Virus record (IMG/VR): IMGVR_UViG_2513237141_000003
Location: 1-64,000 of that record
DNA: 64,000 bases
From: a virus
Lineage: Duplodnaviria; Heunggongvirae; Uroviricota; Caudoviricetes
Reading direction: 5' to 3' (one strand)
Numbering within the stretch: position 1 is the first letter of the stretch; every line of letters begins with the position of its first letter. The notes beneath the pieces are model-generated. The model had not been told where the DNA came from and did no database searches. It saw only the letters and a program-made list of their open reading frames with translations. Shown piece after piece: positions 1 through 64,000 of this stretch. A program made the translations under genes and the position numbers.

Positions 1-1173
1 CTAAACCGCTGCTTGCGTGCCTGTTTTTGTGCCTGCTTCGGAGCGGCCAAACATCACCCGATGCTTCTCCTCCGCGGTCAAAAACGCCAGATACATCTCG
101 GTCGTCTTGACGCTCGTGTGCCCGAGGCGTTGCTGTAAAACGTAGATAGAACGGCCACTTTTCAGCCAATTGACCGCATGCAGGTGCCGCAGATCGTGGA
201 AGCGGAAGGGGTGAAAGTCCTGTGCCTGTTTTTGTGCCTGCTTGGCCACGATCGCGACGATCCGGCGGAAGTTGCTCGAGACCTGGCTGTAAGGGCGCGC
301 GGCGGGCGCGCCTTCCTCTCGTAGACCCTTTGGCGGGCGGTACCAGAACAGGGCCTTGGTATCGAGGCTCGCCGGCAAGCTGGAGAATAGCCGGAAGCCA
401 AAATCCTCCTCACCATCGACCAGATCGACGACGCGCATCTTGTTCCGCTTGCCGACCACGGTGAGCTGCTTGCGCTCATTGTCGAAGTGGCGTCTGGCGC
501 CCTTGGCGAGCTCGTCAAGTCTAGCTCCGGTCATGACCGCCGCGCGGATCATATCGGCGAAAAGGCCTGGCGCCTTGGCGATCACCATCTCGACATGCCC
601 AGCCTCCGGCAGCACGATCGGGTCGCGCCGCTCCTGCAGGCGAGACTTCTTGCGGTGACCCGGCTTGAGCCAGTCCATCGCCGGGTTGGTCGAGATCCAT
701 TCCTCATCGACGCAGAAGTCGAAGACGGAGGAGAGCGCGGTGAGGTCGCGCTTGATGGTCGCTGGCTTGACCGTGATGGGGTGCTTCTTGCCCTTGGGGA
801 CGTAGGGCGTGTTCTGACGGCTCTCGACGATGGAGCCGATCAGTTTCTTGTCGATCTCGTCGAGATAGAGCCCCTCCAAATGTGGCTGCAGCACCGCCAG
901 CGAAGACAGGTATCGATTGAAGGTCTTGGGCCCGATCTTGTTGACGATGAACCGTCCCCATGCCTCCGTGGCCTCGCTGAGGGTCCTGCGGTGGTCCCCG
1001 TAGTACTGGGCGGCGACTACCCTATCCCTTTCGACTTCCCGACGTTTTGTCGCAGTTTTTGGATCGTCTGTGCGAAGTGACCATCGGTAGTCGCGGCCCC
1101 CGGCCTGAATCCGGCCCCAGAGGACGCCATCCCGCCAGTAACAACCCTTTGGGGCCTTCGGCTGTTTAGACAC
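1..1173 (-). CDS. int: tyrosine recombinase (phage integrase)
   Basis: 390 aa; C-terminal R..HxxR..Y catalytic motifs (HDLRH, LGHTSVKTTEMY); N-terminal arm-type domain. Confidence 0.9.
   Translation of the reverse strand: MSKQPKAPKGCYWRDGVLWGRIQAGGRDYRWSLRTDDPKTATKRREVERDRVVAAQYYGDHRRTLSEATEAWGRFIVNKIGPKTFNRYLSSLAVLQPHLEGLYLDEIDKKLIGSIVESRQNTPYVPKGKKHPITVKPATIKRDLTALSSVFDFCVDEEWISTNPAMDWLKPGHRKKSRLQERRDPIVLPEAGHVEMVIAKAPGLFADMIRAAVMTGARLDELAKGARRHFDNERKQLTVVGKRNKMRVVDLVDGEEDFGFRLFSSLPASLDTKALFWYRPPKGLREEGAPAARPYSQVSSNFRRIVAIVAKQAQKQAQDFHPFRFHDLRHLHAVNWLKSGRSIYVLQQRLGHTSVKTTEMYLAFLTAEEKHRVMFGRSEAGTKTGTQAAV
17..38. repeat. 22-bp direct repeat inside the int 3' end (copy 1)
   Basis: gtgcctgtttttgtgcctgctt; second copy at 222-243. 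Confidence 0.7.
222..243. repeat. 22-bp direct repeat inside int (copy 2)
   Basis: identical 22-mer, translated in a different frame (AKQAQKQAQ vs AGTKTGT). Confidence 0.7.
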
Positions 1174-1361
1174 GTCTCACGCTCCTTCTCGGAAACAAAG
1201 GCGTCCAGCATAGCCACGTCAAAGGTCCAGGTGTCGCCAAACTTCGCGGCACCGGGAATCTTGCCAGCAGCGGCCATATTGCGGATGGAGCGGGGCTCCA
1301 GACCTAAGCGTGCGACAGCGCCATCGATCTTGCAACGGTTTCGTGACCTGCGCTCGGTCAT
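1017..1361 (-). CDS. AlpA-like HTH excisionase/regulator; ORF overlaps int start by ~157 nt
   Basis: N-terminal ~60 aa match the AlpA/Xis HTH pattern (LGL..RSI....A.GKIP...K.G....F); the C-terminal half is probably out-of-frame read-through. Confidence 0.5.
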   Translation of the reverse strand: MTERRSRNRCKIDGAVARLGLEPRSIRNMAAAGKIPGAAKFGDTWTFDVAMLDAFVSEKERETCLNSRRPQRVVTGGMASSGAGFRPGAATTDGHFAQTIQKLRQNVGKSKGIG

Positions 1362-1364
1362 AGT

Positions 1365-2306
1365 CTATAGGGCCCCGGCCGGGCCCAGCGCCGCCTTCAG
1401 GCACTCCAGCACGGGCGCACTGGTCGAGTTGCGCTCGATGGCCTCGATGGCGCCGGTGACGGCATCGCGGAGGCGGGCGTTCTCGGCCTCCAGCTTCGCT
1501 GACTTCTCAGCCGGCGTCATCGCCCCATCCCCGCGTTTCTGGACGTAGAACAGGTAGGACTCGAATGGCTCCGTCTTGGCGTTGATGGTGATCTCGACGA
1601 AGTTCTTGGCGTCGCTATCGCGGAACCATTCGGTCATGATCGTGGCGAGCCGTTCGACGACATTGCCGGCCAAGGACATGTCGAGCTTGCCGTTCTCGAG
1701 CCGCATGCTCTTGAGGGTGGGGTCGGTGAGGTCGTTGATCTGCTTTTGCAGTACCGCAATCAAATCGTCTTTGGCGTCTGGCGCCTGCACGCGGTTGTTG
1801 GCGGCGTACCGAAGCGCCCACACGATGGTCTGATCATCGAACTCGCAGACGAACCACTCGGGGTCATCCTCGATCAGCTGCGCAAGCCCGAGCAGCTCCT
1901 CGCGCTCGGCTTGGCAGATCTCATCAATGGGTTTCTCCGGCAACGGCGAGTGCTTCGGCTTCGCCGCCTGCTTTGCACGGATCTTGTCGATGTTGCTCCA
2001 GACGCGGGCGAGCTCGGTCTCGCTGGCTTGTTCGATGCTGATGTTGTTGCAGTTGGCGAGCGCCGCCAGCGTCACCATGGTGCCGCCAAGCTCCTGGTTG
2101 ATCTCACCTTGCGGGCGTCCGTACACGTAGTCGACCAGCTGATGCGCCTCGCTCACGGTGCAGCCGAGCGACTGCACAAGCTCAAGCGCCTCCTCCAGGA
2201 AACGATGGTTGCGCTCGGTGACGTCGCGGGCGATATCCTCTCCGAAGCACGCCAGCATCCAGTCATAGACGCGCTCTTGGAAGGAGCGCACATAAATCTG
2301 ATTCAT
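1365..2306 (-). CDS. hypothetical protein, N-terminal MazG-like NTP pyrophosphohydrolase-like segment
   Basis: ORF starts at MNQIYVR; EExLELVQS...E.NQELGG resembles the MazG helix motif. Confidence 0.45.
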   Translation of the reverse strand: MNQIYVRSFQERVYDWMLACFGEDIARDVTERNHRFLEEALELVQSLGCTVSEAHQLVDYVYGRPQGEINQELGGTMVTLAALANCNNISIEQASETELARVWSNIDKIRAKQAAKPKHSPLPEKPIDEICQAEREELLGLAQLIEDDPEWFVCEFDDQTIVWALRYAANNRVQAPDAKDDLIAVLQKQINDLTDPTLKSMRLENGKLDMSLAGNVVERLATIMTEWFRDSDAKNFVEITINAKTEPFESYLFYVQKRGDGAMTPAEKSAKLEAENARLRDAVTGAIEAIERNSTSAPVLECLKAALGPAGAL

Positions 2307-2319
2307 GACGGCCCCCCCC

Positions 2320-3264
2320 TCACGCTGCGGTCGGCGCATGGACTTCGGGCAGACCGTGGCCGATGCTCGGCCGCGCGTGCTCGGGATGGTCCTTGAACCA
2401 CTCTTGGACCCTCCACAATTGGCCACATCCACCTCCTATGGTGTCCTGGCCGGCGGGATCGAACACACGGACATCGAAGCCGCGCGCGAGTAGGCGGTTG
2501 GCAAACGAGGTCGCCAGATCGCGCTGGTGCTGGTTGGTGGCTGGGATGCCCTCCGAGCGCTCGCACACGACGGAGACCGTGGCGCAGAAGATGGCAGGGT
2601 CGAACCACCCGAGGATGCGGTTGGCATCGGCGTCTGTCTCGTTGCCGTCGTGGGCGCAGTAGTTGAAGAACGGCTTGCGACCGGTGGCTACGTGCCAGTC
2701 CACACCGAACTCCATGATCTCGCGCAAAGTCATCTTCTGCTTGAACGGGATCAGCGCGTCACGTGCCTCGTCCGTGCTCTCGTGAACAGAGAACTGCAGG
2801 CCGATGGTCGGGATCTCGCGGCTGATGTCGAGGACCTCATTGAGGCCATGCCGGGTGAGTTTCGGCGCCGATGTCGAGATGAGCAACGCCGCCTTCGGAT
2901 AGCTGTAGTAGAGGTCCCGCAGTGCCGGCACGAGCGCTTTCAGATTGAGCAGCGGCTCGCCCATCGACATGAACATGATCTGCAGCCGACCGATCTCCTG
3001 CGGATCGGCGCCGACCAGGGAGAGTAGGTGGGCAGGCTGGGAGACGATCTCGCCGGCCGTGAGCGAGCGGGCGAAGTGATCGCCCGCGCCGCAGAACCTG
3101 CACCCAACGGGGCAACCCGACTGCGTGGAGCAACAGATCACGGTGCGGGTCTTGTAGTCTGGGTATTTGTAGAGCACGGCCTCAGCGACCGCGGTGTCCT
3201 TGGTGAACACGAATTTTGCGACGTTCTGGGCGGAATCGTCGATGCGACGGATATCGTTCCACAT
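2320..3264 (-). CDS. RlmN/Cfr-family radical SAM RNA methyltransferase-like protein
   Basis: CxxxCxxC (CPVGCRFCGAG), GMGEPLLN motif, C-terminal GGGCGQLW as in RlmN Cys355 region; hairpin-SD cassette upstream. Confidence 0.8.
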   Translation of the reverse strand: MWNDIRRIDDSAQNVAKFVFTKDTAVAEAVLYKYPDYKTRTVICCSTQSGCPVGCRFCGAGDHFARSLTAGEIVSQPAHLLSLVGADPQEIGRLQIMFMSMGEPLLNLKALVPALRDLYYSYPKAALLISTSAPKLTRHGLNEVLDISREIPTIGLQFSVHESTDEARDALIPFKQKMTLREIMEFGVDWHVATGRKPFFNYCAHDGNETDADANRILGWFDPAIFCATVSVVCERSEGIPATNQHQRDLATSFANRLLARGFDVRVFDPAGQDTIGGGCGQLWRVQEWFKDHPEHARPSIGHGLPEVHAPTAA

Positions 3265-3269
3265 TATTG

Positions 3270-3304
3270 GGTCTCCTTGTTGGCACCTCCTGCGAAGAGG
3301 CGCT
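3270..3304 (-). promoter_or_regulatory. 5'-UTR hairpin (UUCGCAG loop) + CAAGGAGACC SD cassette
   Basis: ggtctccttg + cctcCTGCGAAgagg; upstream of the RlmN-like gene. Confidence 0.6.
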
Positions 3305-3311
3305 GATGGAA

Positions 3312-3413
3312 TTAGTGCCAGATCAGAATAGCCGCAACGATCGCCACGCCGGTCACGATCAAGTAGCGGATCAGAATCTGCATGTTGCGATGGTTGATCT
3401 CTTGATAGTTCAT
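3312..3413 (-). CDS. 33-aa hydrophobic micro-peptide (MNYQEINHRNMQILIRYLIVTGVAIVAAILIWH)
   Basis: ATG 8 nt after the conserved SD 10-mer; own hairpin cassette; one TM helix; not in ORF track (<60 aa). Confidence 0.35.
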   Translation of the reverse strand: MNYQEINHRNMQILIRYLIVTGVAIVAAILIWH

Positions 3414-3418
3414 GGACG

Positions 3419-3455
3419 GGTCTCCTTGTGGGAAGACCCCGCTGCGAACGGGGTC
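3419..3455 (-). promoter_or_regulatory. hairpin-SD cassette
   Basis: ggtctccttg + gaccccgCTGCGAAcggggtc; micro-peptide gene. Confidence 0.6.
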
Positions 3456-3464
3456 GGGGATTGT

Positions 3465-4661
3465 TTACTTGCTAGGCGCCACTGCTTTGCTCAGCCAGTC
3501 GCTGATGCTGGATGGCAGCCACCACAGCGAGACGCTAGAGGGCAGGGCGCCATTCCACTTGTTGGCGATGGTGCGAGTACCCTCGGCGGTCGCAAGTGCT
3601 TGCAGCGTCGCGGTATAGGGCGCCATGGTCTTGGCCACCTCGATATCCTGGGAGGCGACATAGCGACGGTTGACGGCGTCCTGCACGTCCTTGTTGAACT
3701 CGAACGTGTCGGCCCAACCGATGAAGTCGAGCGTGATGCCGACCGACGCCATGTATTCGGTCACCGCTTTCTTGATGTCCTCCATGATCTTAGCCGCTTG
3801 CTTGTTGTTATCGTCAAGCGAGCGCGCGGAGACCTGATCACACACAAGCGCCTGCACGCGGGACCGCACCGGGCCGTCCATTACTTCGGACAGCGACTTG
3901 CCCCGGTAAACAGACGTGAACACGATTTCCGGGTTATTGCGATCTCCGGCGGGCGGATTAACGCCAAACCGAAAGAGGAACTTCGGCGCGTTCTCCTCAT
4001 AGACCGAGGCGCCGATCGCCACACCCACCGTGACGTCAAGGCCTTCGGAAGACTGGCACGGGAAGGATTGATCGCCGGCGGTGGAGCCGCGGTGAGGCGA
4101 CTTGACCCATTCGCGCGAGACCGGCGTACGGTCGACGACGATCAGGCGTCCCGCAGGAACATAGTAGTTCGACCATGCGCCCGAATTGGGCAGCTTGGTG
4201 TGCGGGATCTCGAAGCGCTTGGCAGCGATCTTGTGCTCGTTGAGATACTGTTCGGAGCCGAACGATGCCTGCGACGACTTGTTGTCGCCGACATCGGGTA
4301 TGAAGAACGCCGATTCGTTCGGGAGGATGAAGTAGTTCTCCGTATAGTCGGACTGGCTGTAATAGGCGGACGCGGGCTGCGGGACGCCCGCCAGCAAGAG
4401 CACGATCAGACTGGCGAACAGCGCGCGCAGCGGCTTCAGCCAGATCAGGAACAGCCCTGCCACGACGGCGATGCCGATCAGAAACATTGCGCCGTTGTAG
4501 GCGCGGAAGGCGCCTTGGGTCGCCAGATATGACAGGTCACTGGCCTCGAACTGTTTACCGGCGATCTGTCCGAGCGCGAGCGTCGCCGGAGTATTGAATA
4601 AGAATGATGCAAGCGCCGCGCCAGCCAAGAGGGCGAGCGTCAGGAAGATGCGGAACTTCAT
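3465..4661 (-). CDS. SPFH/band-7-like membrane protein
   Basis: 398 aa; two N-terminal TM helices; SPFH-like core; cassette upstream. Confidence 0.5.
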   Translation of the reverse strand: MKFRIFLTLALLAGAALASFLFNTPATLALGQIAGKQFEASDLSYLATQGAFRAYNGAMFLIGIAVVAGLFLIWLKPLRALFASLIVLLLAGVPQPASAYYSQSDYTENYFILPNESAFFIPDVGDNKSSQASFGSEQYLNEHKIAAKRFEIPHTKLPNSGAWSNYYVPAGRLIVVDRTPVSREWVKSPHRGSTAGDQSFPCQSSEGLDVTVGVAIGASVYEENAPKFLFRFGVNPPAGDRNNPEIVFTSVYRGKSLSEVMDGPVRSRVQALVCDQVSARSLDDNNKQAAKIMEDIKKAVTEYMASVGITLDFIGWADTFEFNKDVQDAVNRRYVASQDIEVAKTMAPYTATLQALATAEGTRTIANKWNGALPSSVSLWWLPSSISDWLSKAVAPSK

Positions 4662-4668
4662 GGGATGA

Positions 4669-4704
4669 GGTCTCCTTGTGGATAATGCCGCTGCGAACGG
4701 CGGT
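4669..4704 (-). promoter_or_regulatory. hairpin-SD cassette
   Basis: gccgCTGCGAAcggc; SPFH gene. Confidence 0.6.
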
Positions 4705-4880
4705 TAAGAAGCTTGTTGACGACCCTCGCGGCGGGCCTGCCAGATGATGGCTGCAATGATGCCAACGTTGAGAGCGTGCATGCTGAGGCTGGGCCATGAC
4801 GGGAACGCCGAGAAAGCCGTCATGACAACCGATCCGATCCCGAGCCAGGTCGAAGGCCTTGTATGGATATCAAAGTTCAT
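4704..4880 (-). CDS. 58-aa membrane protein
   Basis: MNFDIHTRPSTWLGIGSVVMTAF...; hydrophobic; intergenic position between SPFH and SBP genes. Confidence 0.35.
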   Translation of the reverse strand: MNFDIHTRPSTWLGIGSVVMTAFSAFPSWPSLSMHALNVGIIAAIIWQARREGRQQAS

Positions 4881-4982
4881 GGTCGCCCCTTGAATTTGTT
4901 GGGAGGCTTGCGGCGCCTCCCGTGCCGTTTACGCGACGGAACGCAGGTTGGTCGCCTCGCGCGAGAGGTGACGCATGGGGGA

Positions 4983-5864
4983 TTACTGAGGCTGAGCGAG
5001 CTTAGCGATCTCAGGCCTTGCCGCCTGGAAGGACCGAAGCAGGCCGTCGTAGGCGCTGTCGTTGGCATTGATCCAGTTGGTGTTGGCGACAAAGATCGCG
5101 TCCACCTGGATCGTGCCGATGGCCTTGGTGCCGTAGACGGTCCCCGAGGGCTGGATTCGCGGGTAGGTGCCAGCCGGGATCTCTCCATAGCTGTAGACGT
5201 ACTGGCCACGCGCATCCTTGGCGACCGTAGTCATGTCGCGGTCGTCGGTCCCGACCAGCACGACGTTGTCGCCGGCATTCGAGGCGTCGTTCTTCATGAA
5301 CGAGCTGTTGAGTGCCGCGATCACGAGGGCGCACTGGACCTGCGTCCCATCTGCAACGGCCTGTACGGCGCGGATGCCGGAACGGATGTCCGTGTTGATC
5401 TGGCCATAACGCTTCTTGTCGGCCAGGACGAACGCGTCCCATGTGGTGTGCGCGCCGGAGCCCTCGGGGCCGATCGCGACCGTCATGTCCTTGGTCAGGT
5501 TGACCATGCGGCCGAGATCAAGCTTGCGGTTGCAGATCATGTGCGCCTGCTCCTTGTAGAGCACTCCGGCGCGCTCGATCGCCGCGATCGCCTTGGCGTT
5601 GCGGTTCGAATAGACGAGCAGGGCGTCCGACTGCACAAAGGCTCCGTCACAGTCGCCGTTCGTCACCTTGTCGAGGTTGTCCAGCGAGCCCTTGGTCTCG
5701 ATCACATCGACCTGAACGCTGGTCGATTTTGACTTCAACATGTAGCCAGCCTTGTAATAGTTCAGCTGGCTGTTGCCGGTGCAGAGCTTGAAGCTGGCCG
5801 CTTCGGCAGAGCTTGCCGTTGCGATCAGCGCGAGCGCTGCGAGGATCAGGTAAGGCGTCTTCAT
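4983..5864 (-). CDS. secreted periplasmic substrate-binding-like protein (TAXI/PhnD-like fold suspected)
   Basis: 293 aa; signal peptide (ALALIATASSAEA); cassette upstream. Confidence 0.5.
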   Translation of the reverse strand: MKTPYLILAALALIATASSAEAASFKLCTGNSQLNYYKAGYMLKSKSTSVQVDVIETKGSLDNLDKVTNGDCDGAFVQSDALLVYSNRNAKAIAAIERAGVLYKEQAHMICNRKLDLGRMVNLTKDMTVAIGPEGSGAHTTWDAFVLADKKRYGQINTDIRSGIRAVQAVADGTQVQCALVIAALNSSFMKNDASNAGDNVVLVGTDDRDMTTVAKDARGQYVYSYGEIPAGTYPRIQPSGTVYGTKAIGTIQVDAIFVANTNWINANDSAYDGLLRSFQAARPEIAKLAQPQ

Positions 5865-5866
5865 GC

Positions 5867-5895
5867 GGTCTCCTTGTTGCCTCTCGCGAAGAGGG
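5867..5895 (-). promoter_or_regulatory. hairpin-SD cassette (loop TCGCGAA variant)
   Basis: SBP gene. Confidence 0.5.
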
Positions 5896-5909
5896 CGGTT
5901 GGTGGTGGT

Positions 5910-6152
5910 TTAAGAGCTGCTAGAGTTGTTCGCGCTGACGATCTTCGGGACGAACACATCCTTGAGGATGCTGACGACGACGAAGATCGCGACGCAGTCG
6001 AAGAAGCCGGGGTGGCGATAGACGTCCGGCAGCCAATAGGCGTAGGTCTCGCCGATGCCAAAGACCGTCCACAGCAGCCAGAACGGAACGGCAAGGCAGA
6101 AGGCGAAAAAGATGGCCAGCAGCCAGCCGACGAGCGGGATCTTGTTCAACAC
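5910..6152 (-). CDS. ~80-aa membrane protein
   Basis: GTG start after variant cassette; two predicted TM helices (WLLAIFFAFCLAVPFWLLWTVFGI; VAIFVVVSIL). Confidence 0.4.
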   Translation of the reverse strand: MLNKIPLVGWLLAIFFAFCLAVPFWLLWTVFGIGETYAYWLPDVYRHPGFFDCVAIFVVVSILKDVFVPKIVSANNSSSS

Positions 6153-6703
6153 GGCACGAGGTCTCCTTGTGATGCGTCGCGAGGCGCAGGCGACGGAGGT
6201 GGCGCGATCTGTTTCAAAAACTCTGGCCAGATCACCTGCCAGAACCCGACGCATTGCGGGCTAGGTCGGTTTCGGATGACTTCATCGAAATCGTGACGAT
6301 AGGCGTGGCAGATGGGGCGAGAGTCGTAGACGTCCTCAACAAACAATTCGACGCTCTGCCGATTTTCGATGCGCTCCACATCATCCCACGCGTCTCGCGC
6401 TTCGACCTTGTCGACCGCGCCGTCGCGTCGGCGCTCCTTTATGTAGTCCTTCATGCCCTTGATGGTGGCGTGGAAATCGAACTCCATGTAGTCGCGACGT
6501 CCGATGGTCTTGCCCATGAAGTAGCCGAACTCGATGTCGGACAAGAACTCCTTCAGCGTCGCCGTGCCGATGTGCGACCAGCAATACGCATAGGTGCCGA
6601 ACGAGGTGTAGGCCGAGAACACACCCGTCTCCTCGTCGAGATAGATGAAGGCCCATTCGAGCTTGTGCGGGCCTGCGCCGCGGACGATGTAGCGATCAAC
6701 CAT
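6146..6703 (-). CDS. hypothetical protein
   Basis: start MVDRYIV; TAATG stop/start overlap with the upstream HNH gene. Confidence 0.55.
   Translation of the reverse strand: MVDRYIVRGAGPHKLEWAFIYLDEETGVFSAYTSFGTYAYCWSHIGTATLKEFLSDIEFGYFMGKTIGRRDYMEFDFHATIKGMKDYIKERRRDGAVDKVEARDAWDDVERIENRQSVELFVEDVYDSRPICHAYRHDFDEVIRNRPSPQCVGFWQVIWPEFLKQIAPPPSPAPRDASQGDLVPC
6160..6188 (-). promoter_or_regulatory. SD 10-mer + variant hairpin
   Basis: cgtcgc-gaggcgcag-gcgacg. Confidence 0.4.
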
Positions 6704-7113
6704 TAGAAGCCTTTCCACTTTTCAACAGGCGTTGACGCTCGACGCTGACCCGGAGCCTTCTCAAACCCCTTGCTCTGGATCTTCTTGGTCTTGCGTTTGA
6801 GGCCGTAGCTCGCCTTGAGCACGTTGTCGGCCTTGGTCATGATCGCGTTGTCGACCTTATCCTTGGTCTTCTTGCAGTTGCGGCAGCGGACCTGGCAGTT
6901 CTCGGCCGTGGGATCGCCGCCAAGGCCGTCCGGGTCCATGTGCTCATAGAAGATGTTGCCGGGCCGCAGCTCGGTGCCGCAGCCCTCGCATTGAGGCACG
7001 CCGGGGATGTTCTCGACGCCTTTGACGCGACAGCCCAGGCAGCAGCGGCGGAACGCCGCCTTGCGGACGCTCTGCGGAAACTCGGTCCGCTCGTCGCCGC
7101 GGAGGCTGGTCAC
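6703..7113 (-). CDS. HNH endonuclease
   Basis: CxxC...CxxC zinc knuckles plus H-N-N motif (EHMDPDG...ENCQVRCRNCKK). Confidence 0.7.
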   Translation of the reverse strand: MTSLRGDERTEFPQSVRKAAFRRCCLGCRVKGVENIPGVPQCEGCGTELRPGNIFYEHMDPDGLGGDPTAENCQVRCRNCKKTKDKVDNAIMTKADNVLKASYGLKRKTKKIQSKGFEKAPGQRRASTPVEKWKGF

Positions 7114-7415
7114 TGCCGGACCTCCGCGACCTTGCAGCCACCCGCCACGAAGGCGATGAAGCCGCCCTGATAGCGATACATCCCCATGTCGCGCGCGCGT
7201 TTGAAGGCGGCGTACTTAGCTGCCGACGGCGTCGCCGCCTGCACCACGCAAGAGGTGCTCGCAGACTCGACCGTGTAGAGCCGAACCTGCAGCGAGAGCT
7301 GCTTCGATCGCTTGCGTGGGGCCTTTGGGCGAGGGGAGGGGGTGTCCGGCGTCTCGCTCACCGGAGCCGAGACCTCGGGCAGCTGCATGAGCTCCATCTG
7401 CTTGGCGTCAACCAT
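7110..7415 (-). CDS. hypothetical protein
   Basis: ORF; ATGGTTGA overlap coupling with the upstream gene. Confidence 0.5.
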   Translation of the reverse strand: MVDAKQMELMQLPEVSAPVSETPDTPSPRPKAPRKRSKQLSLQVRLYTVESASTSCVVQAATPSAAKYAAFKRARDMGMYRYQGGFIAFVAGGCKVAEVRQ

Positions 7416-7809
7416 TGTCGACTTCCTTGAAGACGACGCCGTTTTGCGTGCCCCAGGCCTCGATAAAGGCCAGAAGTTCATTCATGTCGGAGGTTTCCAT
7501 CCGCGACGAACGTCCCTCGTACGGCAGGAAGGTCGAGCCATCGAGTGATGGCATCATGTCAACCTCTTGCCCGCAAGCGTGCATGCAGAGAAGCTTCCAC
7601 TGCTCGGGCGCGTAGAAGCGCTCGTTGCCGTTCATGTCGATGTGCGGTTTCTGTTTGGCGATCTCGCCCAGCATGGCCCACATCTTGCGCCGTTGTTTCT
7701 CCGAGGCGAGGTCGACGCGCATCTCGACCAGCGTGCCTGGTGCCGCCCGGTCGATCATGGTGTGTACGAAGGCGCGGTCATCGTCGTTGGTGATGAGGAT
7801 GCCGGTCAT
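7408..7809 (-). CDS. ninB: NinB-family recombination mediator
   Basis: alignable with lambda NinB (..QRRKMWAMLGEIAKQ...W..EQWKLLCMHA....SRM...E..ELLAFIEAWGTQNGV). Confidence 0.75.
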   Translation of the reverse strand: MTGILITNDDDRAFVHTMIDRAAPGTLVEMRVDLASEKQRRKMWAMLGEIAKQKPHIDMNGNERFYAPEQWKLLCMHACGQEVDMMPSLDGSTFLPYEGRSSRMETSDMNELLAFIEAWGTQNGVVFKEVDNG

Positions 7810-7811
7810 GA

Positions 7812-8114
7812 CTACCCCTTCATCTCGGCGTAGGTCGCTGCGCGCCACAGGTGCACAGACATGCCTGACGGATTGCGGCCACGCCCATCGTTTACAATCA
7901 TGCCGGTCTTGCGCAGCTCAGAGACGCGCGGACGGATCGCCCAAGGACTCTCGCCAAGAGCCTCCGCGATCGTATCGGCGGATCGACCGGGGTGGGCGAC
8001 GATGTAGACGTAGACCCTGTCGCGCAGCGCGCTGGCGCGCAATGCGACCGCCTGCGCCGCCTCGCGAGAGGTCTCGCTCTCTTTGAAGCCAGGGCCGTTT
8101 GGATATCCGGTCAC
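7812..8114 (-). CDS. winged-helix DNA-binding protein
   Basis: 100 aa; MarR/wHTH-like segment. Confidence 0.5.
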   Translation of the reverse strand: MTGYPNGPGFKESETSREAAQAVALRASALRDRVYVYIVAHPGRSADTIAEALGESPWAIRPRVSELRKTGMIVNDGRGRNPSGMSVHLWRAATYAEMKG

Positions 8115-8320
8115 AGCGACACCTCAGTTTCGTCGATCATTTGCAGCATGCCGTCCACGTTCTGGAGTAGGCCGGCGGTCAGGATGTCCTTCGGGGCGAC
8201 CTGCAGGTCGCGCCGCGCAAATTGCAGGGCCACACGCAAGGCCCCCGACTGCGTCTGCGAGAGTTTCCTGCCGTTGATGGTGATATCGGCCTCAATGATC
8301 CCGCGCGGTAACCGAGCCAT
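8111..8320 (-). CDS. hypothetical protein
   Basis: ORF; overlapping stop/start. Confidence 0.45.
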   Translation of the reverse strand: MARLPRGIIEADITINGRKLSQTQSGALRVALQFARRDLQVAPKDILTAGLLQNVDGMLQMIDETEVSL

Positions 8321-8490
8321 CAGGCCGCCACCTTCTCTTTGAGCGCGCGCTCGATCACCTCAAGGCTGCGCTCGATGACGTCGAACGGATCGAACTCCTC
8401 GCCGTCGTCGCCGCCCTTGAGGTTGGCGCGGACAGTGAGGAGGGCGGCCTCAAGCTTCTCGATCCGCTCGTGCGCGTCCTGCCTTGGCAT
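8320..8490 (-). CDS. hypothetical protein (56 aa)
   Basis: start MPRQDAHE after GGAGGG; acidic coiled-coil-like. Confidence 0.4.
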   Translation of the reverse strand: MPRQDAHERIEKLEAALLTVRANLKGGDDGEEFDPFDVIERSLEVIERALKEKVAA

Positions 8491-8615
8491 CAGACCCTCC
8501 AGAGCCAGAAGAAGGCGTCGGCGTAGAGCTGCACCCACGCCTTGAGCCAGGCCTCGCCGCGGCGCTTGTCGCGCTCGGTTTCGAGAATGATGATCTTGGC
8601 GCTCTGCATGGTCAT
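8490..8615 (-). CDS. 41-aa ORF (MTMQSAKIIILETERDKRRGEAWLKAWVQLYADAFFWLWRV)
   Basis: ATGA overlap with the upstream Zn-ribbon gene; TGATG overlap with the downstream gene. Confidence 0.3.
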   Translation of the reverse strand: MTMQSAKIIILETERDKRRGEAWLKAWVQLYADAFFWLWRV

Positions 8616-8809
8616 GCCGTGATCTCTTTCCGTTGATCGTTCTTTTCATCGAGCGCGCGCATACAGTTGGTGCAGAGGCGCTTCTCGAACTGGATGAGGG
8701 TGTAGGGGGAGTGAATACCGACCTCGCTGGCGAGGTGGACGTCTGCTCCGCACCCGCCGCATGCGAAGCGGCGGTCCCTTGGTGGCGCGATTGTGATTTC
8801 GCCGTACAT
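8612..8809 (-). CDS. zinc-ribbon protein
   Basis: CGGCG...CTNC four-Cys pattern, 65 aa. Confidence 0.5.
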   Translation of the reverse strand: MYGEITIAPPRDRRFACGGCGADVHLASEVGIHSPYTLIQFEKRLCTNCMRALDEKNDQRKEITA

Positions 8810-8823
8810 CAGACGTCGACTCC

Positions 8824-9309
8824 TCAGAACGGAATGTCGTCGTCCATGTCGTTGTGGCGAGAGCCGCCGCCGGACTGACGCGAGTTGCCACCGCCGCTGC
8901 GGCCACCGCCTCCGCCGCTATCCCCGCCACGGTCGCCGCCGCTGTTGCGGTTGTCACCACCGGTGTCGAGCATCGTCAGTGTCGAGTTGAAGCCTTGCAG
9001 TACCACCTCGGTGGTGTACTTCTCGGCGCCGCTCTGGTCGGTCCATTTGCGCGTCTGCAGCTGGCCCTCGACATAGACCTTGGCGCCTTTCTTCAGGTAC
9101 TGCTCGGCGATCTTGGCAAGGCCCTCATTGAAAATTACGACCCTGTGCCATTCGACTTTTTCGCGGCGCTCGCCGGAGTTTTTGTCGCGCCAGCTCTCGC
9201 TGGTGGCGATCGATAGATTGGCTATCGGGCGCCCATCCTGGGTCCGTCTAACTTCGGGGTCCTTGCCAAGATTGCCCACCAGAATCACTTTGTTCACGCT
9301 GCCAGCCAC
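8824..9309 (-). CDS. ssb: single-stranded DNA-binding protein
   Basis: OB-fold SSB sequence, Gly-rich tail, C-terminal DDDIPF; GTG start; cassette upstream. Confidence 0.9.
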
Positions 9310-9312
9310 GTC

Positions 9313-9345
9313 GGTCTCCTTGTCGTGCGGCCCTGCGAAGGCCGC
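9313..9345 (-). promoter_or_regulatory. hairpin-SD cassette
   Basis: gcggccCTGCGAAggccgc; ssb. Confidence 0.6.
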
Positions 9346-9418
9346 GAATTAGATGCGCGCGTTGACAGCCTTGTCCGGTACGATGTCCCCGCTCCATGGT
9401 TTTCCTTCATGGAGCGGA

Positions 9419-9497
9419 CGGTGTGAGCCTCCGGAGGCTGTCTTGCCGTTGTTCGAGCCGCGCGCCTTACCCGTCAGAAAGGTCTGGGCTCACACCG
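9419..9497. repeat. 11-bp inverted repeat cggtgtgagcc / ggctcacaccg flanking a 57-bp segment with a central cctccggagg palindrome
   Basis: SSAP-ssb intergenic; possible structured RNA or terminator. Confidence 0.4.
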
Positions 9498-9505
9498 CAA
9501 TCCTG

Positions 9506-10777
9506 CTACGACGCCTGCTTCAGCTCCTGCACACGCGCCTTCATCAGCGCGTCCAGCTCTGCTGTGATGGTTGCAGAGACGCCGCATGTCTTGCGCATGT
9601 CCTTCTCGCGCGACCAGCGGGCACGACATTCTTCCGCACTGGTCTGCTCGGCGATCCAGGCCATGGCGTAGTCCCGATATTCTTCGGCAGTCCTGGGAGT
9701 GGGTGACGACGAGGCGTTAGAAGCTTGGCCGCTGTTTCCCGCCTCGGCGCCACCCTTCGCGTCCCCGGCAACGGAGGGGGTGGGGCCCGCATCCGAGGTC
9801 TGCGAATTTTGATCTGGCTGCTCACCGGTATTGCCGGTGACCTTGTCTTGATATTCCTTGGATGCGCTATCGGTCTGGCCGAAGTCTGGGTTAACGCGCA
9901 TGCCATGGCCCTTGTCGGTGCCGTCTCCGGCCTTCTCTCCGCTGTTGGCGAACTGGTCGAGCTTGGCTCCAGCGTCGGACTTCTCCGCCTCACGCGCGGG
10001 GAAGGTCTCGTCGACCGTGGCCATACCATCAGCGATCCCCTTCATCAGGGCGATCACGCGCGCGACATCCGGCGCTGTCCAGTCCTTGGCGGGCTTGCCG
10101 ATGACAAGCTCGACGCGCACAAGCTCGATGTCCTGATTGGCGATGCCCTGGACGACACGGTCGCGGTAACCCTGCAGGTTCTTGCCGATCTTTTCGACCA
10201 GCGAGTTCCGGGCAGCATCGAAGGCGTAGTCCGCGAAGGTCTGCAACGCGTTCACCACGACGTTGCGGCAGGCCTTGGAGACGCCGATCTGCAGCGCGAT
10301 ATCAAGACGGCGCGCGTCGTCGTCGCCGCCGAGCTTGGCACCGCCCTTGGTCTGCTGGAATGGGCGCTCCAGCGCAAAGCCGGTCTCATAGTCGGAGAAG
10401 CGGGCGTAGATCAGCCAGCTTGCGCCGAGGTCGAGCACGCGCGTCTGCACCTCGCAGTTGCCGTAGATGCGGGCGAGGTCATTGGCGAGCTTGATCGAGG
10501 GCCCCTCAATGTAATCTGTGGTGCCCTTGCGACGGTTCTTCACTGGAAAGCGATAGAACCAGTCGTCGCCGGCCGCCGCGCCCAGCGCGGCGAGCTTCTG
10601 CAGCACAACCGTCTCATTGCGGTGAACGGCAACCGGCTGCGCGCCTACGATGCGCTCGGCCGAAATCGCCGCCACGGACGGCGCCGCCGGGAGGTTGTTA
10701 TTGTTCGTCGGCGCCACGTTGGCAAACTCGTCCAGTGAGCGCAGCCTGTCGTCCTTGTCGAGAACCTGAGTGTTCAT
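9506..10777 (-). CDS. putative single-strand annealing protein (ERF-like) with long disordered C-terminal tail
   Basis: sits between the YqaJ exonuclease and ssb; core loosely ERF-like (..SKACRNVVVNAL..). Confidence 0.5.
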   Translation of the reverse strand: MNTQVLDKDDRLRSLDEFANVAPTNNNNLPAAPSVAAISAERIVGAQPVAVHRNETVVLQKLAALGAAAGDDWFYRFPVKNRRKGTTDYIEGPSIKLANDLARIYGNCEVQTRVLDLGASWLIYARFSDYETGFALERPFQQTKGGAKLGGDDDARRLDIALQIGVSKACRNVVVNALQTFADYAFDAARNSLVEKIGKNLQGYRDRVVQGIANQDIELVRVELVIGKPAKDWTAPDVARVIALMKGIADGMATVDETFPAREAEKSDAGAKLDQFANSGEKAGDGTDKGHGMRVNPDFGQTDSASKEYQDKVTGNTGEQPDQNSQTSDAGPTPSVAGDAKGGAEAGNSGQASNASSSPTPRTAEEYRDYAMAWIAEQTSAEECRARWSREKDMRKTCGVSATITAELDALMKARVQELKQAS

Positions 10778-10810
10778 TCAATTCATCTCCGTTGAAAAAT
10801 CCGTTGGGTG

Positions 10811-11833
10811 TTACTTGACCTTCACTTCCCGCAATGAGCGGAAGCTGTAGGCAGCGCGCTGCTGTTCCTTGACGTTGGTGACCTTGAGCGAGAGCTTGCG
10901 GCCGCCAGCAATCAGCGCGAACGTGGCGGCGCCGATCTTGGCCATGATCTCGGTGGAGATCTCATCGCGGCGCTTCTCGCTTGAGCTGATCACCTCGCCG
11001 AGCTTCTTGCGCTCGTCGAACAGGTCGGGGAGCAGGTTATCGCTCGACAAGTCGATGATGCTGCCGTCGTCGACCGGATAGAGCTTGCGGACCAGGTCGT
11101 GGTCGCGGGTCGGGTCGATTGCAGGTACGCCGCCCGCATCCAACAGGTCCCAGAAGCCCTTGACGGTTTCGAGTATCTTCTGCTCGGCCACGGGGTGGCG
11201 CACGAGCGGGATCATCTTCAGGTCCTCGCTGAAGGTGTCGATCACCCATGCCGCGACGTAGGGGTGGATCACCTGCTTGAACGCAATCGAAGCAAGCATG
11301 GTCTCGGCCAGCGTCTGCAGCTGGTAGCCAAGGGGGACGATGGGGTTCGTCCCCTCGCGGTCGCCGCCGAGCCAGTCAGCCACGAACACCGGCTTCGCCA
11401 CGACCTTGCCCTGGATCAGGATCAGGCCCGGACGCTCCGGATCGATCGCCATGGCGTCGGGGGTCGCGCCAAAGCGCAAGGAAGGCGCGCGCAAGTAGAC
11501 CTTGCCGGCGCGGATTTCCCAGGAGGGGTTTTCTTCCTTGATCGTGGCCCACAACGAGGGCTCGAAGCGGCGACCGCGCCGCAGAACGGGGGTATCGGCC
11601 TTCTGGCCGATCTGGCCGGTTTTATCAGCCCAGACCTCGCGCGGAGACCGGTAACCGACGCCAGCAATCGAAGCGACGTCGGACGCCGTGACGTCCTTCT
11701 GGCGCAGCTTCAGCCAGCCCTCCCGGTCTCTTACGGGATCGACCTTGTGGATCTCGACGTCGCCGAGGGACAGCTCGCGGACGATGCCCATGGCGACATC
11801 GCCGATGGACCGGAACGAATCAACTTCGCTCAA
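10811..11833 (-). CDS. YqaJ-like (lambda Exo-type) recombination exonuclease
   Basis: YqaJ N-terminal motif (VTASDVASIAGVGYRSPREVWADKTG); TTG start 5 nt after the cassette SD. Confidence 0.8.
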   Translation of the reverse strand: MSEVDSFRSIGDVAMGIVRELSLGDVEIHKVDPVRDREGWLKLRQKDVTASDVASIAGVGYRSPREVWADKTGQIGQKADTPVLRRGRRFEPSLWATIKEENPSWEIRAGKVYLRAPSLRFGATPDAMAIDPERPGLILIQGKVVAKPVFVADWLGGDREGTNPIVPLGYQLQTLAETMLASIAFKQVIHPYVAAWVIDTFSEDLKMIPLVRHPVAEQKILETVKGFWDLLDAGGVPAIDPTRDHDLVRKLYPVDDGSIIDLSSDNLLPDLFDERKKLGEVISSSEKRRDEISTEIMAKIGAATFALIAGGRKLSLKVTNVKEQQRAAYSFRSLREVKVK

Positions 11834-11838
11834 GGTTT

Positions 11839-11886
11839 GGTCTCCTTGCCCGCCCGCCGGAGAGCTGCACCGTCTGCGAAACGGTG
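11839..11886 (-). promoter_or_regulatory. hairpin-SD cassette
   Basis: caccgtCTGCGAAacggtg; exonuclease gene. Confidence 0.6.
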
Positions 11887-11964
11887 GGGGATCAGCTTCG
11901 GGCGGGCGAGTGTTCGAGGTGGACGACTGGGGTTTGGTCTCCGTCAGCGACGCAACACTTGCAC

Positions 11965-12030
11965 CAACTCGGTGAAATGGTCAAGCGGCAATCGAACCAA
12001 ATTGGTGAAAAAATATATTCGTTGTGGGTG
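11965..12030. promoter_or_regulatory. candidate OL/pL region: TTGCACC-aactc-GGTGAAA palindrome + TTGGTGAAAAAA half-site
   Basis: same half-site family as the cI/cro intergenic sites; lies upstream of the leftward exo-int operon. Confidence 0.4.
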
Positions 12031-12039
12031 TCAACCATT

Positions 12040-12075
12040 CCTGACGGGGACATCGGGGGACGTCGGGGACATCGA
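12040..12075 (+). repeat. GGGGACRTCG iteron x3, direct
   Basis: ggggacatcgggggacgtcggggacatcg. Confidence 0.7.
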
Positions 12076-12116
12076 CTCGCGCGCATCCCTCAAAGCAAAG
12101 ATTCTATCGGGTATGA

Positions 12117-12146
12117 AAAAAGGCGGCCCTGAAGGCCGCCTATTTA
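12117..12146 (-). terminator. rho-independent terminator downstream of the cI-like gene (A/T tracts on both sides)
   Basis: aaaaaaggcggccctgaaggccgcctattt. Confidence 0.6.
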
Positions 12147-12236
12147 ATTCGATAAATCTCTTTCCAATTACTGAGATCTGTATGTGTCTTAGAGTCTACT
12201 ATCTATTGTTTGTCTAATAGCAAAAGTCGTGCCAGG

Positions 12237-12275
12237 GACGATGTCCCCGCAATGTCCACTTTCAATGTCCCCGTT
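12237..12275 (-). repeat. GGGGACAT-family iteron x3, inverted relative to the 12040 array
   Basis: cgatgtccccgcaatgtccactttcaatgtcccc. Confidence 0.7.
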
Positions 12276-12292
12276 TTATAAAACTTTTAAAA

Positions 12293-12910
12293 CTACTCCC
12301 AGGTGACGGGGGTCGCGAAGTAGGAGCCGATGATATCGCTGACCCAGACTATGCCGACATTTCGGATCGGCTCTATGCCGGCGGGGCCCGTTAGTCGGTA
12401 GCGATGGTCCTGCGTCTCCCTTGAGACCTCCCGCAGGAGGAGGGGGCGGTGGTTGGCACGCACGACCAGCATGTCGGTCCTGCCGTTGTGCTTGAAATCA
12501 GCGTGGACGAGCTCGCGCTGGTAGCTCTTGTCGTACAGGAGGTACTGGCCGAGCGAGGCGCCGGCATCGTCGGTCAGCTCGAGCGCCACGGTGTCGGCTG
12601 AGACCTCGACGCCGGTTGCAATCTTGCCTTTCGGTTCATCGAACATCTCGATCCGCAACCCCTTGCGGACGGCGCCGACTAGCGGCACCACGCCGGCCGT
12701 GAACCCGATCTCGGCGGGCGAGCAGCCGAAAGCCTTGGCAATGCGCTGCGCCCACGCCAGATCGATCGGACGCTGCCCCGTTTCCAGTTTTTGAATCTGT
12801 TGTTGCGAGGTGCCGGCCTTCCCGGCGACCGTTTCGCGTGACCAGCCGCGCTCATTTCGCATCTCAATGAGCCTCTCCGGCGGCGCTCGGTCCTTTCTAC
12901 GGTCCAGCAT
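12293..12910 (-). CDS. CI-like repressor (XRE HTH + C-terminal domain)
   Basis: HTH (LIEMRNERGWSRETVAGKAGTSQQQIQKLETGQR); divergent from the cro-like gene; operator repeats in the shared intergenic region. Confidence 0.7.
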   Translation of the reverse strand: MLDRRKDRAPPERLIEMRNERGWSRETVAGKAGTSQQQIQKLETGQRPIDLAWAQRIAKAFGCSPAEIGFTAGVVPLVGAVRKGLRIEMFDEPKGKIATGVEVSADTVALELTDDAGASLGQYLLYDKSYQRELVHADFKHNGRTDMLVVRANHRPLLLREVSRETQDHRYRLTGPAGIEPIRNVGIVWVSDIIGSYFATPVTWE

Positions 12911-12939
12911 TAATCCTCTCTGCTTTCCAATGCTGAAAA

Positions 12940-13025
12940 AAGTACCAGATTGGTGCAAGTCAGTCATCGAAACCGGATTGGTGAAAATGCCCGCTTGACA
13001 CTTCACCGACTTGGTGCAATTTTGC
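12940..13025. promoter_or_regulatory. cI/cro divergent control region with three TTGGTG(C/A)AA operator half-sites incl. TTCACC-gactt-GGTGCAA; TTGACA -35 for cro
   Basis: gattggtgcaag, gattggtgaaaa, cttgacacttcaccgacttggtgcaatttt. Confidence 0.45.
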
Positions 13026-13061
13026 GTGTCGCTGGCCGCACCCATCACGCAAGACGAATCC

Positions 13062-13313
13062 ATGTTCCTTCAAGACTATCTCTTGAAGACCTACCCCGGT
13101 CTTCGCTCTGGGCAGACCAGCTGGAACCAAGTCGAGATCGATTTCGCCGAAAAGGTTGGGACCAGTCGGCAGAACATCAACCGTTATCGCAAGTTTCAGC
13201 GCCACCCGCGACCGCCAATGGTCGCGCGAATCAGGAAGCTCACCAACGGACTGGTGGCCGCAGACGATCATCTGCCGCCTGAGCAACATCCGAGCAAGTC
13301 GAGATCGATCTGA
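13062..13313 (+). CDS. Cro-like HTH regulator
   Basis: 83 aa; HTH (FAEKVGTSRQNINRYRKF); divergent from the cI-like gene. Confidence 0.5.
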   Translation: MFLQDYLLKTYPGLRSGQTSWNQVEIDFAEKVGTSRQNINRYRKFQRHPRPPMVARIRKLTNGLVAADDHLPPEQHPSKSRSI

Positions 13314-13324
13314 TGAAGTCGAGT

Positions 13325-13549
13325 TCAGCCAGCTACGTCGCGAAGGACTTCCGCCAGGTGCTCGTTGATCAGCTGCTGCTTGCGGCTGACGGCGCGCATG
13401 TAAGCTTCGGTCCTGATCGTGTAGGCGGTCCGAGATCCATCGCTGAGAATCAGCGAGATGAGAAACTTGCCACCGACGTATCGGTAACTCACGCTCTTGA
13501 TCTCCAGCACAGGAGTTGTTTCTCCTGCGGTCTGCCCCACCGCACCCAT
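13325..13549 (-). CDS. hypothetical small protein (antisense to the rightward operon)
   Basis: protein-like composition, whereas the overlapping + ORF 13313-13801 is S/R-rich junk. Confidence 0.3.
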   Translation of the reverse strand: MGAVGQTAGETTPVLEIKSVSYRYVGGKFLISLILSDGSRTAYTIRTEAYMRAVSRKQQLINEHLAEVLRDVAG

Positions 13550-13791
13550 TGTCGCCACCACTTTGACCAATTGATCTTCTTGTCGTCGCCGAAGCGGCGG
13601 GAATATGGCAGCGACATGCCGCTGCACGCAAGAGGATTTTGTACGCCACGCAACGCATCGCTCATTACCTTAATTTTTACGCCTACTTTTTTGTCGTCAA
13701 ACGATTCAAAATCTAAACGCACAACTTTAGATCGACGCCGTAATTTCACGGGGGCCTTCCAGCGCGGGCCTCAATCAACAGAGGGTCGCGC

Positions 13792-14232
13792 ATGGCTTTA
13801 ATGACGCCCACCATACAATCCGTACATCTGAAAATCTCGGAATTTTCGTCTCCGGCCTTCGCCTCCAAGGCGGACGAAGCAAAAGCGCTCGTGCGTCGGT
13901 GCGCGGAGCCGTGCCCGGCCGGTGACTCCGTCAAGGAAGCCATCAACCGCGCGACAGACCGGCTCGGCTTCTCGACTTCGCGAACACAGGACTTTTGGTA
14001 TGGGGAGGCCAGACGAATTGACGACAACGAAATCGACAGGCTGCGCTACGTGGCGGACGCGACTGAGATGTTGGTCGCTCAGGAAGCGCTCAAGACGCTT
14101 CGTAAGCGCATGGCGGTATCGGATTCTCCGCTGTCTCGTGAGGTCGTGCACCGCCTTGATGCTTGCTTCAGCCTTCTCCGCGGCGTTCCTTTCGGAATGC
14201 ATGTCGGACGGCAGCGGGGCTGCCGATCGTGA
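13792..14232 (+). CDS. hypothetical protein
   Basis: AGAGGG SD; AT-rich promoter-like region upstream. Confidence 0.45.
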   Translation: MALMTPTIQSVHLKISEFSSPAFASKADEAKALVRRCAEPCPAGDSVKEAINRATDRLGFSTSRTQDFWYGEARRIDDNEIDRLRYVADATEMLVAQEALKTLRKRMAVSDSPLSREVVHRLDACFSLLRGVPFGMHVGRQRGCRS

Positions 14233-14768
14233 ATAGGGTGCAGCACATATGGAGCGACGACAACATCGCCATGGTCCGCAATCTTGCGGACAAGGGTGAC
14301 AGTTCGGCCGAGATCGCCGCCAAGTTGAGCGCGGCCACAGCCCGGCGCGTCACGAAGAATGCGGTGGTCGGCATCTGCACGCGGAGGGGCATCCAGCTCA
14401 AGAACAAGAGTTTTGCGCCCGCAAAGCCGAAGCGGGAGCCGCAGCCAAGGTCTTATCTCGCGCCAAAGAATACTACCCCCGCACCCAAGGGGTTCGTGAG
14501 GGTGCCTACTCCGGTGATGTCGCCGGAGGCGACGCTGCCCATCACGAAATTTACTCCGGCTAAACCGTCGGAGACTAGCGTTTCGATTTACGAGCTTAAC
14601 TCTGATCTATGCCACTGGCCGTTGGGAGATTTCGCAGATCGCCCTCCGTACCGGTACTGCGGCGCGAGGGTCTTCGCAGGACCCTGGTGCCTCTGCCACT
14701 TCAGGCAGGCGACTGAAAACAAGGAGACCAGCCATGCCCAAGGGACATTCAAGGCCGAAGCAGCGTAG
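14229..14768 (+). CDS. gcrA: GcrA-like cell-cycle transcriptional regulator
   Basis: N-terminal W.DD...L..L...G.SA.EIAA.L....R.AV.GK..R.GL; C-terminal C.WP.GD.......CG......YC..H motif. Confidence 0.75.
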   Translation: MNRVQHIWSDDNIAMVRNLADKGDSSAEIAAKLSAATARRVTKNAVVGICTRRGIQLKNKSFAPAKPKREPQPRSYLAPKNTTPAPKGFVRVPTPVMSPEATLPITKFTPAKPSETSVSIYELNSDLCHWPLGDFADRPPYRYCGARVFAGPWCLCHFRQATENKETSHAQGTFKAEAA

Positions 14769-14799
14769 CTGGTATTCCGCGTGGCGGTCATGACCCGCC

Positions 14800-15303
14800 A
14801 TGCCCAGCAAACCCGTTGTGATCGGGCTCGATCCGAGCCGTAAGCTCGGCTGCGCCGTCGGACCTATCGGCGGCAGGCCAAGCCTTTCGACCATCATCAT
14901 CGGCAAGGACTCAACGCCGCACGAGGACGTGTTCGGCGGCGGCGCGCAGCTGCTCGATGGACTGATCCGCAAGAGCGGGGCTGTCGCCGTCGGCATCGAG
15001 CGCCCCTTCTACAAGAAGGGCGAGAGCAACTACGACACCACGGTTCTGATGCACGGCCTCTACGGCGCGCTCGTTGGCGTCGCGCAACTGCATGGACTGA
15101 AGGTCATGCCGTGCGCGGTCGCAACGTGGCGCAAGGTGGCGCTCGGTACCGCGAAGCTCGGGTCTCGCCAAGCCGGCAAGAAAGCAATGATGGATCTGTG
15201 CGCCCAGCTCGGCTGGGACGCAGACGACGATAATGCAGCCGACGCCGGCGGCGTCTGGATGTGGACCGGCGCAGAGTACGCGCCATACGGCATCGTTGGG
15301 TAG
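14800..15303 (+). CDS. RuvC-family Holliday junction resolvase
   Basis: VIGLDPS...GCAV...VAVGIERPF...and acidic C-terminal segment typical of RuvC-like resolvases. Confidence 0.75.
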   Translation: MPSKPVVIGLDPSRKLGCAVGPIGGRPSLSTIIIGKDSTPHEDVFGGGAQLLDGLIRKSGAVAVGIERPFYKKGESNYDTTVLMHGLYGALVGVAQLHGLKVMPCAVATWRKVALGTAKLGSRQAGKKAMMDLCAQLGWDADDDNAADAGGVWMWTGAEYAPYGIVG

Positions 15304-15313
15304 GGGAGACAGC

Positions 15314-15826
15314 ATGCAGCTCTACAGCGTCAAATTTCGTCACCACAAGGAACGCACGATCGATTTCGGAGAGGTCATCGTGATGGCGTCATCGAACGAG
15401 ACGGCCTCCGACCAGGTCCTGATGCGGCTGGACTTGCCGCGGTCCTCGACCACCACCGAGGTGATGCGGCTCAAGCCGAATATGTTTCAGGTCATGCGCG
15501 GCGAGATGCCGAAGGAGCGGCCAATCAACGGCACATTCCCTCGTTCGCAGGCCGAGCTCGACCGTCTTCTGGAGCCGGAGCGTGAGCGCTTCTCCGTACA
15601 GATCTCTGGATTTGCATGGGCGCACTCCGAGGACAACGCCGTCAAGAAGATCGCCAAGGCTGCACTTGCGGAAGCCGAGGGGCGCGATCCTTCAGGCAAG
15701 GCCGTGAGCGATCTTCAGATATTTGCCGACAAGCAGGAGGCTGCACCACGCTCTCCCGCGATCGAGCAAAACTCCATCTTCACGCACATGAAGATGTTTC
15801 AGGGTGGGGCGGTTCGTCCGCGCTAA
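15314..15826 (+). CDS. hypothetical protein
   Basis: GGGAGA SD then ATG. Confidence 0.5.
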   Translation: MQLYSVKFRHHKERTIDFGEVIVMASSNETASDQVLMRLDLPRSSTTTEVMRLKPNMFQVMRGEMPKERPINGTFPRSQAELDRLLEPERERFSVQISGFAWAHSEDNAVKKIAKAALAEAEGRDPSGKAVSDLQIFADKQEAAPRSPAIEQNSIFTHMKMFQGGAVRPR

Positions 15827-15836
15827 GGGGGTTGAG

Positions 15837-16106
15837 ATGCGACAGGTCAACACCGAGCGGCTTCCGGCCGACAAGATGCCCGTCACCAACCAGCACATCT
15901 GGGACATGGCGCTCAAGGATTACGACGACGCGGTCCTGATGCGCGATGCCATCAAGGCGCAGCCTGATGCGACGCCCGATGACATCGCCCGGCGCGAACG
16001 CGTGGTGCGTCAGCGGCTGGCCTTCTGCAACATCGTGGATTTTCTGATCACCAACAAGGAGGACATCAGCAAGGTGATGGCGGCCAGGAAGGGCAAGCCA
16101 TCGTGA
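15837..16106 (+). CDS. hypothetical protein
   Basis: AAGGGGG SD. Confidence 0.45.
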   Translation: MRQVNTERLPADKMPVTNQHIWDMALKDYDDAVLMRDAIKAQPDATPDDIARRERVVRQRLAFCNIVDFLITNKEDISKVMAARKGKPS

Positions 16107-16157
16107 GATTTCATGCAGCCGTTTTGAAATTGGTCTTGGGGAAGGTGGGGGATTGCA

Positions 16158-16343
16158 ATGCCGAAGGGGATCGAGGCGCGCGAGGCGCGCAGGTCGTTCG
16201 TACGTGTTCCGGTAGCGTCGCGCGTTTCTGAGGATCTTCGGGCGGAAGCAAAGCGCCGCGGTGTCGAATACGACGATCTCGCCGCCGAGATCATCGACAC
16301 CGTTGTCAATCATGGGCTCTACGCCGCTGTGTTGGATCACTGA
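16158..16343 (+). CDS. hypothetical small protein
   Basis: 61 aa; ATGA coupling to the primase gene. Confidence 0.45.
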   Translation: MPKGIEAREARRSFVRVPVASRVSEDLRAEAKRRGVEYDDLAAEIIDTVVNHGLYAAVLDH

Positions 16344-18700
16344 TGCCGGACGATTTGGGCCGCTACATCGAGCCGGTTGCCGAGGCTCTCTTTGGGAAAC
16401 CGACGTCGCGCAAGTCTGACGAGCTGCGCTACGGAAAGAACGGTTCACTCAAGATCAACCTGAAAACCGGCTTCTGGGATGACTGGGAGGCCGGGCAGAG
16501 CGGCGGCGTGCTCGCACTGATCGAGCGCGAGAAGGGGTTAAAGAACGGCGAGGCCATCGACTGGATGCGCTCGACGCTTGGCCTGGACATCGAGGACCGG
16601 CGCCCGCAGCAGCGACAGTCGGCGCCCTCGCGCGCTCCCGATCGCAACCCGCCGCCGCAGGACCCGCCAAGGGACGAACCAAGAGAGCAGCCGAAGGCGC
16701 GCCCCCAGCTCGTCAAGGCCTACGACTATACGAACGAGGCCGGCGATCTCGTCTTTCAGGTCTGCCGCATGGAGCCCAAGAACTTCCTGCAGCGCAGGAA
16801 GCCGCGGCCCGACGATCCCAAGGAGGACATCAAGGGCGGCTGGGTGTGGAAGCGCGACGGCATCACCCAGGTGCCGTACCGCCTGCCGGAGCTGGTCGAG
16901 GCGCTCGCCGATGAGCGGATGATCTTTCTTCCAGAGGGGGAGAAGGATGTCGACAACGTCTGCGCCCTCGGCGTCCCGGCGTCGACCAATGCCGGAGGTG
17001 CCGGCAAATGGCCTGACGAACTCACGCCATACTTCAAGGATGCTGACGTCGTCGTCCTGGCCGACAACGATCCGCAGACGAGAAACTCCAAGACCGGCGA
17101 GCTGCAATGGCATCCTGACGGGCGCCCGAAGTTGCCCGGGCAGGATCATGCCAAGCTGGTCGCCTCCAAGCTCGCAGGTGTTGCCAAGCGGGTTCGCATC
17201 CTCTCGCTGCCGAACCTTCCGGTTAAGGGCGACGCCACCGACTGGATCGAGGCCGGCGGCACCTCGGCTGAACTCTATCGGCTGGCGGAATCGCAGGCGA
17301 TGACGCTTGCGGAATATCAGGTCTATCTCGACCTCACATTCAAACCGAAGGCGTTCATCTCCAAATTCGGCGCGGTGATGTGGGGAGACCCGCGCGGGAA
17401 TCGCAAGCGGTACGAGTACATCATCAAGGGCATGATCCCGCGTCGCGAGACCGTACTGATCTACGGCGCGAGCCAGTCGGGCAAGAGCTTCTTCACCCAT
17501 GACATGGCGATGGCTGTTGCGCGCGGTGGAGACTATCTCGGGCGCAAGGTTAGGCGCGGCATCATCGTCTATTGCGCAGCAGAGGCCGGCGACGGCTTCG
17601 TCGACACTCGTTTCGCAGGCTACGCCACCGGCAAGGGCATCTCCGAAAACGAGGTGCTGCCGTTCTTCTGTCTGACCAAGAAGTTTGATCTGTTCGGCAA
17701 CGAGCAGCAGGCGATCGACCTGATCGCTGAGATCAAGGCGTTGGTTGCCATGTGGAACCAGCGCTTCCCGGACGATCAGCTCGAGCTCGAAGCGGTCGTC
17801 ATCGATACCTTCAACAAGACCACGCCTGGCATGGACGAGATCAACGGCAAGGAAGTTGGTCTCGTGATGTCGCGCCTCGACCGCATCCGCGAGGAGTGCA
17901 ACTGCGGGCTCTGGCTGGTGCACCACATGAACGCCTCCGGCACGGGGCCCCGCGGTCACACCTCGCTGTTCGCCGCATTCGAGACCGCCTTCCGGGTCGG
18001 GAAATACGACTACACGCTGAAGGACGCCCCGCCAAAGATCCGCGACGGGGACAGGATGAGGGAGCGCCGTTTCATCCAGAACACCAAGCAGCGCGAGGGC
18101 GAGGACGGCGAGGTCACCGACTTCTACCTGCGCGGCGTCATATCGAGCTACGACGAGGACAATCAGCCGGTCCCAGGGGCGGTGGTCGAATGGATCGACA
18201 CGCCGGCTTCGCGCGCCGCTGACAAGGCCGTCGAGGAGATCGGCATCGCGCTCACCGACCAGCGCGCCAACGTCTATCGGGCCATCCAGCGGGCCCTGGA
18301 GGAGAACGGCGTGCCGACGCCCCCAAGCCTCGGCCTGCCCAAGTCGATCCAACGCGTGGTCAACAGCCGGTTCATCAGGCCCGCATACCTTAAATATTTC
18401 GCAGCGGAGGACGACTCGGAGGACGCGATCAAGAAGGCGCTGTCACGCTCCAACGATTTCCTCGTCCGCAACGGCATCATTGCGCGCAACAACCCATGGA
18501 TCTGGATCACAGGTAAGCGGATCAAGGGCGAGCAGCGGCGGCCAGAGCCGCCGCCGGAGGAGCCGGCGCCGGGAGATGTCGTCGAGGCGCCAGACGAAAG
18601 CGGCGACGAGATGGATTGGTCGGAGATCGGTGACGATGTCGGCGAGATGCCGCCGCCATCTCCGGCCGTGGAGCCGGAATTTGCGGGAGCGATGGAATGA
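16343..18700 (+). CDS. DNA primase/helicase (TOPRIM + RecA-like AAA_25/D5-type NTPase)
   Basis: TOPRIM EGEKD...DxD region; Walker A GASQSGKS, Walker B VVIDTF; acidic C-terminal tail. Confidence 0.85.
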   Translation: MPDDLGRYIEPVAEALFGKPTSRKSDELRYGKNGSLKINLKTGFWDDWEAGQSGGVLALIEREKGLKNGEAIDWMRSTLGLDIEDRRPQQRQSAPSRAPDRNPPPQDPPRDEPREQPKARPQLVKAYDYTNEAGDLVFQVCRMEPKNFLQRRKPRPDDPKEDIKGGWVWKRDGITQVPYRLPELVEALADERMIFLPEGEKDVDNVCALGVPASTNAGGAGKWPDELTPYFKDADVVVLADNDPQTRNSKTGELQWHPDGRPKLPGQDHAKLVASKLAGVAKRVRILSLPNLPVKGDATDWIEAGGTSAELYRLAESQAMTLAEYQVYLDLTFKPKAFISKFGAVMWGDPRGNRKRYEYIIKGMIPRRETVLIYGASQSGKSFFTHDMAMAVARGGDYLGRKVRRGIIVYCAAEAGDGFVDTRFAGYATGKGISENEVLPFFCLTKKFDLFGNEQQAIDLIAEIKALVAMWNQRFPDDQLELEAVVIDTFNKTTPGMDEINGKEVGLVMSRLDRIREECNCGLWLVHHMNASGTGPRGHTSLFAAFETAFRVGKYDYTLKDAPPKIRDGDRMRERRFIQNTKQREGEDGEVTDFYLRGVISSYDEDNQPVPGAVVEWIDTPASRAADKAVEEIGIALTDQRANVYRAIQRALEENGVPTPPSLGLPKSIQRVVNSRFIRPAYLKYFAAEDDSEDAIKKALSRSNDFLVRNGIIARNNPWIWITGKRIKGEQRRPEPPPEEPAPGDVVEAPDESGDEMDWSEIGDDVGEMPPPSPAVEPEFAGAME

Positions 18701-19149
18701 GCGAGACTATCGAAGTCGCCTGGCACCATGAGATGGTGGGCGTGCGCCTGATTGAGGCGGCCTCTACCATCCGCCGCATGCCGATGCGGGTTTGGCCGAA
18801 GGAATACGGCACGATCTGGCCGACGTACAACCCGATGACGCCGTCCGAGTTGCATGCGCTCAAGAACGAGATCATGCAGGTCGGCGGCGAGGCTGCGCTG
18901 CGCGAATGGGAGCGCGAGCAGAACCGCGTCGTCATCCAGCCATCAAGCGTCGAGATCGAGCGCGCCACCGAGGCTCTCGCCTGGCCGATGCGGTATTTGC
19001 TCAACGATCGCGAGACCGCGCAGGCCGTCGGATTCTGGGCGAGCACGACCTTCGATATTGAGGAGGCAGAGATCCCCTCCTTCGTGCGTGAGGGGCTGAA
19101 GGTCATCTCGCGCGGTTTGAAGCAGGACCGCGTACCGGTGAGGGCATGA
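18697..19149 (+). CDS. hypothetical protein (coupled to the primase gene)
   Basis: ATGA overlap. Confidence 0.55.
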   Translation: MSETIEVAWHHEMVGVRLIEAASTIRRMPMRVWPKEYGTIWPTYNPMTPSELHALKNEIMQVGGEAALREWEREQNRVVIQPSSVEIERATEALAWPMRYLLNDRETAQAVGFWASTTFDIEEAEIPSFVREGLKVISRGLKQDRVPVRA

Positions 19150-19152
19150 ACC

Positions 19153-19368
19153 GTGCGCAACTCAAGGCACCTTTACACCGACCTCAACAATAACATTGAC
19201 CCCGCGGTTCTGGCTGAGGGCGAGTCCTGCTTTGTGCTGACGAACCTTGCGCGGGTTGCCGCCATCAAGTTGCTCGGCAGCCATTCGCGCGACGCCTACG
19301 CCAAGCTTGGCCTCAGCGAAAAGGAGGTGGACGCACTCAACGGCCTTTACCACACACTGCAATGCTGA
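19153..19368 (+). CDS. hypothetical protein
   Basis: GTG start after GAGGG. Confidence 0.4.
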   Translation: MRNSRHLYTDLNNNIDPAVLAEGESCFVLTNLARVAAIKLLGSHSRDAYAKLGLSEKEVDALNGLYHTLQC

Positions 19369-19379
19369 CTTTCGACCAT

Positions 19380-19410
19380 CCCGTTCGCAGCGGGATCAAC
19401 CAAGGAGACC
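19380..19410 (+). promoter_or_regulatory. hairpin-SD cassette (plus-strand copy)
   Basis: cccgTTCGCAGcggg + caaggagacc; CHAP-like gene. Confidence 0.6.
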
Positions 19411-19416
19411 AGACTA

Positions 19417-19836
19417 GTGAAGCTTCGTTATATCGTGCTCGTCGCCGCGCTCGCGCTCGGCGTCGGATCAAGCGCCAGCGCGCGCTCGCACCATCACCAT
19501 CGTCACCATCATCGTGCATATCATCATGAGGTGAGCCACACCCAAGAGGTGGAAGGTAGTCGTCCAGCGGGATGCCCGAGCGCGTGGTGCGGGTGTTTCC
19601 TCGCCAGATATCTCCACATGGCGAACGAGCGGGTCCTATGGCTTGCCGCGTCATGGTTCCGCGTAGGCAGCGCGCTGAGCGCGCCCGAGGCCGGCGCAAT
19701 CGCGGTGCGCAACCATCACGTCGGCCTCGTGCGCGATGTGCGCCCCGGCCAGATCCTTTTGTTGTCGGGCAATGACGGTCACCGGGTGCGCGAGCGCTGG
19801 GTGTCGTCGGGATCGTATCGTTACCGTCGTATCTGA
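19417..19836 (+). CDS. secreted His-rich CHAP/NlpC-P60-like domain protein (possible peptidoglycan hydrolase)
   Basis: signal peptide, HHHHRHHH run, Cys (AWCGCF) and His (NHHVGLV) in CHAP-like spacing; cassette upstream. Confidence 0.5.
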   Translation: MKLRYIVLVAALALGVGSSASARSHHHHRHHHRAYHHEVSHTQEVEGSRPAGCPSAWCGCFLARYLHMANERVLWLAASWFRVGSALSAPEAGAIAVRNHHVGLVRDVRPGQILLLSGNDGHRVRERWVSSGSYRYRRI

Positions 19837-19875
19837 AAACCACCCGTTCGCAGCGGGTTCAACCAAGGAGACCAG
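19831..19875 (+). repeat. 45-bp direct repeat copy A (atctgaaaaccacccgttcgcagcgggttcaaccaaggagaccag)
   Basis: near-identical to 20781-20825. Confidence 0.75.
19843..19873 (+). promoter_or_regulatory. hairpin-SD cassette (plus-strand copy)
   Basis: part of a 45-bp direct repeat; DHH gene. Confidence 0.6.
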
Positions 19876-19878
19876 CAT

Positions 19879-20781
19879 ATGAAAACACTTTGCATCTACC
19901 ACGGCGGCTGTCCCGATGGATATGCGGCCGCATGGTGCGTCCGCAAGGCGCTTGGCGATGCCGTCGAGTTCTATCCCGGCGTCTACCAGAAGGACCCGCC
20001 GCCGTGCGACGGGCGCGACGTCATCCTCGTCGACTTTAGTTACAAGGCGCACGTCCTGCATGAGATGGCGTCGAAGGCCGCCACGATCCTGATCTTGGAT
20101 CACCACAAGACGGCGCAGGAGGACCTTGCCTCGCTGCCGCCGCCACTCGATGGACCGTACAACCCGGCCGCCATGCTGGCGTGGCAACGCGAATGCAATT
20201 CGCCGAACGCGATGCACGCCCTGTTCGACATGGACCGTTCAGGCGCGGCGATTGCCTGGGACTATTTCGTCGCCGGCGAGCGCCCGGACTTCATCGAATA
20301 TGTCCAGGACCGCGACCTCTGGCGCAAGCAAAAGGCTTTCGGCGACCAGTTCTCGATCGCGCTGGCGTCCTACCCGCAGGACTTCATGGTCTGGGATATG
20401 TTGATCGAGAGGGGCGTGAGCTCATTGATTGAGGAGGGGTACTCGATCAATCGCTACTACCGCCAGCGCGTCGAGGAGCTGAAGAGCCACGCCTACATGG
20501 CCAAGCTCGGCAACCATCTCGTCTGCATCGCGAACGCGCCGTATTTCGCCGCAAGCGAGGTGGCGGGCGAGCTGTCCCACCGGGAAGGGGCGGCCTTCGG
20601 CGCCTGCTACTTCGAGGTCGAGCCGGGCAAATTCCAGTATTCGCTGCGCTCGCGCGGCGACTTCGATGTCAGCGCGGTGGCAAAACAGTTCGGCGGTGGC
20701 GGCCACAAGGCCGCGGCCGGCTTTGCCTTGCGTGGTGTTGCCCATCGGCCTGTCGACAGTCTCGGTAACGAGACCAAGTGA
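19879..20781 (+). CDS. DHH-family phosphoesterase (NrnA/RecJ-like)
   Basis: motifs HGGCPDG, D(x)D, ILDHHK, GGGGHKAAAGF; cassette upstream. Confidence 0.8.
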   Translation: MKTLCIYHGGCPDGYAAAWCVRKALGDAVEFYPGVYQKDPPPCDGRDVILVDFSYKAHVLHEMASKAATILILDHHKTAQEDLASLPPPLDGPYNPAAMLAWQRECNSPNAMHALFDMDRSGAAIAWDYFVAGERPDFIEYVQDRDLWRKQKAFGDQFSIALASYPQDFMVWDMLIERGVSSLIEEGYSINRYYRQRVEELKSHAYMAKLGNHLVCIANAPYFAASEVAGELSHREGAAFGACYFEVEPGKFQYSLRSRGDFDVSAVAKQFGGGGHKAAAGFALRGVAHRPVDSLGNETK

Positions 20782-20825
20782 TCTGAAAACCACCCGTTCG
20801 CAGCGGGTTAAACCAAGGAGACCAA
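20781..20825 (+). repeat. 45-bp direct repeat copy B
   Basis: two mismatches vs copy A. Confidence 0.75.
20793..20823 (+). promoter_or_regulatory. hairpin-SD cassette (plus-strand copy)
   Basis: part of a 45-bp direct repeat; DUF3310 gene. Confidence 0.6.
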
Positions 20826-20826
20826 C

Positions 20827-21225
20827 GTGACAGACAACGTAAACAATCCCGCCCACTATGGCGGCAAGGACAATCCGTTCGAAACGATCAAGGTTCTGGA
20901 GGCGTGGCTGACGCCGCAGGAAGTCGTCGGCTTCCTCAAGGGCAACGTCATCAAGTACCAGTCGCGTGCCAACGCCAAGAACGGCGCGGAAGATTACGCG
21001 AAATCATCCTGGTACGCGAACCGGCTCGCCGAGTTCATCAAGACCGTCAATCTGCCGACCGCGCCAGTCGTGAACCCCAAGCAGGCCGAGGCTGACGGCA
21101 AGATCATCTTTGCGCAGGCCGCCAAGATTCAGATCCTGCGAGATGGCATCCGCGGCGCCATGTTCAAAATGGCTTCGCGCAACCCGCTCCGCTCGACTCT
21201 GAAGAAGCTACTGGAGATTGCCTGA
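20827..21225 (+). CDS. DUF3310-family phage protein
   Basis: N-terminal NNPAHYGG...E.I.VLEAW signature; GTG after cassette. Confidence 0.6.
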   Translation: MTDNVNNPAHYGGKDNPFETIKVLEAWLTPQEVVGFLKGNVIKYQSRANAKNGAEDYAKSSWYANRLAEFIKTVNLPTAPVVNPKQAEADGKIIFAQAAKIQILRDGIRGAMFKMASRNPLRSTLKKLLEIA

Positions 21226-21935
21226 TGGACAAGATCAGCATTCTCCCGGAGACCAAGATCGACGTGCTCGACCATGGGTTCGTGCGCCTCGTTGACCACC
21301 TTGGTAACGATCTTTCCGTTGTTCGCGCGGCGAGGGTTTCTTACGACGCCGCATGGCGGGCTGGCGAGGACACGGGGTCGGATCACCGCCTTATCCACTA
21401 CCTGATGCGTAACCGGCACACGACGCCATTCGAGAGCGTGGAGTTTCAGTTCGAGGTGATGGCGCCGATCTCGGTGTTCCGTCAGTGGCACCGGCACCGG
21501 ACGGCCACGATCAACGAGCTGTCCGCTCGCTACCGTGAACTGCCGGAGGTGTTCTATGTGCCGCTGCAGCGTCACGTCGGGGTGCAGTCGCTGTCGTCGA
21601 AGCAGGCGCGTATCTTCATCAAGGAAGGCGACCCCTTGCCGGAGGATCTGTGCGGGCAGATCGGCGCCTATGTGGAGTCGTGCCAAAACTCGTTCCGGAC
21701 CTATCGGGCGCTGCTCGCGGCCGGTTGGCCGCGCGAACTCGCCAGGAACGTTCTTCCGCTGGCGACCTATTCGCACATGTTCTGGAAGTGCGACCTGCAC
21801 AATCTGCTTCACTTCCTGAACCTGCGGACGCACGAGCACGCGCAATACGAAATACGCGTGTTTGCCGAGGCGATCCTCAAGCTAATCCGCCCGATGGTGC
21901 CGGTCTGTGTGGCGGCGTGGGAGGAACAGATCTGA
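21225..21935 (+). CDS. thyX: FAD-dependent thymidylate synthase
   Basis: ThyX motif RHRTATINELSARY; length 236 aa. Confidence 0.9.
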   Translation: MDKISILPETKIDVLDHGFVRLVDHLGNDLSVVRAARVSYDAAWRAGEDTGSDHRLIHYLMRNRHTTPFESVEFQFEVMAPISVFRQWHRHRTATINELSARYRELPEVFYVPLQRHVGVQSLSSKQARIFIKEGDPLPEDLCGQIGAYVESCQNSFRTYRALLAAGWPRELARNVLPLATYSHMFWKCDLHNLLHFLNLRTHEHAQYEIRVFAEAILKLIRPMVPVCVAAWEEQI

Positions 21936-22333
21936 TGGGGCGGCTTCCTCAAACCCACTGCAAACAAGGTCACGCGTTCACGCCGGAAAACACCGGACGC
22001 AGCGGCAAGAGCCGCGCCTGCCTCACCTGCCAGCGGGTGCGTGACAAGCTGCGGTATCGCAACGACCCCAATCGGCGCGAGAAGGTGCTCACGCGTGCCC
22101 GCAGCCAACGAAGGGAGACCACCAAGGCCTCTCCCGGCAAATCCCACTGCAGGAACGGCCATCTCATGAGCGAGAAAAACACGAGCTGGGAGGTCGCCGC
22201 TAGCGGCGCCAAGGTCAGGCGCTGCCGCACCTGCAAGAGCGCGAGAAACCGCCGGCGCCGCCGCCTGCACGACAAGCTCTGGAACCTGCCGCACGTCTCG
22301 CGATGGCTGCCAAGCATGGGGGCGATCCTATGA
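21935..22333 (+). CDS. tandem HNH-like zinc-finger protein
   Basis: two repeats HCxxGH...N...R.CxxC; ATGA overlap with thyX. Confidence 0.5.
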   Translation: MGRLPQTHCKQGHAFTPENTGRSGKSRACLTCQRVRDKLRYRNDPNRREKVLTRARSQRRETTKASPGKSHCRNGHLMSEKNTSWEVAASGAKVRRCRTCKSARNRRRRRLHDKLWNLPHVSRWLPSMGAIL

Positions 22334-22527
22334 GGGATATGGGGTTTCTGGTTTGGCTGCGCGGCAACAAGGGGCCGACGGCACAGCTGCGTCTCATGGA
22401 CCCGCGCTCTTCGATCGACTGGAAGGTGATGCAGGAGAACGTCATCCAGATCGTGACGTTGGCCGAGCACGAGCGGGGCTACTCGCTCGACCAGGCCGTC
22501 GCCGCGCATCCGTGTCCGGCGACCTGA
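22330..22527 (+). CDS. hypothetical protein
   Basis: coupled start. Confidence 0.4.
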   Translation: MRDMGFLVWLRGNKGPTAQLRLMDPRSSIDWKVMQENVIQIVTLAEHERGYSLDQAVAAHPCPAT

Positions 22528-22654
22528 TTTCCGAATCCTGCCGGGGAGTTCAACGCCCGTCGGCGGGTCACTAGCGCGCTGCCAGCGTGCAGCCACGGGA
22601 GACGAGAAACGGGCCGTGGGCGTCGGGTAGCCAACCCGCTTTGCCGACCTCGCC

Positions 22655-22690
22655 GACATTCCGCGTATCGCTCCCGGTTTTTTTTTCTTT
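22655..22690 (+). terminator. T9 tract after a weak hairpin (possible terminator/UP region before 22702 gene)
   Basis: cgcgtatcgctcccggtttttttttc; a T9 run is rare in this GC-rich DNA. Confidence 0.3.
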
Positions 22691-22701
22691 TGGAGGGCCT
22701 G

Positions 22702-23100
22702 ATGGCTGATGTGACCGGACCAATATCGACGCTCGCCGGCGCCATGCACGGTGTGCCTGACGGGCAGATGTGCGACCGACATCCCGACCGCCCTGCGATC
22801 GCGCGGGTGCAGGGCGAAACCGACTCGTTCGGCTGCGAGATGCACGACATGTGCAAGGAGTGCCTCGACGATCACCGCGCCTACAAGAACTCGCCCGAAG
22901 CCGCTGAACGCCGCAAAGGCAAATGCGAGTGGTGCAAGAATGATGCGACTGATCTCCGCGATGCCCGCGATTTCGAGGAGGGGTTGAGCGGCCGCGTCTA
23001 CCGCGTCTGCGGTGCCTGCATCAATCGGCAGCAAGACGAGCTGCGCGCCGAGCTCGATGACATGGACGAGGGGTGCGACGATGACTGCTACCTCGACTGA
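22702..23100 (+). CDS. Cys-rich hypothetical protein
   Basis: GGAGGG SD; multiple CxxC. Confidence 0.5.
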   Translation: MADVTGPISTLAGAMHGVPDGQMCDRHPDRPAIARVQGETDSFGCEMHDMCKECLDDHRAYKNSPEAAERRKGKCEWCKNDATDLRDARDFEEGLSGRVYRVCGACINRQQDELRAELDDMDEGCDDDCYLD

Positions 23101-23338
23101 TCGCGCCCGCTGCGTGGTGCCTTTCTGTCGCCGCACCACCAAGAGGTTCAAGGCGGAATGGATTTGCGGAAATCATTGGCCGCTGATCCCGAAGGCGCAG
23201 CGCCGCGTCTGGGGTCGCCTACGCAAACGATGGCGTCGCTACGGCCCCGAGGCTGGCGTGCATTTCGATGCCCGCTGGTGGCGGATCTGGGACCGGCTGA
23301 AGCGCGAGGCGATCGAACGTGCCGCGGGGATCAGCTGA
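23081..23338 (+). CDS. hypothetical protein
   Basis: overlapping start; basic. Confidence 0.4.
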   Translation: MTATSTDRARCVVPFCRRTTKRFKAEWICGNHWPLIPKAQRRVWGRLRKRWRRYGPEAGVHFDARWWRIWDRLKREAIERAAGIS

Positions 23339-23581
23339 ATGATCAAGCTAACGCACAGCGAACGCCACTTCCTGGGCCTGCTCATGGAGGAGGGCGCTAC
23401 TATCAGCGTCGGCACGAACGTCGGCAAGTCGCTGCACCGGCGCGGCCTTGTCACCATCGCGAGGTGGAAGCGATACGGCATCACGCAAGAGGGCAAGGAC
23501 GCTTTCACCGGCGGCGCCGCGAAAGCCAAAACGCAAGAGCGCAAGCAAGCCTTGGCGGACGCGCAACTAGCCTTGTTGTGA
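23339..23581 (+). CDS. hypothetical protein
   Basis: TGAATG junction. Confidence 0.45.
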   Translation: MIKLTHSERHFLGLLMEEGATISVGTNVGKSLHRRGLVTIARWKRYGITQEGKDAFTGGAAKAKTQERKQALADAQLALL

Positions 23582-23815
23582 GGGGCCCTGCCAAGGGGCC
23601 ATGGGACCTAGCCAAGGGCCCGGAACCGCCCCTTTTGCAGTGCACAAACCGGGCCCGGATGAGGGGCCCGAAAGCAGGGGAAACCCTGCCATATGGCAGG
23701 GCCCGCAGGCTTGGCAGGGCAGGCAGGGAACCGCTTAGGCGAGGGGCCCGCTACCCGTGACCGGACAAGGGGAACCGGGCCCCGAGGGGCCCGCTTTTAG
23801 GGGCCCGAACTGCCG
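23581..23815. repeat. GGGCCC-rich cluster (about 9 copies of RGGGGCCCG-like motif in about 235 bp) at the convergent block junction
   Basis: counted by eye; expected <0.5 copies by composition. Confidence 0.7.
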
Positions 23816-23881
23816 GGAAATGGGCTATTTTACCCGGATATAAATAGAATACCTAAATACCGCCAAATGGGCAAATAAAAG

Positions 23882-23922
23882 GCCGTTGGCACTGGGTCGA
23901 AACCCATCGCCAACGGCCCCCC
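23882..23922 (-). terminator. rho-independent terminator ending the leftward late block
   Basis: 10-bp stem ggccgttggc/gccaacggcc followed on the minus strand by UUUUAUUU. Confidence 0.55.
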
Positions 23923-23926
23923 ATCC

Positions 23927-24313
23927 TCACTTGAACAGAAGCAGGCTTACGCGCTCCCACGGAAAATGTTCTCGCGCAATCTTGGCCTCGGTCTGAGCGC
24001 GACCGTTGCCTTTCTTGTTCATGTCGTTGATGGCCATCCGGATCTGCACCGGACTCACACCCAAGGCTTCCACAAGCCAAAGAATCATGGGCCCACAATT
24101 GAGTCTCTGGTACAGCGTGCGGGCGTCAGTGACGGTCGTGTCCGACCTGCCGTAATACCCGCCATCTTCCGAGTTGTAATCTCCCGCCCAGCCAAGCCAG
24201 TGATCCTGGTGGGTCGGGTATCCGCTCTTATACAAACGGTCCGTCTCCGGCATGGTGGCCGGCAGGCGCCGGACCGCTGCCAAGAGCTCCTTGATCGAAT
24301 GTGCTTTCATCAT
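23927..24313 (-). CDS. hypothetical protein
   Basis: last gene of the leftward block; variant cassette upstream; terminator downstream. Confidence 0.5.
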   Translation of the reverse strand: MMKAHSIKELLAAVRRLPATMPETDRLYKSGYPTHQDHWLGWAGDYNSEDGGYYGRSDTTVTDARTLYQRLNCGPMILWLVEALGVSPVQIRMAINDMNKKGNGRAQTEAKIAREHFPWERVSLLLFK

Positions 24314-24332
24314 CGTTGCAATCGCATCCCTT

Positions 24333-24375
24333 GGTCTCCTTGTTTGGTTTCAGGTGAACCCCGCCTGAAGGGCAA
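24333..24375 (-). promoter_or_regulatory. SD 10-mer + variant hairpin
   Basis: ttcagg-tgaaccccgc-cctgaa. Confidence 0.4.
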
Positions 24376-24424
24376 TACCAAGACCGGGCGGGGGACGGTT
24401 TTGGTGGATCGGTGTTGCTGGCGC

Positions 24425-24441
24425 TTGCACCAACGTGGTGC
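24425..24441. promoter_or_regulatory. operator-like palindrome TTGCACC-aacgt-GGTGCTC
   Basis: same family as cI/cro operators; in the non-coding stretch next to the orphan cassette. Confidence 0.35.
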
Positions 24442-24476
24442 TCGGCTTAAGAAGTGAGTGTCTCTGGTGGAGAGCT

Positions 24477-24536
24477 GGGATGGTCTCCTTGCGGCTCCTT
24501 GAGACACCGGCCCCGGAGCTGCGAACTCCGGGGCCA
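24477..24536 (-). promoter_or_regulatory. orphan hairpin-SD cassette with no ORF
   Basis: ggccccggagCTGCGAActccggggcc (10-bp stem) + caaggagacc; no start codon follows. Confidence 0.5.
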
Positions 24537-24547
24537 ACTTTTTTTAT
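24510..24547 (+). terminator. hairpin + T7 tract (plus-strand intrinsic-terminator form); same hairpin as the orphan cassette
   Basis: ggccccggagctgcgaactccggggcc aacttttttt. Confidence 0.45.
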
Positions 24548-24795
24548 GGCCGCAGCTTGCCGCTCAGCCATCGGTCCAGCGCTATGCCGCCGGCGTGAAG
24601 CCGGCAATATGGTTTACCGTCGATCTCAACGGTGCTTTCACGCTGGCACCTGTCCGGGTCCATGTGTGGCCTTAACCGCAAATAGCGATCTCGGCGCCAC
24701 ATGGTGGCGTGTGTCGGAGGGTCCACTGGCGAGCTGCACTGCGCCGTATGCACAGGCTCCGGCTTGATGGCCTTTGGCTTGATCTCGGCGATCAT
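24544..24795 (-). CDS. hypothetical Cys/His small protein
   Basis: ATGA coupling to the upstream gene. Confidence 0.35.
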   Translation of the reverse strand: MIAEIKPKAIKPEPVHTAQCSSPVDPPTHATMWRRDRYLRLRPHMDPDRCQRESTVEIDGKPYCRLHAGGIALDRWLSGKLRP

Positions 24796-25757
24796 GTCCG
24801 CGTCCCATCAGTCGATGAGATCTGCGCTCTAATCTTTTCGAGCGTGTCCAGCCGCGCGTCCTCGTGGCTCATTCCCTCCGGGGTGTCGCCAAGAATGCAG
24901 CACTGCGCCTGTTCGAGCGTGCGTGTCAGTTGCTCGACCAGATCGCGCATGAGCCTCACGCGCTTCAAGGCGCGCTCTTGGGGTTCGCAGGGCAATCCGT
25001 CGCCTTGGCAACGACCATTGAAGTCCGCACAGTCACGGCAGCGCGGTTCGGGACCGCCGGCAATTGCCTCCCATAGCTTGAGCTTGTCTTGATGTGCAGC
25101 GCGAAGCTTGCCGGCTAGGTCGTCCGTCTCAGGCTGCGACTGAGAGGGAGCGGCATAGAGGGGCCGAACTTCGTAAGTGCCATTGTCGAGATTGAAGGCG
25201 AAGAGTTGGCGGAATTTCTCGATCGGATCATTCAGGTATAGCCATGATCCCCACTGCCCGCTGATGCAGGCGCGCCATTGCCACGCCACCGCCTCCTGCG
25301 CCGCACTGGCTGCGGGTTCGTGGGCATAGGGGCACATGCCGTCATGTCCGCTCAGTTCGCCGCCGCCGCATGAACAGTCGTCTTCGGGCTCAGGAGCACT
25401 GGCTGCGGGGTGGGGCTCGCCGCTTGGCAGGGCGTTGCGCGCGGCCAGCCAGTCCACGACCTCGTTTAGCGTCTGCTGGAACGTGTTGCCGGCGTCTTCC
25501 TCGTTGAAATAGAGGTTTGCCCAGACGCGCTGCATCAATTCGACTGATACAGCATCCGTCCCTGCCGGGGAGCGGTGCGCAAGCGCATCTTCCAATTCGA
25601 TCAGGTATGCGAGCGTTTTGCGTGTCGCCGCAGTGTGCTTGGCAAAGTCGTCATCGGTCCAGTTTTCGAGATGAAACCGGCCATAAATGCTATCTGGCCG
25701 CTTCAGCCGCGATTGTTGGGCATGAGCGCCCGCGGGCGCCTGTTCTCTATCGCTCAT
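24792..25757 (-). CDS. hypothetical Cys-rich protein
   Basis: 321 aa; cassette upstream. Confidence 0.55.
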   Translation of the reverse strand: MSDREQAPAGAHAQQSRLKRPDSIYGRFHLENWTDDDFAKHTAATRKTLAYLIELEDALAHRSPAGTDAVSVELMQRVWANLYFNEEDAGNTFQQTLNEVVDWLAARNALPSGEPHPAASAPEPEDDCSCGGGELSGHDGMCPYAHEPAASAAQEAVAWQWRACISGQWGSWLYLNDPIEKFRQLFAFNLDNGTYEVRPLYAAPSQSQPETDDLAGKLRAAHQDKLKLWEAIAGGPEPRCRDCADFNGRCQGDGLPCEPQERALKRVRLMRDLVEQLTRTLEQAQCCILGDTPEGMSHEDARLDTLEKIRAQISSTDGTRT

Positions 25758-25929
25758 GTTTGGTCTCCTTGTCTGCCGCCTGCGAGCGGCGCTCGAGTTG
25801 CTGCTCTGCCCACGCGAGGGCTCCTTCGTAGAACTCGCGTGGGATATTGGTGTCGTCGAGGTGGCCGGCGAGGCGCGCGTGCAGCGCCTCCTCGATGGCT
25901 TCGAGGCGGCGCTTACTGAGCTTGGTCAT
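25747..25929 (-). CDS. hypothetical protein (60 aa)
   Basis: TAATGA coupling. Confidence 0.4.
   Translation of the reverse strand: MTKLSKRRLEAIEEALHARLAGHLDDTNIPREFYEGALAWAEQQLERRSQAADKETKHER
25761..25790 (-). promoter_or_regulatory. hairpin-SD cassette (loop CTGCGAG)
   Basis: ccgcCTGCGAGcggcg. Confidence 0.55.
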
Positions 25930-26141
25930 TACGGCAGGCTCGTGCAATCGCGAAGCATCTCGCGGGAGCTCTCGATCGTGGAGTCGAAGTCGACGCGATG
26001 AGCGTCGCACCACTCGATGAGGTCGCCCAGGAGATGGATCAGGATGATCTCGTCGTCGCCTTCCAGGCCCGCCTCCTGACGGTGTCGGTGGAGCAGGAGC
26101 GAGGCCCGCGATCGGCCTTCGGTATATTCAATGATGCTCAT
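25929..26141 (-). CDS. hypothetical protein
   Basis: cassette upstream. Confidence 0.5.
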   Translation of the reverse strand: MSIIEYTEGRSRASLLLHRHRQEAGLEGDDEIILIHLLGDLIEWCDAHRVDFDSTIESSREMLRDCTSLP

Positions 26142-26145
26142 GTTG

Positions 26146-26174
26146 GTCTCCTTGATGCCGGCTGCGACCGGCGG
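26146..26174 (-). promoter_or_regulatory. hairpin-SD cassette (loop CTGCGAC)
   Basis: gccggCTGCGACcggc. Confidence 0.55.
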
Positions 26175-26180
26175 TTGGAA

Positions 26181-26600
26181 TTATTTGCGGACGCGGAGTG
26201 CAAACGACGGCTGCGATCCGATCCGATATTGCTTGCCGTCGTACTTCTCGACCTCCTCGGGTGTGAGATCGCGCGTGGTGGCCTTGGGGAAGCGCACGTT
26301 GATGAAGCCGAATCCCGTCACCCAGGCCCCAATATAGTCGTCGCCTTCTTCCCGCTCGATGTGGCAGATGTCCGGCGTATCGCTTGAGATATCACCAAGA
26401 AGGTGAATGGCCGTAGTGGCCATCATATATTTCGGGTAGTCGTCCCGACGCGTATCGTATTCGAAAACCGCGTCGGCGAGCTCGATCGTGTAGACCGGCT
26501 TGCGCTCGATGATGGTCCCCGACTGGCCTTCGGCGACCAGGACCTTACGAATGGCGTCGTAGAGTTCCTTGCTGACGTCGATCTTTCGTTTCTCGCTCAT
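26181..26600 (-). CDS. hypothetical protein
   Basis: cassette upstream. Confidence 0.55.
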   Translation of the reverse strand: MSEKRKIDVSKELYDAIRKVLVAEGQSGTIIERKPVYTIELADAVFEYDTRRDDYPKYMMATTAIHLLGDISSDTPDICHIEREEGDDYIGAWVTGFGFINVRFPKATTRDLTPEEVEKYDGKQYRIGSQPSFALRVRK

Positions 26601-26603
26601 GGT

Positions 26604-26632
26604 GGTCTCCTTGATTGCCGGCTGCGAGCGGC
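26604..26632 (-). promoter_or_regulatory. hairpin-SD cassette (loop CTGCGAG)
   Basis: gccggCTGCGAGcggc. Confidence 0.55.
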
Positions 26633-26642
26633 GTTGGTTGAA

Positions 26643-27050
26643 CTATCGTTCCCAGACGGTGTCGCCGTCCTTATCGAGCACGGCGTAGACGCCGCCGTAC
26701 CCCATGTTTCCTTCATCGAGAATGTCGTCGCCGGCTTCCCAAGAGGTTATTGCTTCAGGGCGATCCTTCATCAGTCGACTCGCGATGGAGGCAGCGTGAC
26801 TGGGACTAACGGCCTCGACCTCGAGCGTGGCCGTCTCCTCGACGTAGCGCTGCACGCGCACTTTGAATTTTCTCAGCGCGTGCGGCTTCGGAGGAGGCCC
26901 CTTGAATTTGTTAATGACGCCCCAGAGGATTTCATCCTCTTCCTCCGTCAGGTCCTTCTCGAGTTCGGCGCCGATGCCGAACTCAATGTGCTTAGAGAGC
27001 AACAGTTTTTTGATCACGCTCCACTCTGGTTCGGTCAGTTCAACAGGCAT
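26643..27050 (-). CDS. hypothetical protein
   Basis: cassette upstream. Confidence 0.55.
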   Translation of the reverse strand: MPVELTEPEWSVIKKLLLSKHIEFGIGAELEKDLTEEEDEILWGVINKFKGPPPKPHALRKFKVRVQRYVEETATLEVEAVSPSHAASIASRLMKDRPEAITSWEAGDDILDEGNMGYGGVYAVLDKDGDTVWER

Positions 27051-27053
27051 TGT

Positions 27054-27083
27054 GGTCTCCTTGATTGCCCTCTGCGAAGGGCG
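27054..27083 (-). promoter_or_regulatory. hairpin-SD cassette
   Basis: gccctCTGCGAAgggc. Confidence 0.6.
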
Positions 27084-27085
27084 GG

Positions 27086-27289
27086 TTACGGGTTGTATTC
27101 GTCGAGCAGGTAGAACGATCCATCGTCGCGTCTGACGATGGTCCTTCGTTGACGGGCGTTGTCGTGCATGAAGTAGCTGCCGTCGGACCGCTGATAGACA
27201 GATCTATCCTGAGTCATGGCGAGGACTGGTCGGCCACGGAAGTAGTGGTCGACCAGAATGGTCTGACGACCTAATGCCCTTTGTGCCAC
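27086..27289 (-). CDS. hypothetical protein
   Basis: GTG start; overlaps the upstream gene end. Confidence 0.4.
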   Translation of the reverse strand: MAQRALGRQTILVDHYFRGRPVLAMTQDRSVYQRSDGSYFMHDNARQRRTIVRRDDGSFYLLDEYNP

Positions 27290-27624
27290 GACACGTTCCC
27301 ATTGCTGTCGAAGTGGCCGTGGGTGCCGCCGGCCACCACCTTCTGATCGACGCGCCGGCCTGCCAGCTGTTCGGCGCGCGCGATCTGCTGCCGTGCCATG
27401 GCGGAGCCGGTCGCGAGCAGCCTGCGATATACGCAGGAATCGGTTACGCCGTTTCGCTCGGAGTTCGGAACCCCAGTGAAGGCAATTGCCCCCTGGGGTC
27501 CGACAACCGCCTTGACGGTGCCGTCAGCGAGACCGCGAGCGAACTTCTCAACCGTCCGCCGCACCTCCTCCTTGCGTTCCGCCAATGTCTGCTGCGGTCT
27601 GAAGGGCTTGCTGTCGCATGGCAT
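27271..27624 (-). CDS. hypothetical protein
   Basis: AGGAGA SD 7 nt before ATG (MPCDSK). Confidence 0.5.
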
Positions 27625-28177
27625 TGTTCTTTCTCCTTGTGATCCACGGGTTTTGTCTGTTGAGGTTCTGCTCTCGCTTGGTCGCCCACCGACAGTTGTC
27701 CGGCTCATAGTTCCCGTCATTATCAGGGTAACGATCCAGCGAGTGAGTGGGGCTTGGTCGCGGGCCTACGTCCGCGAGGAAGTCTTCGAATGAGTTGCGC
27801 CAGCGCTCGCACACCTTGATCCCGCGACCTCCATATCGATGGAAGCCGCGGTAACTCGGTCGTTCGCAACGATGGATCATGGCAGACCACGCCGCGTACT
27901 CTGGCGTAGCTTTCTTCTTGATGGTCTCAGATTGACCGTGGCGCGTGTTGATGCGTGAAAGCGCTTGGTTTCTGCACGCCTTGCACTGCTTGGACTGTCC
28001 GGCGGTGAGGAACCTGCGCTGCACTGGGCTCTCCGTCCCGCAATCGCATCGGCACAGCCAAAAGACCTGACTCTTTCCCTTGGCGTATGACTTGCTGTGC
28101 GAGTAGGAGAGGACGAGCCAGCGCCCAAAGCGCTGGCCCGTGAGGTCGGTTCTGATCGAACCGAATGACGCAACCAT
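27548..28177 (-). CDS. HNH-type homing-endonuclease-like protein with AP2 DNA-binding domain
   Basis: N-terminal zinc knuckles (WLCRCDCG...CKAC); AP2-like [18 protein letters not shown]. Confidence 0.6.
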
Positions 28178-28187
28178 TTCCGCTCAC

Positions 28188-29039
28188 TCAGAACTCGAGC
28201 GCTGGCACTGGGGCTTCCGGCACGCTGGTGTCGGCCTGTAGATCGACGGTCTCAATCTCGACGACGGGCACGGCCGCCTCTGCCGGCTGCTCGATCTCGA
28301 CCGGTGCCAGGTCGATCGCGCGACCCTCGTGGGTGGGGGCCTCGACTTCCTTGTGCTCGGCGTCGAGGTCGAGGAACGCTCCCCGGCCTTCAGTCAGCTT
28401 GCGGATCGAGGCCAGGTCGATCTCTGCCGCTCCTTGCTCACCGGCCTTGTTGATGGCGGTCGCGGCCTTGCGGGCAACCGCAACGACCTCGGACAAGCGC
28501 TCCTGCTGCGCGGGCGAGAGCATGGCGCCGAGTGATCGGGCCTTGTCGGCGGCATCGCGCACCTTCTTGACATCGAGGTTCTGCAAGCCGGCCTCCATGA
28601 GCCCGATCAAATCACGGACCTCGCTGTTGATGGCGCGCGCGGCCTGAGCATCGTCCGCGGCCACGCGACCCGGGATGACGTAGATACCGATGCGCGTGGT
28701 CTTGGCGCGAGCGTTAAACTCCTCAGCCAAGGACTGGGCCTCGGTCACTCTCTCCCCAAGCTGATCGGCTCGCTCTTCAGGACAGAGCAGGCCGAAAGCC
28801 GTCTGCACGCACAGGTTCGAGATGACCTGTCGCGCGCGGTTGCGGATCTTCGTGGCCTCCTCGTGCTCGGCCGGATCGGCAACCGTGCGCTCGGTCTCCC
28901 ATTTCGCTCGCAGCTTGCCTTCCTCGTCGAGCGTGTCGGCCTCGATCGTGTTCTTGATGTACGAGACGTTGCCAGTGAGGGAGGTCTTGAGAACGACGAG
29001 CAGGCCGGGGCGGATGGTGGAAGCTTTGATCTCAGTCAT
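28188..29039 (-). CDS. hypothetical protein
   Basis: 283 aa; cassette upstream. Confidence 0.55.
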   Translation of the reverse strand: MTEIKASTIRPGLLVVLKTSLTGNVSYIKNTIEADTLDEEGKLRAKWETERTVADPAEHEEATKIRNRARQVISNLCVQTAFGLLCPEERADQLGERVTEAQSLAEEFNARAKTTRIGIYVIPGRVAADDAQAARAINSEVRDLIGLMEAGLQNLDVKKVRDAADKARSLGAMLSPAQQERLSEVVAVARKAATAINKAGEQGAAEIDLASIRKLTEGRGAFLDLDAEHKEVEAPTHEGRAIDLAPVEIEQPAEAAVPVVEIETVDLQADTSVPEAPVPALEF

Positions 29040-29043
29040 GGAT

Positions 29044-29075
29044 GGTCTCCTTGTGATGCGGTCTGCGAAACCGCG
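29044..29075 (-). promoter_or_regulatory. hairpin-SD cassette
   Basis: gcggtCTGCGAAaccgc. Confidence 0.6.
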
Positions 29076-29090
29076 TTGGTGGTGGGTGGT

Positions 29091-29267
29091 TCAGTTCCAG
29101 ATGGTCAGGCGTTGCCGCCTGCAGTTTGCGACGGAGCGAGCAAGCTCCGCCGTATCGCATGCGATCGGCAGCCCGCGGGCATCGCGGGCGATGCGCCATA
29201 CACCAAGCCGATCGGTATACATGGCGATCCAGCCGCCATGCGTGTTGCTGTAGATCGTGTCGGCCAT
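29091..29267 (-). CDS. 58-aa hypothetical protein (MADTIYSNTHGGWIAMYTDRLGVWRIARD...)
   Basis: fills the gap between the AAA gene stop and the next cassette; not in ORF track. Confidence 0.3.
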   Translation of the reverse strand: MADTIYSNTHGGWIAMYTDRLGVWRIARDARGLPIACDTAELARSVANCRRQRLTIWN

Positions 29268-29276
29268 GCTGTGACC

Positions 29277-30959
29277 TTAGAGGTCCAGCGCGCGGCCGCC
29301 GGAGACGGCCGCCAACTCGACGACGTTCTCAGGCGCGGAGGCAAAGCGGGCCCGCTTCTCGGCCCACTCCTTCAGCTTTTTGATCTTGGCCTCGGCGGTC
29401 TGGGCTAGCGGCGTCGTGGCCTTGGCGCACTTGACGAGGTCGGCGACCTTGATCGGCCGCTCGCCGTCGGCGAAGGCGGCGAACATGGCGCTGGGGACGA
29501 GCTCGGCGATCTCCGATCCGGTGAATTTATCGGTCGCCGCCACGATCAGTGGCAAATCGTCCTGATCGAGGTCGTCGAGCTTCCGCCCCTTGGCCTTGAG
29601 CGCCGCCCGCAACACCTCCAGGCGCTCCCGCTTGTTCGGCAGGTCGACGAAGAACAATTCGTCAAACCGGCCCTTGCGCAGGAACTCGGGCGCATTGGTC
29701 GTTATGCTGTCGAGATCGTTGGCGGTGGCGATGACAAAGGCCTCGTGCGGCTCGTTCATCCACTGCAGCAGCGCGCCGAGTTGGTCGCTCGACACGCCGC
29801 CATCGGCTGCGCCGCCGGTGGCGCCAGCGAGCGCCTTCTCGACCTCGTCGATCAGGAGCACGCAACGCCCAATCGCTTCGATGGTGCGAAGCGCCTTGCG
29901 TAGGTTGGCCTCACTCTCACCAACGAACTTGCCCTTGAGGGCGCCGAGGTCGAGCTTGATCAACGGACAGCCGAATGCCGAGGCGAGTGCCTTGGCGGTC
30001 AGCGTCTTGCCGCAGCCGGGGATGCCGCCGAGGAAGCAGCCCTTGGGCGGCGGCAGGCCATAGGCGCGGGCCTTCGCGCTGTACGCCAGCTTGCGCTCCA
30101 ACGCCCACGCCTTGAGGACTTCGAGACCGCCGACGCCGTCGATGCCGTCGGGCAGGGGGTCCATCCACTCCAACACGCCCGACTTGGAGATGACGCGCTT
30201 TTTCTCCTTGGTCACGGCGATCGGGTCGATCTTGCGCAGCTGCACCAGGCTCTTGGCGTAGCAGGCCTGAGCCTCCTCACCGGAGAGGCCGGTCGCAGCA
30301 TCAATCGCCGCATCCCGAACGCCGTTGGGTGCGGCGAGCGCGCGCATCGGCTTGGTGGGATCAGGGATAGGCATCCGCGTTGCCGCATCGAGGATCGGCT
30401 TGCCGGTGTCCGGATCGACCTTGTTCTCGAACTCAGGCAACGAGTTGATCTGGGCATCGAGCAGGGCCGCAACCTCGTTGCGGTCCGGCATCGGCCATTC
30501 GATCACGGTGGCATGGTTGCCGAGCTCGGCCGGCACGTCGCCCGAGGGCGAGATCACGATCAGGGCCTGTGCTGCATCGCGCGGCATGCCGGGCAGGTCG
30601 AGGGCCAGGTTGCGCACCTGACGGCAGGTCACCATGCCGCCAGGGCCGACGATCCACGGCGGCAGGTCGCGCATGATCCATGCGCCGCGATCGCTCTTGG
30701 CCTCCGCGCGGCTCCGGATCACCTTCAAGGTCTCGCCGATGTCCATCGTCTCGGGGCCGAACTCATTCTGCTCGCCCTTGACATCGACGACGCCGCGGCC
30801 GCAGTCCCACGATCTCGGGATATAGCCGGCGGCGATCGCCGCCTCCTTGAGGTACTTCTCGACCCGGGGCTCCTCTTTCGTCACGATCCAGATCAACGGA
30901 TTGCGCGCGCGAAGCAGGAAGGCGACGTCGGCCGCCACTTCTTCAGACTTGGTTTTCAC
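29277..30959 (-). CDS. AAA+ ATPase (classical clade) with ~300-aa N-terminal domain
   Basis: Walker A GIPGCGKT; Walker B LLIDEVE; second region of homology RKGRFDELFFVDLP; GTG start after cassette. Confidence 0.8.
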   Translation of the reverse strand: MKTKSEEVAADVAFLLRARNPLIWIVTKEEPRVEKYLKEAAIAAGYIPRSWDCGRGVVDVKGEQNEFGPETMDIGETLKVIRSRAEAKSDRGAWIMRDLPPWIVGPGGMVTCRQVRNLALDLPGMPRDAAQALIVISPSGDVPAELGNHATVIEWPMPDRNEVAALLDAQINSLPEFENKVDPDTGKPILDAATRMPIPDPTKPMRALAAPNGVRDAAIDAATGLSGEEAQACYAKSLVQLRKIDPIAVTKEKKRVISKSGVLEWMDPLPDGIDGVGGLEVLKAWALERKLAYSAKARAYGLPPPKGCFLGGIPGCGKTLTAKALASAFGCPLIKLDLGALKGKFVGESEANLRKALRTIEAIGRCVLLIDEVEKALAGATGGAADGGVSSDQLGALLQWMNEPHEAFVIATANDLDSITTNAPEFLRKGRFDELFFVDLPNKRERLEVLRAALKAKGRKLDDLDQDDLPLIVAATDKFTGSEIAELVPSAMFAAFADGERPIKVADLVKCAKATTPLAQTAEAKIKKLKEWAEKRARFASAPENVVELAAVSGGRALDL

Positions 30960-30963
30960 GATT

Positions 30964-31006
30964 GGTCTCCTTGGAGGGAAATGCCGGGCGCTGCGAACGC
31001 CCGGCG
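30964..31006 (-). promoter_or_regulatory. hairpin-SD cassette
   Basis: gccgggcgCTGCGAAcgcccggc; AAA+ gene. Confidence 0.6.
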
Positions 31007-31014
31007 GGTTGAAG

Positions 31015-32109
31015 TCAGATGTGGCAGTCGACGACGGCGAGCCAGGTCTCCGGGGGCAGGTCGTCAAGCAGCTTGGCGAACTCCTCGTCCCAGACGTCGC
31101 CGTCCTTCTCGTTGGATACGCAGGCGAACCAGCCCATCTCGCCTCGTTCGTACCATTGGCCGTCTTTCACGACGGCGAAGGTCTGCACGGCGCGGCGTCG
31201 GGCGCGGGTGGCCACCTGAGCCCGTGTCATCCAGAACTTCTTGATGACATCGTCATCATCGAAGAAGCCGATTATCTCGGCTTTCTTGAGGTCCTCGATC
31301 GGGGGCTGGCTCCAGTATGATTCGCGGGTCTGCTCGATGTCGCCGCCGCACTCCTCCTTGACTGTATCCCACGACTTGTAGGAGCGGCCGGCGATGACCT
31401 CCTGCGCTTTATCGAACTGCTTCAGTGCAGCGACCTCCGCCTCGTTGCGGAGCGCTTCGAGCGGGATGTCCTTGAGCTGGGCGACGTTGCCGACGTTCTT
31501 CCACCTCGACGGCCACTTCGTCTTTACGCCTTTGCCGTTGCAGTGAGGGCAGGGCCTCGGGCCGTCATCGCGCAATTGCTTCCCCTTGTGACAGAAGTCG
31601 CAAATCTCCTCATTGTCAGGGTCAGTCTCCGGCTGATAGTTCGGGGCGAACATGCCAGCCCAGCGGCCGCCGATCGTCCAGCCATCCCATTTCGCATTGG
31701 GGTTGGTGTGGCGATAGAAGCGGCCGTCGCGCTCGAAGGCGCCGAAATAGTCGGTAGCGCATTCGGCCGGCGTCGCATAGCCGAGGCCGTGCTGGCGGGC
31801 CTCCACGGCCGGCAACTCCAGCTCGACGGCGCCATCCGGTAGCTTGAACTCCTTGTCACCCCAGCTCTGATCTGGAACTTCGACATAGAAACATGGGTCG
31901 TATCGATCCAGGAACGTGCCGCACACGAGCTTCACCACGGACACCGGCTTGTTGAACTGCTCCATGACCTCGTCGGTCTTGTCCACGTCGATGACGTATT
32001 GGTCGTCAATTCCCGTGCACTCGAACTCGTGGAACGGCTGTAGGATCGGGCGGAGGCTCTCCTCGTCGAGCTTGGTGGGAGAGATGACGAGAACGGTAAA
32101 GTGACTCAT
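31015..32109 (-). CDS. hypothetical protein with CxxC...CxxC zinc ribbon
   Basis: 364 aa; WDGWTIGGRW segment; cassette upstream. Confidence 0.55.
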   Translation of the reverse strand: MSHFTVLVISPTKLDEESLRPILQPFHEFECTGIDDQYVIDVDKTDEVMEQFNKPVSVVKLVCGTFLDRYDPCFYVEVPDQSWGDKEFKLPDGAVELELPAVEARQHGLGYATPAECATDYFGAFERDGRFYRHTNPNAKWDGWTIGGRWAGMFAPNYQPETDPDNEEICDFCHKGKQLRDDGPRPCPHCNGKGVKTKWPSRWKNVGNVAQLKDIPLEALRNEAEVAALKQFDKAQEVIAGRSYKSWDTVKEECGGDIEQTRESYWSQPPIEDLKKAEIIGFFDDDDVIKKFWMTRAQVATRARRRAVQTFAVVKDGQWYERGEMGWFACVSNEKDGDVWDEEFAKLLDDLPPETWLAVVDCHI

Positions 32110-32114
32110 AGTCT

Positions 32115-32146
32115 GGTCTCCTTGAATTGGCGTCTGCGAAACGCCA
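32115..32146 (-). promoter_or_regulatory. hairpin-SD cassette
   Basis: ggcgtCTGCGAAacgcc. Confidence 0.6.
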
Positions 32147-32157
32147 AGCGGTTGGGG

Positions 32158-32700
32158 TTAGTGGAAGTCGACGGCGCCATTATCGGAGGCCATCTCGAAG
32201 GCTTTGCGCCAGTCACGGTACTTGGCGATGAACCAGTCACCGTCCAGCAACGACTGAGCCCATTGTTCGGCCTTCTCTTGGTGTTCCGCAAAGTCCTTGG
32301 CGAGCTTGGCCGAGACGACGGGTCCGATTGTCCCTTCGTTGTCGGCGAAGTTGATCAGCTCGGCGAACGGACCGGTCTGCCCGTTCCAGCAGGCGACGCA
32401 ATGGCTCTCGCGTTGCCCGACTTGTCCATCGTAATGGCCGAGCGGATAACCGGCCATCTTGGCCAGCTGCTCGCGCCATGCGTTGTAGCCGCTGTAAGAG
32501 CCGGCGCGGAAGCCGAAGCTATCGGCGCAGTCATAAACCGCGCCAGTTTCGATCCCGGCCGTGCGACCGGGCCAGTTCTGTTCGGTCCATTCGATGACCG
32601 AGGCAGTCGCCTGAAATCCGTCATCGTAAAAACCATCCTCATCGAGGGTTGGGTTTTCGATCTTGGTCAGGCGCGTGTAGGCAGTGATATCGAGTCCCAT
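32158..32700 (-). CDS. hypothetical protein
   Basis: start MGLDITAY; cassette upstream. Confidence 0.55.
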   Translation of the reverse strand: MGLDITAYTRLTKIENPTLDEDGFYDDGFQATASVIEWTEQNWPGRTAGIETGAVYDCADSFGFRAGSYSGYNAWREQLAKMAGYPLGHYDGQVGQRESHCVACWNGQTGPFAELINFADNEGTIGPVVSAKLAKDFAEHQEKAEQWAQSLLDGDWFIAKYRDWRKAFEMASDNGAVDFH

Positions 32701-32705
32701 TTGGT

Positions 32706-32735
32706 GGTCTCCTTGTTGGCGTCTGCGAAACGCCG
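32706..32735 (-). promoter_or_regulatory. hairpin-SD cassette (hairpin identical to 32129-32146)
   Basis: ggcgtCTGCGAAacgcc. Confidence 0.6.
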
Positions 32736-32747
32736 TTGGTGGTGGGT

Positions 32748-32840
32748 TTAGAGCAGGCCGAGGGCTACAGCGAAACCGATCGCGATACCGATCAGAAGAA
32801 ACACGGCATCGCGCTCGATGGAGGCGGGTTTCAGGTGCAT
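32748..32840 (-). CDS. 30-aa hydrophobic micro-peptide (MHLKPASIERDAVFLLIGIAIGFAVALGLL)
   Basis: GGAG SD 6 nt upstream; single TM helix. Confidence 0.35.
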   Translation of the reverse strand: MHLKPASIERDAVFLLIGIAIGFAVALGLL

Positions 32841-33217
32841 GGCTGCTCCATGCAGTCTGCAATGAACGCCACCGCCGGCTGGTCGATCGAGTGCTTCTTG
32901 AGCAGGCGCACGATGTCTGGCCTCGTGTAGAATCCGGGTTTGACACCGTGGTGGTTGGCGGGGACCATGATCGGAGGGACGGTCAGGTCGCCGGTGAGTT
33001 CGGCCTCATCGAGAACGTGCCATTCATCGCCGCGTTGCGATTGACGCTCCCAATAGACGCGAGCTAGATCATCGTCGGCTGGCCGGTCCTCCGAGAACTC
33101 CTGAGACCAATTTTGATCGCAATAGGCGAAATTGGCGGCCTCTGCCGAGGCCTGTGAGGTGTGCACCGAGAAGTCGGTGCCGTGCCGGTGGTCAATGATC
33201 AGAACCCAGACTTTCAT
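32831..33217 (-). CDS. hypothetical protein (MKVWVL.. paralog)
   Basis: GGAGG SD; TAATG coupling; N-terminus similar to the neighbouring gene. Confidence 0.5.
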   Translation of the reverse strand: MKVWVLIIDHRHGTDFSVHTSQASAEAANFAYCDQNWSQEFSEDRPADDDLARVYWERQSQRGDEWHVLDEAELTGDLTVPPIMVPANHHGVKPGFYTRPDIVRLLKKHSIDQPAVAFIADCMEQPCT

Positions 33218-33522
33218 TATTTCCTCCAAAATGTCAGCATGACGATCAGCGTTGCCAGCAGCGGCACCTTGACCTCGTGCTCGGTGATTTCCCACTGGCC
33301 CCACGAAGATCCGAGGATGTCTTTCAGCTCCTCGTGGGCGTCGAACGGGTCGTCGGGGAAATCGCGCTTGTTGCCATCCTCGTCGTTGGGCTCGGCGCGC
33401 TCCCACTCGCCGCGCATCACCTGCTCGAATGCGTTGTCGGCTTCCTCGACCGAAGTGAACACGCGCGGCCAACAGGGCTCGGGATCGTCGGGAACGCAGG
33501 TTGAGAGGACCCAGATTTTCAT
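33217..33522 (-). CDS. hypothetical protein (MKIWVL.. paralog)
   Basis: tandem paralog of 32831-33217. Confidence 0.5.
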   Translation of the reverse strand: MKIWVLSTCVPDDPEPCWPRVFTSVEEADNAFEQVMRGEWERAEPNDEDGNKRDFPDDPFDAHEELKDILGSSWGQWEITEHEVKVPLLATLIVMLTFWRK

Positions 33523-33743
33523 GACTGGGCCTCTTTGATCAGCTGTTCGCCCACATAGGCGCTATCACCGGCCCAAGCGCCGGTGACGCGCTCGGGGCCG
33601 GTGGTCTCCCAGTCGGCCTTCTGCCCCTCCCAGTCGTCGTTCTCGGCGTCCATCTTGAGCGCCGCTTCGAGGTCTGGTGCTTCGTACGTCTCATGCCGAT
33701 AGTGCGGAACGTCATACGTCCGCTCGATGGTGAACTTAGGCAT
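33519..33743 (-). CDS. hypothetical acidic protein
   Basis: cassette upstream. Confidence 0.5.
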   Translation of the reverse strand: MPKFTIERTYDVPHYRHETYEAPDLEAALKMDAENDDWEGQKADWETTGPERVTGAWAGDSAYVGEQLIKEAQS

Positions 33744-33747
33744 TGTT

Positions 33748-33779
33748 GGTCTCCTTGCCTTGTGGCGCCTGCGAGCGCC
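33748..33779 (-). promoter_or_regulatory. hairpin-SD cassette (loop CTGCGAG)
   Basis: ggcgcCTGCGAGcgcc. Confidence 0.55.
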
Positions 33780-33787
33780 GTTGGTGA

Positions 33788-34594
33788 TTACTCGATAACA
33801 GCCTTGATCTCATCGATCACGGCGTCCCACAGCTCGTTGTAGGTGCCGCCGGTTGGCACTTCGTCTTGCTCGTCGGGGCCGAGGTCACGGTAGTGGCTTT
33901 TAGTGACGCTCCGGCTTTCGATCTCCGCCATCCGCTTCAGTATATTTATGAGGGCTATTGCATATGCGCTTGTCGGCCGATCGACATCTATCAATGCGTC
34001 ACGGTAACGCTGCAACGGTCCAAGACTTGGGACCACTGCGAAGAACTGCGATGGAGGCCCGTCGGTCTCGTCGAAGACGTTGACGATGGTTATCGGATCG
34101 CCGTCCTTGTCGCGCTTGCCGGTATCGATCACGACGGTGATGGTGATGCCTTGGTCACCGGCGTAGCGTTCGATCGAGTCGATCGTTCCCTTCGCGCCTG
34201 GCTCGACCTCTTGGTAGGCGCCCTCGTGGTCTTCGCCCGAGCAGTCACAGAGCATGCGGACGGCCTGTCCGACGCTGAAGCCGAAGGCTTCCTTGAGTGT
34301 GCCGGTCTCTGGCTCCTCCTTGCTGTCGAGCTTCTGCAGGGTCTCGATCAGGTCCCGGGACGCCTTCGCGTCCTCCTCCCGGCCGTTCTCGTCGTCGATG
34401 CCATGCATAAGGCTCAGGGCTGCGATGATGTGGTCGCCGTGATCCAGAAAGATCTTCTCGATCGCCTGTAGTCGGTCGATCTCGGCGAGAGCGAGGTCCG
34501 CCTGCTTATCGGGCTGATCATATGCATCCTCCGGCACCACAATGTTGAGTGCGGAGAGAATGCTATCGGTGAAGTCGGTGCAGCTGTAGGTCAC
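33788..34594 (-). CDS. hypothetical protein
   Basis: 268 aa; GGAGGAAC SD. Confidence 0.55.
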   Translation of the reverse strand: MTYSCTDFTDSILSALNIVVPEDAYDQPDKQADLALAEIDRLQAIEKIFLDHGDHIIAALSLMHGIDDENGREEDAKASRDLIETLQKLDSKEEPETGTLKEAFGFSVGQAVRMLCDCSGEDHEGAYQEVEPGAKGTIDSIERYAGDQGITITVVIDTGKRDKDGDPITIVNVFDETDGPPSQFFAVVPSLGPLQRYRDALIDVDRPTSAYAIALINILKRMAEIESRSVTKSHYRDLGPDEQDEVPTGGTYNELWDAVIDEIKAVIE

Positions 34595-34607
34595 GACTGT
34601 TCCTCCT

Positions 34608-34709
34608 TCAAAACAAGAGCCAGAACAGCAGCGCGACGAGGACGCCGATGACGCCGATGATAATCAGCAGCGCGTAAAGCGGCGCGCTATCCGACATGCG
34701 ATAGTTCAT
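34608..34709 (-). CDS. 33-aa hydrophobic micro-peptide (MNYRMSDSAPLYALLIIIGVIGVLVALLFWLLF)
   Basis: own cassette; same MNY start as the 3312-3413 peptide. Confidence 0.4.
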   Translation of the reverse strand: MNYRMSDSAPLYALLIIIGVIGVLVALLFWLLF

Positions 34710-34716
34710 GATGGTT

Positions 34717-34746
34717 GGTCTCCTTGTGATAGGGCCTGCGAAGCCC
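34717..34746 (-). promoter_or_regulatory. hairpin-SD cassette
   Basis: gggcCTGCGAAgccc; micro-peptide gene. Confidence 0.6.
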
Positions 34747-34750
34747 GTTG

Positions 34751-35149
34751 CTAGTGAGTCTTCTTTTCGATGGTGCCGCGATCAAGAAGAACGGGAGCGA
34801 ACTTGCGGCAGTAGGCCTCCCTGTTCCTGGACGCCGTGGCCATATAGTCGACAGTCTCGTTGACGAAGCGCGTCACCTCCGGAATGAGCATGGCGCGGTC
34901 GTAGTCAGTACCCATGCCAACCTTGAGGGCCTCGATAGCTGCGGTGCCGATTCTGTCGTCGACACCCATCTGGTCGCCGAGCTTGCTGAGCGACCCTCGG
35001 ACGACAGAGTATCCGCAGATATTCGCGACTGAGAGCGAACCGAGCTCGATCGTGATGTAGGATTTCTCCTCATCCGTCAGCGGCGCTGCGCTTGCCGGTG
35101 AGATGATGATTGACGCAATAAGTGCCGTGACAGCTATAAGCTTGTTCAT
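34751..35149 (-). CDS. secreted hypothetical protein
   Basis: signal peptide MNKLIAVTALIASIIISPASA; cassette upstream. Confidence 0.5.
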   Translation of the reverse strand: MNKLIAVTALIASIIISPASAAPLTDEEKSYITIELGSLSVANICGYSVVRGSLSKLGDQMGVDDRIGTAAIEALKVGMGTDYDRAMLIPEVTRFVNETVDYMATASRNREAYCRKFAPVLLDRGTIEKKTH

Positions 35150-35156
35150 TGGCTTT

Positions 35157-35183
35157 GGTCTCCTTGGTGGGCCTGCGAAGCCC
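35157..35183 (-). promoter_or_regulatory. hairpin-SD cassette (hairpin identical to 34732-34746)
   Basis: gggcCTGCGAAgccc. Confidence 0.6.
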
Positions 35184-35192
35184 GGCTGGTGA

Positions 35193-35432
35193 TTAGAGGT
35201 TCCTGACGATGACATCGTTGCGGTAGGCGGCCATCCGCTTGGAATTGCCGCCAGAGCGAACGACGCCGCGGCCAAGCGAACCGCCGGTCTTTTCCTCGAA
35301 CTTGTCGGCGATGTAGCGCCGCAGCTCGTGGCCGTCCCAGTCCTCCGGCATTCGAGGGATGTTCTCGATGATCTCCTCCACGATGGCGGTCGTCAGATCG
35401 TTGACGAACTGGATCTTGGTTGGCGCATCCAT
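35193..35432 (-). CDS. hypothetical protein
   Basis: cassette variant upstream. Confidence 0.5.
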   Translation of the reverse strand: MDAPTKIQFVNDLTTAIVEEIIENIPRMPEDWDGHELRRYIADKFEEKTGGSLGRGVVRSGGNSKRMAAYRNDVIVRNL

Positions 35433-35436
35433 TGCT

Positions 35437-35467
35437 GGTCTCCTTACGTATTGGGTCTGCGAACCCG
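35437..35467 (-). promoter_or_regulatory. hairpin-SD cassette (SD variant ggtctcctta)
   Basis: gggtCTGCGAAccc. Confidence 0.5.
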
Positions 35468-35950
35468 GTTGAAGTGGTCGAGCCACTCACGGAGTTGGTG
35501 GCGTTGCTCGCCGATGCCTCCGTGGGTGCGGGTGATGTCGGCATCGGCCGCGATCCAGCCTTCTTGCTGGAAATGGCCGATGTAGTGGTCGAGCACCCGG
35601 CGATATTCCGATCCCGCCGCCACCAGGATGCGCCGCCGAGCGGGGCGCATCTGTTGCTGGTGCGAGAGGGGCATGAATGTGTCGGATGCCTTGGTGAGGC
35701 CGCGCCGCTCCATGAAGGTGTCGGCGCGGCCCGGCGTCAGCCGCTGTTCGTACGGCTGTATCCACCGCTGGGCTTCAATGAAGCCGTACTCGGCTGAGAG
35801 GACGTAGACATCCGTCCAGTCGAACGCGCCGCGGTGCGTCTTGAGCGTGAGCCACATCGGCCCTTGGTAGAGCCGATGTGGTGGGCCTGGGTCTTTGCTC
35901 TTGGTGGCGCTACAGGCCATGAAGATGGCGGCGTCGCTATAGCGCCGCAT
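35444..35950 (-). CDS. hypothetical protein
   Basis: overlaps the upstream MTase stop. Confidence 0.5.
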   Translation of the reverse strand: MRRYSDAAIFMACSATKSKDPGPPHRLYQGPMWLTLKTHRGAFDWTDVYVLSAEYGFIEAQRWIQPYEQRLTPGRADTFMERRGLTKASDTFMPLSHQQQMRPARRRILVAAGSEYRRVLDHYIGHFQQEGWIAADADITRTHGGIGEQRHQLREWLDHFNRVRRPNT

Positions 35951-37742
35951 CGATCACGACCAGGGCGGTGTTGACCATCGTGCCGGACTCCTTGAACGTG
36001 CCGGCAGGAAGGTCACGCCACTCGACCGCGATCGGCTGAAGCTTGGCGCGCTGGCGCGGACCGTTGGCGCAGATCGCCACGATCCGGCCGCCCGGCCTTA
36101 ACAAGGTCCGCGCGTGCTCGATGTGGCGGATGTCTGCGCCGTTCTCGAATGGCGGGTTCATCACGATGCGGTCGAACTTCGCATCCTGCGTGCAGCCTGC
36201 CATGTCGAGAAAGTCCGCATTGACGACGGTCACGCCCGGGAAGCGTTGCGCCAGACCCTGCGCCAGCTGCGGATTGATCTCGACGGCGACCGCGCTCAGG
36301 CAGCCATCGACTGATCGGCGGGCGACATCAAGCAGCATGCCAGTGCCGGCGCTTGGCTCCAGCAAACGATGACCATCCTGCAAGTCGGCCAGCTCCGCCA
36401 CCTCTTCAGCCAGCGACGCTGGCGTCGGGAACAGTTGCGGAGCGGTAACGACCTGCACGCCGCCATTACGGAGAGTATCTGCCATGGCTTCGAACGACGA
36501 GGCTTCCGGCTTTTCCGTTTGCTCGGTGCGAGGCGGGCGGGCGACGAACTCCCGCACGAACTCGGCGGGCTCGGTCTTTTTCGGTTCCTGGTGTGCCTTG
36601 CTGTCGGTCAGGAACACGCTCACAAGGCTGTGCTTGATCATGGCCGTCCGGAAGCGGTGCAGCTTGTCCGACCCCAATCGCACGCCGCGATAGTCGTTAT
36701 TGATCTTGGCGTATTCCGCCTTTGTCATCTCGACCTGGGGGTAGGTGATCGTGCGGCCCCGGTCGTACTGGTTCTCCGTCGTGATGGCGCCGCCGGTTGC
36801 GCGGTAGTTGAGAAGCGGCATCAATTCCCGACGAGGCTTTGGCGCCAGCAGCTGGGTTGCGCCCTGTTCCTCAAGCATGGCGCGTTCGTAGGCCAAGCGG
36901 TTGTCGTAATGTTCGATCCAGCGGTCGCACTGCTCGATCGATCGCGGGTAAACCCGCTTTGCATGCTCGACGACCTCGGCCACGGTGCGCGGCGCGTAGA
37001 GGTTGGGGTAGCGGTTTGTCAGTCCGTCAGATGCTGTCGGACGCTGATCGAAATCCGGCTTGTCTCCTTCCTTGCGTGGCAGATGAAGCCAACAGCGATC
37101 TGCGATGGCGATCGCAATTTTCATTTGCTTGTCGGCATCCGCCTCACCCCCGCAAGCGGTCCAGAGCTTAAGCCACATTTCGGACTCAGCCTTGCTGCGC
37201 TCGCTCTTGCGCTTGTCGGCTTCAATGGTCTTGATGCGACGCGCGCGCACCTCCGGCAGTTCCTTGTACTTGGCATGCCGGACGGCGCCAGCGGCGCGCG
37301 CCGTCCAATATTGCGAGGTGCGCCACATCTTGACGGCCTTGCGCATGCCGTTCTCGATCCGCTCCGCATCCCTGCGTGCGTGCTTCTCGGAATGGTGACC
37401 CACGAGGATGGGTTGGCCAAGCGGGATATTGTCCGCGATCGCATCGACGGTGGCCTTTGCGCGATTGGCGTCGGCCATCCGCTTGTCGCTATAGTCCTCG
37501 AAGCGCTCTGCGCGCTCCTCGGCGCGGTCGATCAAGCTTGTGTCCTCGTCTCCGATCTCCTCGCAGAGTTCGGTCAACAGGTCCTCACGATCCGGCGTCC
37601 ACATGGGCGCAACGAATAGCTCTTGCTTCGGCGCCCACTTGAAGCCGGCGGCTTTCACGCGGGCATAGGTCTCGGCGTCGAGACGGGTCGAGGCATAGAG
37701 GCGGAGCTTGTTGTCGTCGGGGGAATAGGTGGCATTCATCAT
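35937..37742 (-). CDS. orphan N6-adenine DNA methyltransferase with ~450-aa N-terminal domain
   Basis: C-terminal motif I LEPSAGTG then motif IV NPPF (gamma-like order); no adjacent restriction-enzyme gene; cassette upstream. Confidence 0.8.
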   Translation of the reverse strand: MMNATYSPDDNKLRLYASTRLDAETYARVKAAGFKWAPKQELFVAPMWTPDREDLLTELCEEIGDEDTSLIDRAEERAERFEDYSDKRMADANRAKATVDAIADNIPLGQPILVGHHSEKHARRDAERIENGMRKAVKMWRTSQYWTARAAGAVRHAKYKELPEVRARRIKTIEADKRKSERSKAESEMWLKLWTACGGEADADKQMKIAIAIADRCWLHLPRKEGDKPDFDQRPTASDGLTNRYPNLYAPRTVAEVVEHAKRVYPRSIEQCDRWIEHYDNRLAYERAMLEEQGATQLLAPKPRRELMPLLNYRATGGAITTENQYDRGRTITYPQVEMTKAEYAKINNDYRGVRLGSDKLHRFRTAMIKHSLVSVFLTDSKAHQEPKKTEPAEFVREFVARPPRTEQTEKPEASSFEAMADTLRNGGVQVVTAPQLFPTPASLAEEVAELADLQDGHRLLEPSAGTGMLLDVARRSVDGCLSAVAVEINPQLAQGLAQRFPGVTVVNADFLDMAGCTQDAKFDRIVMNPPFENGADIRHIEHARTLLRPGGRIVAICANGPRQRAKLQPIAVEWRDLPAGTFKESGTMVNTALVVIDAAL

Positions 37743-37747
37743 TGATT

Positions 37748-37779
37748 GGTCTCCTTGAGTTATCCCGCTGCGAACGGGG
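37748..37779 (-). promoter_or_regulatory. hairpin-SD cassette
   Basis: cccgCTGCGAAcggg; MTase gene. Confidence 0.6.
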
Positions 37780-37783
37780 GTGG

Positions 37784-38161
37784 TTAGGCAGTGAGGAAGG
37801 TCAGGCCCTTGTCGAGCGCTCCAACGAAGTCGGTCAGCGTGTACTTGATCGTGGTCGCCTTCTGCCGATGGAATTGATTGATGGAGCCGACGACACAGAA
37901 CTCGTCGGGGTAGGTCGCATCGGACCTGCTGCTTGTGTGCCAGTGGCCGAGATAGGCGCCGATCTTCTCGGAACCGTCGAAGTGCATCATGCACTGGTAT
38001 GGTCCGCAGATCAGTTCGAGGCCGATCTCGCGAGGGCCGTTGAACTCATGCAGCTCGATGGTCGCGCCGTGCTTGTCGGCGATGGTGCGAACGGCGTCGA
38101 GACACTGCTGGCGTCCCTTCTTCGTGGCGCACAGGCGGTCGTACTCATTGTGTCGTGACAT
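37784..38161 (-). CDS. hypothetical protein
   Basis: cassette upstream. Confidence 0.5.
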   Translation of the reverse strand: MSRHNEYDRLCATKKGRQQCLDAVRTIADKHGATIELHEFNGPREIGLELICGPYQCMMHFDGSEKIGAYLGHWHTSSRSDATYPDEFCVVGSINQFHRQKATTIKYTLTDFVGALDKGLTFLTA

Positions 38162-38165
38162 TGGT

Positions 38166-38211
38166 GGTCTCCTTGCGATGGTGGGGCGCGGCCGCTGCGA
38201 ACGGCCGCGCG
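38166..38211 (-). promoter_or_regulatory. hairpin-SD cassette
   Basis: gcgcggccgCTGCGAAcggccgcgc (9-bp stem). Confidence 0.6.
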
Positions 38212-38219
38212 TTGAGGGA

Positions 38220-38831
38220 TCAGCAGGTTGCGAAGTACTCTTCCGGATTGGCGATGCTGTAGATTCTGGTCTCATCGTTATTCCACGCCACCGTGATTGT
38301 GGCGCTGGCTATCTCCTCGACCTTGCCGGTCTGACGATAATGGTTTGGTGAGATCCCCTTCCAGCGCCAGACCTTGCTGTCCTTGCTGATGAACTGCTTC
38401 CACCCGCTGCCGACGTACCTGCCATCGTAGAGGCGCTCCAGATAGGCGCAGACGAGAGGGGTGATGTCGGTGAAGGCTTTCGAGAGATCATCAGCCGACA
38501 GATCGCCGCTCGCGACATCCTCGGCATCAACGCAGAGGCCATAGATTTCGCTCGCCGGGACCGGGTAGTCCTTGATGTCGCTATCCTCGGCATAATCGCC
38601 GATGATAGCGACGCGATCGCCGCCCCAGCGACCGACGATGTCGTCGGGATCATTTTCACCGAAATCGCCGCCGCCGCGCCCGTTAGACACGGCAAGCAGG
38701 ATGGTGAGCGCATCCTGTATGCCGCCGGGGCCGCCGTTGAGTTGCTCCCAGAGCTTGAGCCCGTTGCCAAGATCGTGCGGCATGAGAAACTCGCGCTTCG
38801 TGAGGTTTACAGTCTTATGGTACTGACCCAT
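38220..38831 (-). CDS. hypothetical protein
   Basis: double-hairpin cassette upstream. Confidence 0.55.
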   Translation of the reverse strand: MGQYHKTVNLTKREFLMPHDLGNGLKLWEQLNGGPGGIQDALTILLAVSNGRGGGDFGENDPDDIVGRWGGDRVAIIGDYAEDSDIKDYPVPASEIYGLCVDAEDVASGDLSADDLSKAFTDITPLVCAYLERLYDGRYVGSGWKQFISKDSKVWRWKGISPNHYRQTGKVEEIASATITVAWNNDETRIYSIANPEEYFATC

Positions 38832-38834
38832 GGT

Positions 38835-38915
38835 TGGTCTCCTTGGTGTGATCCCGGCTGCGACCGGGGAGGGGGAGTGAAACCACGCGACGGCCTGCGA
38901 AACCGTCGCGCGGGT
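38835..38915 (-). promoter_or_regulatory. hairpin-SD cassette with two tandem hairpins
   Basis: cccggCTGCGACcggg and cgacggcCTGCGAAaccgtcg. Confidence 0.55.
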
Positions 38916-38917
38916 GA

Positions 38918-39187
38918 TCAGAAGTAGCAGTGACGGAAAACCAGGTTCCCGTCAGTTGAGGTGATGTAACCGCGCACACGGCGGCCACGGTGGTTGCAGT
39001 AGGCGGGGATCGAGAAGTAGGTGTCGGCCTCGCCGGTCACGAAAGCGGTGACACGCATGTCACCGGCAATCGACTCCCATTGGCAGTTCTCGATCTTGGC
39101 GAGGGAGGGACCGCCGATCCAGTCGGCGTACCAGACGGTGGCGCCGTCTGACTGGCTCTCGGAGCGATCACAGCGGACGCGGACCAT
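38918..39187 (-). CDS. hypothetical protein
   Basis: GGAGG SD. Confidence 0.5.
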   Translation of the reverse strand: MVRVRCDRSESQSDGATVWYADWIGGPSLAKIENCQWESIAGDMRVTAFVTGEADTYFSIPAYCNHRGRRVRGYITSTDGNLVFRHCYF

Positions 39188-39188
39188 G

Positions 39189-39440
39189 TCACGCCTCCTT
39201 CCGCATCGACTGCGTGATCATGTGCAGCATCTCGTCCTCGGTCACGCCGAGGCGCGAGTTCATGTGGCGGACGAAGGCCTCGACCGAGAGGCCGGACGAC
39301 GCGATGGTCGGCAGCGAGCCGTCGTCGAGATCGGTCGTGTAGTAGCCGGTCTCGCCGCGCTTGACGATGCCGATGCGCTCGCCGCGCTCGGCGGCGGGGA
39401 CGACGATGTAGCAGAGGGGCGGGTTCATTTTGACGGTCAT
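39189..39440 (-). CDS. hypothetical protein
   Basis: coupled. Confidence 0.5.
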   Translation of the reverse strand: MTVKMNPPLCYIVVPAAERGERIGIVKRGETGYYTTDLDDGSLPTIASSGLSVEAFVRHMNSRLGVTEDEMLHMITQSMRKEA

Positions 39441-39443
39441 GGG

Positions 39444-40037
39444 TCAGGCCTCCAGACGCCAGAAGGCGTCGCTGTTGATCGATGGGGCGGGATACATGTC
39501 GGGGCGCGAGGCCTCGACTTCGGCGGCGAATGCATCGTTGAGGCGAGCGTTGATCTCGTCCGCCAATTCGTCGGCGACCTCGACGTGATAGTCGTGGCAA
39601 TCGCTCTCGATGCCCCAGAGCGACTCCTGCTCGTCGCTCTTGACCTCCTCGATGATGATGCCGACGTAGGACCAGTCATCGTTGAGCCAGCCGGCGAGGT
39701 ATTGAAAGTCCTGCTCGACGGCCTCACGGACGATCTGCTTGCGTGAGGGCTTGCGACCGAGCTTGCGTTCCAGCTTGGCAAGGTCTTTCTCGCCAAGGCC
39801 CCAGCCGTCGCGCTTGGCGATGCGTGTCGCCTCCGCGAAATCGTAGAAGTAGGCGCCCCAGCGGGTGCGATGCAGGAGGCGCTCGCCCGGGGACTTGGCG
39901 TCGCCATAGTGATCCTCGCGCACCGGGCCATGGCAATCGTGCTCCTTCCATGGCGGCCCCATGCTATCATCGTGCACGGTCTTGAAGCGAAACTTGCGCC
40001 CGCCTCGTTCGAACACGTCTCCATCGAATAGGTTCAT
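39444..40037 (-). CDS. hypothetical protein
   Basis: cassette upstream. Confidence 0.55.
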   Translation of the reverse strand: MNLFDGDVFERGGRKFRFKTVHDDSMGPPWKEHDCHGPVREDHYGDAKSPGERLLHRTRWGAYFYDFAEATRIAKRDGWGLGEKDLAKLERKLGRKPSRKQIVREAVEQDFQYLAGWLNDDWSYVGIIIEEVKSDEQESLWGIESDCHDYHVEVADELADEINARLNDAFAAEVEASRPDMYPAPSINSDAFWRLEA

Positions 40038-40041
40038 GATT

Positions 40042-40091
40042 GGTCTCCTTGGTGGTGGGTGAAACCGCATCGCCGGCTCTGCGAAAGCCGG
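40042..40091 (-). promoter_or_regulatory. hairpin-SD cassette
   Basis: gccggctCTGCGAAagccggc. Confidence 0.6.
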
Positions 40092-40107
40092 CGCGCGGGG
40101 CGGTTCC

Positions 40108-40413
40108 TTATGCGACCTCCTTGACGTTCTCGGCGGTGCGGCCTGAGACGGTCACCTTGGTAACCGGCGTCTTGGTGGTGTTGGCCTTGATGAACTGGCG
40201 CGAGAGCTTGGCTCGCGCCGCCTTCATGTCCAGCTTGGACTGCTCGTACTCGCTCACGGTGGCGCGGTAGAAATCGCCCTCGTAACTGCCGGCGCCCATG
40301 GCCTTGATCTGCTCGTAGATCGGCTCGGCCTTGAGCTTGAGATCGGCGATCTGGGCCTGGATCAGGCCGTACTCGTCGATTAGGGGTCCGATGTTGGATT
40401 TGGGCATGGGCAT
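40108..40413 (-). CDS. hypothetical protein
   Basis: GGAGGTG SD; alternative ATG at 40407. Confidence 0.5.
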   Translation of the reverse strand: MPMPKSNIGPLIDEYGLIQAQIADLKLKAEPIYEQIKAMGAGSYEGDFYRATVSEYEQSKLDMKAARAKLSRQFIKANTTKTPVTKVTVSGRTAENVKEVA

Positions 40414-40616
40414 CACACCTCCGCCTCGAAGTGCATCTCGGACAGGCGGATCGCTGTTGCGAAGTCGCCCGCCGGAACGGCATGACGCAGGTCCGTCAGG
40501 AGATCGGTCAGGACCTGAGACAGCGGCGCGCCGTCATCTCGTGTCTCGACACCGGGGATGCGCTCATAGGCTGCGAGCACGGCATTGCCGTTCCGCATGC
40601 GGTCGTGGTTCGACAT
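40413..40616 (-). CDS. hypothetical protein
   Basis: cassette upstream. Confidence 0.45.
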   Translation of the reverse strand: MSNHDRMRNGNAVLAAYERIPGVETRDDGAPLSQVLTDLLTDLRHAVPAGDFATAIRLSEMHFEAEV

Positions 40617-40623
40617 GATGGTT

Positions 40624-40666
40624 GGTCTCCTTGGATCGGGGAATAGCCCGCGCTGCGAACGCGGGC
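40624..40666 (-). promoter_or_regulatory. hairpin-SD cassette
   Basis: cccgcgCTGCGAAcgcggg. Confidence 0.6.
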
Positions 40667-40680
40667 CGGTTGAGGAATTG

Positions 40681-41382
40681 CTACTCCGCCGCCTGGGCGA
40701 TCGGCTCACGCCGCACGAACCAGCTCGGCAGGTGTGGCGTCTCCTTCTGCTTGAAGTCGACGGGCATCAGGATGCCGAAGGCGAAGTCGCAAGCCGGGAA
40801 CAGGATCAGCGCAGGCGATGTCTCCGGCTTGTGCTCGGCGGAGCAGAGGATGCGCAATGCGTCCTTGCGGTCGCGGTTGTAATCAACCCGCGGCGGCTTC
40901 CAGCCGGTGTGCAGAGCAAGCTCGCGCGCCATCTGGGTGAAGGAAGCGAGGTGCTCGGCCTGGAACGCCGGGGCCCCGACATCTTTGAAAGCCAGCGGCA
41001 CCACGCGCCGGTAGTCGGGATAGGTGCCATCGACCCGCACGCCGTCCACGACGGCTACCCGCTTGAAGCTGGTCTCGGCCGCAGGGTCGTCGCCCTCATA
41101 CAGCGTGGCCGAGTTCTCGCCGGTGCCGATCTGGACCACGCGATAGAAGCCGGGCTTGCTCTTGCACTGCTTGAGCATATCGCCGAGGTTGACGATGGCC
41201 TTCTCGTCGGCCTTGCCGTGCTCGTCGTGGATCGAGACGAGGCGGGTGCCGTCGGTGGCGGTCAGGGTGACGCCGCGCCACGGGTGCGGCTCGACGAACA
41301 CGCCTTGCAGGTAGTAGCGGGTCTCCTCACCGGAGGCGCAGGCGAAGGCGATACGAAACAGGTTCGCATTGAAGCGTAGCAT
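40681..41382 (-). CDS. DnaN (beta sliding clamp)-like domain protein
   Basis: N-terminal LRFNANLFRIAFACASGEETRYYLQGVFVEP...LTATDGTRL resembles the clamp domain I signature; shorter than full DnaN. Confidence 0.5.
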   Translation of the reverse strand: MLRFNANLFRIAFACASGEETRYYLQGVFVEPHPWRGVTLTATDGTRLVSIHDEHGKADEKAIVNLGDMLKQCKSKPGFYRVVQIGTGENSATLYEGDDPAAETSFKRVAVVDGVRVDGTYPDYRRVVPLAFKDVGAPAFQAEHLASFTQMARELALHTGWKPPRVDYNRDRKDALRILCSAEHKPETSPALILFPACDFAFGILMPVDFKQKETPHLPSWFVRREPIAQAAE

Positions 41383-41385
41383 GGT

Positions 41386-41417
41386 GGTCTCCTTGTGATC
41401 CGCTCTGCGAAAGCGGT
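41386..41417 (-). promoter_or_regulatory. hairpin-SD cassette
   Basis: ccgctCTGCGAAagcgg; clamp-like gene. Confidence 0.6.
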
Positions 41418-41424
41418 GGTTTGG

Positions 41425-41745
41425 TCAGGCTGGGATGCAGATGAAGGAAGCCTCGCGGGCGACCTGCTGTCGCCTCGCGGTCTCCATGATGGACTGGCAG
41501 ATGCGACACGTTCTGGTGCCGCGTGATGAGACGTAGGTGTTCTTGGTGGTGCGCCTGTGGCCTCGCTTGCAGTGAGTATCGAGGCGAGGACGGCCACCGG
41601 GTCGCCCAGTCTTGGGTCGCTTCTCCCGCTTTGCCGCAAGCCGGCAGGGGCGGGAGCAATAGATCATGTGGCCGCGATGCCCGTCGTTCGCGAACGAGAA
41701 TGGCTTCTGGCATATGCGGCAAGTGCGAGTGACGACGACAGGCAT
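41425..41745 (-). CDS. HNH-like zinc-finger endonuclease
   Basis: CRICQ...HCKRGH...N...R.CRICQ; same family as 21935-22333. Confidence 0.55.
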   Translation of the reverse strand: MPVVVTRTCRICQKPFSFANDGHRGHMIYCSRPCRLAAKREKRPKTGRPGGRPRLDTHCKRGHRRTTKNTYVSSRGTRTCRICQSIMETARRQQVAREASFICIPA

Positions 41746-41748
41746 GGT

Positions 41749-42012
41749 CTATCCGGTGATCCAGTTGAAGAAAGCGGTTCCGACGATGATGCCGAGGGCG
41801 ACGTGCCCGACGGCAAAGCAGATTGCCTCGATCGGAGAGGTGGAGATGGTCTGGTCAAGCCAGAGGCGAATGCCGATCGGCTCGGGATCGCGCGCCAGCG
41901 ATTGCGGGGGCAGGGGATAGAGCCGGTGATCCTCGGCGGGGCGCGCGGGGAAGGGGTACTTGCTGGTCAGGACGATGTCACCGTCGATGACGGTATAGGC
42001 GTGATGCTTCAT
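41749..42012 (-). CDS. hypothetical protein
   Basis: cassette upstream. Confidence 0.45.
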   Translation of the reverse strand: MKHHAYTVIDGDIVLTSKYPFPARPAEDHRLYPLPPQSLARDPEPIGIRLWLDQTISTSPIEAICFAVGHVALGIIVGTAFFNWITG

Positions 42013-42016
42013 TGGT

Positions 42017-42053
42017 GGTCTCCTTGGAATGGGGCCCGCACTGCGAATGCGGT
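42017..42053 (-). promoter_or_regulatory. hairpin-SD cassette
   Basis: ccgcaCTGCGAAtgcgg. Confidence 0.6.
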
Positions 42054-42059
42054 GTTGGA

Positions 42060-42356
42060 TCAGAGCTTGATGGCTGGCGGCTTGCCGGAGCCGAGGGCGA
42101 TGCCGGCCATCGCCGCCCGGAACACGTCGCCGCACGCCTGTTCGGATGCACGGACAGCCGAGTTGAGCGCCTCGTTGCGGCCCTCTTCGACCATCTTGCG
42201 GGCGGCATCGAGCTGGTTTGCGTAGTTGAACAACTGCTCCGCCACGCGCTCGTTGCCGGTGATGTCGAAGGCGCGGGCGAGGATGTTGAGCTCGCCCGCG
42301 ATCCAGTTGAGCATCTTCGGGCCGTCAGTGAGCTTGTCGAGCGATTGAGTATCCAT
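42060..42356 (-). CDS. hypothetical protein
   Basis: AGGAGA SD. Confidence 0.5.
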   Translation of the reverse strand: MDTQSLDKLTDGPKMLNWIAGELNILARAFDITGNERVAEQLFNYANQLDAARKMVEEGRNEALNSAVRASEQACGDVFRAAMAGIALGSGKPPAIKL

Positions 42357-42366
42357 GGGGTTTCTC

Positions 42367-42654
42367 CTAGTCGTCTTCGTAGGTTGGAAGATCCGCGACC
42401 GCGTCGGCGGCGCCATCGAACAGGATGTAGGCGGCGCCGTTCTCTCGTGCGTAGGTGAAACAGGCGAACAGGTCGTCGGGGAAGGAGTTGTCGCCGTTCT
42501 CCTCGTCGCAGTACAGGAACCACCCGTACGGCGTCTGAGCGACCCAGTGAGAGAGGTTGTCCTGGCCGTCGAGACTGTCGAGCCACTCGCGTGTCGATGG
42601 CTTGAGGTGCGCCGTCGACAAATCCATGAAGGACTGGAGGTTCGGATGTGACAT
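42367..42654 (-). CDS. hypothetical acidic protein
   Basis: ORF. Confidence 0.5.
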   Translation of the reverse strand: MSHPNLQSFMDLSTAHLKPSTREWLDSLDGQDNLSHWVAQTPYGWFLYCDEENGDNSFPDDLFACFTYARENGAAYILFDGAADAVADLPTYEDD

Positions 42655-42666
42655 CGATACCTCCCC

Positions 42667-43143
42667 TCAGTACCCACTGGCCATCTGGAACGCTTCGTCC
42701 TTGGTCTTGCCGGCGGCGATGTGCTCGTCGTATGAGCGCTGCCATTTGATCCAGTGGCGAAGCTCGTCGGCACGCTCGGCCTTGAGGCCGGACTTTGCTA
42801 TATGGTCCTCGTCGCTGCCCGCCCGATTCCACGCGTTCTGCGCGACGCTGTAGCGAGCCTCGGCAATTGCCTGCGCCAAGGTGCCGTTCATGACGCATGT
42901 GGGGTACAGGTGCTTGCCGTGCTCGCCATTGATGAGGTCGGGCCCGATGGTGCGGTAGGCGACATCGCCGCTCGGCATCTGGAATGCGATCAGGACGTAA
43001 CCGAACCTGATCTCCATGTGCGGATCGCCCGCGCCGCACCAGTAATCGATACGGTGCTTGAGGTCGGCTTTCGCCTCGGTCGTGTTCGGTCCGTATCCGG
43101 GGACGCGGCCTTGGGACACGGCGACGGTCTTGGGTTTGGGCAT
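42667..43143 (-). CDS. hypothetical protein
   Basis: variant SD ggttccttg. Confidence 0.5.
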   Translation of the reverse strand: MPKPKTVAVSQGRVPGYGPNTTEAKADLKHRIDYWCGAGDPHMEIRFGYVLIAFQMPSGDVAYRTIGPDLINGEHGKHLYPTCVMNGTLAQAIAEARYSVAQNAWNRAGSDEDHIAKSGLKAERADELRHWIKWQRSYDEHIAAGKTKDEAFQMASGY

Positions 43144-43177
43144 TGGATGGTTCCTTGAGTTGAAATGGGGAAATGGA

Positions 43178-43339
43178 TCAGTCGACTTCGAGAATGATCG
43201 GCTCTCGCGAGGCGGCGACGCTGAGCTTGAACAGCTCGGCATCGCTGTAGCGGATGAAGCGTCGGCTGGTGGCCAGGACGTAGTGCGTGCCGCTCTTGGC
43301 GCGGCACAGCACCATGTAGACAGCGCTGGTCTTAGCCAT
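43178..43339 (-). CDS. hypothetical protein (53 aa)
   Basis: coupled. Confidence 0.35.
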   Translation of the reverse strand: MAKTSAVYMVLCRAKSGTHYVLATSRRFIRYSDAELFKLSVAASREPIILEVD

Positions 43340-43556
43340 GGTAGTCGTCGTGGCAGGACTTGGAGCAGAACAGGCCGAGGTGATCGTCGCGGCGCCCGGC
43401 ATCGTTCTCGATGTAGTAGCCGTTCAGGTAACGTCGGCCGGTCTTGGTCGCGCGGGTGCTGCCGCACCATTTGCAGGAGCCGATCGCATTCACATAGACG
43501 CGGAAGCTGTGCAGCTCCTGGCGCGCGAATGGGTCGCGGGAGATGAGGCGTGACAT
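43332..43556 (-). CDS. zinc-binding hypothetical protein
   Basis: CKWCG...CSKSC. Confidence 0.45.
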   Translation of the reverse strand: MSRLISRDPFARQELHSFRVYVNAIGSCKWCGSTRATKTGRRYLNGYYIENDAGRRDDHLGLFCSKSCHDDYHG

Positions 43557-43795
43557 CAGAGCACCTCGTACTCTGAGATGTCATAGTAGCAGTGCGCCTC
43601 GCCGTATTCGTCGGCCAGCAACTCCACTGCCGCGGCCATCTCCTGCTCGGTTGAGACGAGTGGCCTCCCTTTGTCTTGTTGCATGATGTTGACGCACACC
43701 ATGGCCTCGGCGACCGCCTTCTCGCGTGTGGCGCACACCTTGATGATGATTCCGGGCACCTCGTAGTGCTCGGCCTGCATGAGGTAAACTTTCAT
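43556..43795 (-). CDS. hypothetical protein
   Basis: cassette upstream. Confidence 0.5.
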   Translation of the reverse strand: MKVYLMQAEHYEVPGIIIKVCATREKAVAEAMVCVNIMQQDKGRPLVSTEQEMAAAVELLADEYGEAHCYYDISEYEVL

Positions 43796-43799
43796 TGAT

Positions 43800-43832
43800 G
43801 GTCTCCTTGGTGGTGCCGTCTGCGAAACGGCG
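43800..43832 (-). promoter_or_regulatory. hairpin-SD cassette
   Basis: gccgtCTGCGAAacggc. Confidence 0.6.
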
Positions 43833-43839
43833 GGGGTGG

Positions 43840-44190
43840 TTACTCGTAATGCGGACGCGTCTCGGGGTAGTGCTTCGGCGAGTGGCCGTTGTGGACCTCG
43901 GCATAGTATTTGCCGGTCGAGAGCACGCTGCCGATATCGCGGCGGCCGACATTGACGGTTTCGTCGAGCAGCGCCTGCAGGCTGGCGCACCATGCGTCGG
44001 AGGATTTCTCGTCCGGCTTGACGGTGAGCAGGTATTCCGGCTCGATGCCGTCGAGCGCGTGGTCGACGCGATCGCCGCAGTTGTAGTACCAGCCACCTTC
44101 CTCGGGGCCGCCGTAGGCGCGATCGACCAGATAGATGGCGACGGTCCAGAACGGGGCCGGCGTCGGTGGGCTTTCGATTTCTTCGGTCAT
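43840..44190 (-). CDS. hypothetical protein
   Basis: GGGAGA SD inside the upstream micro-ORF. Confidence 0.5.
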   Translation of the reverse strand: MTEEIESPPTPAPFWTVAIYLVDRAYGGPEEGGWYYNCGDRVDHALDGIEPEYLLTVKPDEKSSDAWCASLQALLDETVNVGRRDIGSVLSTGKYYAEVHNGHSPKHYPETRPHYE

Positions 44191-44270
44191 TGCTGTCTCC
44201 CATAGTGCAGCGCGCAGAGCGCTGCGATCGAGATGAATGTCATGGTGAGGATGAAGGCGCCGGCGATCAT
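44187..44270 (-). CDS. 27-aa hydrophobic micro-peptide (MIAGAFILTMTFISIAALCALHYGRQQ)
   Basis: ATGA overlaps at both ends. Confidence 0.35.
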   Translation of the reverse strand: MIAGAFILTMTFISIAALCALHYGRQQ

Positions 44271-44461
44271 GTCGCGCCTTCATTGGCTTCACGTCGCTCG
44301 GCAATCTTGAGTCGGGTCTCAAGCTCGAAGCGGCGGGCGTTGTATTGATAGGTATCCCGGTCCAGCCCGCCGTTGAACGGCGAGATCTTGCGGATGCCGA
44401 GCACGCGCATCGCGCTGCGCAGCTCACGGAGCTGGCGGCGCAGATCCTTGGTTTCACTCAT
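44267..44461 (-). CDS. hypothetical protein (64 aa)
   Basis: CAAGGAGG SD. Confidence 0.45.
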   Translation of the reverse strand: MSETKDLRRQLRELRSAMRVLGIRKISPFNGGLDRDTYQYNARRFELETRLKIAERREANEGAT

Positions 44462-44604
44462 CCGCGCCTCCTTGCGACACGGTCGGCCAGGGCGAGCGCG
44501 CAGACGCCGCCAAGGCGGCAGGATGCGTTGAGGCAATCGGCGATGGCGTGCTTGCGGTCGTCGCAAAAGTCGGCGGGGTTGGGTTTCTGTGTGGTGGGCT
44601 GCAT
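44458..44604 (-). CDS. 48-aa Cys-containing protein
   Basis: GGAGG SD; ATGA overlap; not in ORF track. Confidence 0.4.
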   Translation of the reverse strand: MQPTTQKPNPADFCDDRKHAIADCLNASCRLGGVCALALADRVARRRG

Positions 44605-44607
44605 CGG

Positions 44608-44955
44608 TCAGGCCTCCACGCAGTCGGCGATGGCGCGGTCTAGGACCTTAAGGACGTTCGCGTGCCGATCTGCTAGCGGCCGCATGCTGGCGTATTCGTC
44701 GTTAACCCGCATCGGGCTCAAGCCGAAAAGCGCTTCGGATGCCGCCCCGATCGCATGTTCGGCGCCCCAGCTCGAGCCGCCTCCGTCAAGTCGATTGATA
44801 CGGTCCACGGCGCCCAGCAGGCACCACGCGCACGCTCTCTCGCTCTCCGGTGCGACATGCTCGCCATCGTCGTCGATGGCGTAGGTGCCCTGGGTCCAGT
44901 GTGCGATATCAGCGAGCAGCGTGCGGGTTTCGATCAGAATTTGTTTGATATTCAT
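44608..44955 (-). CDS. hypothetical protein
   Basis: cassette upstream. Confidence 0.5.
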   Translation of the reverse strand: MNIKQILIETRTLLADIAHWTQGTYAIDDDGEHVAPESERACAWCLLGAVDRINRLDGGGSSWGAEHAIGAASEALFGLSPMRVNDEYASMRPLADRHANVLKVLDRAIADCVEA

Positions 44956-44961
44956 GGCTTT

Positions 44962-44997
44962 GGTCTCCTTGGGAAGGGGCCGCCTGCGAAGCGGCCT
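44962..44997 (-). promoter_or_regulatory. hairpin-SD cassette
   Basis: ggccgcCTGCGAAgcggcc. Confidence 0.6.
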
Positions 44998-45009
44998 TGG
45001 TGGTGGGGA

Positions 45010-45366
45010 TCACACCGGATCGAAGGCATCCGGGTTGCGGGAGATGAAGTTGCGAAGTTCCGGCGTTGGGAATCCGAGCGCATCCTGCTCGCGGACGAAA
45101 CGCCGCTCTTGACGGCGGTCACGTCCGCGGTCGGTCTTGGCGAAGGGTGCCGGGTGATGCGTGAAGCGGTGGTCGGTCGCCACCTCGCAGGCAACGACCG
45201 TGAACACGGCCCAGCGCCGTCGGCGCGGCGGCAGCATGGAGCGGCGCGCCTGATCGGTGGCGCGATCCTTGGCCATGTCCTCGTTGTAGGCGAGGACGCG
45301 GAGCTTGAGGTCGCCGCCGCCATAACCGAGGCGGCGCACGGTGACGTCATAGGCGGTGATGGTCAT
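45010..45366 (-). CDS. hypothetical protein
   Basis: ORF. Confidence 0.5.
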   Translation of the reverse strand: MTITAYDVTVRRLGYGGGDLKLRVLAYNEDMAKDRATDQARRSMLPPRRRRWAVFTVVACEVATDHRFTHHPAPFAKTDRGRDRRQERRFVREQDALGFPTPELRNFISRNPDAFDPV

Positions 45367-45369
45367 GGC

Positions 45370-45735
45370 TCAGTACCCCGCCCAATCACGCAGCGCACCG
45401 AACGAGCCGCCCCAGATCACCCGGTTGGTGTAGGACCGTCCGCGGTAGGTGAAGCGGTCGTAGACGAACAACACGCCATCGGCCGTGGCGTCATCGAACC
45501 AGTCGTGCGAGCGGGCCCAGGCGATCTGGTCGCGGGTGAGCTTTGTGCCGTGCTCGATCGAGGAGGCGGCCTTGACGAGCTCGTCCATCGGCAAGAGCTT
45601 GACCATCTCCTGCTCAAGGCGGGCGATCTCGGCCCATTGCTGGCCGGTCTCGGCGGTGCGCTTGAGGAACTCGATCCGCTCCTCGAAGGCTGAAATCTGG
45701 TCCTCGATCGAGAGGACCGGTGCGTCGAATGTCAT
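45370..45735 (-). CDS. hypothetical protein
   Basis: cassette upstream. Confidence 0.5.
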   Translation of the reverse strand: MTFDAPVLSIEDQISAFEERIEFLKRTAETGQQWAEIARLEQEMVKLLPMDELVKAASSIEHGTKLTRDQIAWARSHDWFDDATADGVLFVYDRFTYRGRSYTNRVIWGGSFGALRDWAGY

Positions 45736-45739
45736 TGCT

Positions 45740-45780
45740 GGTCTCCTTGGGTGTGGGGTTGAGCCTGACTGCGATCAGGT
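45740..45780 (-). promoter_or_regulatory. hairpin-SD cassette (loop CTGCGAT)
   Basis: cctgaCTGCGATcagg. Confidence 0.5.
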
Positions 45781-45969
45781 GCGAGGCGGCAGGACGTCGA
45801 GCCAGCCGGCGAAGCGGCTGTAGCGCTCGGGCCGTAGCTTGATGAGCGCGGCCAGGTCGTCGCGGGTCATGGGATTGGTCTTGTGGGTGACCATCTCCAT
45901 GAAGGCGAGGTTGCTATCCGCCAGACGGCGGCGGGCGGCTTCGTACTGCTGAAGCTGGGTGAGGGACAT
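45775..45969 (-). CDS. hypothetical protein
   Basis: coupled. Confidence 0.45.
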   Translation of the reverse strand: MSLTQLQQYEAARRRLADSNLAFMEMVTHKTNPMTRDDLAALIKLRPERYSRFAGWLDVLPPRT

Positions 45970-45970
45970 G

Positions 45971-46141
45971 TCAGCTTCTCACCCCAAGGACTTGGAGGCT
46001 CGCGCAGCGAACGGTGGTGTCATACAGAGCCAAGAAGGCGTCGCGGAGTTCGCGGGCCTTTTCTTCGGTGTGGCACGGGAAACGAAACCGTGAGCCGTGC
46101 TGCATCAGAATGACGGTCGTTCCCTCAATCTTGACGTACAT
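45971..46141 (-). CDS. hypothetical protein (56 aa)
   Basis: GGGAGG SD. Confidence 0.45.
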   Translation of the reverse strand: MYVKIEGTTVILMQHGSRFRFPCHTEEKARELRDAFLALYDTTVRCASLQVLGVRS

Positions 46142-46152
46142 GCTCGCCTCCC

Positions 46153-46221
46153 TCACTTCTTGCCGTTGCGGTAGGAAGCGAGTTCGAGCTTGCGGAGGAG
46201 GATGATGACTTTCTTGGACAT
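46153..46221 (-). CDS. 22-aa basic micro-peptide (MSKKVIILLRKLELASYRNGKK)
   Basis: dedicated cassette; its stop lies in the next gene's SD. Confidence 0.35.
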   Translation of the reverse strand: MSKKVIILLRKLELASYRNGKK

Positions 46222-46223
46222 GG

Positions 46224-46258
46224 TGGTCTCCTTGGGGTTGAACCGTCTGCGAAACGGT
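46224..46258 (-). promoter_or_regulatory. hairpin-SD cassette
   Basis: accgtCTGCGAAacggt; 22-aa peptide gene. Confidence 0.6.
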
Positions 46259-46328
46259 CGTGCATAAGCGCACGCTGGAGCGCCGCCATCAGGCGACGCT
46301 CGGACTTGCGCTCTTGGGTGTGGGGTAA

Positions 46329-46634
46329 TCAGTCGCGAACCGGCCAGCCGCGCTCGGCGGCGGCGTGCTTGGCGAGGGCGATGTGATAGGGCGTGACCCC
46401 CTTGCGCTGCTCGAAGCATTCGAGCAGCGTCACGCCCTCGGCCGGCGTGTGCAGGTGTCCGCGCTCTTTCGTCACGGCGACGGGCCAAGTATCGGCGATG
46501 CCGACAACCTTCTCGCTCTCGATCACGAGGATGTCGCCGGTCTCGACTGGGTACTCGCCGTCGAAGGCGTAGTGCACTCCGGTCTGGCAGGCATCGTATG
46601 CGTCGCCGGTCGTGCGGAAGGTGTGGGTGCTCAT
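46329..46634 (-). CDS. hypothetical protein
   Basis: cassette upstream. Confidence 0.5.
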   Translation of the reverse strand: MSTHTFRTTGDAYDACQTGVHYAFDGEYPVETGDILVIESEKVVGIADTWPVAVTKERGHLHTPAEGVTLLECFEQRKGVTPYHIALAKHAAAERGWPVRD

Positions 46635-46640
46635 GGTCGT

Positions 46641-46673
46641 GGTCTCCTTGGGGTTGGCCTGACTGCGATCAGG
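46641..46673 (-). promoter_or_regulatory. hairpin-SD cassette (loop CTGCGAT)
   Basis: gcctgaCTGCGATcaggc. Confidence 0.5.
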
Positions 46674-46878
46674 CGTTGAGCTTGGCGACTTCGGCGTCGA
46701 TGTGCGCCTGCGTTCCGCCGGTGGTGATGATCTTGGTGTTACCCTTGGCGTATTGTTCGCCATCGACGATGTCGTCGCGCTCCTGCTTGACGGTCTCAAG
46801 CTCCCAGTCGCCGAAGTGGATGCACCAGGGTTCGGTCTTGCTCTCGCGGACGAGGAGCGAGTGATACTTGCGGGACAT
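46669..46878 (-). CDS. hypothetical protein
   Basis: GGGAGG SD. Confidence 0.5.
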   Translation of the reverse strand: MSRKYHSLLVRESKTEPWCIHFGDWELETVKQERDDIVDGEQYAKGNTKIITTGGTQAHIDAEVAKLNA

Positions 46879-46889
46879 GATCGCCTCCC

Positions 46890-47243
46890 TCAGCCGCGAC
46901 CGTAGGCGCCGCGGCCGCCGCCCTTGCCCTTACGGCCCTTGCTGTTCGGGTACTTGGCCGCGTACTCGCGCTCCTCGCGCTCCCAGAGCTTGTCCTCGAC
47001 CTTCTCGTTTTGCTTGAGGATCGCGTCGTAGAGCTGATTCAGCTTGGTCCCCCAGGCGAAGTGGTAGCTGCAAACGCGGCGGGCGAGTTCCTCGCGCACG
47101 TCCAGGTCCTTGTAGGTCTTGCACGGCATCGCCTTGATCTTGAGCATCGTCTTGATCGCGGCCTGCTCTGCCGCCTTGGTCACGGCGTCGATGGAGGCGT
47201 CGGCTTTCTTCATGGCGGCGGTAACGGTCTTGAGGTTCAACAT
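46890..47243 (-). CDS. hypothetical protein
   Basis: SD 10-mer upstream. Confidence 0.5.
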   Translation of the reverse strand: MLNLKTVTAAMKKADASIDAVTKAAEQAAIKTMLKIKAMPCKTYKDLDVREELARRVCSYHFAWGTKLNQLYDAILKQNEKVEDKLWEREEREYAAKYPNSKGRKGKGGGRGAYGRG

Positions 47244-47271
47244 TGTTGGTCTCCTTGGGTGTGGGGTGAAA

Positions 47272-47577
47272 TCAGGCGGCGACGGGGATCAAGCCGAGGG
47301 TGATCGCCCGGAGGATGGCGCGCTCGTTCTCGCGGTTCTGGAAGTTGATGTAGGTCCGGGCGGAGCGGCGGTCGGCGAAGCGCTCGCCGTTGACCCAGAA
47401 GCCGACGGCTGATCCGTCAGTGCGCTCGATCATCCAGATGCCATCGTAGTTGATCGAGGCGGTGACGGCGTTGCGGATCGCGTCGGCTTGGTAAGCCCAG
47501 AGCGTCTGACGAACCTGCGTCTCGTTCTTGGCGGCGACGTTGCGGAGCGAATAGCGGGCATCGGTGTGGCGTTTCAT
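47272..47577 (-). CDS. hypothetical protein
   Basis: cassette upstream. Confidence 0.5.
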   Translation of the reverse strand: MKRHTDARYSLRNVAAKNETQVRQTLWAYQADAIRNAVTASINYDGIWMIERTDGSAVGFWVNGERFADRRSARTYINFQNRENERAILRAITLGLIPVAA

Positions 47578-47580
47578 GGT

Positions 47581-47631
47581 CGGTCTCCTTGGTTGCAGGC
47601 ATGAAAAAGGCCCCGCTGCGAACGGGGCCTA
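47581..47631 (-). promoter_or_regulatory. hairpin-SD cassette
   Basis: aggccccgCTGCGAAcggggcct. Confidence 0.6.
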
Positions 47632-47654
47632 GTTGGAAGGGCGGTGGCAGCAGA

Positions 47655-47843
47655 TCAGGCGCCGGTTTTGATCTCGGTGCCGTTGGCGAAGATCGAGACG
47701 ATCTTATCGCCGGAATGAACGAGAAACACGCCGTTATACCGGCGTGAGTGTTTGGCGGCATCCTCTTTGGCCTGCCGGATCGAGCGGCGCGGATGGGTTT
47801 CGAGTTCGCCATCGCCAGCGAGATGGCTGATTTTGATTTGCAT
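47655..47843 (-). CDS. hypothetical protein (first gene of the leftward block)
   Basis: cassette upstream; adjacent to the 1-kb control region. Confidence 0.5.
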   Translation of the reverse strand: MQIKISHLAGDGELETHPRRSIRQAKEDAAKHSRRYNGVFLVHSGDKIVSIFANGTEIKTGA

Positions 47844-47847
47844 GATC

Positions 47848-47906
47848 GGTCTCCTTGGTTTGAGGCGTAGAACGGTGCGGCGAAACATGCGCCGCACTGC
47901 GCTACG
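47848..47906 (-). promoter_or_regulatory. SD 10-mer + long nested palindrome
   Basis: ggcgtag..gtgcggcgaaacatgcgccgcac..ctacgcc. Confidence 0.45.
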
Positions 47907-48308
47907 CCTAGGGCCCGGTATATGACGGGGCCCTAGGGCATAGTGCGCAAAGCCCGGTTGCCCATTTGCGAAGCGGGGCCGGTTGCTACGAACAGCGCGG
48001 GAAACCACTGCAACGATGCGGAGGCCGATGCTTAATGAAGCGGGGCCAAAATGCGGGTGCAGTACCCGACAAGCCTAGACGGTGCTGTAAGCCTTGGCCC
48101 CATGCTGCGAGCGCAGACGGAGAGGCAAGCCACTATGCTTTGGACACCGGTGCATTGCCTTTTGTTTGAGGAGGCATTGCGCACCCGACCCGAGGCGGGA
48201 CTCTGCAAGGCTAACAGCGACTAGCTTGCTGTTAGGGCCATTCCGAGTAGGGGCGCAGTAGCGCAGGCCGGGCACTGCCAAGAGGCAAGCCCTTGGCAAG
48301 GGAGAGAA

Positions 48309-48360
48309 TGCACCAAGATGGTGAAAAACGGAAGCGAAAGTTTGCACCGCTTTGGTGCAA
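48309..48360. promoter_or_regulatory. two operator-like sites: TGCACCA-aga-TGGTGAAAAA and perfect TTGCACC-gcttt-GGTGCAA
   Basis: within the 1-kb control region between the divergent gene blocks. Confidence 0.45.
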
Positions 48361-48439
48361 TATATAGAGAGTGCCCTATTTTGGCCTAAGCCTTTGAAAT
48401 TGCTAGGTTTTACCCCAAAAACAGGCCCAAAACCGCCCA

Positions 48440-48735
48440 AAGGGGCCCCAAATTGGCCCCACACCCAAGGAATGGGCCCGGCCGGGCCCCGATAGAGCAG
48501 GGGACCCGCTACAGGGGCGGAAAGACCGGCGGCGCTAGGCAAGGCAGGGCCCGGGAAACGGCCCTATTGGGCCCGCGCTAGGGCCCCAGAGCTACCCCAA
48601 AATGGGCCCAAAAACGGGCCCCAAAAGATGAGCTGGCGAGGGGCCCCTGCGCCCAGGTACGCAGGGGTAAACAGGGAACGGCCCGAAACGGGGCCCATAG
48701 GCGGGAAGGCTGATTCGGGGCCCCAAAAGGGCCCG
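48440..48735. repeat. GGGCCC-rich cluster (about 12 copies, often GGGCCCCAAAA units) in the divergent control region
   Basis: e.g. tgggcccaaaaacgggccccaaaag; ttcggggccccaaaagggcccgcaa. Confidence 0.7.
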
Positions 48736-48744
48736 CAACCCCAT

Positions 48745-48985
48745 AGGGGACATTTGGCCCCGTAAGGGGACAACGAGACAGAGCGCGGAACGCCAAGGGG
48801 ACATTCGGGGGACATCGGCCTTTCGGCACCATGTCCCCTTCAACGGCGCCATTAGAGAAATCAATCACTTAAGCCCGTTATCGGAATCCCGACATCGGTC
48901 CCCGGCACCAGCCGTCCCGATGTCCACGTTCCCAGTCGAATGTCCCCATGTCCCCAAAGTGTCCCCTTTCGATGTCCCTTTAATG
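48745..48985. repeat. GGGGACAT iteron field: about 4 forward copies then about 6 inverted copies
   Basis: ggggacattt, ggggacaacg, ggggacattcgggggacatcg | atgtcccc x3, atgtccac, gtgtcccc, atgtccc. Confidence 0.7.
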
Positions 48986-49585
48986 TTCTGGCTGAGGACT
49001 CGCGACGCAGCTAACATCCTGATCCGCATGGCGGATATCGCGCAGACATTGGCGGCGGACGTTCTGGAGGCATCGGGGCTGTCGTGCCTGTATGCCGAGC
49101 CAGGCGCAGGAAGTGTGCGGATCACCATCGGCGGCATCGCTGCGCGCAAGAAACCCGGCACAAGGCTCTGGCTTCGCTCGCAAAAGCAGGCCGAACGGGT
49201 ATTGGCCGAGTTGATGGCCAGTCACCGCGAGGCGCGCAAGAACGCTCGTGGCGGCCTCTTCGTGGCCGCCGAGCCCGAGATGGTCGAGAAGATGCTGCGG
49301 GTGTGCGCCGGCCGCCTCGGGTATGCGATCTCGCCCGATGAGCACCTGGACGTCACGCTGTCCTCGCTTCAGAAGCGGATCGGCAAAGCCATCGACGCCC
49401 TGCAGTCCACCGGTCAGATGAAGAAGCTCAATCGAGAATATGCCGCGCTCCGAAAGGGGACATTGCTCGGGGACATCAAGGGGACATCGGGGACATCGTT
49501 ACCATCGTACTCCGAATGGCTGGTCGATCGGCTCAAGAAGCAGCTTCCGGCCTACACCAATCTGGCGAACTTCACGATTTTGTGA
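48983..49585 (+). CDS. hypothetical protein; its gene is embedded in GGGGACAT iteron arrays
   Basis: start uncertain (48920/48983/49028); four iterons lie inside its 3' coding region. Confidence 0.45.
   Translation: MFWLRTRDAANILIRMADIAQTLAADVLEASGLSCLYAEPGAGSVRITIGGIAARKKPGTRLWLRSQKQAERVLAELMASHREARKNARGGLFVAAEPEMVEKMLRVCAGRLGYAISPDEHLDVTLSSLQKRIGKAIDALQSTGQMKKLNREYAALRKGTLLGDIKGTSGTSLPSYSEWLVDRLKKQLPAYTNLANFTIL
49447..49497 (+). repeat. GGGGACAT x4 direct, inside the coding sequence
   Basis: ggggacattgctcggggacatcaaggggacatcggggacatcg. Confidence 0.7.
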
Positions 49586-49842
49586 TCAAATCTGAAACAC
49601 AAGCAATATCATCAAGTTGATATCGATTTTCGTCGTCGGTCCAAATTCATTGCGGAAAATCAGCATTGATCTCGGGCGGAAAATCGGCTCTACACGCGCC
49701 TGCGCCACGTCGACAAGTGTGTCTTGAAGGGTGAGGCGAGCTCAAGCGAGCCTCAACCCAACTCTCAGACATCTGACAAGACTGGGTGGAGAAGGTCTCT
49801 TAGAGATTCTCCATAGCGGCGCCTTCCTCACAAGCCAAGCGA

Positions 49843-49895
49843 TGTCCCCGACCCGGCAATGTCCCGGGGGCCGGAAGAGGACATGTCCCCCTTGG
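49843..49895 (-). repeat. GGGGACAT-family x3 inverted (incl. GGACATGTCC palindrome)
   Basis: gatgtccccgacccggcaatgtcccggg...gaggacatgtccccc. Confidence 0.6.
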
Positions 49896-50148
49896 CAGTG
49901 GGTGAAACTCTTCAACCGATCAGGGCCTCGCGCGGTGACGCTTGTGTTGGTCTCGCGTCCTGCGACCGCTCGACTAGTCCTGTTCGATAGGGAGGCCCTG
50001 AGCTTTTGCCTCCAAGCTGCGCTCGGGGTCTCCTTTGAAATCTGAACCGGGAATTAATTCCGGGTCAAAACCTTATGGCCGATTCTCAATCGGCAAAAAT
50101 TCCCCAACCCCACATCGTTGATCCCCCAACGTAGTCGGAGCCCCACCG

Positions 50149-50577
50149 ATGACTGACGTCGATTACTCGCGAGGCGGCGACGGCCCGAACCTCGGGCCCG
50201 CGACCGATCCGTTCAATGGCGACCAACCCACGGTGGCCTCGCCGCGCGTCGGCCGCATCGTCTACGAGCCGAGTCACGGCCCCGCGCATGCCGCTCGCGC
50301 CGTTGGCAGCGAGACGCCCAACTTCATCTCGACGGTCGGCGGCCGGCAGCAGGCCGAGCCGGCGCCCGATCCGATGCAGTCGCGCCAGGCCGAGGTCGCC
50401 AAGCTGATCGAGGAGCGACGCTTGCGCGATCAGTTCGCGGTGGCGGCGCTGCCGACAGTGCTTGAGTTCGCGATCGGGGCGGACGTGGCGGCTGAGCGCA
50501 AGCCAGCGATCATTGCGACGACCGCCTACGACATCGCCGACGCCATGCTCGCCGAACGCGCCAAGAGGTCGACGTGA
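50149..50577 (+). CDS. hypothetical protein
   Basis: ORF. Confidence 0.5.
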   Translation: MTDVDYSRGGDGPNLGPATDPFNGDQPTVASPRVGRIVYEPSHGPAHAARAVGSETPNFISTVGGRQQAEPAPDPMQSRQAEVAKLIEERRLRDQFAVAALPTVLEFAIGADVAAERKPAIIATTAYDIADAMLAERAKRST

Positions 50578-50843
50578 GCGATCAGCTCGCGATCTCCCGC
50601 GCGGAGGTGAAAGCGCTGTTCAGTCGCTTCGTCGCCGAGCTTGAGGCCATCCCCTCGTTGATCGCGCCGCTTGTCGTGCGCGAGGGCGACACGCCCAACA
50701 GCATCATCGTCGAGAACTTCCCGCAGCCGATCCAGCGCGAATACACCGTTCGACTGAGGGGGTTGACCCAGGACCAGGTCGCCTCGCTGATGGACATCGC
50801 CAAGGACTTCCGCGACGTCACGGTGACGGAGATCAAGCCGTGA
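50574..50843 (+). CDS. hypothetical protein
   Basis: GTGA overlap. Confidence 0.45.
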   Translation: MSDQLAISRAEVKALFSRFVAELEAIPSLIAPLVVREGDTPNSIIVENFPQPIQREYTVRLRGLTQDQVASLMDIAKDFRDVTVTEIKP

Positions 50844-51121
50844 CCGACATCGCCCCCGAGTTCGAAGTCGTGAACGAGGACGTCCCGGTCTCGAAGGTCG
50901 TGACCATGCCGCACCAGTACATGGCGATCTACGCCAACCCGGTGTCGAACTGGTGGGCGGCGGCTGATACGCGCGAGAAAGCGCGCGCTGCTTTCGATCG
51001 CTTCATGGCCCATGGCGCGCAGAAGCCACTCTACCGGGTCTATACGTTCTGGGATGCGGAGAAGCTTGCCAAGATCGCTGCGTTTCTGGAGATGCCGTCA
51101 CCAAGCGGGATGATCCACTGA
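50840..51121 (+). CDS. hypothetical protein
   Basis: GTGA overlap. Confidence 0.45.
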   Translation: MTDIAPEFEVVNEDVPVSKVVTMPHQYMAIYANPVSNWWAAADTREKARAAFDRFMAHGAQKPLYRVYTFWDAEKLAKIAAFLEMPSPSGMIH

Positions 51122-51531
51122 TGGGCTCCTGGCCGCTTGACGAGCTGTCCCGGCTACGGATTGAAGTCGAGGCCTTACGCGATCGTGTCGCGCAGCTTGA
51201 GGGCATCATCGGCATCGGCGTCGACGAGCTTGGCCTGCTCAAGCGGGTGATCCCTGACATCACCGTCATGGAGAGCAAGATCCTCAACATGGTTCGCGCC
51301 CGCGGCGCGGTCCCGCGCGGGGTGCTCTATGACGCGCTGTATGCCGCGCGCCCTGACTGTGATCAGCCCGGTGGCAAGGGCATCGAGGTGGCCATGATGC
51401 GGGTCCGGCGCAAGATTGCGCCGCTCGGGCTCACCATCACGACCTACTGCGGCAGCGGCTACGTCATGGCCGAGGCCGACCGCAAGCGCCTTACCTCGAT
51501 GATGCAGGTTCCCCAAGAGGTCGCGGCATGA
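51121..51531 (+). CDS. winged-helix (OmpR/PhoB-type trans_reg_C-like) DNA-binding regulator with N-terminal coiled coil
   Basis: C-terminal ..ESKILNMVRARGAVPRGVLYDALY....VAMMRVRRKI pattern. Confidence 0.6.
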   Translation: MGSWPLDELSRLRIEVEALRDRVAQLEGIIGIGVDELGLLKRVIPDITVMESKILNMVRARGAVPRGVLYDALYAARPDCDQPGGKGIEVAMMRVRRKIAPLGLTITTYCGSGYVMAEADRKRLTSMMQVPQEVAA

Positions 51532-51626
51532 GCACCGACCACATCATCGCCTATCTCGGCTTTGCGGCATTCATGACCGTGTGGGTCTGCGTCTCGCTGC
51601 CGCGGAAGTTTCGGCGGCGGCGCTGA
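51528..51626 (+). CDS. 32-aa TM micro-peptide (holin-like?)
   Basis: ATGA overlap; MSTDHIIAYLGFAAFMTVWVCVSLPRKFRRRR. Confidence 0.35.
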   Translation: MSTDHIIAYLGFAAFMTVWVCVSLPRKFRRRR

Positions 51627-51630
51627 CGTG

Positions 51631-51726
51631 ATGATCCCCGAGATGAACCAGTGGCGTCGCTACGACAACGTGCTGCTGCTGGCGATCCTTGTGGTCGAGA
51701 TTATCGACCTGTTCCACCGATGGTAA
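51631..51726 (+). CDS. 31-aa TM micro-peptide
   Basis: MIPEMNQWRRYDNVLLLAILVVEIIDLFHRW. Confidence 0.35.
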   Translation: MIPEMNQWRRYDNVLLLAILVVEIIDLFHRW

Positions 51727-51908
51727 GCAACGTCGTCAGCCTCGAAGCGGCCCGCAACAAGCGGGCGGCCAACGCGCTGGAGCGGCACTTCGGTGTGCCG
51801 GCCGAGGCCAACGGCGTCGGCGGCGACATGTGGTCCGAGCGCCACGGGCACGACCTCTACGCCTTTGCCAAGACGGGCGCGCCGCCCGAGCAGCCATTCT
51901 CGGATTGA
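51720..51908 (+). CDS. hypothetical protein
   Basis: ATGGTAA overlap. Confidence 0.35.
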   Translation: MVSNVVSLEAARNKRAANALERHFGVPAEANGVGGDMWSERHGHDLYAFAKTGAPPEQPFSD

Positions 51909-51913
51909 GCGCC

Positions 51914-52441
51914 ATGACCCATCACCACCCGAAGCATCCAGAGCACCGCCGAGAAGAGGACAAGGTCCTTTCCGACAGCGCCGCGGCCTGGATATTCTGG
52001 GTGTGGGTGCTGCTGGCAATTGCCGTGATCTGCGCCGCCGTCGCCTTGCGAAGCGTGCAGCACGCGCACCGGCCGCAGGTCGATGTCGCGGTTCATGAGA
52101 CTGCTCCTGCACCCAAGACCCACGAGATCGAGCTGCCATCCGCGCCAGAGCCAGCGACCGTTGATCTGTCGGATCTGAAGCCCGCGATTGATATGCCCGT
52201 CACGTTGCCTGCGCCGCGCGTGGATGAGCGCGCTGCGATCAAGCCGCACGTTGATGCCCATGCTTCGATCGCGCATCACGCGGCTCCGCAAAGCCACCGG
52301 CGGCACGCGCGCCATCGGCATTCCCGACATCATCATCCCGCGTCCCGCGTCTGCCTCTCCCCAGGCTACTTCGGCCGCGAGCGCGACTTCGTGGCCTGCT
52401 TCACGTTCGATGCGGCCGACGTCGGCGGCATGGTTCGCTAA
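51914..52441 (+). CDS. membrane protein with His-rich C-terminus
   Basis: TM helix WIFWVWVLLAIAVICAAVAL. Confidence 0.5.
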   Translation: MTHHHPKHPEHRREEDKVLSDSAAAWIFWVWVLLAIAVICAAVALRSVQHAHRPQVDVAVHETAPAPKTHEIELPSAPEPATVDLSDLKPAIDMPVTLPAPRVDERAAIKPHVDAHASIAHHAAPQSHRRHARHRHSRHHHPASRVCLSPGYFGRERDFVACFTFDAADVGGMVR

Positions 52442-52677
52442 CGAGTTCTGTTTCACCAATCGGCCTTGGGGAGAGCAGCGCGCCGATCGAGGTTGAGCCA
52501 CGCTCCCTCGTGCCCTCGTCGACAGGGTTGGGGAACCTGGTCTTCGTAAACAGCGCAACCTTTTCGCGGTGGTGATTTCCATCGCGCTCCTTTCAGCCCG
52601 CAAGCCGCTGTCATTGCTCGGCTTTGGGTTGATTTCCTCCCCACCATCTCCATCCACCACCAAGAGGCATCTCCCCA

Positions 52678-53013
52678 ATGCTTCCGACCGATACAGTTAT
52701 CATCGTCAACGACTCCTACGCCCGCCCCGAGCGGGCGCGCGCCTATCAGATCGACCGCTTCAAGGCGAAGCTCACCGGCGCCGAAGAACGCAAGGCCAAG
52801 GCCCAGGCCAAGCGCGATCGCAAGAACGAGAAGCGTGTTCGGGACGCCTATCGCTCCGAGATCGGCCAGCGCCTCGCCCGCGAACAGCTCGACGGCTCAT
52901 ACGTCCTGAGCACGAGCATCAGCTCCGTGGCGGTCGAGGCTTTCTTCCCGGAGACGCCGTTCAACAAGCTGCTGGCCGGCGTCGATTATGGCGCGGGCGA
53001 GGTGCTGGCATGA
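52678..53013 (+). CDS. hypothetical basic protein
   Basis: ORF after a 240-bp intergenic region. Confidence 0.5.
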   Translation: MLPTDTVIIVNDSYARPERARAYQIDRFKAKLTGAEERKAKAQAKRDRKNEKRVRDAYRSEIGQRLAREQLDGSYVLSTSISSVAVEAFFPETPFNKLLAGVDYGAGEVLA

Positions 53014-53117
53014 GCAGCGACAATGCGCTCGCCTGGCTCGGCATCGCCATGATTGCCGCCGGCTCCGCCATGCTGAGCTGGGCCCTCCACGATGTCCTCG
53101 TGAGGGCCTGCTCATGA
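53010..53117 (+). CDS. 35-aa TM micro-peptide
   Basis: ATGA overlap; MSSDNALAWLGIAMIAAGSAMLSWALHDVLVRACS. Confidence 0.35.
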   Translation: MSSDNALAWLGIAMIAAGSAMLSWALHDVLVRACS

Positions 53118-53416
53118 CCACGTTCTATCTGAAGAGCGACTGCGTCGAGGCCCGCCGGTTCGAGACCAACAACGAGCCCGACGACAAGAACATGAACGAC
53201 ATCTGCATCTGGGCCAACCAGGGCAGGTACGATCCCGAGTGGCACTGCTGGCACAACGGCACCGACATCTGTGTGATGAAGAAAGGCGGCTCCGAACGCG
53301 CCGTCGTCGGCGACTGGATCGTGCGCGACGGTGACGGCAAGATCTGGGTGGTGAAGGACGGGATCTTTCGCAAGCGCTACGGCGTGCTTCCCTTGGTGAA
53401 AGGGGAGGGCGCATGA
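53114..53416 (+). CDS. hypothetical protein
   Basis: ATGA overlap. Confidence 0.45.
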   Translation: MTTFYLKSDCVEARRFETNNEPDDKNMNDICIWANQGRYDPEWHCWHNGTDICVMKKGGSERAVVGDWIVRDGDGKIWVVKDGIFRKRYGVLPLVKGEGA

Positions 53417-53649
53417 ACATCACCCTCATCGTCACCCTCTGCCACACGCTGGCAGTGGCTTCCCCCACCTCGACCTGCCGCCAAGAGGTTATCGCCCAGA
53501 GCGATACCATCGGGCTCCTGGGCTGCGGCGTCGCTGCCCAGCCCATCGTTGCCGAGTGGAAGGCGCAGACGATCTATCGCGATCCCGAGTGGAAGGTCGC
53601 CTCGATCAAATGCGCGATCGGCAACGTCGCACCCAAGGGGGCGATATGA
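53413..53649 (+). CDS. small secreted protein
   Basis: signal-like N-terminus. Confidence 0.45.
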   Translation: MNITLIVTLCHTLAVASPTSTCRQEVIAQSDTIGLLGCGVAAQPIVAEWKAQTIYRDPEWKVASIKCAIGNVAPKGAI

Positions 53650-53945
53650 AGACGCCGGTCTTCTTCACCGACTGGGATCGTGAGCAGCACGAGAAGCTCG
53701 TCGCGATCGAGGCTCTCGCCGCCGGTCCCAATGACGTCGCCCGCGTCCATGAGGAAGTCTGGGATATCAACAAACTCCGCGAGACCGACGGCAAGCGTCG
53801 GCTCTCGCCGGTCAAGTCCTATCGGATTGGCGTCGCCAAGATCCCCCATATGACCTATCGCCAGACGCATTGGTCGCTCCCGGCGCACGACCTTCCCCAC
53901 AATCGCAAGCGCAAGCCCGTCCGCAAGGGGAGGGCGCGCCCATGA
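53646..53945 (+). CDS. hypothetical protein
   Basis: ATGA overlap. Confidence 0.45.
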   Translation: MKTPVFFTDWDREQHEKLVAIEALAAGPNDVARVHEEVWDINKLRETDGKRRLSPVKSYRIGVAKIPHMTYRQTHWSLPAHDLPHNRKRKPVRKGRARP

Positions 53946-54151
53946 GCATCAAGACCATCCCGGCCCAGCACTGGATCATGTGCGACCGCTGCGATCTCGA
54001 GACGCCGATCGGTAGCCCGATGATCGTCCCGAGCGATTGGATGACGATCGACGCTTACTGCGAGCGGCGCGGCATGTCGCGCAAATACGCGCTCTGTTCT
54101 GCCTGCATGCAGATCTTCGATGCCTTCTTCGAGAGGCTGCGCAAGTCATGA
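53942..54151 (+). CDS. zinc-ribbon-like protein
   Basis: CDRCD...CSAC. Confidence 0.45.
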   Translation: MSIKTIPAQHWIMCDRCDLETPIGSPMIVPSDWMTIDAYCERRGMSRKYALCSACMQIFDAFFERLRKS

Positions 54152-54345
54152 TCACCGCAGCCCAGTCCGCCAACCTCCACGTCGGCCAGACGGTGATCAC
54201 CCATCACCTGAGCCGCCCCGGCACCATCACCAAGATCTTCACGCCGGCCGATGGCCAGCGTGTCATCGAGCTCGATGTCCCCGCGAGCGAGGGCCGCACC
54301 TTCAAGGTCTGGGTCGGGCCTACGCAGATCGACGAGGTACTGTGA
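54148..54345 (+). CDS. hypothetical protein
   Basis: ATGA overlap. Confidence 0.45.
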   Translation: MITAAQSANLHVGQTVITHHLSRPGTITKIFTPADGQRVIELDVPASEGRTFKVWVGPTQIDEVL

Positions 54346-54479
54346 TGAACCTCGGTCCCGTCAACAGGCATTGGATCTCTGTCGCGCTGGCGCTCGCCGC
54401 CGGCGCCATCGCCTGCTCCGGCCATGAAGGCTGGGGCTGGTGCCTGCTCATGATCGTTGTGATCGAGGAGGCCTGGTGA
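54345..54479 (+). CDS. 44-aa TM micro-peptide
   Basis: overlapping start. Confidence 0.35.
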   Translation: MNLGPVNRHWISVALALAAGAIACSGHEGWGWCLLMIVVIEEAW

Positions 54480-54766
54480 GCATCCATCGCCCCACGAAGC
54501 CACAGCGGGAGCGGGCTGAGTTCATTCCCGCCTGCCGCGAGCACCACACCGTCGGCCGCCGCGTGCAGGTCTTAGGGAAGGGCTCCAACAACGTCATCGG
54601 CACGGTGTTCTCCTTCGTCGAGGCCTCGGAGGACAAGCCGGTCCCGCGGCGCATCAAGCGCTCCCGTTACGAGGAGGCTGAGCTTTCGCCGCTCACCAAG
54701 AGCTTCTACTGCGTAGTCGACGACCAGGGCCGCAGTCACTACGCGGAAGAGGTGTTCTTCCTGTGA
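54476..54766 (+). CDS. hypothetical protein
   Basis: GTGA overlap. Confidence 0.45.
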   Translation: MSIHRPTKPQRERAEFIPACREHHTVGRRVQVLGKGSNNVIGTVFSFVEASEDKPVPRRIKRSRYEEAELSPLTKSFYCVVDDQGRSHYAEEVFFL

Positions 54767-55080
54767 TCGATTACCGGGTCGGCGATCGCGTCCGTTACGA
54801 CGGTGACCGCATCGGCACGGTGACCCGCGTCGACCACTGGACTCACACCGTCCGCATCGACGACCAGTTCTGGCTCTTCTACGGCCAGGTCGAGAAGCTG
54901 ACATACCCATTCGATCTCGGCCAGCGCGTCCGCTTCCAGACTGTTCAGGCGGCCGCCACCGGCAAGATCACCCACCTGTTCACCACGAACGGGAGCCGGC
55001 AGTACGCGATCGTCGAGGACGATCACGTCTCGCTGCCGCATCTCTGTCCCCTCAGCGATGTCGAGGCATTGCCTGCATGA
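54763..55080 (+). CDS. hypothetical protein
   Basis: GTGA overlap. Confidence 0.45.
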   Translation: MIDYRVGDRVRYDGDRIGTVTRVDHWTHTVRIDDQFWLFYGQVEKLTYPFDLGQRVRFQTVQAAATGKITHLFTTNGSRQYAIVEDDHVSLPHLCPLSDVEALPA

Positions 55081-55337
55081 GTTCTTGGTCCGAGCCCAGC
55101 GACTGGCGCTTTGCCAGATCGTACGAACCGCGTTCCTATGGCGAGAGCGATCACACACGGCGCCCGGCGCCAGAGATGATCGAGGATGCGCGGCGGCGCA
55201 ACGCCGCGCCACGCCCGCTCACCTCTTGGCTGATGGGAGATCCTCCTCCCGGCCAGAGCGCACTCGACAAGCGCAACCACTCCCCAGCTCTATCCCCACG
55301 AGGCATCACGTTATGCGAAACCTTGCCGTCGCCCTGA
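55077..55337 (+). CDS. hypothetical protein
   Basis: ATGA overlap; overlaps the next gene. Confidence 0.35.
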   Translation: MSSWSEPSDWRFARSYEPRSYGESDHTRRPAPEMIEDARRRNAAPRPLTSWLMGDPPPGQSALDKRNHSPALSPRGITLCETLPSP

Positions 55338-55888
55338 CCGCGCTCACGCTCTTGCTGCCGGGCTCCGCCCTCGCGCAAGGCAAGAAGATTGCGGCCGCTC
55401 CTGCTGCCGACACCTCGACCCCGACCACCCCCACCAAGGCCTGTCCTTTCCCGTGGGACCCGATGAAGCTCTGCGGGCTACTGACCGGCGACCCCAAGAC
55501 CGACTTCGACCGCGTGCTCGCCCGCATCAAGGCCGTTTCCAAGGACGACCTCACTTACGCCCTTGCCAAGGCCAACAACGTCGGCTCCAACGGCAGCAAG
55601 ATCCGCGCCCAGTGCATCCAGGCCATCATCGACGCCAAGACGGCGTTCGACGGCGACGACATCAAGGATGCCACCGGCGCCGTGATGAAGCGGCCAGATC
55701 CTGCCCTGGTCACGGCGATCGAGGACACGGCCGAGCTGGTCGATGGTCTTTCGCCGCAGGGCGCACTCATGACCAACTGCGCGGGCGCGGCGCAACTGAT
55801 GCAGACCAACACGCTGCAGGCCGTCAACGGCATCGTCACCGGCGCCACCGCGCTCGTTGCCAAGACAGCGATCACGGGCGTGCCGTAG
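55313..55888 (+). CDS. secreted hypothetical protein
   Basis: signal peptide LTALTLLLPGSALAQG. Confidence 0.55.
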   Translation: MRNLAVALTALTLLLPGSALAQGKKIAAAPAADTSTPTTPTKACPFPWDPMKLCGLLTGDPKTDFDRVLARIKAVSKDDLTYALAKANNVGSNGSKIRAQCIQAIIDAKTAFDGDDIKDATGAVMKRPDPALVTAIEDTAELVDGLSPQGALMTNCAGAAQLMQTNTLQAVNGIVTGATALVAKTAITGVP

Positions 55889-56109
55889 TGTTCAACCTCG
55901 GGGCGCATCTAGAGCGCATTGCGGTCCAATTTCTCAAGCGTCGTGGGCGATTCATCCTGCCGCGGGTATTCGTCGGCATTGCGGTCGGCTATGCCACGGT
56001 GCTGCGCGAGAAGGTCGGTGACGGCGCCGTCTATTACATCTACATGCCGCCCGGTCACGAGCTGATGGCGCTCAATCACACGACGGTCATCGATAAGGAC
56101 CCGTCGTAA
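55888..56109 (+). CDS. hypothetical protein
   Basis: GTG in TAGTG overlap. Confidence 0.3.
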   Translation: MFNLGAHLERIAVQFLKRRGRFILPRVFVGIAVGYATVLREKVGDGAVYYIYMPPGHELMALNHTTVIDKDPS

Positions 56110-56306
56110 TGCGTTGGATCAACGGCACCATCGCCAATCAAGAGCGCAGCCCGCGCGGCTTCGGCGGCGAGGGCGTTGTCCGCTCCTACGTCGAGAGCCG
56201 ATCCGCGCGTGATGCGCGCACCGGCGTCGAGAAGGATCTCGATGCGACGCTCGGCGGTGAGCTTGACGACTTCATGCTTGCGGCGCTATCGAAGAGGTTA
56301 TGGTAA
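56109..56306 (+). CDS. hypothetical protein
   Basis: TAATG overlap. Confidence 0.45.
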   Translation: MRWINGTIANQERSPRGFGGEGVVRSYVESRSARDARTGVEKDLDATLGGELDDFMLAALSKRLW

Positions 56307-56545
56307 GACCTCCCGACGGATACGAGTGGATGCACGAGAGCGATCCTCCCGCGGCCAAGCGCGACGTTTGGTTCGTCGATCCCTTGCTTGTCACCGGCGT
56401 AGAACTCGATCTGATGATCAAAGCCTTCGGCCTCGCGCCGCGCACCATCGGCAACGATGGCCAGCCGACAGCGGCTCCGCTGTCGGATCATGAACTACGT
56501 CAGCGTTTTATAGACTTTGCGCTCAAGCGCCCATCGAAGGACTAA
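56300..56545 (+). CDS. hypothetical protein
   Basis: overlapping start. Confidence 0.45.
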   Translation: MVRPPDGYEWMHESDPPAAKRDVWFVDPLLVTGVELDLMIKAFGLAPRTIGNDGQPTAAPLSDHELRQRFIDFALKRPSKD

Positions 56546-56606
56546 ACCGTGACCTTCAACCAACAGAGCTATCCATACCCGCGACCCTATTGAGGGTCGT
56601 CGTGTG

Positions 56607-56682
56607 TCTGGACGTAGCGCAGTTGGTAGCGTACCGCACTTGGAATGCGGGGGTCGTCGGTTCGAGCCCGACCGTCCAGACC
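56607..56682 (+). tRNA. tRNA-Pro (TGG)
   Basis: cloverleaf; acceptor ctggacg/cgtccag; anticodon loop cuUGGaa; CCA encoded. Confidence 0.8.
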
Positions 56683-56684
56683 AA

Positions 56685-56772
56685 TCCGTGAGTGCCGGAG
56701 TGGTCAATCGGGGCGGGCTGTAAACCCGCCGGCTTTCGGGCCTTCGCTAGTTCAAATCTAGCCTCACGGACC
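56685..56772 (+). tRNA. tRNA-Tyr (GTA), long variable arm
   Basis: acceptor ccgtgag/ctcacgg; loop cuGUAaa; CCA. Confidence 0.8.
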
Positions 56773-56775
56773 AAT

Positions 56776-56851
56776 TACCCGCTTGGTCCAGTGGTCTAAG
56801 ACGTCGGACTTTGACTCCGAAGACAGTCGTTCAAATCGACTAGCGGGTGCC
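56776..56851 (+). tRNA. tRNA-Gln (TTG)
   Basis: acceptor acccgct/agcgggt; loop cuUUGac; CCA. Confidence 0.75.
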
Positions 56852-56894
56852 AAGAGATTGACCAGCCGCAGGTTGATCGGCTATCAGGCTGGGC

Positions 56895-57401
56895 ATGACC
56901 CTTGCCAAGGCTTCCCTCGTTGTAGCAGTCCTCATCGCCGCCGCGTCCAGCGCAGCCGGCGAGGGGCAGCCTATTACGGAGGCCATGAAGCCGGTCATGG
57001 CCGCAGCCCGCATCTTTGCGCTCGAAAACCACCTCCACGGCGACATCGCTGTTGCCGATGAGGACGAGGGCCACATCGGCCGCAGTTTCGAGGTCAACCA
57101 CGCCCCGGGCGAAGCCTGCACCTTCACGATGCGGCGCCGCGGCGGGCCAGTGATCGAGACGATCAGCTTCGATCGTCTGTCCGGTGAATATCACGCCTGG
57201 CCGCAGCACGGTTATGCGCGGCTCGCCATTTCAGGCCAGCCTGGCGCTCAGTGCGAGGTCAGCGGCGGCGTCAAGCGCTGCTCGCCCAACCTGGATATGC
57301 TGCTGATGGTCGAAGGCTCGCCGAGCGAGCTCGACCTGGCGCGGCGCGCGCTGGATTACATCTTCGAGAACGTGTGCCGTCCGGCACAACTGCCATTCTG
57401 A
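56895..57401 (+). CDS. secreted hypothetical protein inside the tRNA island
   Basis: signal peptide; 168 aa. Confidence 0.5.
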   Translation: MTLAKASLVVAVLIAAASSAAGEGQPITEAMKPVMAAARIFALENHLHGDIAVADEDEGHIGRSFEVNHAPGEACTFTMRRRGGPVIETISFDRLSGEYHAWPQHGYARLAISGQPGAQCEVSGGVKRCSPNLDMLLMVEGSPSELDLARRALDYIFENVCRPAQLPF

Positions 57402-57493
57402 AAGCTCAAGGTCACACCATGTCGTCGTTTAGTCACTCATCACATATCGCCGGAAGGGTGACGCGGTAACACGACCGCCGCCCTTCCTGTTTG

Positions 57494-57579
57494 CGGAGGG
57501 TGGCGCCCATGGTGGGCAAACAGTCTCGAAAACTGCGCCCCGGTCTCCCGGTGATGGTTCGAATCCTTCACCCTCCGCC
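57494..57579 (+). tRNA. tRNA-Ser (CGA), long variable arm
   Basis: acceptor ggagggt/accctcc, G73, CCA; loop cuCGAaa; coordinates +/-2. Confidence 0.7.
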
Positions 57580-57580
57580 A

Positions 57581-57656
57581 CGCCGAGGTAGCTCAGCTGG
57601 TAGAGCGGCGCGTTGAAAGCGCGCGCGTCGGAGGTTCGAACCCTTCCCTCGGCACC
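57581..57656 (+). tRNA. tRNA-Phe (GAA)
   Basis: acceptor gccgagg/cctcggc; loop uuGAAag; CCA. Confidence 0.8.
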
Positions 57657-57670
57657 AACTCTTCCCAAGG

Positions 57671-57746
57671 TGCCGGCTTAGTTCAATTGGTTAGAACGCT
57701 CGATTGTGGCTCGGGAAATCGCGGTTCGAGCCCGCGGGCTGGTACC
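57671..57746 (+). tRNA. tRNA-His (GTG), alpha-proteobacterial type (no G-1, A73)
   Basis: D/anticodon/T arms canonical; loop uuGUGgc; acceptor has three G-U pairs. Confidence 0.6.
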
Positions 57747-57785
57747 AACTTTCGCGGACTCGAACGGTGTGCTAAGGCGCACGCC

Positions 57786-57977
57786 ATGACCTTCGAGGAT
57801 GAGCTCACCGCACTGCTCATGAAGTATCTCGGTCCAGACGCGCGCCCGCGAGACTGGTACCGGATCGGCGGGGAACTGGAAACCGCGTTGCACTGGGTGG
57901 ACTCGCGGTCGTCGGCTAGGTTTACTCCAGAGGAGTTTGACGCCGATCTTGAAGCCGACGAGGCGGAGAGGGAGTGA
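57786..57977 (+). CDS. hypothetical acidic protein (64 aa) between tRNAs
   Basis: ORF MTFEDELTALL... Confidence 0.4.
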   Translation: MTFEDELTALLMKYLGPDARPRDWYRIGGELETALHWVDSRSSARFTPEEFDADLEADEAERE

Positions 57978-57982
57978 ATTTC

Positions 57983-58056
57983 GACGATGTGGCCGAGTGA
58001 TGAGGCAGACGGCTGCAACCCGTCTCACGTTGGTTCGATTCCATCCATCGTCTCCA
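57983..58056 (+). tRNA. tRNA-Cys (GCA)
   Basis: acceptor gacgatg/catcgtc; loop cuGCAac; CCA. Confidence 0.75.
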
Positions 58057-58254
58057 ATTCCGAGACCTCGGTAACTCCATCCCGCCAGATGATCACTGGC
58101 GCGGCCTGGCTCGAGGTGCGGATGCTCGCAAGGTAGACGGCGTCGCGGCTTGCGGCCTGCGGCGCCCGTGTCCATGGCTTGTCCCGTCCCGCCTTGCGTT
58201 TAGGTCTCTGCGTCGTCCGCTAGCGGCGCTCCGGCTAACGGGAAAAAGTTTCGT

Positions 58255-58330
58255 TGGGTTGTAGCTCAGTCGGTAGAGCAGGCGGCTGTTAACCGCCGCG
58301 TCGCTGGTTCGAATCCAGCCTTCCCAGCCA
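58255..58330 (+). tRNA. tRNA-Asn (GTT) with two U-U mismatches in the acceptor stem
   Basis: D, anticodon (cuGUUaa) and T arms canonical; CCA present; pairs 5-68 and 6-67 mismatched. Confidence 0.55.
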
Positions 58331-58331
58331 A

Positions 58332-58406
58332 GCCGGGGTAGCTCAGCGGTAGAGCAGCGACTTTGTAAGTCGACGGTCGTCGGTTCAAATCCCTCTCTCG
58401 GCACCA
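58332..58406 (+). tRNA. tRNA-Thr (TGT)-like, non-canonical T-stem (possible pseudo-tRNA)
   Basis: acceptor gccgggg/tctcggc (2 G-U); loop uuUGUaa; T-stem has two central mismatches. Confidence 0.45.
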
Positions 58407-58444
58407 ATTTCCTTCCCCATCTTCCCCAACAGACGAGTCCCCAC

Positions 58445-59749
58445 ATGCCTGATATCGGCGAGCGCAAGCTCGCGACGATCCGTCGCGTCTCGAAGATCGA
58501 CCCCATCGAGGGTGCTGACCGCATCGTCAAGGCCACCATCGACGGCTGGGAGCTGGTCACCCAGAAGACCAACTACCAGGTCGGCGATCTCTGCCTCTAC
58601 TTCGAGATCGACAGTTTCTTGCCGGTGCGGCCAGAGTTCGAGTTCCTGCGCGACAAGTGCTTCAAGTCGGTTGCAGGCCTTGGTGACGGCTTCCGCATCA
58701 AGACCATGAAGATGAAGGGCGTGGTGTCGCAGGGGCTTAGCCTGCCGCTGTCGGACTTCTTCGATAAGGAAGATGACGGCCGCTACTTCTACATCGCCCC
58801 GGAGACCAAATGGGAGCGTGAACGCCTCGAACGTCGTGAATGGGTCGAGCCGACCCGGGTCTTCCTTGAGGAGGGCATGGACGTCACCGACTACCTCGGC
58901 GTCAAGAAGTATGAAAAGCCGGCCGCCGGTAATGGCGGCGGGTCGAAGCTTGGCCCGACGCATGCCCGCGGCGGCTTCCCCGACTTCCTGCAAAAGACCG
59001 ATCAGGAGCGCATCCAGAACTGTCTGAGCGGTGTGCTGAAATGGATCTATTACGGAGCACCCGTCGTCACCGAGGTGTTTAATCCCGTAGTCATCGAAAA
59101 CCTGAACCTGGGTCGGGTCGAGAACAGCGCGGAGTCTTACTACTTCAAGTCCGGCGACCAGTGGTTCCACAAGGCTGCGGTCCGCAACGATGATGAGACC
59201 ATCGCCAAGCGCCAGCAGTTCGAAGTGACGCTGAAGCTCGATGGATCGTCGATGACGGTCTATCACAACGACTACAGCTACGGCGTCTGCTCGCGAAACT
59301 TCGACCTCAAGCGGGACGAGGCGTCGCTATTCTGGCAGCAGGCCGCCGATGGGATCATCGCGGCGTTGGTTGTCGTCGGCAAGAACGTGGCGCTCCAAGG
59401 CGAGCTGATGGGCCCCGGCATTCAGGGTAACCGCGAAGGATTCGCCACTAACCAGTTCTTCGCCTTCGACGTCTATGACATCGATCAGTCGAGGTACATG
59501 ACGCCGGATGAGCGGTTCGGCTTCCTGCGCAATCTGCAGGGCATTGGCTGCGGCATCCAGCACGCGCCGGCACTCGCTCATGACTACGTGCTCACCGAGA
59601 CGACAACGGTGAATGATCTGCTCAAGATCGCGGATCGGGCCAGCTTCAACAACCCGATCGCTGAAGGTGTCGTGTTCAAGTCCCTCGTCGCCGGCGGACC
59701 GACCTTCAAGGTGATCAACAACAAGTTCCTGTTGGCTGAGAAGGACTGA
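58445..59749 (+). CDS. ATP-dependent RNA ligase (Rnl-like nucleotidyltransferase) with N-terminal OB-like domain
   Basis: KxDG motif I (VTLKLDGSS); covalent nucleotidyltransferase layout; embedded in the tRNA island. Confidence 0.75.
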   Translation: MPDIGERKLATIRRVSKIDPIEGADRIVKATIDGWELVTQKTNYQVGDLCLYFEIDSFLPVRPEFEFLRDKCFKSVAGLGDGFRIKTMKMKGVVSQGLSLPLSDFFDKEDDGRYFYIAPETKWERERLERREWVEPTRVFLEEGMDVTDYLGVKKYEKPAAGNGGGSKLGPTHARGGFPDFLQKTDQERIQNCLSGVLKWIYYGAPVVTEVFNPVVIENLNLGRVENSAESYYFKSGDQWFHKAAVRNDDETIAKRQQFEVTLKLDGSSMTVYHNDYSYGVCSRNFDLKRDEASLFWQQAADGIIAALVVVGKNVALQGELMGPGIQGNREGFATNQFFAFDVYDIDQSRYMTPDERFGFLRNLQGIGCGIQHAPALAHDYVLTETTTVNDLLKIADRASFNNPIAEGVVFKSLVAGGPTFKVINNKFLLAEKD

Positions 59750-59761
59750 ATACACTTTCAT

Positions 59762-59836
59762 TGCAGGGTGGAGCAGCGGTAGCTCGGCGCGCTCATAACG
59801 CGTAGGTCGCCGGTTCGATCCCGGCCTCTGCAACCA
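59762..59836 (+). tRNA. tRNA-Met/Ile2 (CAT), elongator-type
   Basis: acceptor tgcaggg/ctctgca, with 1-72 paired; loop cuCAUaa; CCA. Confidence 0.75.
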
Positions 59837-59852
59837 ACTTCCAAGAGGTCAC

Positions 59853-60326
59853 ATGGCCGGCAACTACACCGCCCTCCAGACGATCTGGGCGACGCTGCCG
59901 GCGACCATGCTGACCGGCGACAAGCTCGCCTTCGTCAATCAGCAGATGACGGCCGGCCCCGCGGTCGACGTGCCCCGCAGCGAGGTCAGGAAGGTGCTGC
60001 AGGCCTCTGGCGCGCTGGACATCCTGCAGGCCTACGCGGCCAACCCTCCGGCTGGCGCAACCGATGCCGTCAAGGCCTCGGTCAACTACATTCTCGCCGT
60101 CGTCGGCTACGAGGCGACCTACAGCGACACGCTCGAGACCTCGAACTCGACCTATTCGAGCGCCATCCAGAGCATGGTGCCGAACCTCATCACCGCGGGC
60201 ATCTCGCAGGACACGATCTCCGCCATGATGGCCCTGATCGAGCCTCTGATCCCCTGGTGGCAGGCGAATGGCTTCGCCGCGCGCGTCAATATCTGGGATC
60301 TGATCAGCGCAGGCAATCTCTACTAG
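59853..60326 (+). CDS. hypothetical protein
   Basis: 157 aa. Confidence 0.5.
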   Translation: MAGNYTALQTIWATLPATMLTGDKLAFVNQQMTAGPAVDVPRSEVRKVLQASGALDILQAYAANPPAGATDAVKASVNYILAVVGYEATYSDTLETSNSTYSSAIQSMVPNLITAGISQDTISAMMALIEPLIPWWQANGFAARVNIWDLISAGNLY

Positions 60327-60549
60327 TTTTCAAAAGTAAATCCCGAGGCCCATCGGTGCGTTTGCCGTGCACGGCGCGCATCGGTCTTGCGGAGCGGTGA
60401 GTAGCGAGAGGCCTTCGGGCATCACGCAACTCCGGATCTCATGCACACCCGCGAACAAAACCGACACCCGCCGGGGTCCTAGGCCGGCGAAGACGGGACA
60501 ATGGCGTGGGCATCATTCCCTAAACCTGCACCCAAGGAGGTCATTCCCC

Positions 60550-60756
60550 ATGACCGCTGCTAAGCACTCTGTAGCCATGGCCGAAGGCGCTCTCGTGCCC
60601 GGCGACGTCGTTCGCCTCAAGGGTCAGCTGGTCAAGATGACCATTGACTATCTGTGCCAGGGCGACAACGCGCGATGCTCATGCGTATGGTTTGTCGACA
60701 ACCATCTGCAACGCGAAACCTTCTCGCTCCAGTCTCTTGCGAGGGTGCGGGAATGA
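60550..60756 (+). CDS. hypothetical protein
   Basis: AAGGAGG SD. Confidence 0.45.
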   Translation: MTAAKHSVAMAEGALVPGDVVRLKGQLVKMTIDYLCQGDNARCSCVWFVDNHLQRETFSLQSLARVRE

Positions 60757-60932
60757 CCATCCCCGCCGACAGCGTCGTCTTCTATCGCGACGAAAAGAAC
60801 CGGATGATCCTGTTCGAGATCAACGGCCGCGTCGTCGCGCGCATGCCCATCACCGAATGGTCGTTTGCGATTGCAAACCCAGTCACGGTGAATGCGCCTG
60901 CCTACGATTTCAGCCGCGGCGAACCGGCATGA
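60753..60932 (+). CDS. hypothetical protein
   Basis: ATGA overlap. Confidence 0.4.
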   Translation: MTIPADSVVFYRDEKNRMILFEINGRVVARMPITEWSFAIANPVTVNAPAYDFSRGEPA

Positions 60933-61144
60933 AGGTTTCGATCTTCTGCGGCTCCAGCCTGGTCGCGTTAGCTGTAGTGGCGGCATTTCTCTCGTTCGGT
61001 GCCGGCAAGTATCGCGCCCACCAACTTGCCGTCAGCGAGTGGTGCCGGTCCCAAGGCTACTACATGGCGGTCGTAGGCGAAGAGGGCGGTGACTATTGCA
61101 TCGTTCACGACCGGCTGATGGTGCCGAAGGACATCGGCCCATGA
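60929..61144 (+). CDS. small membrane/secreted protein
   Basis: N-terminal hydrophobic segment. Confidence 0.45.
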   Translation: MKVSIFCGSSLVALAVVAAFLSFGAGKYRAHQLAVSEWCRSQGYYMAVVGEEGGDYCIVHDRLMVPKDIGP

Positions 61145-61728
61145 AGTGGAACGACATCAAGATCGACGGCAATCCGGCCTCCTTCCTCAACTACGAGAAC
61201 GCGCGCCTCTACGTCTGCGAGCGCTCAGGCCGGGTCGAGGCCTGGGTCGACGGTGACAAGGTCGGCAACTTCGAGACCATCGACGAGGCGAAGGCGCGGG
61301 CCTGCCTCAAGGTCGGCATTCCGGTGGAGATCCCAAGGTCGGTCGCCAAGCCCAAGAAGCAGCTCGCGCCGCCGCCCAAGGTCAAGTGCAAGGCGAAGGT
61401 CGAGACCGTCAGGGATACCCCCAAGGGGCGCCGCTTCGGCGACCCGATCGTGAAGCGCTTCGAGCACGAGAAGAAGCTCAAGCGCTTTCCCATAGCCAAC
61501 ATGAGCGAGCCGCCGGCGCTGGTCGTGGCAGTCGCGCCCGAGCCGATGCCAGCTCCTGAGCCCATCTATCGCATGGCTGGTTACTGCGCTTGCGGCGTGC
61601 GGCTCGGTCGCATGGGCAAGTGCCCTGCGCTCTGCACGCCGGTGGCCGAGGAGCCTCCGCAATATCGCGGGCCCATGGTGGTTGGCCGCTCTCATATCGG
61701 CCGCATAGGAGCGCCGGTGTCATGGTGA
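61141..61728 (+). CDS. hypothetical protein
   Basis: ATGA overlap. Confidence 0.5.
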   Translation: MKWNDIKIDGNPASFLNYENARLYVCERSGRVEAWVDGDKVGNFETIDEAKARACLKVGIPVEIPRSVAKPKKQLAPPPKVKCKAKVETVRDTPKGRRFGDPIVKRFEHEKKLKRFPIANMSEPPALVVAVAPEPMPAPEPIYRMAGYCACGVRLGRMGKCPALCTPVAEEPPQYRGPMVVGRSHIGRIGAPVSW

Positions 61729-62081
61729 AGCTGTTGGGAGCGAGCGCGCCTGAGACCTCCGCCGTGCAGCGCCACTCGCCCAGCGAGATCGACGCCGCCA
61801 AGCAACTCTTGCAGCGCCACGGCTACGTCGTGGTCGAGCGCGACCGCGTCAAGGTCGTCGAGGCCGACGTGATCGTCGGCGAGTTAGATCTGAAATATGC
61901 CAGTAATCCTTGGCAGCTCATCGAATACGTTCGGCGCTGCCTCCTCGACAAGCTCTTCGACGGCATCGCCGATATGGGCGGCTGCCTGAAAGAGACGGAG
62001 AGTAATGTCACTCACCCGCACCGAGGTCGTCGCCTGGTGTCTGAAGTGACCCTGATCGTGCCGGAGCAGGCCAAGAGCTGA
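61722..62081 (+). CDS. hypothetical protein
   Basis: overlapping start. Confidence 0.45.
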   Translation: MVKLLGASAPETSAVQRHSPSEIDAAKQLLQRHGYVVVERDRVKVVEADVIVGELDLKYASNPWQLIEYVRRCLLDKLFDGIADMGGCLKETESNVTHPHRGRRLVSEVTLIVPEQAKS

Positions 62082-62290
62082 TGACCGAGGCGCTCACTGC
62101 CGACGAGGCTCTGATCGCCGACATCATGCGCGCCGAGCTGCACGATCGCTTCCACGGCAAGAGGGTCACTCGGCAAGAGGTCGCCGAGGTGGTGGCAGGT
62201 CTCCTCGCAATGGACCCCGAAGACATCGACGTCGCCTACGTGGCCCAGACTGGCCAGTTCTTCATCGACATCAGGACGCATTCCCCATGA
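62081..62290 (+). CDS. hypothetical protein
   Basis: ATGA overlap. Confidence 0.45.
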   Translation: MTEALTADEALIADIMRAELHDRFHGKRVTRQEVAEVVAGLLAMDPEDIDVAYVAQTGQFFIDIRTHSP

Positions 62291-62487
62291 GCACCCCCTC
62301 CGTCACCGATGCGCGCACTGCGCTCGCATCGGCTATTGCCACGACTGTTGCCTGTCGCATCGACAACGGCTCCGCAGCCACACTGACGCCCGACCAGGTC
62401 GCAGAGCTGACCGGCGCGATCGAGGGCATGATCGATGCAGTGGTCTCGGCCAAGCTGCTGGCCATCAGCGCGGCGGCCGCGTCATGA
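62287..62487 (+). CDS. hypothetical protein
   Basis: ATGA overlap. Confidence 0.45.
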   Translation: MSTPSVTDARTALASAIATTVACRIDNGSAATLTPDQVAELTGAIEGMIDAVVSAKLLAISAAAAS

Positions 62488-62630
62488 TGTATGTCGTCTA
62501 CGGCCTGGCCCTTTGGAAGGGCATCGACATCCTTTTCGGCACCTACCGCCTCATCAAGGACATGTTCTTCACCGACCGCGGCCCCAGCATCTTTGACGGC
62601 CCGCCGATCGGCGGCTCCGGCATCGGCTAG
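62484..62630 (+). CDS. 48-aa membrane micro-protein
   Basis: ATGATG start; MMYVVYGLALWKGIDILFG... Confidence 0.35.
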   Translation: MMYVVYGLALWKGIDILFGTYRLIKDMFFTDRGPSIFDGPPIGGSGIG

Positions 62631-63362
62631 ATGTCCGGCCTCGACGCGATCAAGCATCCGCGCGGCGACGACCTGATCGCCTCCTACAAGGAGCGGTTCG
62701 GCGACAAGACGCTGATCGCCTTCTCCCGCGGCAAGGACTCGGTCGCAGTCGCGCTTGCGCTGCGCGACAAGATCGAGGTGATCCCATTCTACTACGACTA
62801 TCCGATGAAGCTCAGCTTCGTCGAGGAGAGCCTCGCCTATTACGAGAAGCATCTGTTCGGCAGGCGCATCCTGCGCATGCCGGACGTGGCCTTCAACAAG
62901 CATCTGCGCGACGGCTTCCTGCAGCCCGTGCGCCGCGCTGAAATTCTCACCAACGCCTCGCTGCCGCGCCTCGACCACCCCGACATCCTGCGCATGGTCA
63001 AGAAGCAGGAGGGGATTGAAGGCACTAGCATCCTGACCGCCACCGGTGTCCGCGCCCTCGACAACGCGATCCGCTTCCTCTCAATCAAGAAGCACGGCCC
63101 GATCCGCTCTACCGCCGGCAACTGGGCGCCGATCTGGCACTGGTCGAAGCAGGATCTGCTGGATGCGATCGAGAGCAGCGGCATCTCGCTGCCGCCCGAT
63201 TACACCTTCCTGCCGCGATCGCTCGACGGCTTCTCATACCTTTTCCTGATCCCGCTCAAGGAACGCTTCCCCGAGGACTACCAGCGCATCATCGAATGGC
63301 TCCCCTTAGCGCCAGTCGAGGAGAAGCGCTGGGAGCTCTATCAAAGGTACTTCGCACAGTGA
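62631..63362 (+). CDS. PAPS-reductase-family PP-loop ATPase (DndC/QueC-like superfamily)
   Basis: PP-loop SRGKDS with LIAFSRGKDSVAVALAL context. Confidence 0.75.
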   Translation: MSGLDAIKHPRGDDLIASYKERFGDKTLIAFSRGKDSVAVALALRDKIEVIPFYYDYPMKLSFVEESLAYYEKHLFGRRILRMPDVAFNKHLRDGFLQPVRRAEILTNASLPRLDHPDILRMVKKQEGIEGTSILTATGVRALDNAIRFLSIKKHGPIRSTAGNWAPIWHWSKQDLLDAIESSGISLPPDYTFLPRSLDGFSYLFLIPLKERFPEDYQRIIEWLPLAPVEEKRWELYQRYFAQ

Positions 63363-63919
63363 GTGAGCAGTCGACCTTTTTCAACGCCGTTGGATGGATC
63401 GGCACGGCGACTGGCGGCGCGTTCAACGTTCTGGACCCAAAGGTCGAGGACGTCCGCCTCAACGACATTGCGCACGCATTATCGCGCCAGTGCCGCTACG
63501 GCGGCCATTGTCGTCGCTTCTATTCGGTTGCCGAGCACTCCGTTCACGTCGCCCACAACGTGGCCGGTCCCAATCGCGTCAAACTCGCAAGCCTCCTGCA
63601 CGATGCGAGCGAGGCATTCCTCGTCGACATCCCGCGACCGATCAAGAATGCGATGCCAGAGTATCGCGCGATCGAGGATCACCTGATGCGCGTGATCTAC
63701 ACGCGGTTCGGGCTCGATGGTTTGTGGCCGCTTCCACCCGAGATCGTAGATATCGACGTACGTATTCTGCACGACGAGTGCGAGCAGAACGTCGCCAAAC
63801 CGGCTGTGCCGTGGGGTTTCCCCGGTGATCCGGTCGGGGTGACCCTCCGCTACTGGAGCCCCGAGGTAGCGGCCTCGTGGTTCCTTTCCGAGTTCTACCG
63901 CTATGGTGGCAATGACTGA
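63358..63919 (+). CDS. HD-domain phosphohydrolase (YfbR-like 5'-nucleotidase type)
   Basis: H..H (AEHSVHV), HD (LLHDASEA), downstream D; GTGA overlap. Confidence 0.7.
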
Positions 63920-64000
63920 ATGAACCAGATCGACGAGATCCTTCTCCTCCGCCGTCGCGGACTCTCCCTCCAGGAAATCGCCGACAAGGTCGGTCTCACC
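63920..64000 (+). CDS. HTH protein, 5' fragment (continues beyond window)
   Basis: RGLSLQEIADKVGL HTH-like. Confidence 0.4.
   Translation, partial: MNQIDEILLLRRRGLSLQEIADKVGLT

Follow-up and report, generated by a model that had tools for sequence, protein, structure and literature searches.

Ten micro-ORFs in a Bradyrhizobium phage-like element: probably real but ordinary small accessory genes

Micro-ORFs in the gene arrays of the element

The window (the whole 64,000-nt stretch of DNA analysed here) comes from Bradyrhizobium sp. Tv2a-2 and is phage-like, with ~122 tightly packed genes, and its phage context includes a primase-helicase, a RecE-like exonuclease, an RNA ligase, an AAA-ATPase, and 10 tRNAs. 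It most likely forms part of a large phage-like element of roughly 100-125 kb, whose non-structural regions are most likely dense arrays of small accessory genes. All ten micro-ORFs proposed in a preliminary description are present, each with an ATG start and a stop, five on either strand (Table 1), and a gene tiling of the window (122 genes) includes every one of them. Their neighbours are mostly ORFans too, among them a 111-aa gene with no relative among 5.8 billion proteins.

Table 1. Micro-ORFs of the window and the cassettes that precede three of them
Feature	Position	Strand	Description
c3312	3312..3413	-	33-aa MNYQEINHRNMQILIRYLIVTGVAIVAAILIWH, one C-terminal TM-like helix, cassette-driven
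c3312 cassette	3422..3455	-	gaccccg-TTCGCAG-cggggtc, then ttcccac, then AAGGAG
c32748	32748..32840	-	30-aa MHLKPASIERDAVFLLIGIAIGFAVALGLL, single-pass TM peptide
c34608	34608..34709	-	33-aa MNYRMSDSAPLYALLIIIGVIGVLVALLFWLLF, one TM-like helix, cassette-driven
c34608 cassette	34720..34746	-	gggc-TTCGCAG-gccc, then tatcac, then AAGGAG
c44187	44187..44270	-	27-aa MIAGAFILTMTFISIAALCALHYGRQQ, TM-like
c46153	46153..46221	-	22-aa basic MSKKVIILLRKLELASYRNGKK, net charge +6, not hydrophobic, cassette-driven
c46153 cassette	46228..46259	-	gaccgt-TTCGCAG-acggtt, then caacccc, then AAGGAG
c51528	51528..51626	+	32-aa MSTDHIIAYLGFAAFMTVWVCVSLPRKFRRRR, TM helix and basic tail
c51631	51631..51726	+	31-aa MIPEMNQWRRYDNVLLLAILVVEIIDLFHRW, TM-like, no SD
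c53010	53010..53117	+	35-aa MSSDNALAWLGIAMIAAGSAMLSWALHDVLVRACS, TM-like, ATGA overlap at both ends
c54345	54345..54479	+	44-aa MNLGPVNRHWISVALALAAGAIACSGHEGWGWCLLMIVVIEEAW, predicted two-helix hairpin
c62484	62484..62630	+	48-aa MMYVVYGLALWKGIDILFGTYRLIKDMFFTDRGPSIFDGPPIGGSGIG, ATGA overlap upstream

These ORFs had been described as unannotated, which holds for c44187 and c46153 only, whereas the other eight are already called by a public gene caller (c3312 and c34608 included, the former without a WP accession) and two have RefSeq accessions (WP_283807250.1 for c54345; WP_156927848.1 for c62484). The public gene call leaves the 76-nt slot of c44187 empty; this peptide is absent from a 15-billion-protein collection, and c46153 is likewise absent from the public protein collection. 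Both ORFs missed by the caller are conserved ones. Pfam and PHROG searches of the ten ORFs gave no significant match pointing to function.

Start contexts had previously been called excellent. A cassette (AAGGAGACC) lies 6-10 nt 5' of the ATG in c3312 (at 8 nt), c34608, and c46153, and GGAG, GAGG, or AGAGG stands at -7 to -13 in five more, but c51631 and c62484 lack a Shine-Dalgarno sequence, the latter overlapping the stop of the gene before it. Among the seven ORFs without a cassette, six share 1-10 nt with the gene before them and c51631 begins 4 nt past the stop of c51528, which suggests translational coupling. For example, c44187 is, as first described, ATGA-coupled at both ends (to 44267-44461 and 43840-44190), c51528 shares an ATGA with a 136-aa gene upstream, c51631 runs 7 nt into the gene that follows (51720-51908), and c32748 has a 10-nt overlap with the stop of the gene upstream and terminates shortly ahead of the next gene's cassette. 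Among the cassette-driven ORFs, c3312 is flanked by an SPFH-domain gene (3465-4661) and a radical-SAM-like gene (2320-3264), and c34608 is the first cistron before a 268-aa gene (33788-34594; GTG start, own AGGAGG).

Coding signal, conservation, and turnover

ORF openness alone is not beyond chance: in shuffled gap sequences, an equally long ATG-ORF arose in 11-52% of trials for eight ORFs, and the figure was lower only for c54345 (2.7%) and c62484 (0.6%). Period-3 coding composition did exceed chance: for no ORF was the real score reached by more than 7 of 2000 open, composition-matched shuffles (7 for c53010; 1 for c51528, at a score of 4.4; 0 for c3312, c51631, and c34608, at 8.8, 9.8, and 11.7, respectively), and all ten scored above all 127 out-of-frame control ORFs. 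The best score of the ten, 18.7, belonged to c62484 (GC3 0.92). All rival extensions of neighbouring genes scored negatively, including the long start of the gene downstream of c53010 (-16). Hydrophobicity, expressed as a 17-residue Kyte-Doolittle mean (KD17), was at least 1.8 in 8/10 ORFs (2.42 in c3312 and 3.25 in c34608) and at least 1.6 in 2.6% of 116 control ORFs. An antisense frame may also score well in DNA rich in GC, which was seen at c32748.

We then compared the window with three distant IMG/VR relatives (R1, R2, and R3). Conservation and dN/dS, the checks suggested earlier, showed cross-genome conservation in four ORFs. Homologs of c32748 occupy the matching slot of all three relatives (motif [ED]RD..F[LF][LM]IG..[IV]G; dN/dS 0.29-0.45, dS above 1), and the match beats 300/300 shuffles. 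c54345 has one homolog, in R2 (L229 15440-15586; 69% identical, dN/dS 0.32). c46153 was found in two relatives, with a paralog, but its dN/dS (0.55-1.1) is ambiguous. The one match to c44187, again in R2 (L142 745-834, MPVTTIAAIVLAFIVISALCAHRYGRPHP), is weak, and possibly a homolog: its 25 bits exceed all 300 shuffles, but its dN/dS of 1.6, on 27 codons, is not below 1.

Beyond these relatives, c54345 falls into a widespread phage-borne family of ~40-aa proteins that is uncharacterised and has no name or Pfam model. A search of 1.84 billion proteins gave ten cluster representatives (50% identity) at E<=1e-3, and a profile search at least 65 clusters. Members are 37-48 aa long, carry the motif SGHDGWGWC with a near-invariant loop (H27-D28-G29-W30-G31-W32) between two hydrophobic helices, and include the hypothetical protein AAFG13_06675 of Bradyrhizobium sp. 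B124; homologs were located in a P22-like prophage of Bradyrhizobium and in a phage-like array of small genes. An AlphaFold model of c54345 places the helices at 8-25 and 30-43 (pLDDT 86), and the match to phrog_14810 is borderline (E=0.0075).

The remaining six (c3312, c34608, c51528, c51631, c53010, and c62484) have no detectable homolog in R1, R2, or R3, and the evidence for them is intrinsic throughout. The segment 2273-7424, which includes c3312, is missing from R2 and R3, c3312 is also missing from a metagenome relative (L316), and the R1 slot syntenic to c34608 has no small ORF. Paralogy of c3312 and c34608, thought likely at first from their shared MNY start, is weak: their 7 identities give p ~0.003 under full shuffling and ~0.03 once the polar-head/TM-tail architecture is kept, and they are one of 28 pairs. 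A match to c51528 in unrelated contigs was judged spurious.

c62484 has no homolog among 5.8 billion proteins. It abuts a PAPS-reductase-like gene (62631-63362) directly and in the same frame, so that it could be read as an N-terminal extension of that gene reached by read-through of the in-frame TAG (62628-62630). We regard this as extremely improbable, as in R1, R2, and R3 the homologs of the 243-aa product begin at a matching [MV][AS]GLD behind unrelated upstream genes, with no c62484 in the slot, the 10 phage tRNAs include no CUA anticodon, and a shared frame would arise by chance in one case out of three.

More generally, some of the ORFs, especially the six strain-specific ones, might be incidental or newly arisen frames, or leftovers of mosaic recombination between gene modules, translated or not, with no selection on the peptide. 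The lack of homologs for these six, the frequency of chance open frames in shuffled gaps, and the ORFan surroundings all fit such an origin, as do the slots in the relatives, where unrelated small genes point to rapid turnover. However, every ORF has a significant period-3 coding signal, hydrophobic helices are far commoner than in control ORFs, two of the six (c3312 and c34608) have a full cassette at canonical spacing, and removing the ORFs would leave 100-190-nt holes in otherwise gap-free arrays, which makes this explanation rather unlikely. The original claim of micro-peptide genes is most likely right, and we judge the ten ORFs probably real because of their coding signal, their hydrophobicity, their tiling, cassettes, or coupling, and the conservation of four, not because of openness. 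Read from sequence, they are likely to be genuine short protein-coding genes of the small accessory gene arrays of the Bradyrhizobium element, and probably real but ordinary ones.

A hairpin-plus-SD cassette and a conserved 22-mer

The cassette and the conserved 22-mer are more interesting by-products than the micro-genes overall. Each cassette consists of a hairpin with an invariant loop (UUCGCAG), a G-poor spacer, CAAGGAGACCA, and 4-10 nt before the start codon. The pattern matches 28 times in the window against 0.08 expected, and all 27 window cassettes stand 6-10 nt before a start codon, marking 3 micro-ORFs and 24 longer genes; four genomes together hold 100 instances with 71 different stems. 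We infer that c3312, c34608, and c46153 are translated behind this repeated intercistronic cassette, while the other seven ORFs appear threaded into the arrays and may be translated by coupling.

As the preliminary description had it, c46153 encodes a K/R-rich 22-mer with its own cassette, and both are kept in R1 (MSRKQIIALIRKLELQRYRNGK) and R2 (MSYQQKLELLRKLALQQYRHGK), the alignment having one in-frame codon indel. In R1 there is also a paralog of 53 aa behind its own cassette. The product of c46153 would be a basic, amphipathic 22-mer heading a transcription unit, and might work through the peptide itself or through its translation as a leader. For the three cassette micro-ORFs, a leader role would mean control of the expression or stability of the downstream cistron, with the peptide itself immaterial. 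Each is indeed the first cistron behind a cassette, followed by the next gene after 11 nt (c46153), 13 nt (c34608), or a second cassette (c3312); moreover, the dN/dS of c46153 together with its unusually low dS against R1 (0.20, compared to 0.45 in the neighbouring gene) points to nucleotide-level constraint, and a GC-rich hairpin 5' of it is conserved in the window and R2. However, each of the three genomes has a different gene 3' of the 22-mer, while peptide length, charge pattern, and an LRKLEL..YRNGK motif are kept, the R1 paralog carries the N-terminal motif inside a longer protein, and c3312 and c34608 have well-formed TM helices that a pure leader would not need. A leader role is an unlikely account of these ORFs.

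Possible roles and relation to known systems

Tiny, mostly membrane-embedded peptides are common in phages, and some phage-encoded single-pass peptides of <50 aa modulate host membrane proteins or mediate exclusion. For the protein-coding reading that we prefer, translation, membrane insertion, and function are inferred: eight products (27-44 aa), with one hydrophobic helix each and two in c54345, would insert into the host inner membrane. By analogy, they would most likely serve as small accessory factors that, in infection or lysogeny, bind membrane proteins of the host or the phage or perturb them. A reasonable generic guess would be the exclusion of superinfecting phages or the inhibition of membrane proteins of the host.

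A holin/antiholin pair or lysis module, suggested earlier for c51528 and c51631, found no backing in the genomic context and is very improbable. The two are adjacent single-TM peptides, and c51528 resembles many holins in its TM helix and its strongly basic C-terminus. However, they are half the usual size (to our knowledge, the smallest characterised holins are ~2x as large as these 31-32-aa peptides, which counts against the idea), a scan of 27 neighbouring window proteins found no endolysin, spanin, or other lysis family, and a winged-helix-like protein, ORFans, and a TM/His-rich protein surround the pair. Lysis genes would also be expected to be conserved, but the syntenic slots of R1, R2, and R3 hold unrelated genes.

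The ten ORFs have several traits in common with small phage and bacterial membrane proteins in general: they are 22-48 aa long, have one hydrophobic helix next to a short polar head or tail, lie in early or accessory arrays, are often omitted from annotation, and turn over rapidly between related phages. They differ from characterised members in having no sequence similarity to any of them and in being known here from sequence alone. c54345 shares length, loop, flanking helices, and phage or prophage context with the SGHDGWGWC family. Catalogues of small ORFs have been published (PMC11364881, PMC11188072).

The closest analogue of the cassette is the system of Start-Associated Sequences (SAS) and extended SAS (ESAS) of Cluster K mycobacteriophages, presumed, like the cassette, to have a part in translation initiation (PMC3203893). 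Both are asymmetric conserved repeats that include the ribosome-binding site, lie at a fixed short distance from start codons, and accompany some of the non-structural genes in a single orientation with respect to them, and the cassette shares with ESAS an inverted repeat on the upstream side (PMC3203893). The cassette, however, has a variable stem (71 variants) around an invariant 7-nt loop, while ESAS has conserved 17-bp arms around a variable spacer; the SD-containing motif is CAAGGAGACCA rather than the GGGATAGGAGCCC of SAS, the host phylum differs too, and the copy number, at 27 per 64 kb, is above that of SAS (PMC3203893).

Gene arrays of the window and their distant relatives

The window has a GC content of 62% and is identical to a public assembly contig over positions 42678-63013, and its proteins are on record from Bradyrhizobium sp. 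Tv2a-2 (380-kb contig). Its phage-like content consists of a primase-helicase, a RecE-like exonuclease, an RNA ligase, an AAA-ATPase (phrog_8638), a DHH phosphoesterase and a PAPS-reductase-like protein; ten tRNA genes flank the RNA ligase gene (see the table), and tRNAs were the only gathering-threshold matches to Rfam in the window. Neither near-identical phage DNA nor a close relative was found among deposited phage genomes (INPHARED). The best deposited-phage matches of the AAA-ATPase (42-43% identity over 94% of its length) were from Cluster O-type mycobacteriophages, e.g., Corndog and Catdawg, whose hosts are very distant. Scans of IMG/VR anchored on single proteins (the 268-, 111- and 398-aa neighbours of micro-ORFs) gave no matches, and the 111-aa protein is considered an ORFan because its homolog search returned itself alone.

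Three distant relatives were recovered by scanning IMG/VR with the motif of the start-site cassette described below, namely R1 (UViG_2695421015_000001, 125.5 kb), R2 (UViG_2908764845_000006, 112 kb) and R3 (UViG_2922401287_000005, 105 kb), and about 190 kb of relatives were assembled or fetched for comparison. Conserved genes of the window and these relatives had ~65-75% nucleotide identity, and the dS of the ATPase against them was ~0.7-0.8.

Period-3 Markov gene tiling placed ~122 genes in the 64 kb of the window, which makes this region an array of very small genes. Besides the ten micro-ORFs studied here, which are named by their start coordinates, three further ORFs of less than 50 aa were noted. 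At one locus, the public gene call holds a 241-aa gene opposite a plus-strand ORF with a TM helix and a His-rich tail; the latter has a homolog in R1 (10001-10672 of the R1 stretch L227), and thus the plus-strand ORF, and not the called gene, is probably real. This ORF and a second His-rich plus-strand ORF (starting at 19417) each carry an N-terminal signal or TM segment (HRRHARHRHSRHHH and HHHHRHHHRAYHH, respectively), and the second is cassette-driven although its coding score is negative.

Locations and comparative data of the micro-ORFs and associated features (window positions unless stated otherwise)
Feature	Location	Strand	Remarks
Micro-ORF 3312	3312-3413	minus	
Micro-ORF 32748	32748-32840	minus	homologs in R1, R2 and R3, same slot; dN/dS 0.29-0.45, dS >1
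Micro-ORF 34608	34608-34709	minus	
Micro-ORF 44187	44187-44270	minus	possible homolog in R2; dN/dS 1.6 on 27 codons
Micro-ORF 46153	46153-46221	minus	homologs in R1 and R2, 53-aa paralog in R1; dN/dS 0.55-1.1, ambiguous
Micro-ORF 51528	51528-51626	plus	
Micro-ORF 51631	51631-51726	plus	
Micro-ORF 53010	53010-53117	plus	
Micro-ORF 54345	54345-54479	plus	homolog in R2, 69% identical; dN/dS 0.32
Micro-ORF 62484	62484-62630	plus	
R1 paralog of 46153 (53 aa)	25893-26054 within assembled stretch 35128-68529 of IMGVR_UViG_2695421015_000001	minus	
Segment containing 3312	2273-7424		
SPFH/Band-7 membrane protein	3465-4661		within the segment containing 3312
NMT1-like protein	4983-5864		within the segment containing 3312
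Further ORF, 41 aa	8490-8615	minus	RefSeq WP_283807248.1; coding score 15; overlapped at both ends
Further ORF, 43 aa	27086-27217	minus	coding score 4.2
Further ORF, 48 aa	44458-44604	minus	in public gene call; weak coding score 0.6
His-rich ORF	19417-19836	plus	
AAA-ATPase	29277-30959	minus	phrog_8638
Called gene, 241 aa	51857-52582	minus	public gene call
TM/His-rich ORF	51914-52441	plus	
tRNA genes (n=10)	56608-59836		Pro, Tyr, Gln, Ser, Phe, His, Cys, Asn, Thr, Met
RNA ligase gene	58445-59749		
Cassette copies (n=24)	3273-47622	minus	
Cassette copies (n=3)	19384-20820	plus	

Coding evidence for the ten micro-ORFs

Annotation often overlooks the small peptides of phages, some of which control host takeover, exclusion or the timing of lysis. 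All ten ORFs listed in the preliminary description were present at the coordinates given there, five on each strand, with ATG starts and proper stops. Its term "unannotated" applied to 44187 (27 aa) and 46153 (22 aa) alone, the only two of the ten absent from a collection of 15 billion proteins; the 76-nt slot of 44187 is empty in the public gene call. The other eight had been called by a public gene caller, and 54345 and 62484 have RefSeq entries (WP_283807250.1 and WP_156927848.1, respectively). The favourable start contexts it reported were seen again, with a Shine-Dalgarno (SD)-type motif before eight ORFs (AAGGAGACC 6-10 nt upstream of the start in three; GGAG, GAGG or AGAGG at -7 to -13 in five). 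The two ORFs lacking an SD are 62484, which overlaps the stop of the preceding gene, and 51631, which starts 4 nt past the preceding stop. The coupling described for 44187 was also confirmed, as an ATGA overlap with each neighbour.

Openness of the reading frames was no better than chance in DNA this rich in GC, since an equally long ATG-ORF occurred in 11-52% of shuffled gap sequences for eight of the ten ORFs, and it was dropped as evidence for genes on this outcome. Coding composition, competing readings and hydrophobicity were each beyond chance. For each ORF, no more than 7 of 2000 shuffles, kept open and matched in composition, attained its period-3 coding score, and all ten scored above every one of 127 short out-of-frame control ORFs inside long genes. 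Where longer starts of neighbouring genes would cover a micro-ORF (53010, 54345, 44187 and 51631), the alternative frame scored strongly negative. The 17-residue Kyte-Doolittle mean (KD17) was at least 1.8 in eight ORFs, while only 2.6% of 116 control ORFs reached 1.6 or more. Removal of the ten ORFs would leave holes of 76-190 nt in gene arrays otherwise joined by overlaps of -1 to -8 nt. Scans of the ten peptides against Pfam and PHROG gave no significant match, the best PHROG matches being phrog_14810 for 54345 (E=0.0075) and phrog_27276 for 32748 (E=0.021).

Judged from sequence, the most likely reading of the ten ORFs is that they are genuine small accessory genes in a large phage-like element of Bradyrhizobium and that eight of them encode membrane peptides. 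Their translation would begin either at a dedicated cassette of hairpin and SD or through coupling inside the gene arrays. Micro-gene content of this kind is nothing unusual for a phage genome, and the findings leave current understanding unchanged; of greater interest, as by-products, are the cassette system, a conserved 22-codon gene invisible to gene callers, and an unnamed peptide family.

Conserved and strain-specific micro-ORFs

Support for the ten ORFs is comparative for four and intrinsic (sequence statistics) alone for six strain-specific ORFans. In the conservation and dN/dS comparison with R1-R3, homologs were found for 32748, 46153 and 54345 and possibly for 44187, with matches above all 300 shuffled-peptide controls, and none were found for 3312, 34608, 51528, 51631, 53010 and 62484. 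The homologs of 32748 have the motif [ED]RD..F[LF][LM]IG..[IV]G in common, and the substitution pattern clearly points to purifying selection on this peptide. The candidate R2 homolog of 44187 (29 aa) has ALCA..YGR in common with it, which weakly suggests conservation.

The product of 46153 is a basic, amphipathic 22-mer. In R1 and R2, too, it is encoded by an ORF of 22 codons that has a cassette of its own, with one in-frame codon indel, and the gene downstream differs among the window, R1 and R2. Since dS against R1 is low, a peptide function and a leader function are inseparable for this gene. The 53-aa paralog in R1 (MSRKQILKLIRQDELRRFREY...) also has its own cassette, and its first 18 nt are those of the R1 22-mer gene. 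Both the 22-aa gene and the 27-aa gene 44187 fall below the minimum length that standard gene callers accept, yet appear to be conserved in distant relatives.

Purifying selection is likewise clearly indicated by dN/dS for 54345. Among 1.84 billion representatives searched exhaustively, 10 families matched it at E<=1e-3, and a profile search gave at least 65 clusters, mostly of 37-48 aa and all "hypothetical", none of which had a Pfam domain; these searches tied 54345 to the family at E values of 1e-12 to 1e-17. Two family alignments (A1 and A2) have a near-invariant core, SGHDGWGWC, between two hydrophobic stretches. With its length in the range of ~37-48 aa and an HDGWGW loop between two hydrophobic helices, 54345 belongs to this family, and its AlphaFold model is a helical hairpin (helices 8-25 and 30-43, mean pLDDT 86). 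Bradyrhizobium sp. B124 carries a homolog in a P22-like prophage, and homology was also seen in a further array of tiny phage-like genes, where there is again a 4-nt overlap with the preceding gene. This family of ~40 aa is widespread, without name or assigned function.

In the relatives, the syntenic slots of the six ORFans hold unrelated genes or none. The relatives have their own unrelated hydrophobic ORFs of 38-50 aa in similar overlapping arrays (L227 11534-11650 and 16416-16568 in R1; 15989-16120 of the R2 stretch L229), so that micro-TM genes are a shared but fast-turning-over feature of the phage group. The segment containing 3312 is absent from R2 and R3, with ~670 nt in its place, and is therefore a variable accessory module; 3312 was also not found in a metagenome relative fragment (L316). 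As 3312 lies directly downstream of the SPFH/Band-7 membrane protein gene, one may speculate that this protein is a partner of its product. The Smith-Waterman score of 38 between 3312 and 34608, the MNY pair described earlier as likely paralogs, was reached by 15 of 5000 full shuffles (p ~0.003) and 154 of 5000 architecture-preserving shuffles (p ~0.03) with 28 pairs compared, and weakly suggests paralogy. The same score was found for 51528 and 53010, which share the N-terminal pattern MS[TS]D..A[YW]LG[FI]A.

A holin/antiholin role proposed for 51528 and 51631 was not supported by gene context or conservation. As a pair they have the TM domain and charged C-terminal tail of holins (51528 has a KD17 of 2.21 at residues 6-22 and a basic tail, PRKFRRRR, whereas in 51631 a TM-like stretch occurs without a basic tail), but lack the conserved position of holins in related phages: next to the homolog of the preceding 136-aa gene, R1, R2 and R3 all have unrelated genes in this slot. 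No endolysin, spanin or other lysis family came up when 27 window proteins, among them every larger neighbour at 48.9-64 kb, were scanned against Pfam and PHROG, and the neighbours of the pair are a winged-helix-like protein, ORFans and the TM/His-rich protein. Characterised holins are far longer than these peptides of 31-32 aa. A tblastn match of 51528 to three contigs of 48-50% GC was rejected, as the matching frame lacks a Met and the contigs are unrelated.

ORF 62484 (48 aa) shares its frame with the 243-aa PAPS-reductase-like gene that follows it (62484-63362 in all), with TAG alone between them, an arrangement that could be read as one gene. The relatives begin the 243-aa gene at the same residue, so the common frame is probably coincidence; no suppressor tRNA for the TAG is present, and 62484 is most likely a separate gene. 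It had no relative among 5.8 billion proteins.

A hairpin-plus-SD cassette at gene starts

Dedicated cassettes, attributed to several micro-ORFs in the preliminary description, were borne out for 3312, 34608 and 46153. The pattern TTCGCAG, 4-30 nt, AAGGAG occurred 28 times in the window compared to 0.08 expected. The 27 distinct copies have a 4-9-bp stem of variable sequence around an invariant 7-nt loop (TTCGCAG), followed by a C/A-rich, G-poor spacer and CAAGGAGACCA, with a start codon 4-10 nt on and on the same strand in every copy. They begin 24 ORFs of at least 67 aa and the three micro-ORFs, whose SD and ATG thus stand in the same geometry as those of 24 well-supported genes; the cassette is therefore a strong internal gene-start flag for these three, and could be used in this phage group for rescuing micro-genes at start sites.

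R1-R3 carry the same system, likewise co-oriented with the gene and at a short fixed distance from starts, which brings the total to 100 instances with 71 distinct stems. Varied stems on a fixed loop are the covariation that typifies hairpins read in the form of RNA or of single-stranded DNA. No Rfam family matched the cassette, and a pattern scan of GTDB species genomes gave chance matches only, single each except for one contig with two; among the matches listed in a metagenome-contig scan, most were noise and one was a useful relative fragment (L316). We consider it rather unlikely, if conceivable, that the cassette is a phage-specific post-transcriptional control system with the 46153 22-mer as a functional regulator peptide of the phage group. 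Mechanistically, the UUCGCAG loop on a free stem, with the G-poor spacer and CAAGGAGACCA, would then be recognised by a factor of its own that binds or processes RNA, and the cassette would set the translation of ~30 genes per genome, including conserved 46153.

The closest described analogue is the SAS/ESAS repeats of Cluster K mycobacteriophages (PMC3203893). Both are asymmetric, SD-containing motifs at a short fixed distance from the starts of a subset of genes, with which they are co-oriented. In the window, 27 of 27 cassettes stand 6-10 nt ahead of a start codon. However, the arms of the SAS/ESAS inverted repeats are conserved and their spacer is variable, whereas in the cassette the arms vary and the loop is invariant, which makes it an analogue of SAS/ESAS rather than a member.

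What the first reader, a model, noticed from the sequence alone, without database searches (positions are those of the whole stretch)
11965..13025. Lambda-like immunity switch with TTGCACC-N5-GGTGCAA operators that recur at two distal loci
A CI-like repressor gene lies divergent from a cro-like gene with three half-site repeats in between; one full palindrome overlaps a TTGACA -35 element. Related sites lie upstream of the leftward exo-int operon (candidate OL). Further sites occur at 24425-24441, beside the orphan cassette, and at 48309-48360 in the 1-kb control region, where one is a perfect palindrome. The repressor may therefore hold three operons silent, in the manner of dispersed stoperators, and not only pL and pR.
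Basis: seen in the sequence. Interest (0 to 1): 0.5.

Follow-up and report, generated by a model that had tools for sequence, protein, structure and literature searches.

The report
Phage repressor operators, including a distal pair
A Bradyrhizobium prophage has an ordinary lambda-style repressor switch, and the same repressor-binding sequence recurs as a strong pair 36 kb away between two other gene blocks, so one repressor probably silences more than the two classical operons, a layout already known in other large phages.

Summary
A CI-like gene (12293-12910, minus) faces a Cro-like gene (13062-13313). Three 19-bp dyads of the type TTGCACC-N5-GGTGCAA lie between them, and two more lie upstream of the leftward exo-to-int operon. 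The dyads next to PR and PL start 0-1 nt after TTGACA/TTGACC -35 boxes.

A weight matrix trained only on these sites ranks 48342, 48308 and 24425 as the best three other hits in 64 kb. The 48.3-kb pair is 34 bp apart, and 48342 is a perfect palindrome. No such pair arose in 400 simulated sequences. The 24425 site is marginal, with 0.13-0.31 hits of that score expected by chance.

Independent support comes from four viral contigs. Each carries a CI homologue with the same recognition helix, starting about 10 nt from an exact TTGCACC-N5-GGTGCAA palindrome.

The 48.3-kb pair sits in a 1.1-kb non-coding region between two divergent gene blocks, so direct repression there is likely. The stoperator analogy fails: the sites are symmetric, few, and in a control region. 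The repressor's S24-like domain has lost its catalytic Ser and Lys, so RecA-driven self-cleavage is unlikely.

Verdict: a real feature, and a new member of a known kind, comparable to P1 C1 with its dispersed operators.

The parts
1..1173 (-). Tyrosine integrase gene, cut by the window edge; distal end of the leftward operon
   Evidence: Pfam Phage_integrase, E = 4e-13
10811..11833 (-). YqaJ-type exonuclease, first gene downstream of candidate PL
   Evidence: Pfam YqaJ, E = 2e-8; ORF list
11959..11977 (.). OL1 dyad TTGCACCAACTCGGTGAAA (1 mismatch to consensus); it covers the spacer and -10 region of the leftward promoter
11979..11984 (-). Candidate PL -35 box TTGACC, 1 nt upstream of OL1 on the minus strand
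   Evidence: Sequence. About 45 bp of extended similarity to PR. Not flagged by the strict sigma-70 scan.
11992..12010 (.). OL2 dyad TCGAACCAAATTGGTGAAA, 33 bp from OL1 start to start
12121..12141 (-). Terminator-like hairpin followed by a T-run, downstream of cI, inside a 41% GC island
12293..12910 (-). cI-like repressor, 205 aa. N-terminal HTH_3 domain plus an S24-like C-terminal domain in which the catalytic Ser is Ala and the catalytic Lys is Arg.
   Evidence: Pfam HTH_3, E = 4e-13. 13 of 28 full-length relatives hit Peptidase_S24. Alignment with LexA.
12940..12958 (.). OR3-like dyad AAGTACCAGATTGGTGCAA, 30 bp from the cI start codon
12968..12986 (.). OR2-like dyad CGAAACCGGATTGGTGAAA; the weakest left half, missed by the 3-mismatch pattern search
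12995..13000 (+). Candidate PR -35 box TTGACA
   Evidence: Sequence; alignment with PL
13001..13019 (.). OR1-like dyad CTTCACCGACTTGGTGCAA, directly after the PR -35 box
13062..13313 (+). cro-like gene, 83 aa, weak HTH_3 match. First gene of the rightward block, which also holds a GcrA-like gene, a primase-helicase and ThyX, and runs to about 23.6 kb.
   Evidence: Pfam HTH_3, E = 0.006; gene calls on L001
24425..24443 (.). Candidate single weak operator TTGCACCAACGTGGTGCTC. It lies between the end of the large leftward block and a one-gene leftward cassette (23927-24313) that has its own terminator.
   Evidence: Third-best hit outside the immunity region, 15.3-15.9 bits, 0.13-0.31 expected by chance; context
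47655..47845 (-). First gene (62 aa) of the leftward block that runs from 47.8 kb down to 24.5 kb
   Evidence: RBS CAAGGAGACC followed by ATG; gene calls on L003
48308..48326 (.). Distal operator O48a ATGCACCAAGATGGTGAAA (2 mismatches)
48342..48360 (.). Distal operator O48b TTGCACCGCTTTGGTGCAA. A perfect palindrome and the best consensus match in the window, 34 bp from O48a.
48358..48412 (.). AT-rich patch (36% GC) holding a TATATA box that runs on from O48b; candidate -10 region for transcription in either direction
   Evidence: Sequence; GC content. The strict sigma-70 scan called no promoter here.
48983..49585 (+). First gene of the rightward block that runs from 49 kb past 64 kb. Function unknown. 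The called start is 48983 (Logan) or 49028 (NCBI).
   Evidence: no family or fold match

Best explanation
The window is the left 64 kb of an integrated prophage of Bradyrhizobium sp. Tv2a-2. The prophage is large: these 64 kb show no structural genes among the ORFs tested.

It carries a lambda-type switch. A dimeric CI-like repressor (HTH_3 plus an S24-like dimerisation domain) binds 19-bp dyads with consensus TTGCACC-N5-GGTGCAA.

OR1 and OL1 start 0-1 nt after the -35 boxes of two near-duplicate promoters, PR and PL, and cover their spacer and -10 regions. Bound repressor would therefore exclude RNA polymerase from both. That silences the cro/replication block (13.1-23.6 kb) and the exo-to-int block (11.8 kb down to 1). 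OR2, OR3 and OL2, spaced 28-33 bp (about three helical turns), would allow cooperative binding and autoregulation.

The same repressor also binds a pair of operators at 48308-48360. These sit in the 1.1-kb non-coding region between two further divergent gene blocks, beside the AT-rich TATATA patch. There the repressor directly represses the promoter(s) of one or both blocks.

The 24425 site may be a weak additional site.

The repressor's catalytic Ser and Lys are replaced by Ala and Arg, so induction probably needs an antirepressor or another route, not RecA-stimulated self-cleavage.

Shown here: the sites, their statistics, the geometry, the domain composition, and the family-level link between repressor and dyad. 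Inferred: binding itself, promoter positions and directions, and the regulatory outcome.
For: - Sites and geometry.
- Enrichment: 5 sites at up to 2 mismatches against 0.20 expected. The excess is spacer-specific.
- Out-of-sample matrix scans rank exactly the flagged sites first. No simulated pair matched the 48.3-kb pair in 400 runs.
- PR and PL share about 45 bp, including the -35 box directly followed by the dyad.
- CI has HTH_3. Full-length relatives are HTH plus Peptidase_S24. Ser is Ala and Lys is Arg in this protein.
- No CI paralogue exists in the window.
- Comparative support: 119 viral-contig stretches were retrieved solely because they contain an exact TTGCACC-N5-GGTGCAA. The only four with a CI homologue (L064, L038, L074, L051; E from 1e-9 to 3e-7) have the palindrome about 10 nt upstream of that gene's start codon. 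They also have a divergent Cro-like gene, further CACC-N5-GGTG dyads in the intergenic region, and a conserved recognition helix (TSxQQ[IV]x[KR]LExGQR).
- No gene is called between 47843 and 48983, and the flanking blocks diverge from that region.
- The only detectable relative of the first rightward gene also sits behind a 1.4-kb non-coding gap facing leftward genes.
Against: - There are no binding or expression data.
- The simple sigma-70 scan called no promoter at PR, PL, 48.3 kb or 24.4 kb. The -10 elements are poor, and the direction controlled at 48.3 kb is unresolved.
- Outside the dyad, the distal sites share no sequence with PR or PL.
- No relative with readable DNA covers the 48.3-kb region, so the distal sites have no phylogenetic footprint.
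- Three of the four comparative contigs are near-identical to each other, so they add only two lineages to this one.
- The 24425 site is compatible with chance.
Confidence: 0.68

Rival explanations
1. Only OL and OR are functional. The distal matches at 48.3 kb and 24.4 kb are fortuitous or vestigial sequences with no regulatory role.
For: The 24425 site scores at a level expected 0.13-0.31 times per 64 kb. No promoter consensus was found at either distal locus. There is no comparative footprint for the distal loci.
Against: The 48.3-kb pair contains the best consensus match in the window. No pair of that quality arose in 400 simulations. Its 34-bp spacing matches the 33 bp seen at OL and OR. 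It lies in the divergent non-coding region next to the AT-rich patch.
Confidence: 0.1
2. The distal sites act as stoperator-like roadblocks to elongation rather than as promoter operators. In particular, 24425 would stop read-through from the large leftward block into the one-gene cassette.
For: 24425 lies between the last hairpin-plus-RBS module of the leftward block and the cassette's RBS. The hairpin at 24509-24535 has no T-run in the leftward direction, so read-through is plausible.
Against: The sites are dyad-symmetric and so carry no orientation. Only three exist outside the immunity region in 64 kb, although about 100 intergenic junctions are available. The strong pair is in a control region, not in a short intergenic gap. 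The defining stoperator features are not met.
Confidence: 0.08
3. The 48.3-kb pair serves mainly as an auxiliary site for long-range looping or cooperativity with OL/OR, or as a Cro target that turns down early transcription in lytic growth. It would not be an independent lysogenic operator.
For: Lambda-type repressors form higher-order loops between operator clusters, and Cro proteins share operators with CI (established knowledge of lambda). OL1 and OR1 here are 1042 bp apart, a loop-compatible distance.
Against: A 35-kb loop would add little local concentration. The pair's position between two divergent blocks that have no other evident control fits local repression better.
Confidence: 0.07
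4. The dyads are bound by a different protein, either a host regulator or another phage HTH protein, and not by the adjacent CI.
For: No binding data exist. Other viral contigs carry arrays of the same dyad without a CI homologue (L079, L024, L032).
Against: The sites cluster around cI and cro, directly after the -35 boxes. No CI paralogue is in the window. In other lineages, CI homologues with the same recognition helix sit about 10 nt from the identical palindrome.
Confidence: 0.05

Closest known systems
Phage lambda and 434 type CI/Cro switch (OL/OR)
   Same: Gene order int ... exo - PL/OL - cI - OR/PR - cro - replication genes. Multiple dyad operators are shared by OL and OR. Promoter-proximal operators overlap the core promoters. 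The repressor combines an N-terminal HTH with a LexA/S24-type C-terminal domain. The nearest solved-structure matches are XRE-type HTH proteins, with 434 repressor and 434 Cro only as weak, non-significant hits (E about 0.2-0.4).
   Different: The operators are 19 bp and spaced 28-34 bp, whereas lambda's are 17 bp and about 24 bp apart (my knowledge). OL has two sites. The catalytic Ser and Lys of the S24 domain are replaced. A further strong operator pair lies 35 kb away.
Bacteriophage P1 C1 repressor with dispersed operators
   Same: One repressor controls many separate promoters spread over a large temperate phage genome. P1 has 22 operators (PMC8546580).
   Different: P1 operators are asymmetric 17-mers. 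P1 C1 is a different kind of protein (my knowledge; not tested here). P1 is a plasmid prophage. Here only one solid distal locus is seen in 64 kb.
Cluster A mycobacteriophage (L5 gp71) stoperators
   Same: Repressor sites lie outside the immunity region, and the idea is genome-wide silencing by one repressor.
   Different: Stoperators are asymmetric 13-mers bound by a monomer, exceed 20 per genome, are oriented with transcription and block elongation (PMC9283540). None of these features is met here.
Streptomyces phiC31 c repressor with conserved inverted repeats, and N15 CB repressor acting at the repA promoter (both recalled from memory; not confirmed in the searchable library)
   Same: Palindromic operators for one repressor occur at several early promoters or at a replication-gene promoter far from the repressor gene.
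   Different: The protein families and hosts differ, and the number of sites differs. I could not confirm details from a held paper.
HTH plus S24 repressors on IMG/VR contigs L064, L038, L074 and L051
   Same: They are homologous repressors (25-28% identity, same recognition-helix motif) with the identical TTGCACC-N5-GGTGCAA palindrome, a divergent Cro-like gene, and a second dyad beyond cI in an OL-like position.
   Different: Their S24 catalytic motifs (GDSM ... K) are intact. The perfect palindrome sits about 10 nt from the repressor's own start codon. The contigs are 8-48 kb. Only one perfect palindrome per contig was returned.

Membership tests
Lambda-type CI/Cro immunity switch | Divergent repressor and cro genes separated by an intergenic region with several operators | tested here: met
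   cI is at 12293-12910 (minus) and cro at 13062-13313 (plus). The 152-bp intergenic region holds three dyads.
Lambda-type CI/Cro immunity switch | The same dyad-symmetric operator is used at a second, leftward early promoter (OL) | tested here: met
   Two dyads at 11959 and 11992 lie upstream of exo. A matrix trained on OR alone ranks them first in the window.
Lambda-type CI/Cro immunity switch | Operators overlap the core elements of PR and PL | tested here: inconclusive
   TTGACA and TTGACC boxes lie 0-1 nt upstream of OR1 and OL1, and the two regions are near-duplicates over about 45 bp. No good -10 box is present, and the sigma-70 scan did not call either promoter. Start sites are unknown.
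Lambda-type CI/Cro immunity switch | Repressor has an N-terminal HTH and a C-terminal S24 (LexA-like) domain with a Ser/Lys dyad that self-cleaves with RecA | tested here: not met
   HTH_3 is present. The C-terminal domain is S24-like by homology (13 of 28 full-length relatives hit PF00717) but gets no Pfam hit itself.
Lambda-type CI/Cro immunity switch | Cooperative binding and OL-OR looping; Cro competes at the same operators | not testable with these tools
   Only the spacing is known: 28-34 bp between neighbouring dyads and 1042 bp from OL1 to OR1.
Stoperators (cluster A mycobacteriophages) | Asymmetric 13-bp site bound by a monomeric two-domain repressor | tested here: not met
   The sites are dyads; 3-7 of the 7 half-site positions are symmetric, and all 16 half-sites end in ACC. 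Definition taken from PMC9283540.
Stoperators (cluster A mycobacteriophages) | More than 20 sites in short intergenic gaps across the genome, oriented with transcription | tested here: not met
   Only three sites lie outside the immunity region in 64 kb. No hit of 14 bits or more lies in the many short gaps between the genes of the blocks.
Stoperators (cluster A mycobacteriophages) | Sites block transcription elongation | not testable with these tools
   This needs transcription assays.
Multi-operator phage repressor regulon (P1 C1 type) | The immunity repressor's operator recurs at promoters of operons remote from the repressor gene | tested here: met
   Met for one locus, the pair at 48308-48360 between divergent blocks (0 of 400 simulations). 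Marginal for 24425. Promoter function is inferred, not shown.
Multi-operator phage repressor regulon (P1 C1 type) | Homology to P1 C1 and its asymmetric 17-bp operator ATTGCTCTAATAAATTT | tested here: not met
   The operator here is a symmetric 19-mer of unrelated sequence (compared). Protein homology to P1 C1 was not tested directly; this protein is an HTH_3/S24-type repressor.

The most novel reading that the evidence does not exclude
The strongest CI operators in this prophage do not guard cro or exo. They guard a second control module at 48-50 kb. That module consists of GGGCCC-rich tracts and convergent arrays of the octamer GGGGACAT, which bracket an orphan 185-200 aa gene and an AT-rich segment. 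A third such array pair lies just downstream of cI.

If these arrays are iteron-type origin or partition sites, then a catalytically dead, non-SOS-cleavable CI would directly gate a plasmid-like or P4-like replication module inside an integrated lambda-like prophage. Induction would run through an unidentified antirepressor.
Probability: 0.12. Interest if true: 0.55.

Novelty: new member of a known kind. Interest (0 to 1): 0.33.

Why it matters
It gives a concrete, testable repressor regulon for a large, essentially uncharacterised prophage of a legume-associated Bradyrhizobium. That regulon is eight predicted operators at four loci, with a defined consensus.

It shows how a lambda-type switch can be scaled to a genome with several independent early transcription blocks by copying the operator to another control region.

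The pairing of recognition helix and dyad, seen in three lineages, could help predict immunity groups in alphaproteobacterial prophages.

The dead S24 catalytic dyad predicts that this prophage is not induced by the classical RecA cleavage route.

None of this overturns current understanding.

Tried and rejected
**Relatives that would cover the distal locus**
- There is no close phage in INPHARED by DNA or protein and no plasmid match.
- In the 5.8-billion-protein search, CI and the 101-aa neighbour match only themselves.
- The 185-aa protein has one relative, P0152. Its contig's gene map is visible but its DNA is not.
- Scans of viral, metagenome and genome contigs with CI, P0002, exo and the A2 alignment gave nothing useful. 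L002 has an unrelated immunity layout.
- The Logan contigs L001 and L003 are 100% identical to the window.

**Function of the first rightward gene**
- It has no Pfam, PHROG, NCBIfam, PADLOC or PDB sequence match.
- The AlphaFold model is poor (pLDDT 62.5), and the Foldseek matches are meaningless.

**Direction of transcription at 48.3 kb**
- The sigma-70 scan found nothing.
- Both strands of 47858-48350 fold better than shuffled sequence (z = -3.0 and -4.0), so the fold does not indicate a strand.
- Rfam finds nothing.

**A CI-controlled anti-Shine-Dalgarno sRNA at 24455-24546**
- The idea rested on TTGCAC-N17-TAAGAA, a strong plus-strand terminator and a fold z-score of -4.0.
- I downgraded it because the hairpin and the GGTCTCCTTG are simply one more copy of the hairpin-plus-RBS module used about 27 times by leftward genes.

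**Other dead ends**
- An unbiased dyad search over the whole window was swamped by GC-rich low-complexity sequence.
- The Mesorhizobium phage vB_MseS-P1 has a CI homologue (27.6% identity), but its intergenic region shows a different repeated motif (TTCCCCAT), so it is uninformative here.
- Resemblance of the dyad to sigma-54 promoters or the alphaproteobacterial LexA box: rejected on sequence, from memory of those consensus sequences.
Full report
**What the window is**

The window is 62% GC. It starts with a tyrosine integrase at 1-1173 on the minus strand. Of the roughly 45 larger ORFs scanned against Pfam or PHROGs, those with a match hit phage-type families: a YqaJ exonuclease, SSB, NinB, a RusA-like protein, a primase-helicase, ThyX and a DNA methyltransferase. 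It also carries ten tRNA genes and an RNA ligase. None of the ORFs tested matched a structural protein.

Two proteins are annotated in public records as Bradyrhizobium sp. Tv2a-2, on a 380-kb contig. So this is the left 64 kb of a large integrated prophage. It has no close relative among isolated phages.

The genes fall into five blocks:
- a leftward block from exo to int, from 11.8 kb down to 1;
- cI, 12293-12910, leftward;
- a rightward block from cro to about 23.6 kb;
- a leftward block from 47.85 kb down to 24.5 kb;
- a rightward block from about 49.0 kb to beyond 64 kb.

A one-gene leftward cassette with its own terminator lies at 23927-24313.

**The observation**

There are eight 19-bp sites of the form TTGCACC-N5-GGTGCAA: OL1 at 11959, OL2 at 11992, OR3 at 12940, OR2 at 12968, OR1 at 13001, and then 24425, 48308 and 48342. 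All 16 half-sites end in ACC. The half-site consensus is TT(G/T)CACC.

The sites are more than chance:
- At up to 2 mismatches there are 5 sites against 0.20 expected, and 0 of 100 shuffles reached 5.
- At up to 3 mismatches there are 7 against 2.54 expected.
- The excess is confined to a 5-nt spacer: 7 hits, against 0-3 for spacers of 2-9 nt.

To avoid circularity I trained weight matrices only on the immunity-region sites.
- A matrix built from the three OR sites ranks OL2, OL1, 48308, 48342 and 24425 as the five best other hits in 64 kb.
- With an OL+OR matrix, 48342 scores 21.0 bits and 48308 scores 19.7 bits. The best hit in simulated sequence averaged 14.6 bits and reached those two scores in 0.75% and 2.5% of 400 simulations. 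None of the 400 produced such a pair 20-45 bp apart.
- The 24425 site scores 15.3-15.9 bits, with 0.13-0.31 such hits expected per window. It lies in the roughly 19% of the window that is intergenic, but alone it is only suggestive.

**Anatomy of the switch**

The repressor is 205 aa with a clear HTH_3 domain. An exhaustive HMMER search found full-length relatives at 25-41% identity, and 13 of 28 of these match Peptidase_S24. So the C-terminal domain is LexA/CI-like.

In this protein and in its nearest relative P0002, the catalytic Ser is not conserved (Ala here) and the catalytic Lys aligns with Arg. The protein is therefore a CI-type repressor in architecture, but it is predicted not to self-cleave.

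The Cro-like protein (83 aa) has a weak HTH_3 match.

On the plus strand, TTGACA at 12995-13000 is followed immediately by OR1. On the minus strand, TTGACC at 11984-11979 is followed, after one base, by OL1. The two regions are near-duplicates over about 45 bp.

A repressor bound there would cover the spacer and the -10 region of both promoters, which is the classical occlusion arrangement. The -10 elements are poor and the strict sigma-70 scan did not call these promoters, so this step is inference.

Start-to-start spacing is 33 bp at OL and 28 and 33 bp at OR, about three helical turns.

**The distal pair**

O48a and O48b are 34 bp apart, the same geometry as at OL and OR. They contain the best consensus match in the window (0 and 2 mismatches).

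They lie in a stretch of about 1.1 kb (47846-48982) in which no gene is called. This stretch sits between the first gene of the leftward 47.8-to-24.5-kb block and the first gene of the rightward block.

O48b runs straight into a TATATA box at the edge of a 36% GC patch, in a region that is otherwise 62-68% GC.

Two readings fit:
- a rightward promoter, TTGCAC-N17-TAGAGA, with its -35 inside O48b;
- a leftward promoter, with TATATT as the -10 and a start site inside O48b.

Neither the promoter scan, nor RNA folding of the long leader, nor Rfam decides between them.

These two blocks are not downstream of PL or PR, so they need their own control in the lysogen. Direct repression by CI is the simplest reading.

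The only detectable relative of the first rightward gene (P0152, 56% identity in the pairwise alignment) also sits behind a 1.4-kb gene-free gap facing leftward genes. The control-region layout is therefore conserved, but that DNA was not retrievable.

**Independent link between repressor and dyad**

I scanned IMG/VR for exact TTGCACC-N5-GGTGCAA. I then ran tblastn of the window's CI against all of them. It hit only four: L064, L038, L074 and L051, with E from 1e-9 to 3e-7.

In every one of the four:
- the palindrome ends about 10 nt upstream of the homologue's start codon;
- a Cro/YdaS-like gene diverges on the other side;
- the short intergenic region holds further CACC-N5-GGTG dyads.

In three of the four (L064, L038, L074), a second related dyad also lies about 1.1 kb away beyond the repressor gene, in an OL-like position.

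The recognition helices agree: TSQQQIQKLETGQR here against TSTQQVERLEKGQR or TTPQQVERLEKGQR there.

Three of the four contigs are near-identical, so they add two lineages to this one. Even so, the association cannot be chance, and it supports CI as the protein that reads this dyad. No CI paralogue exists in the window.

**The 24425 site**

This site lies 84 nt upstream, in the leftward sense, of the RBS of the one-gene cassette. It is 40 nt past the last hairpin-plus-RBS module of the big leftward block, and that module has no ORF after it.

It could be a weak promoter operator for the cassette, a roadblock, or chance. I rate it at about 0.35-0.4 as a functional site.

An attractive idea was a CI-controlled small RNA with anti-Shine-Dalgarno sequence ending at the plus-strand terminator 24509-24546. 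That idea weakened once the hairpin proved to be one of about 27 copies of a standard intercistronic element.

**Comparison with known systems**

In how it works, and in most of its defining features, the immunity region is a lambda/434-type CI/Cro switch. The exception is the RecA-cleavable catalytic dyad, which I tested and found not met.

The distal pair makes the repressor a multi-locus regulator, which is a known theme. P1 C1 has 22 dispersed operators (PMC8546580). L5-type repressors have more than 20 stoperators (PMC9283540). From memory, the phiC31 c repressor and the N15 CB repressor also act at remote promoters.

I therefore file this as a new member of a known kind: real, coherent and testable, but not surprising to a specialist. 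Interest 0.33.

**Limits**

All regulatory statements are inferred from sequence. The part of the prophage beyond 64 kb was not available. The distal locus has no phylogenetic footprint, because no relative with readable DNA could be found.

Noticed in passing
window 12046-12078 / 12234-12272; 48746-48818 / 48831-48981; 49454-49497 / 49835-49890: Convergent arrays of the octamer GGGGACAT, with plus-strand copies on the left and minus-strand copies on the right, at three loci. There are 18 exact copies against roughly 2.5 expected, and 15 of them fall in these loci. The arrays bracket the 41% GC island and terminator just downstream of cI, the region upstream of the first rightward gene, and that gene's 3' end plus an AT-richer intergenic stretch. 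They look like iteron-type or other protein-binding arrays. Function is unknown.
   Followed up: partly
window 23582-23830 and 48413-48760: Two non-coding tracts of 68-69% GC packed with GGGCCC and GGGGCCC words: 9 and 12 GGGCCC per kb, against 2 or fewer elsewhere. Each lies near a distal operator-like site. There is no extended similarity between the two tracts beyond the short words.
   Followed up: partly
window, about 27 sites, for example minus-strand 47622, 46253, 44990, 40659, 38201, 32140, 29069, 24525, 11880, 9339, 3448; plus-strand 14673, 19384, 19847, 20797: Intercistronic hairpins with an invariant 7-nt loop UUCGCAG and variable, always complementary stems of 4-13 bp. Most lie 3-20 nt upstream of an extended RBS (C)AAGGAGACC and a start codon; two lie 35-38 nt upstream. 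This is a repeated RNA element of unknown role; it could be a processing site, a stabiliser or a translation element. TTCGCAG occurs 27 times on the minus strand and 9 times on the plus strand.
   Followed up: partly
window 24483-24546: One hairpin-plus-RBS module has the longest stem (13 bp) and no start codon or ORF after it. On the plus strand the same hairpin is followed by T7, so it reads as a strong rightward intrinsic terminator, although no annotated rightward gene ends there. Either a gene was lost, or a short rightward transcript starts near the 24425 dyad.
   Followed up: partly
window 24310-24327 (minus strand): A 5-codon mini-ORF (ATG CGA TTG CAA CGA TGA) sits behind the RBS of the one-gene cassette. 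Its stop codon overlaps the ATG of the 128-aa gene, which suggests translational coupling.
   Followed up: no
window 56608-59836: A cluster of ten tRNA genes (Pro, Tyr, Gln, Ser, Phe, His, Cys, Asn, Thr, Met), interleaved with an RNA ligase gene at 58445-59749 that has a PHA02142 OB-fold domain.
   Followed up: no
window 12293-12910 (CI residues about 110-165): The S24-like domain has Ala in place of the catalytic Ser and Arg in place of the catalytic Lys. The nearest homologue, P0002 (41% identity), has also lost the catalytic residues. These may form a small non-cleaving subfamily of CI-like repressors.
   Followed up: yes
window 11940-11996 (minus strand) and 12983-13040 (plus strand): The PL and PR regions are near-duplicates over about 45 bp: GCCGCTTGAC(A/C), then the dyad, then TGCGT..CGCTG. 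The similarity extends beyond the operator into the start of the transcribed region.
   Followed up: yes
window 14163-14768, 21225-21935, 2320-3264, 29277-31067: Accessory genes in the early blocks: a GcrA-like cell-cycle regulator, ThyX, a radical-SAM protein, and a 596-aa AAA ATPase with similarity to the defence protein IetA.
   Followed up: no
L079 4037-4245 (IMGVR_UViG_3300048924_000203, a 109-kb contig, 65% GC): An array of at least six (T/A)TGCACC-N5-GGTGCAA dyads at about 35-bp spacing, just downstream of an ORF. There is no CI homologue and no similarity to this window. The same dyad seems to be used there as a repeated array, perhaps a centromere-like or iteron-like site.
   Followed up: partly
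L004 2880-2980 and 3540-3590 (Mesorhizobium phage vB_MseS-P1): This distant CI homologue (27.6% identity, annotated as LexA repressor) lies in a similar cI/cro/cII/GcrA layout. It is flanked by a different repeated motif, TTCCCCAT/ATGGGGAA, including an inverted pair around a TTGACA box.
   Followed up: partly
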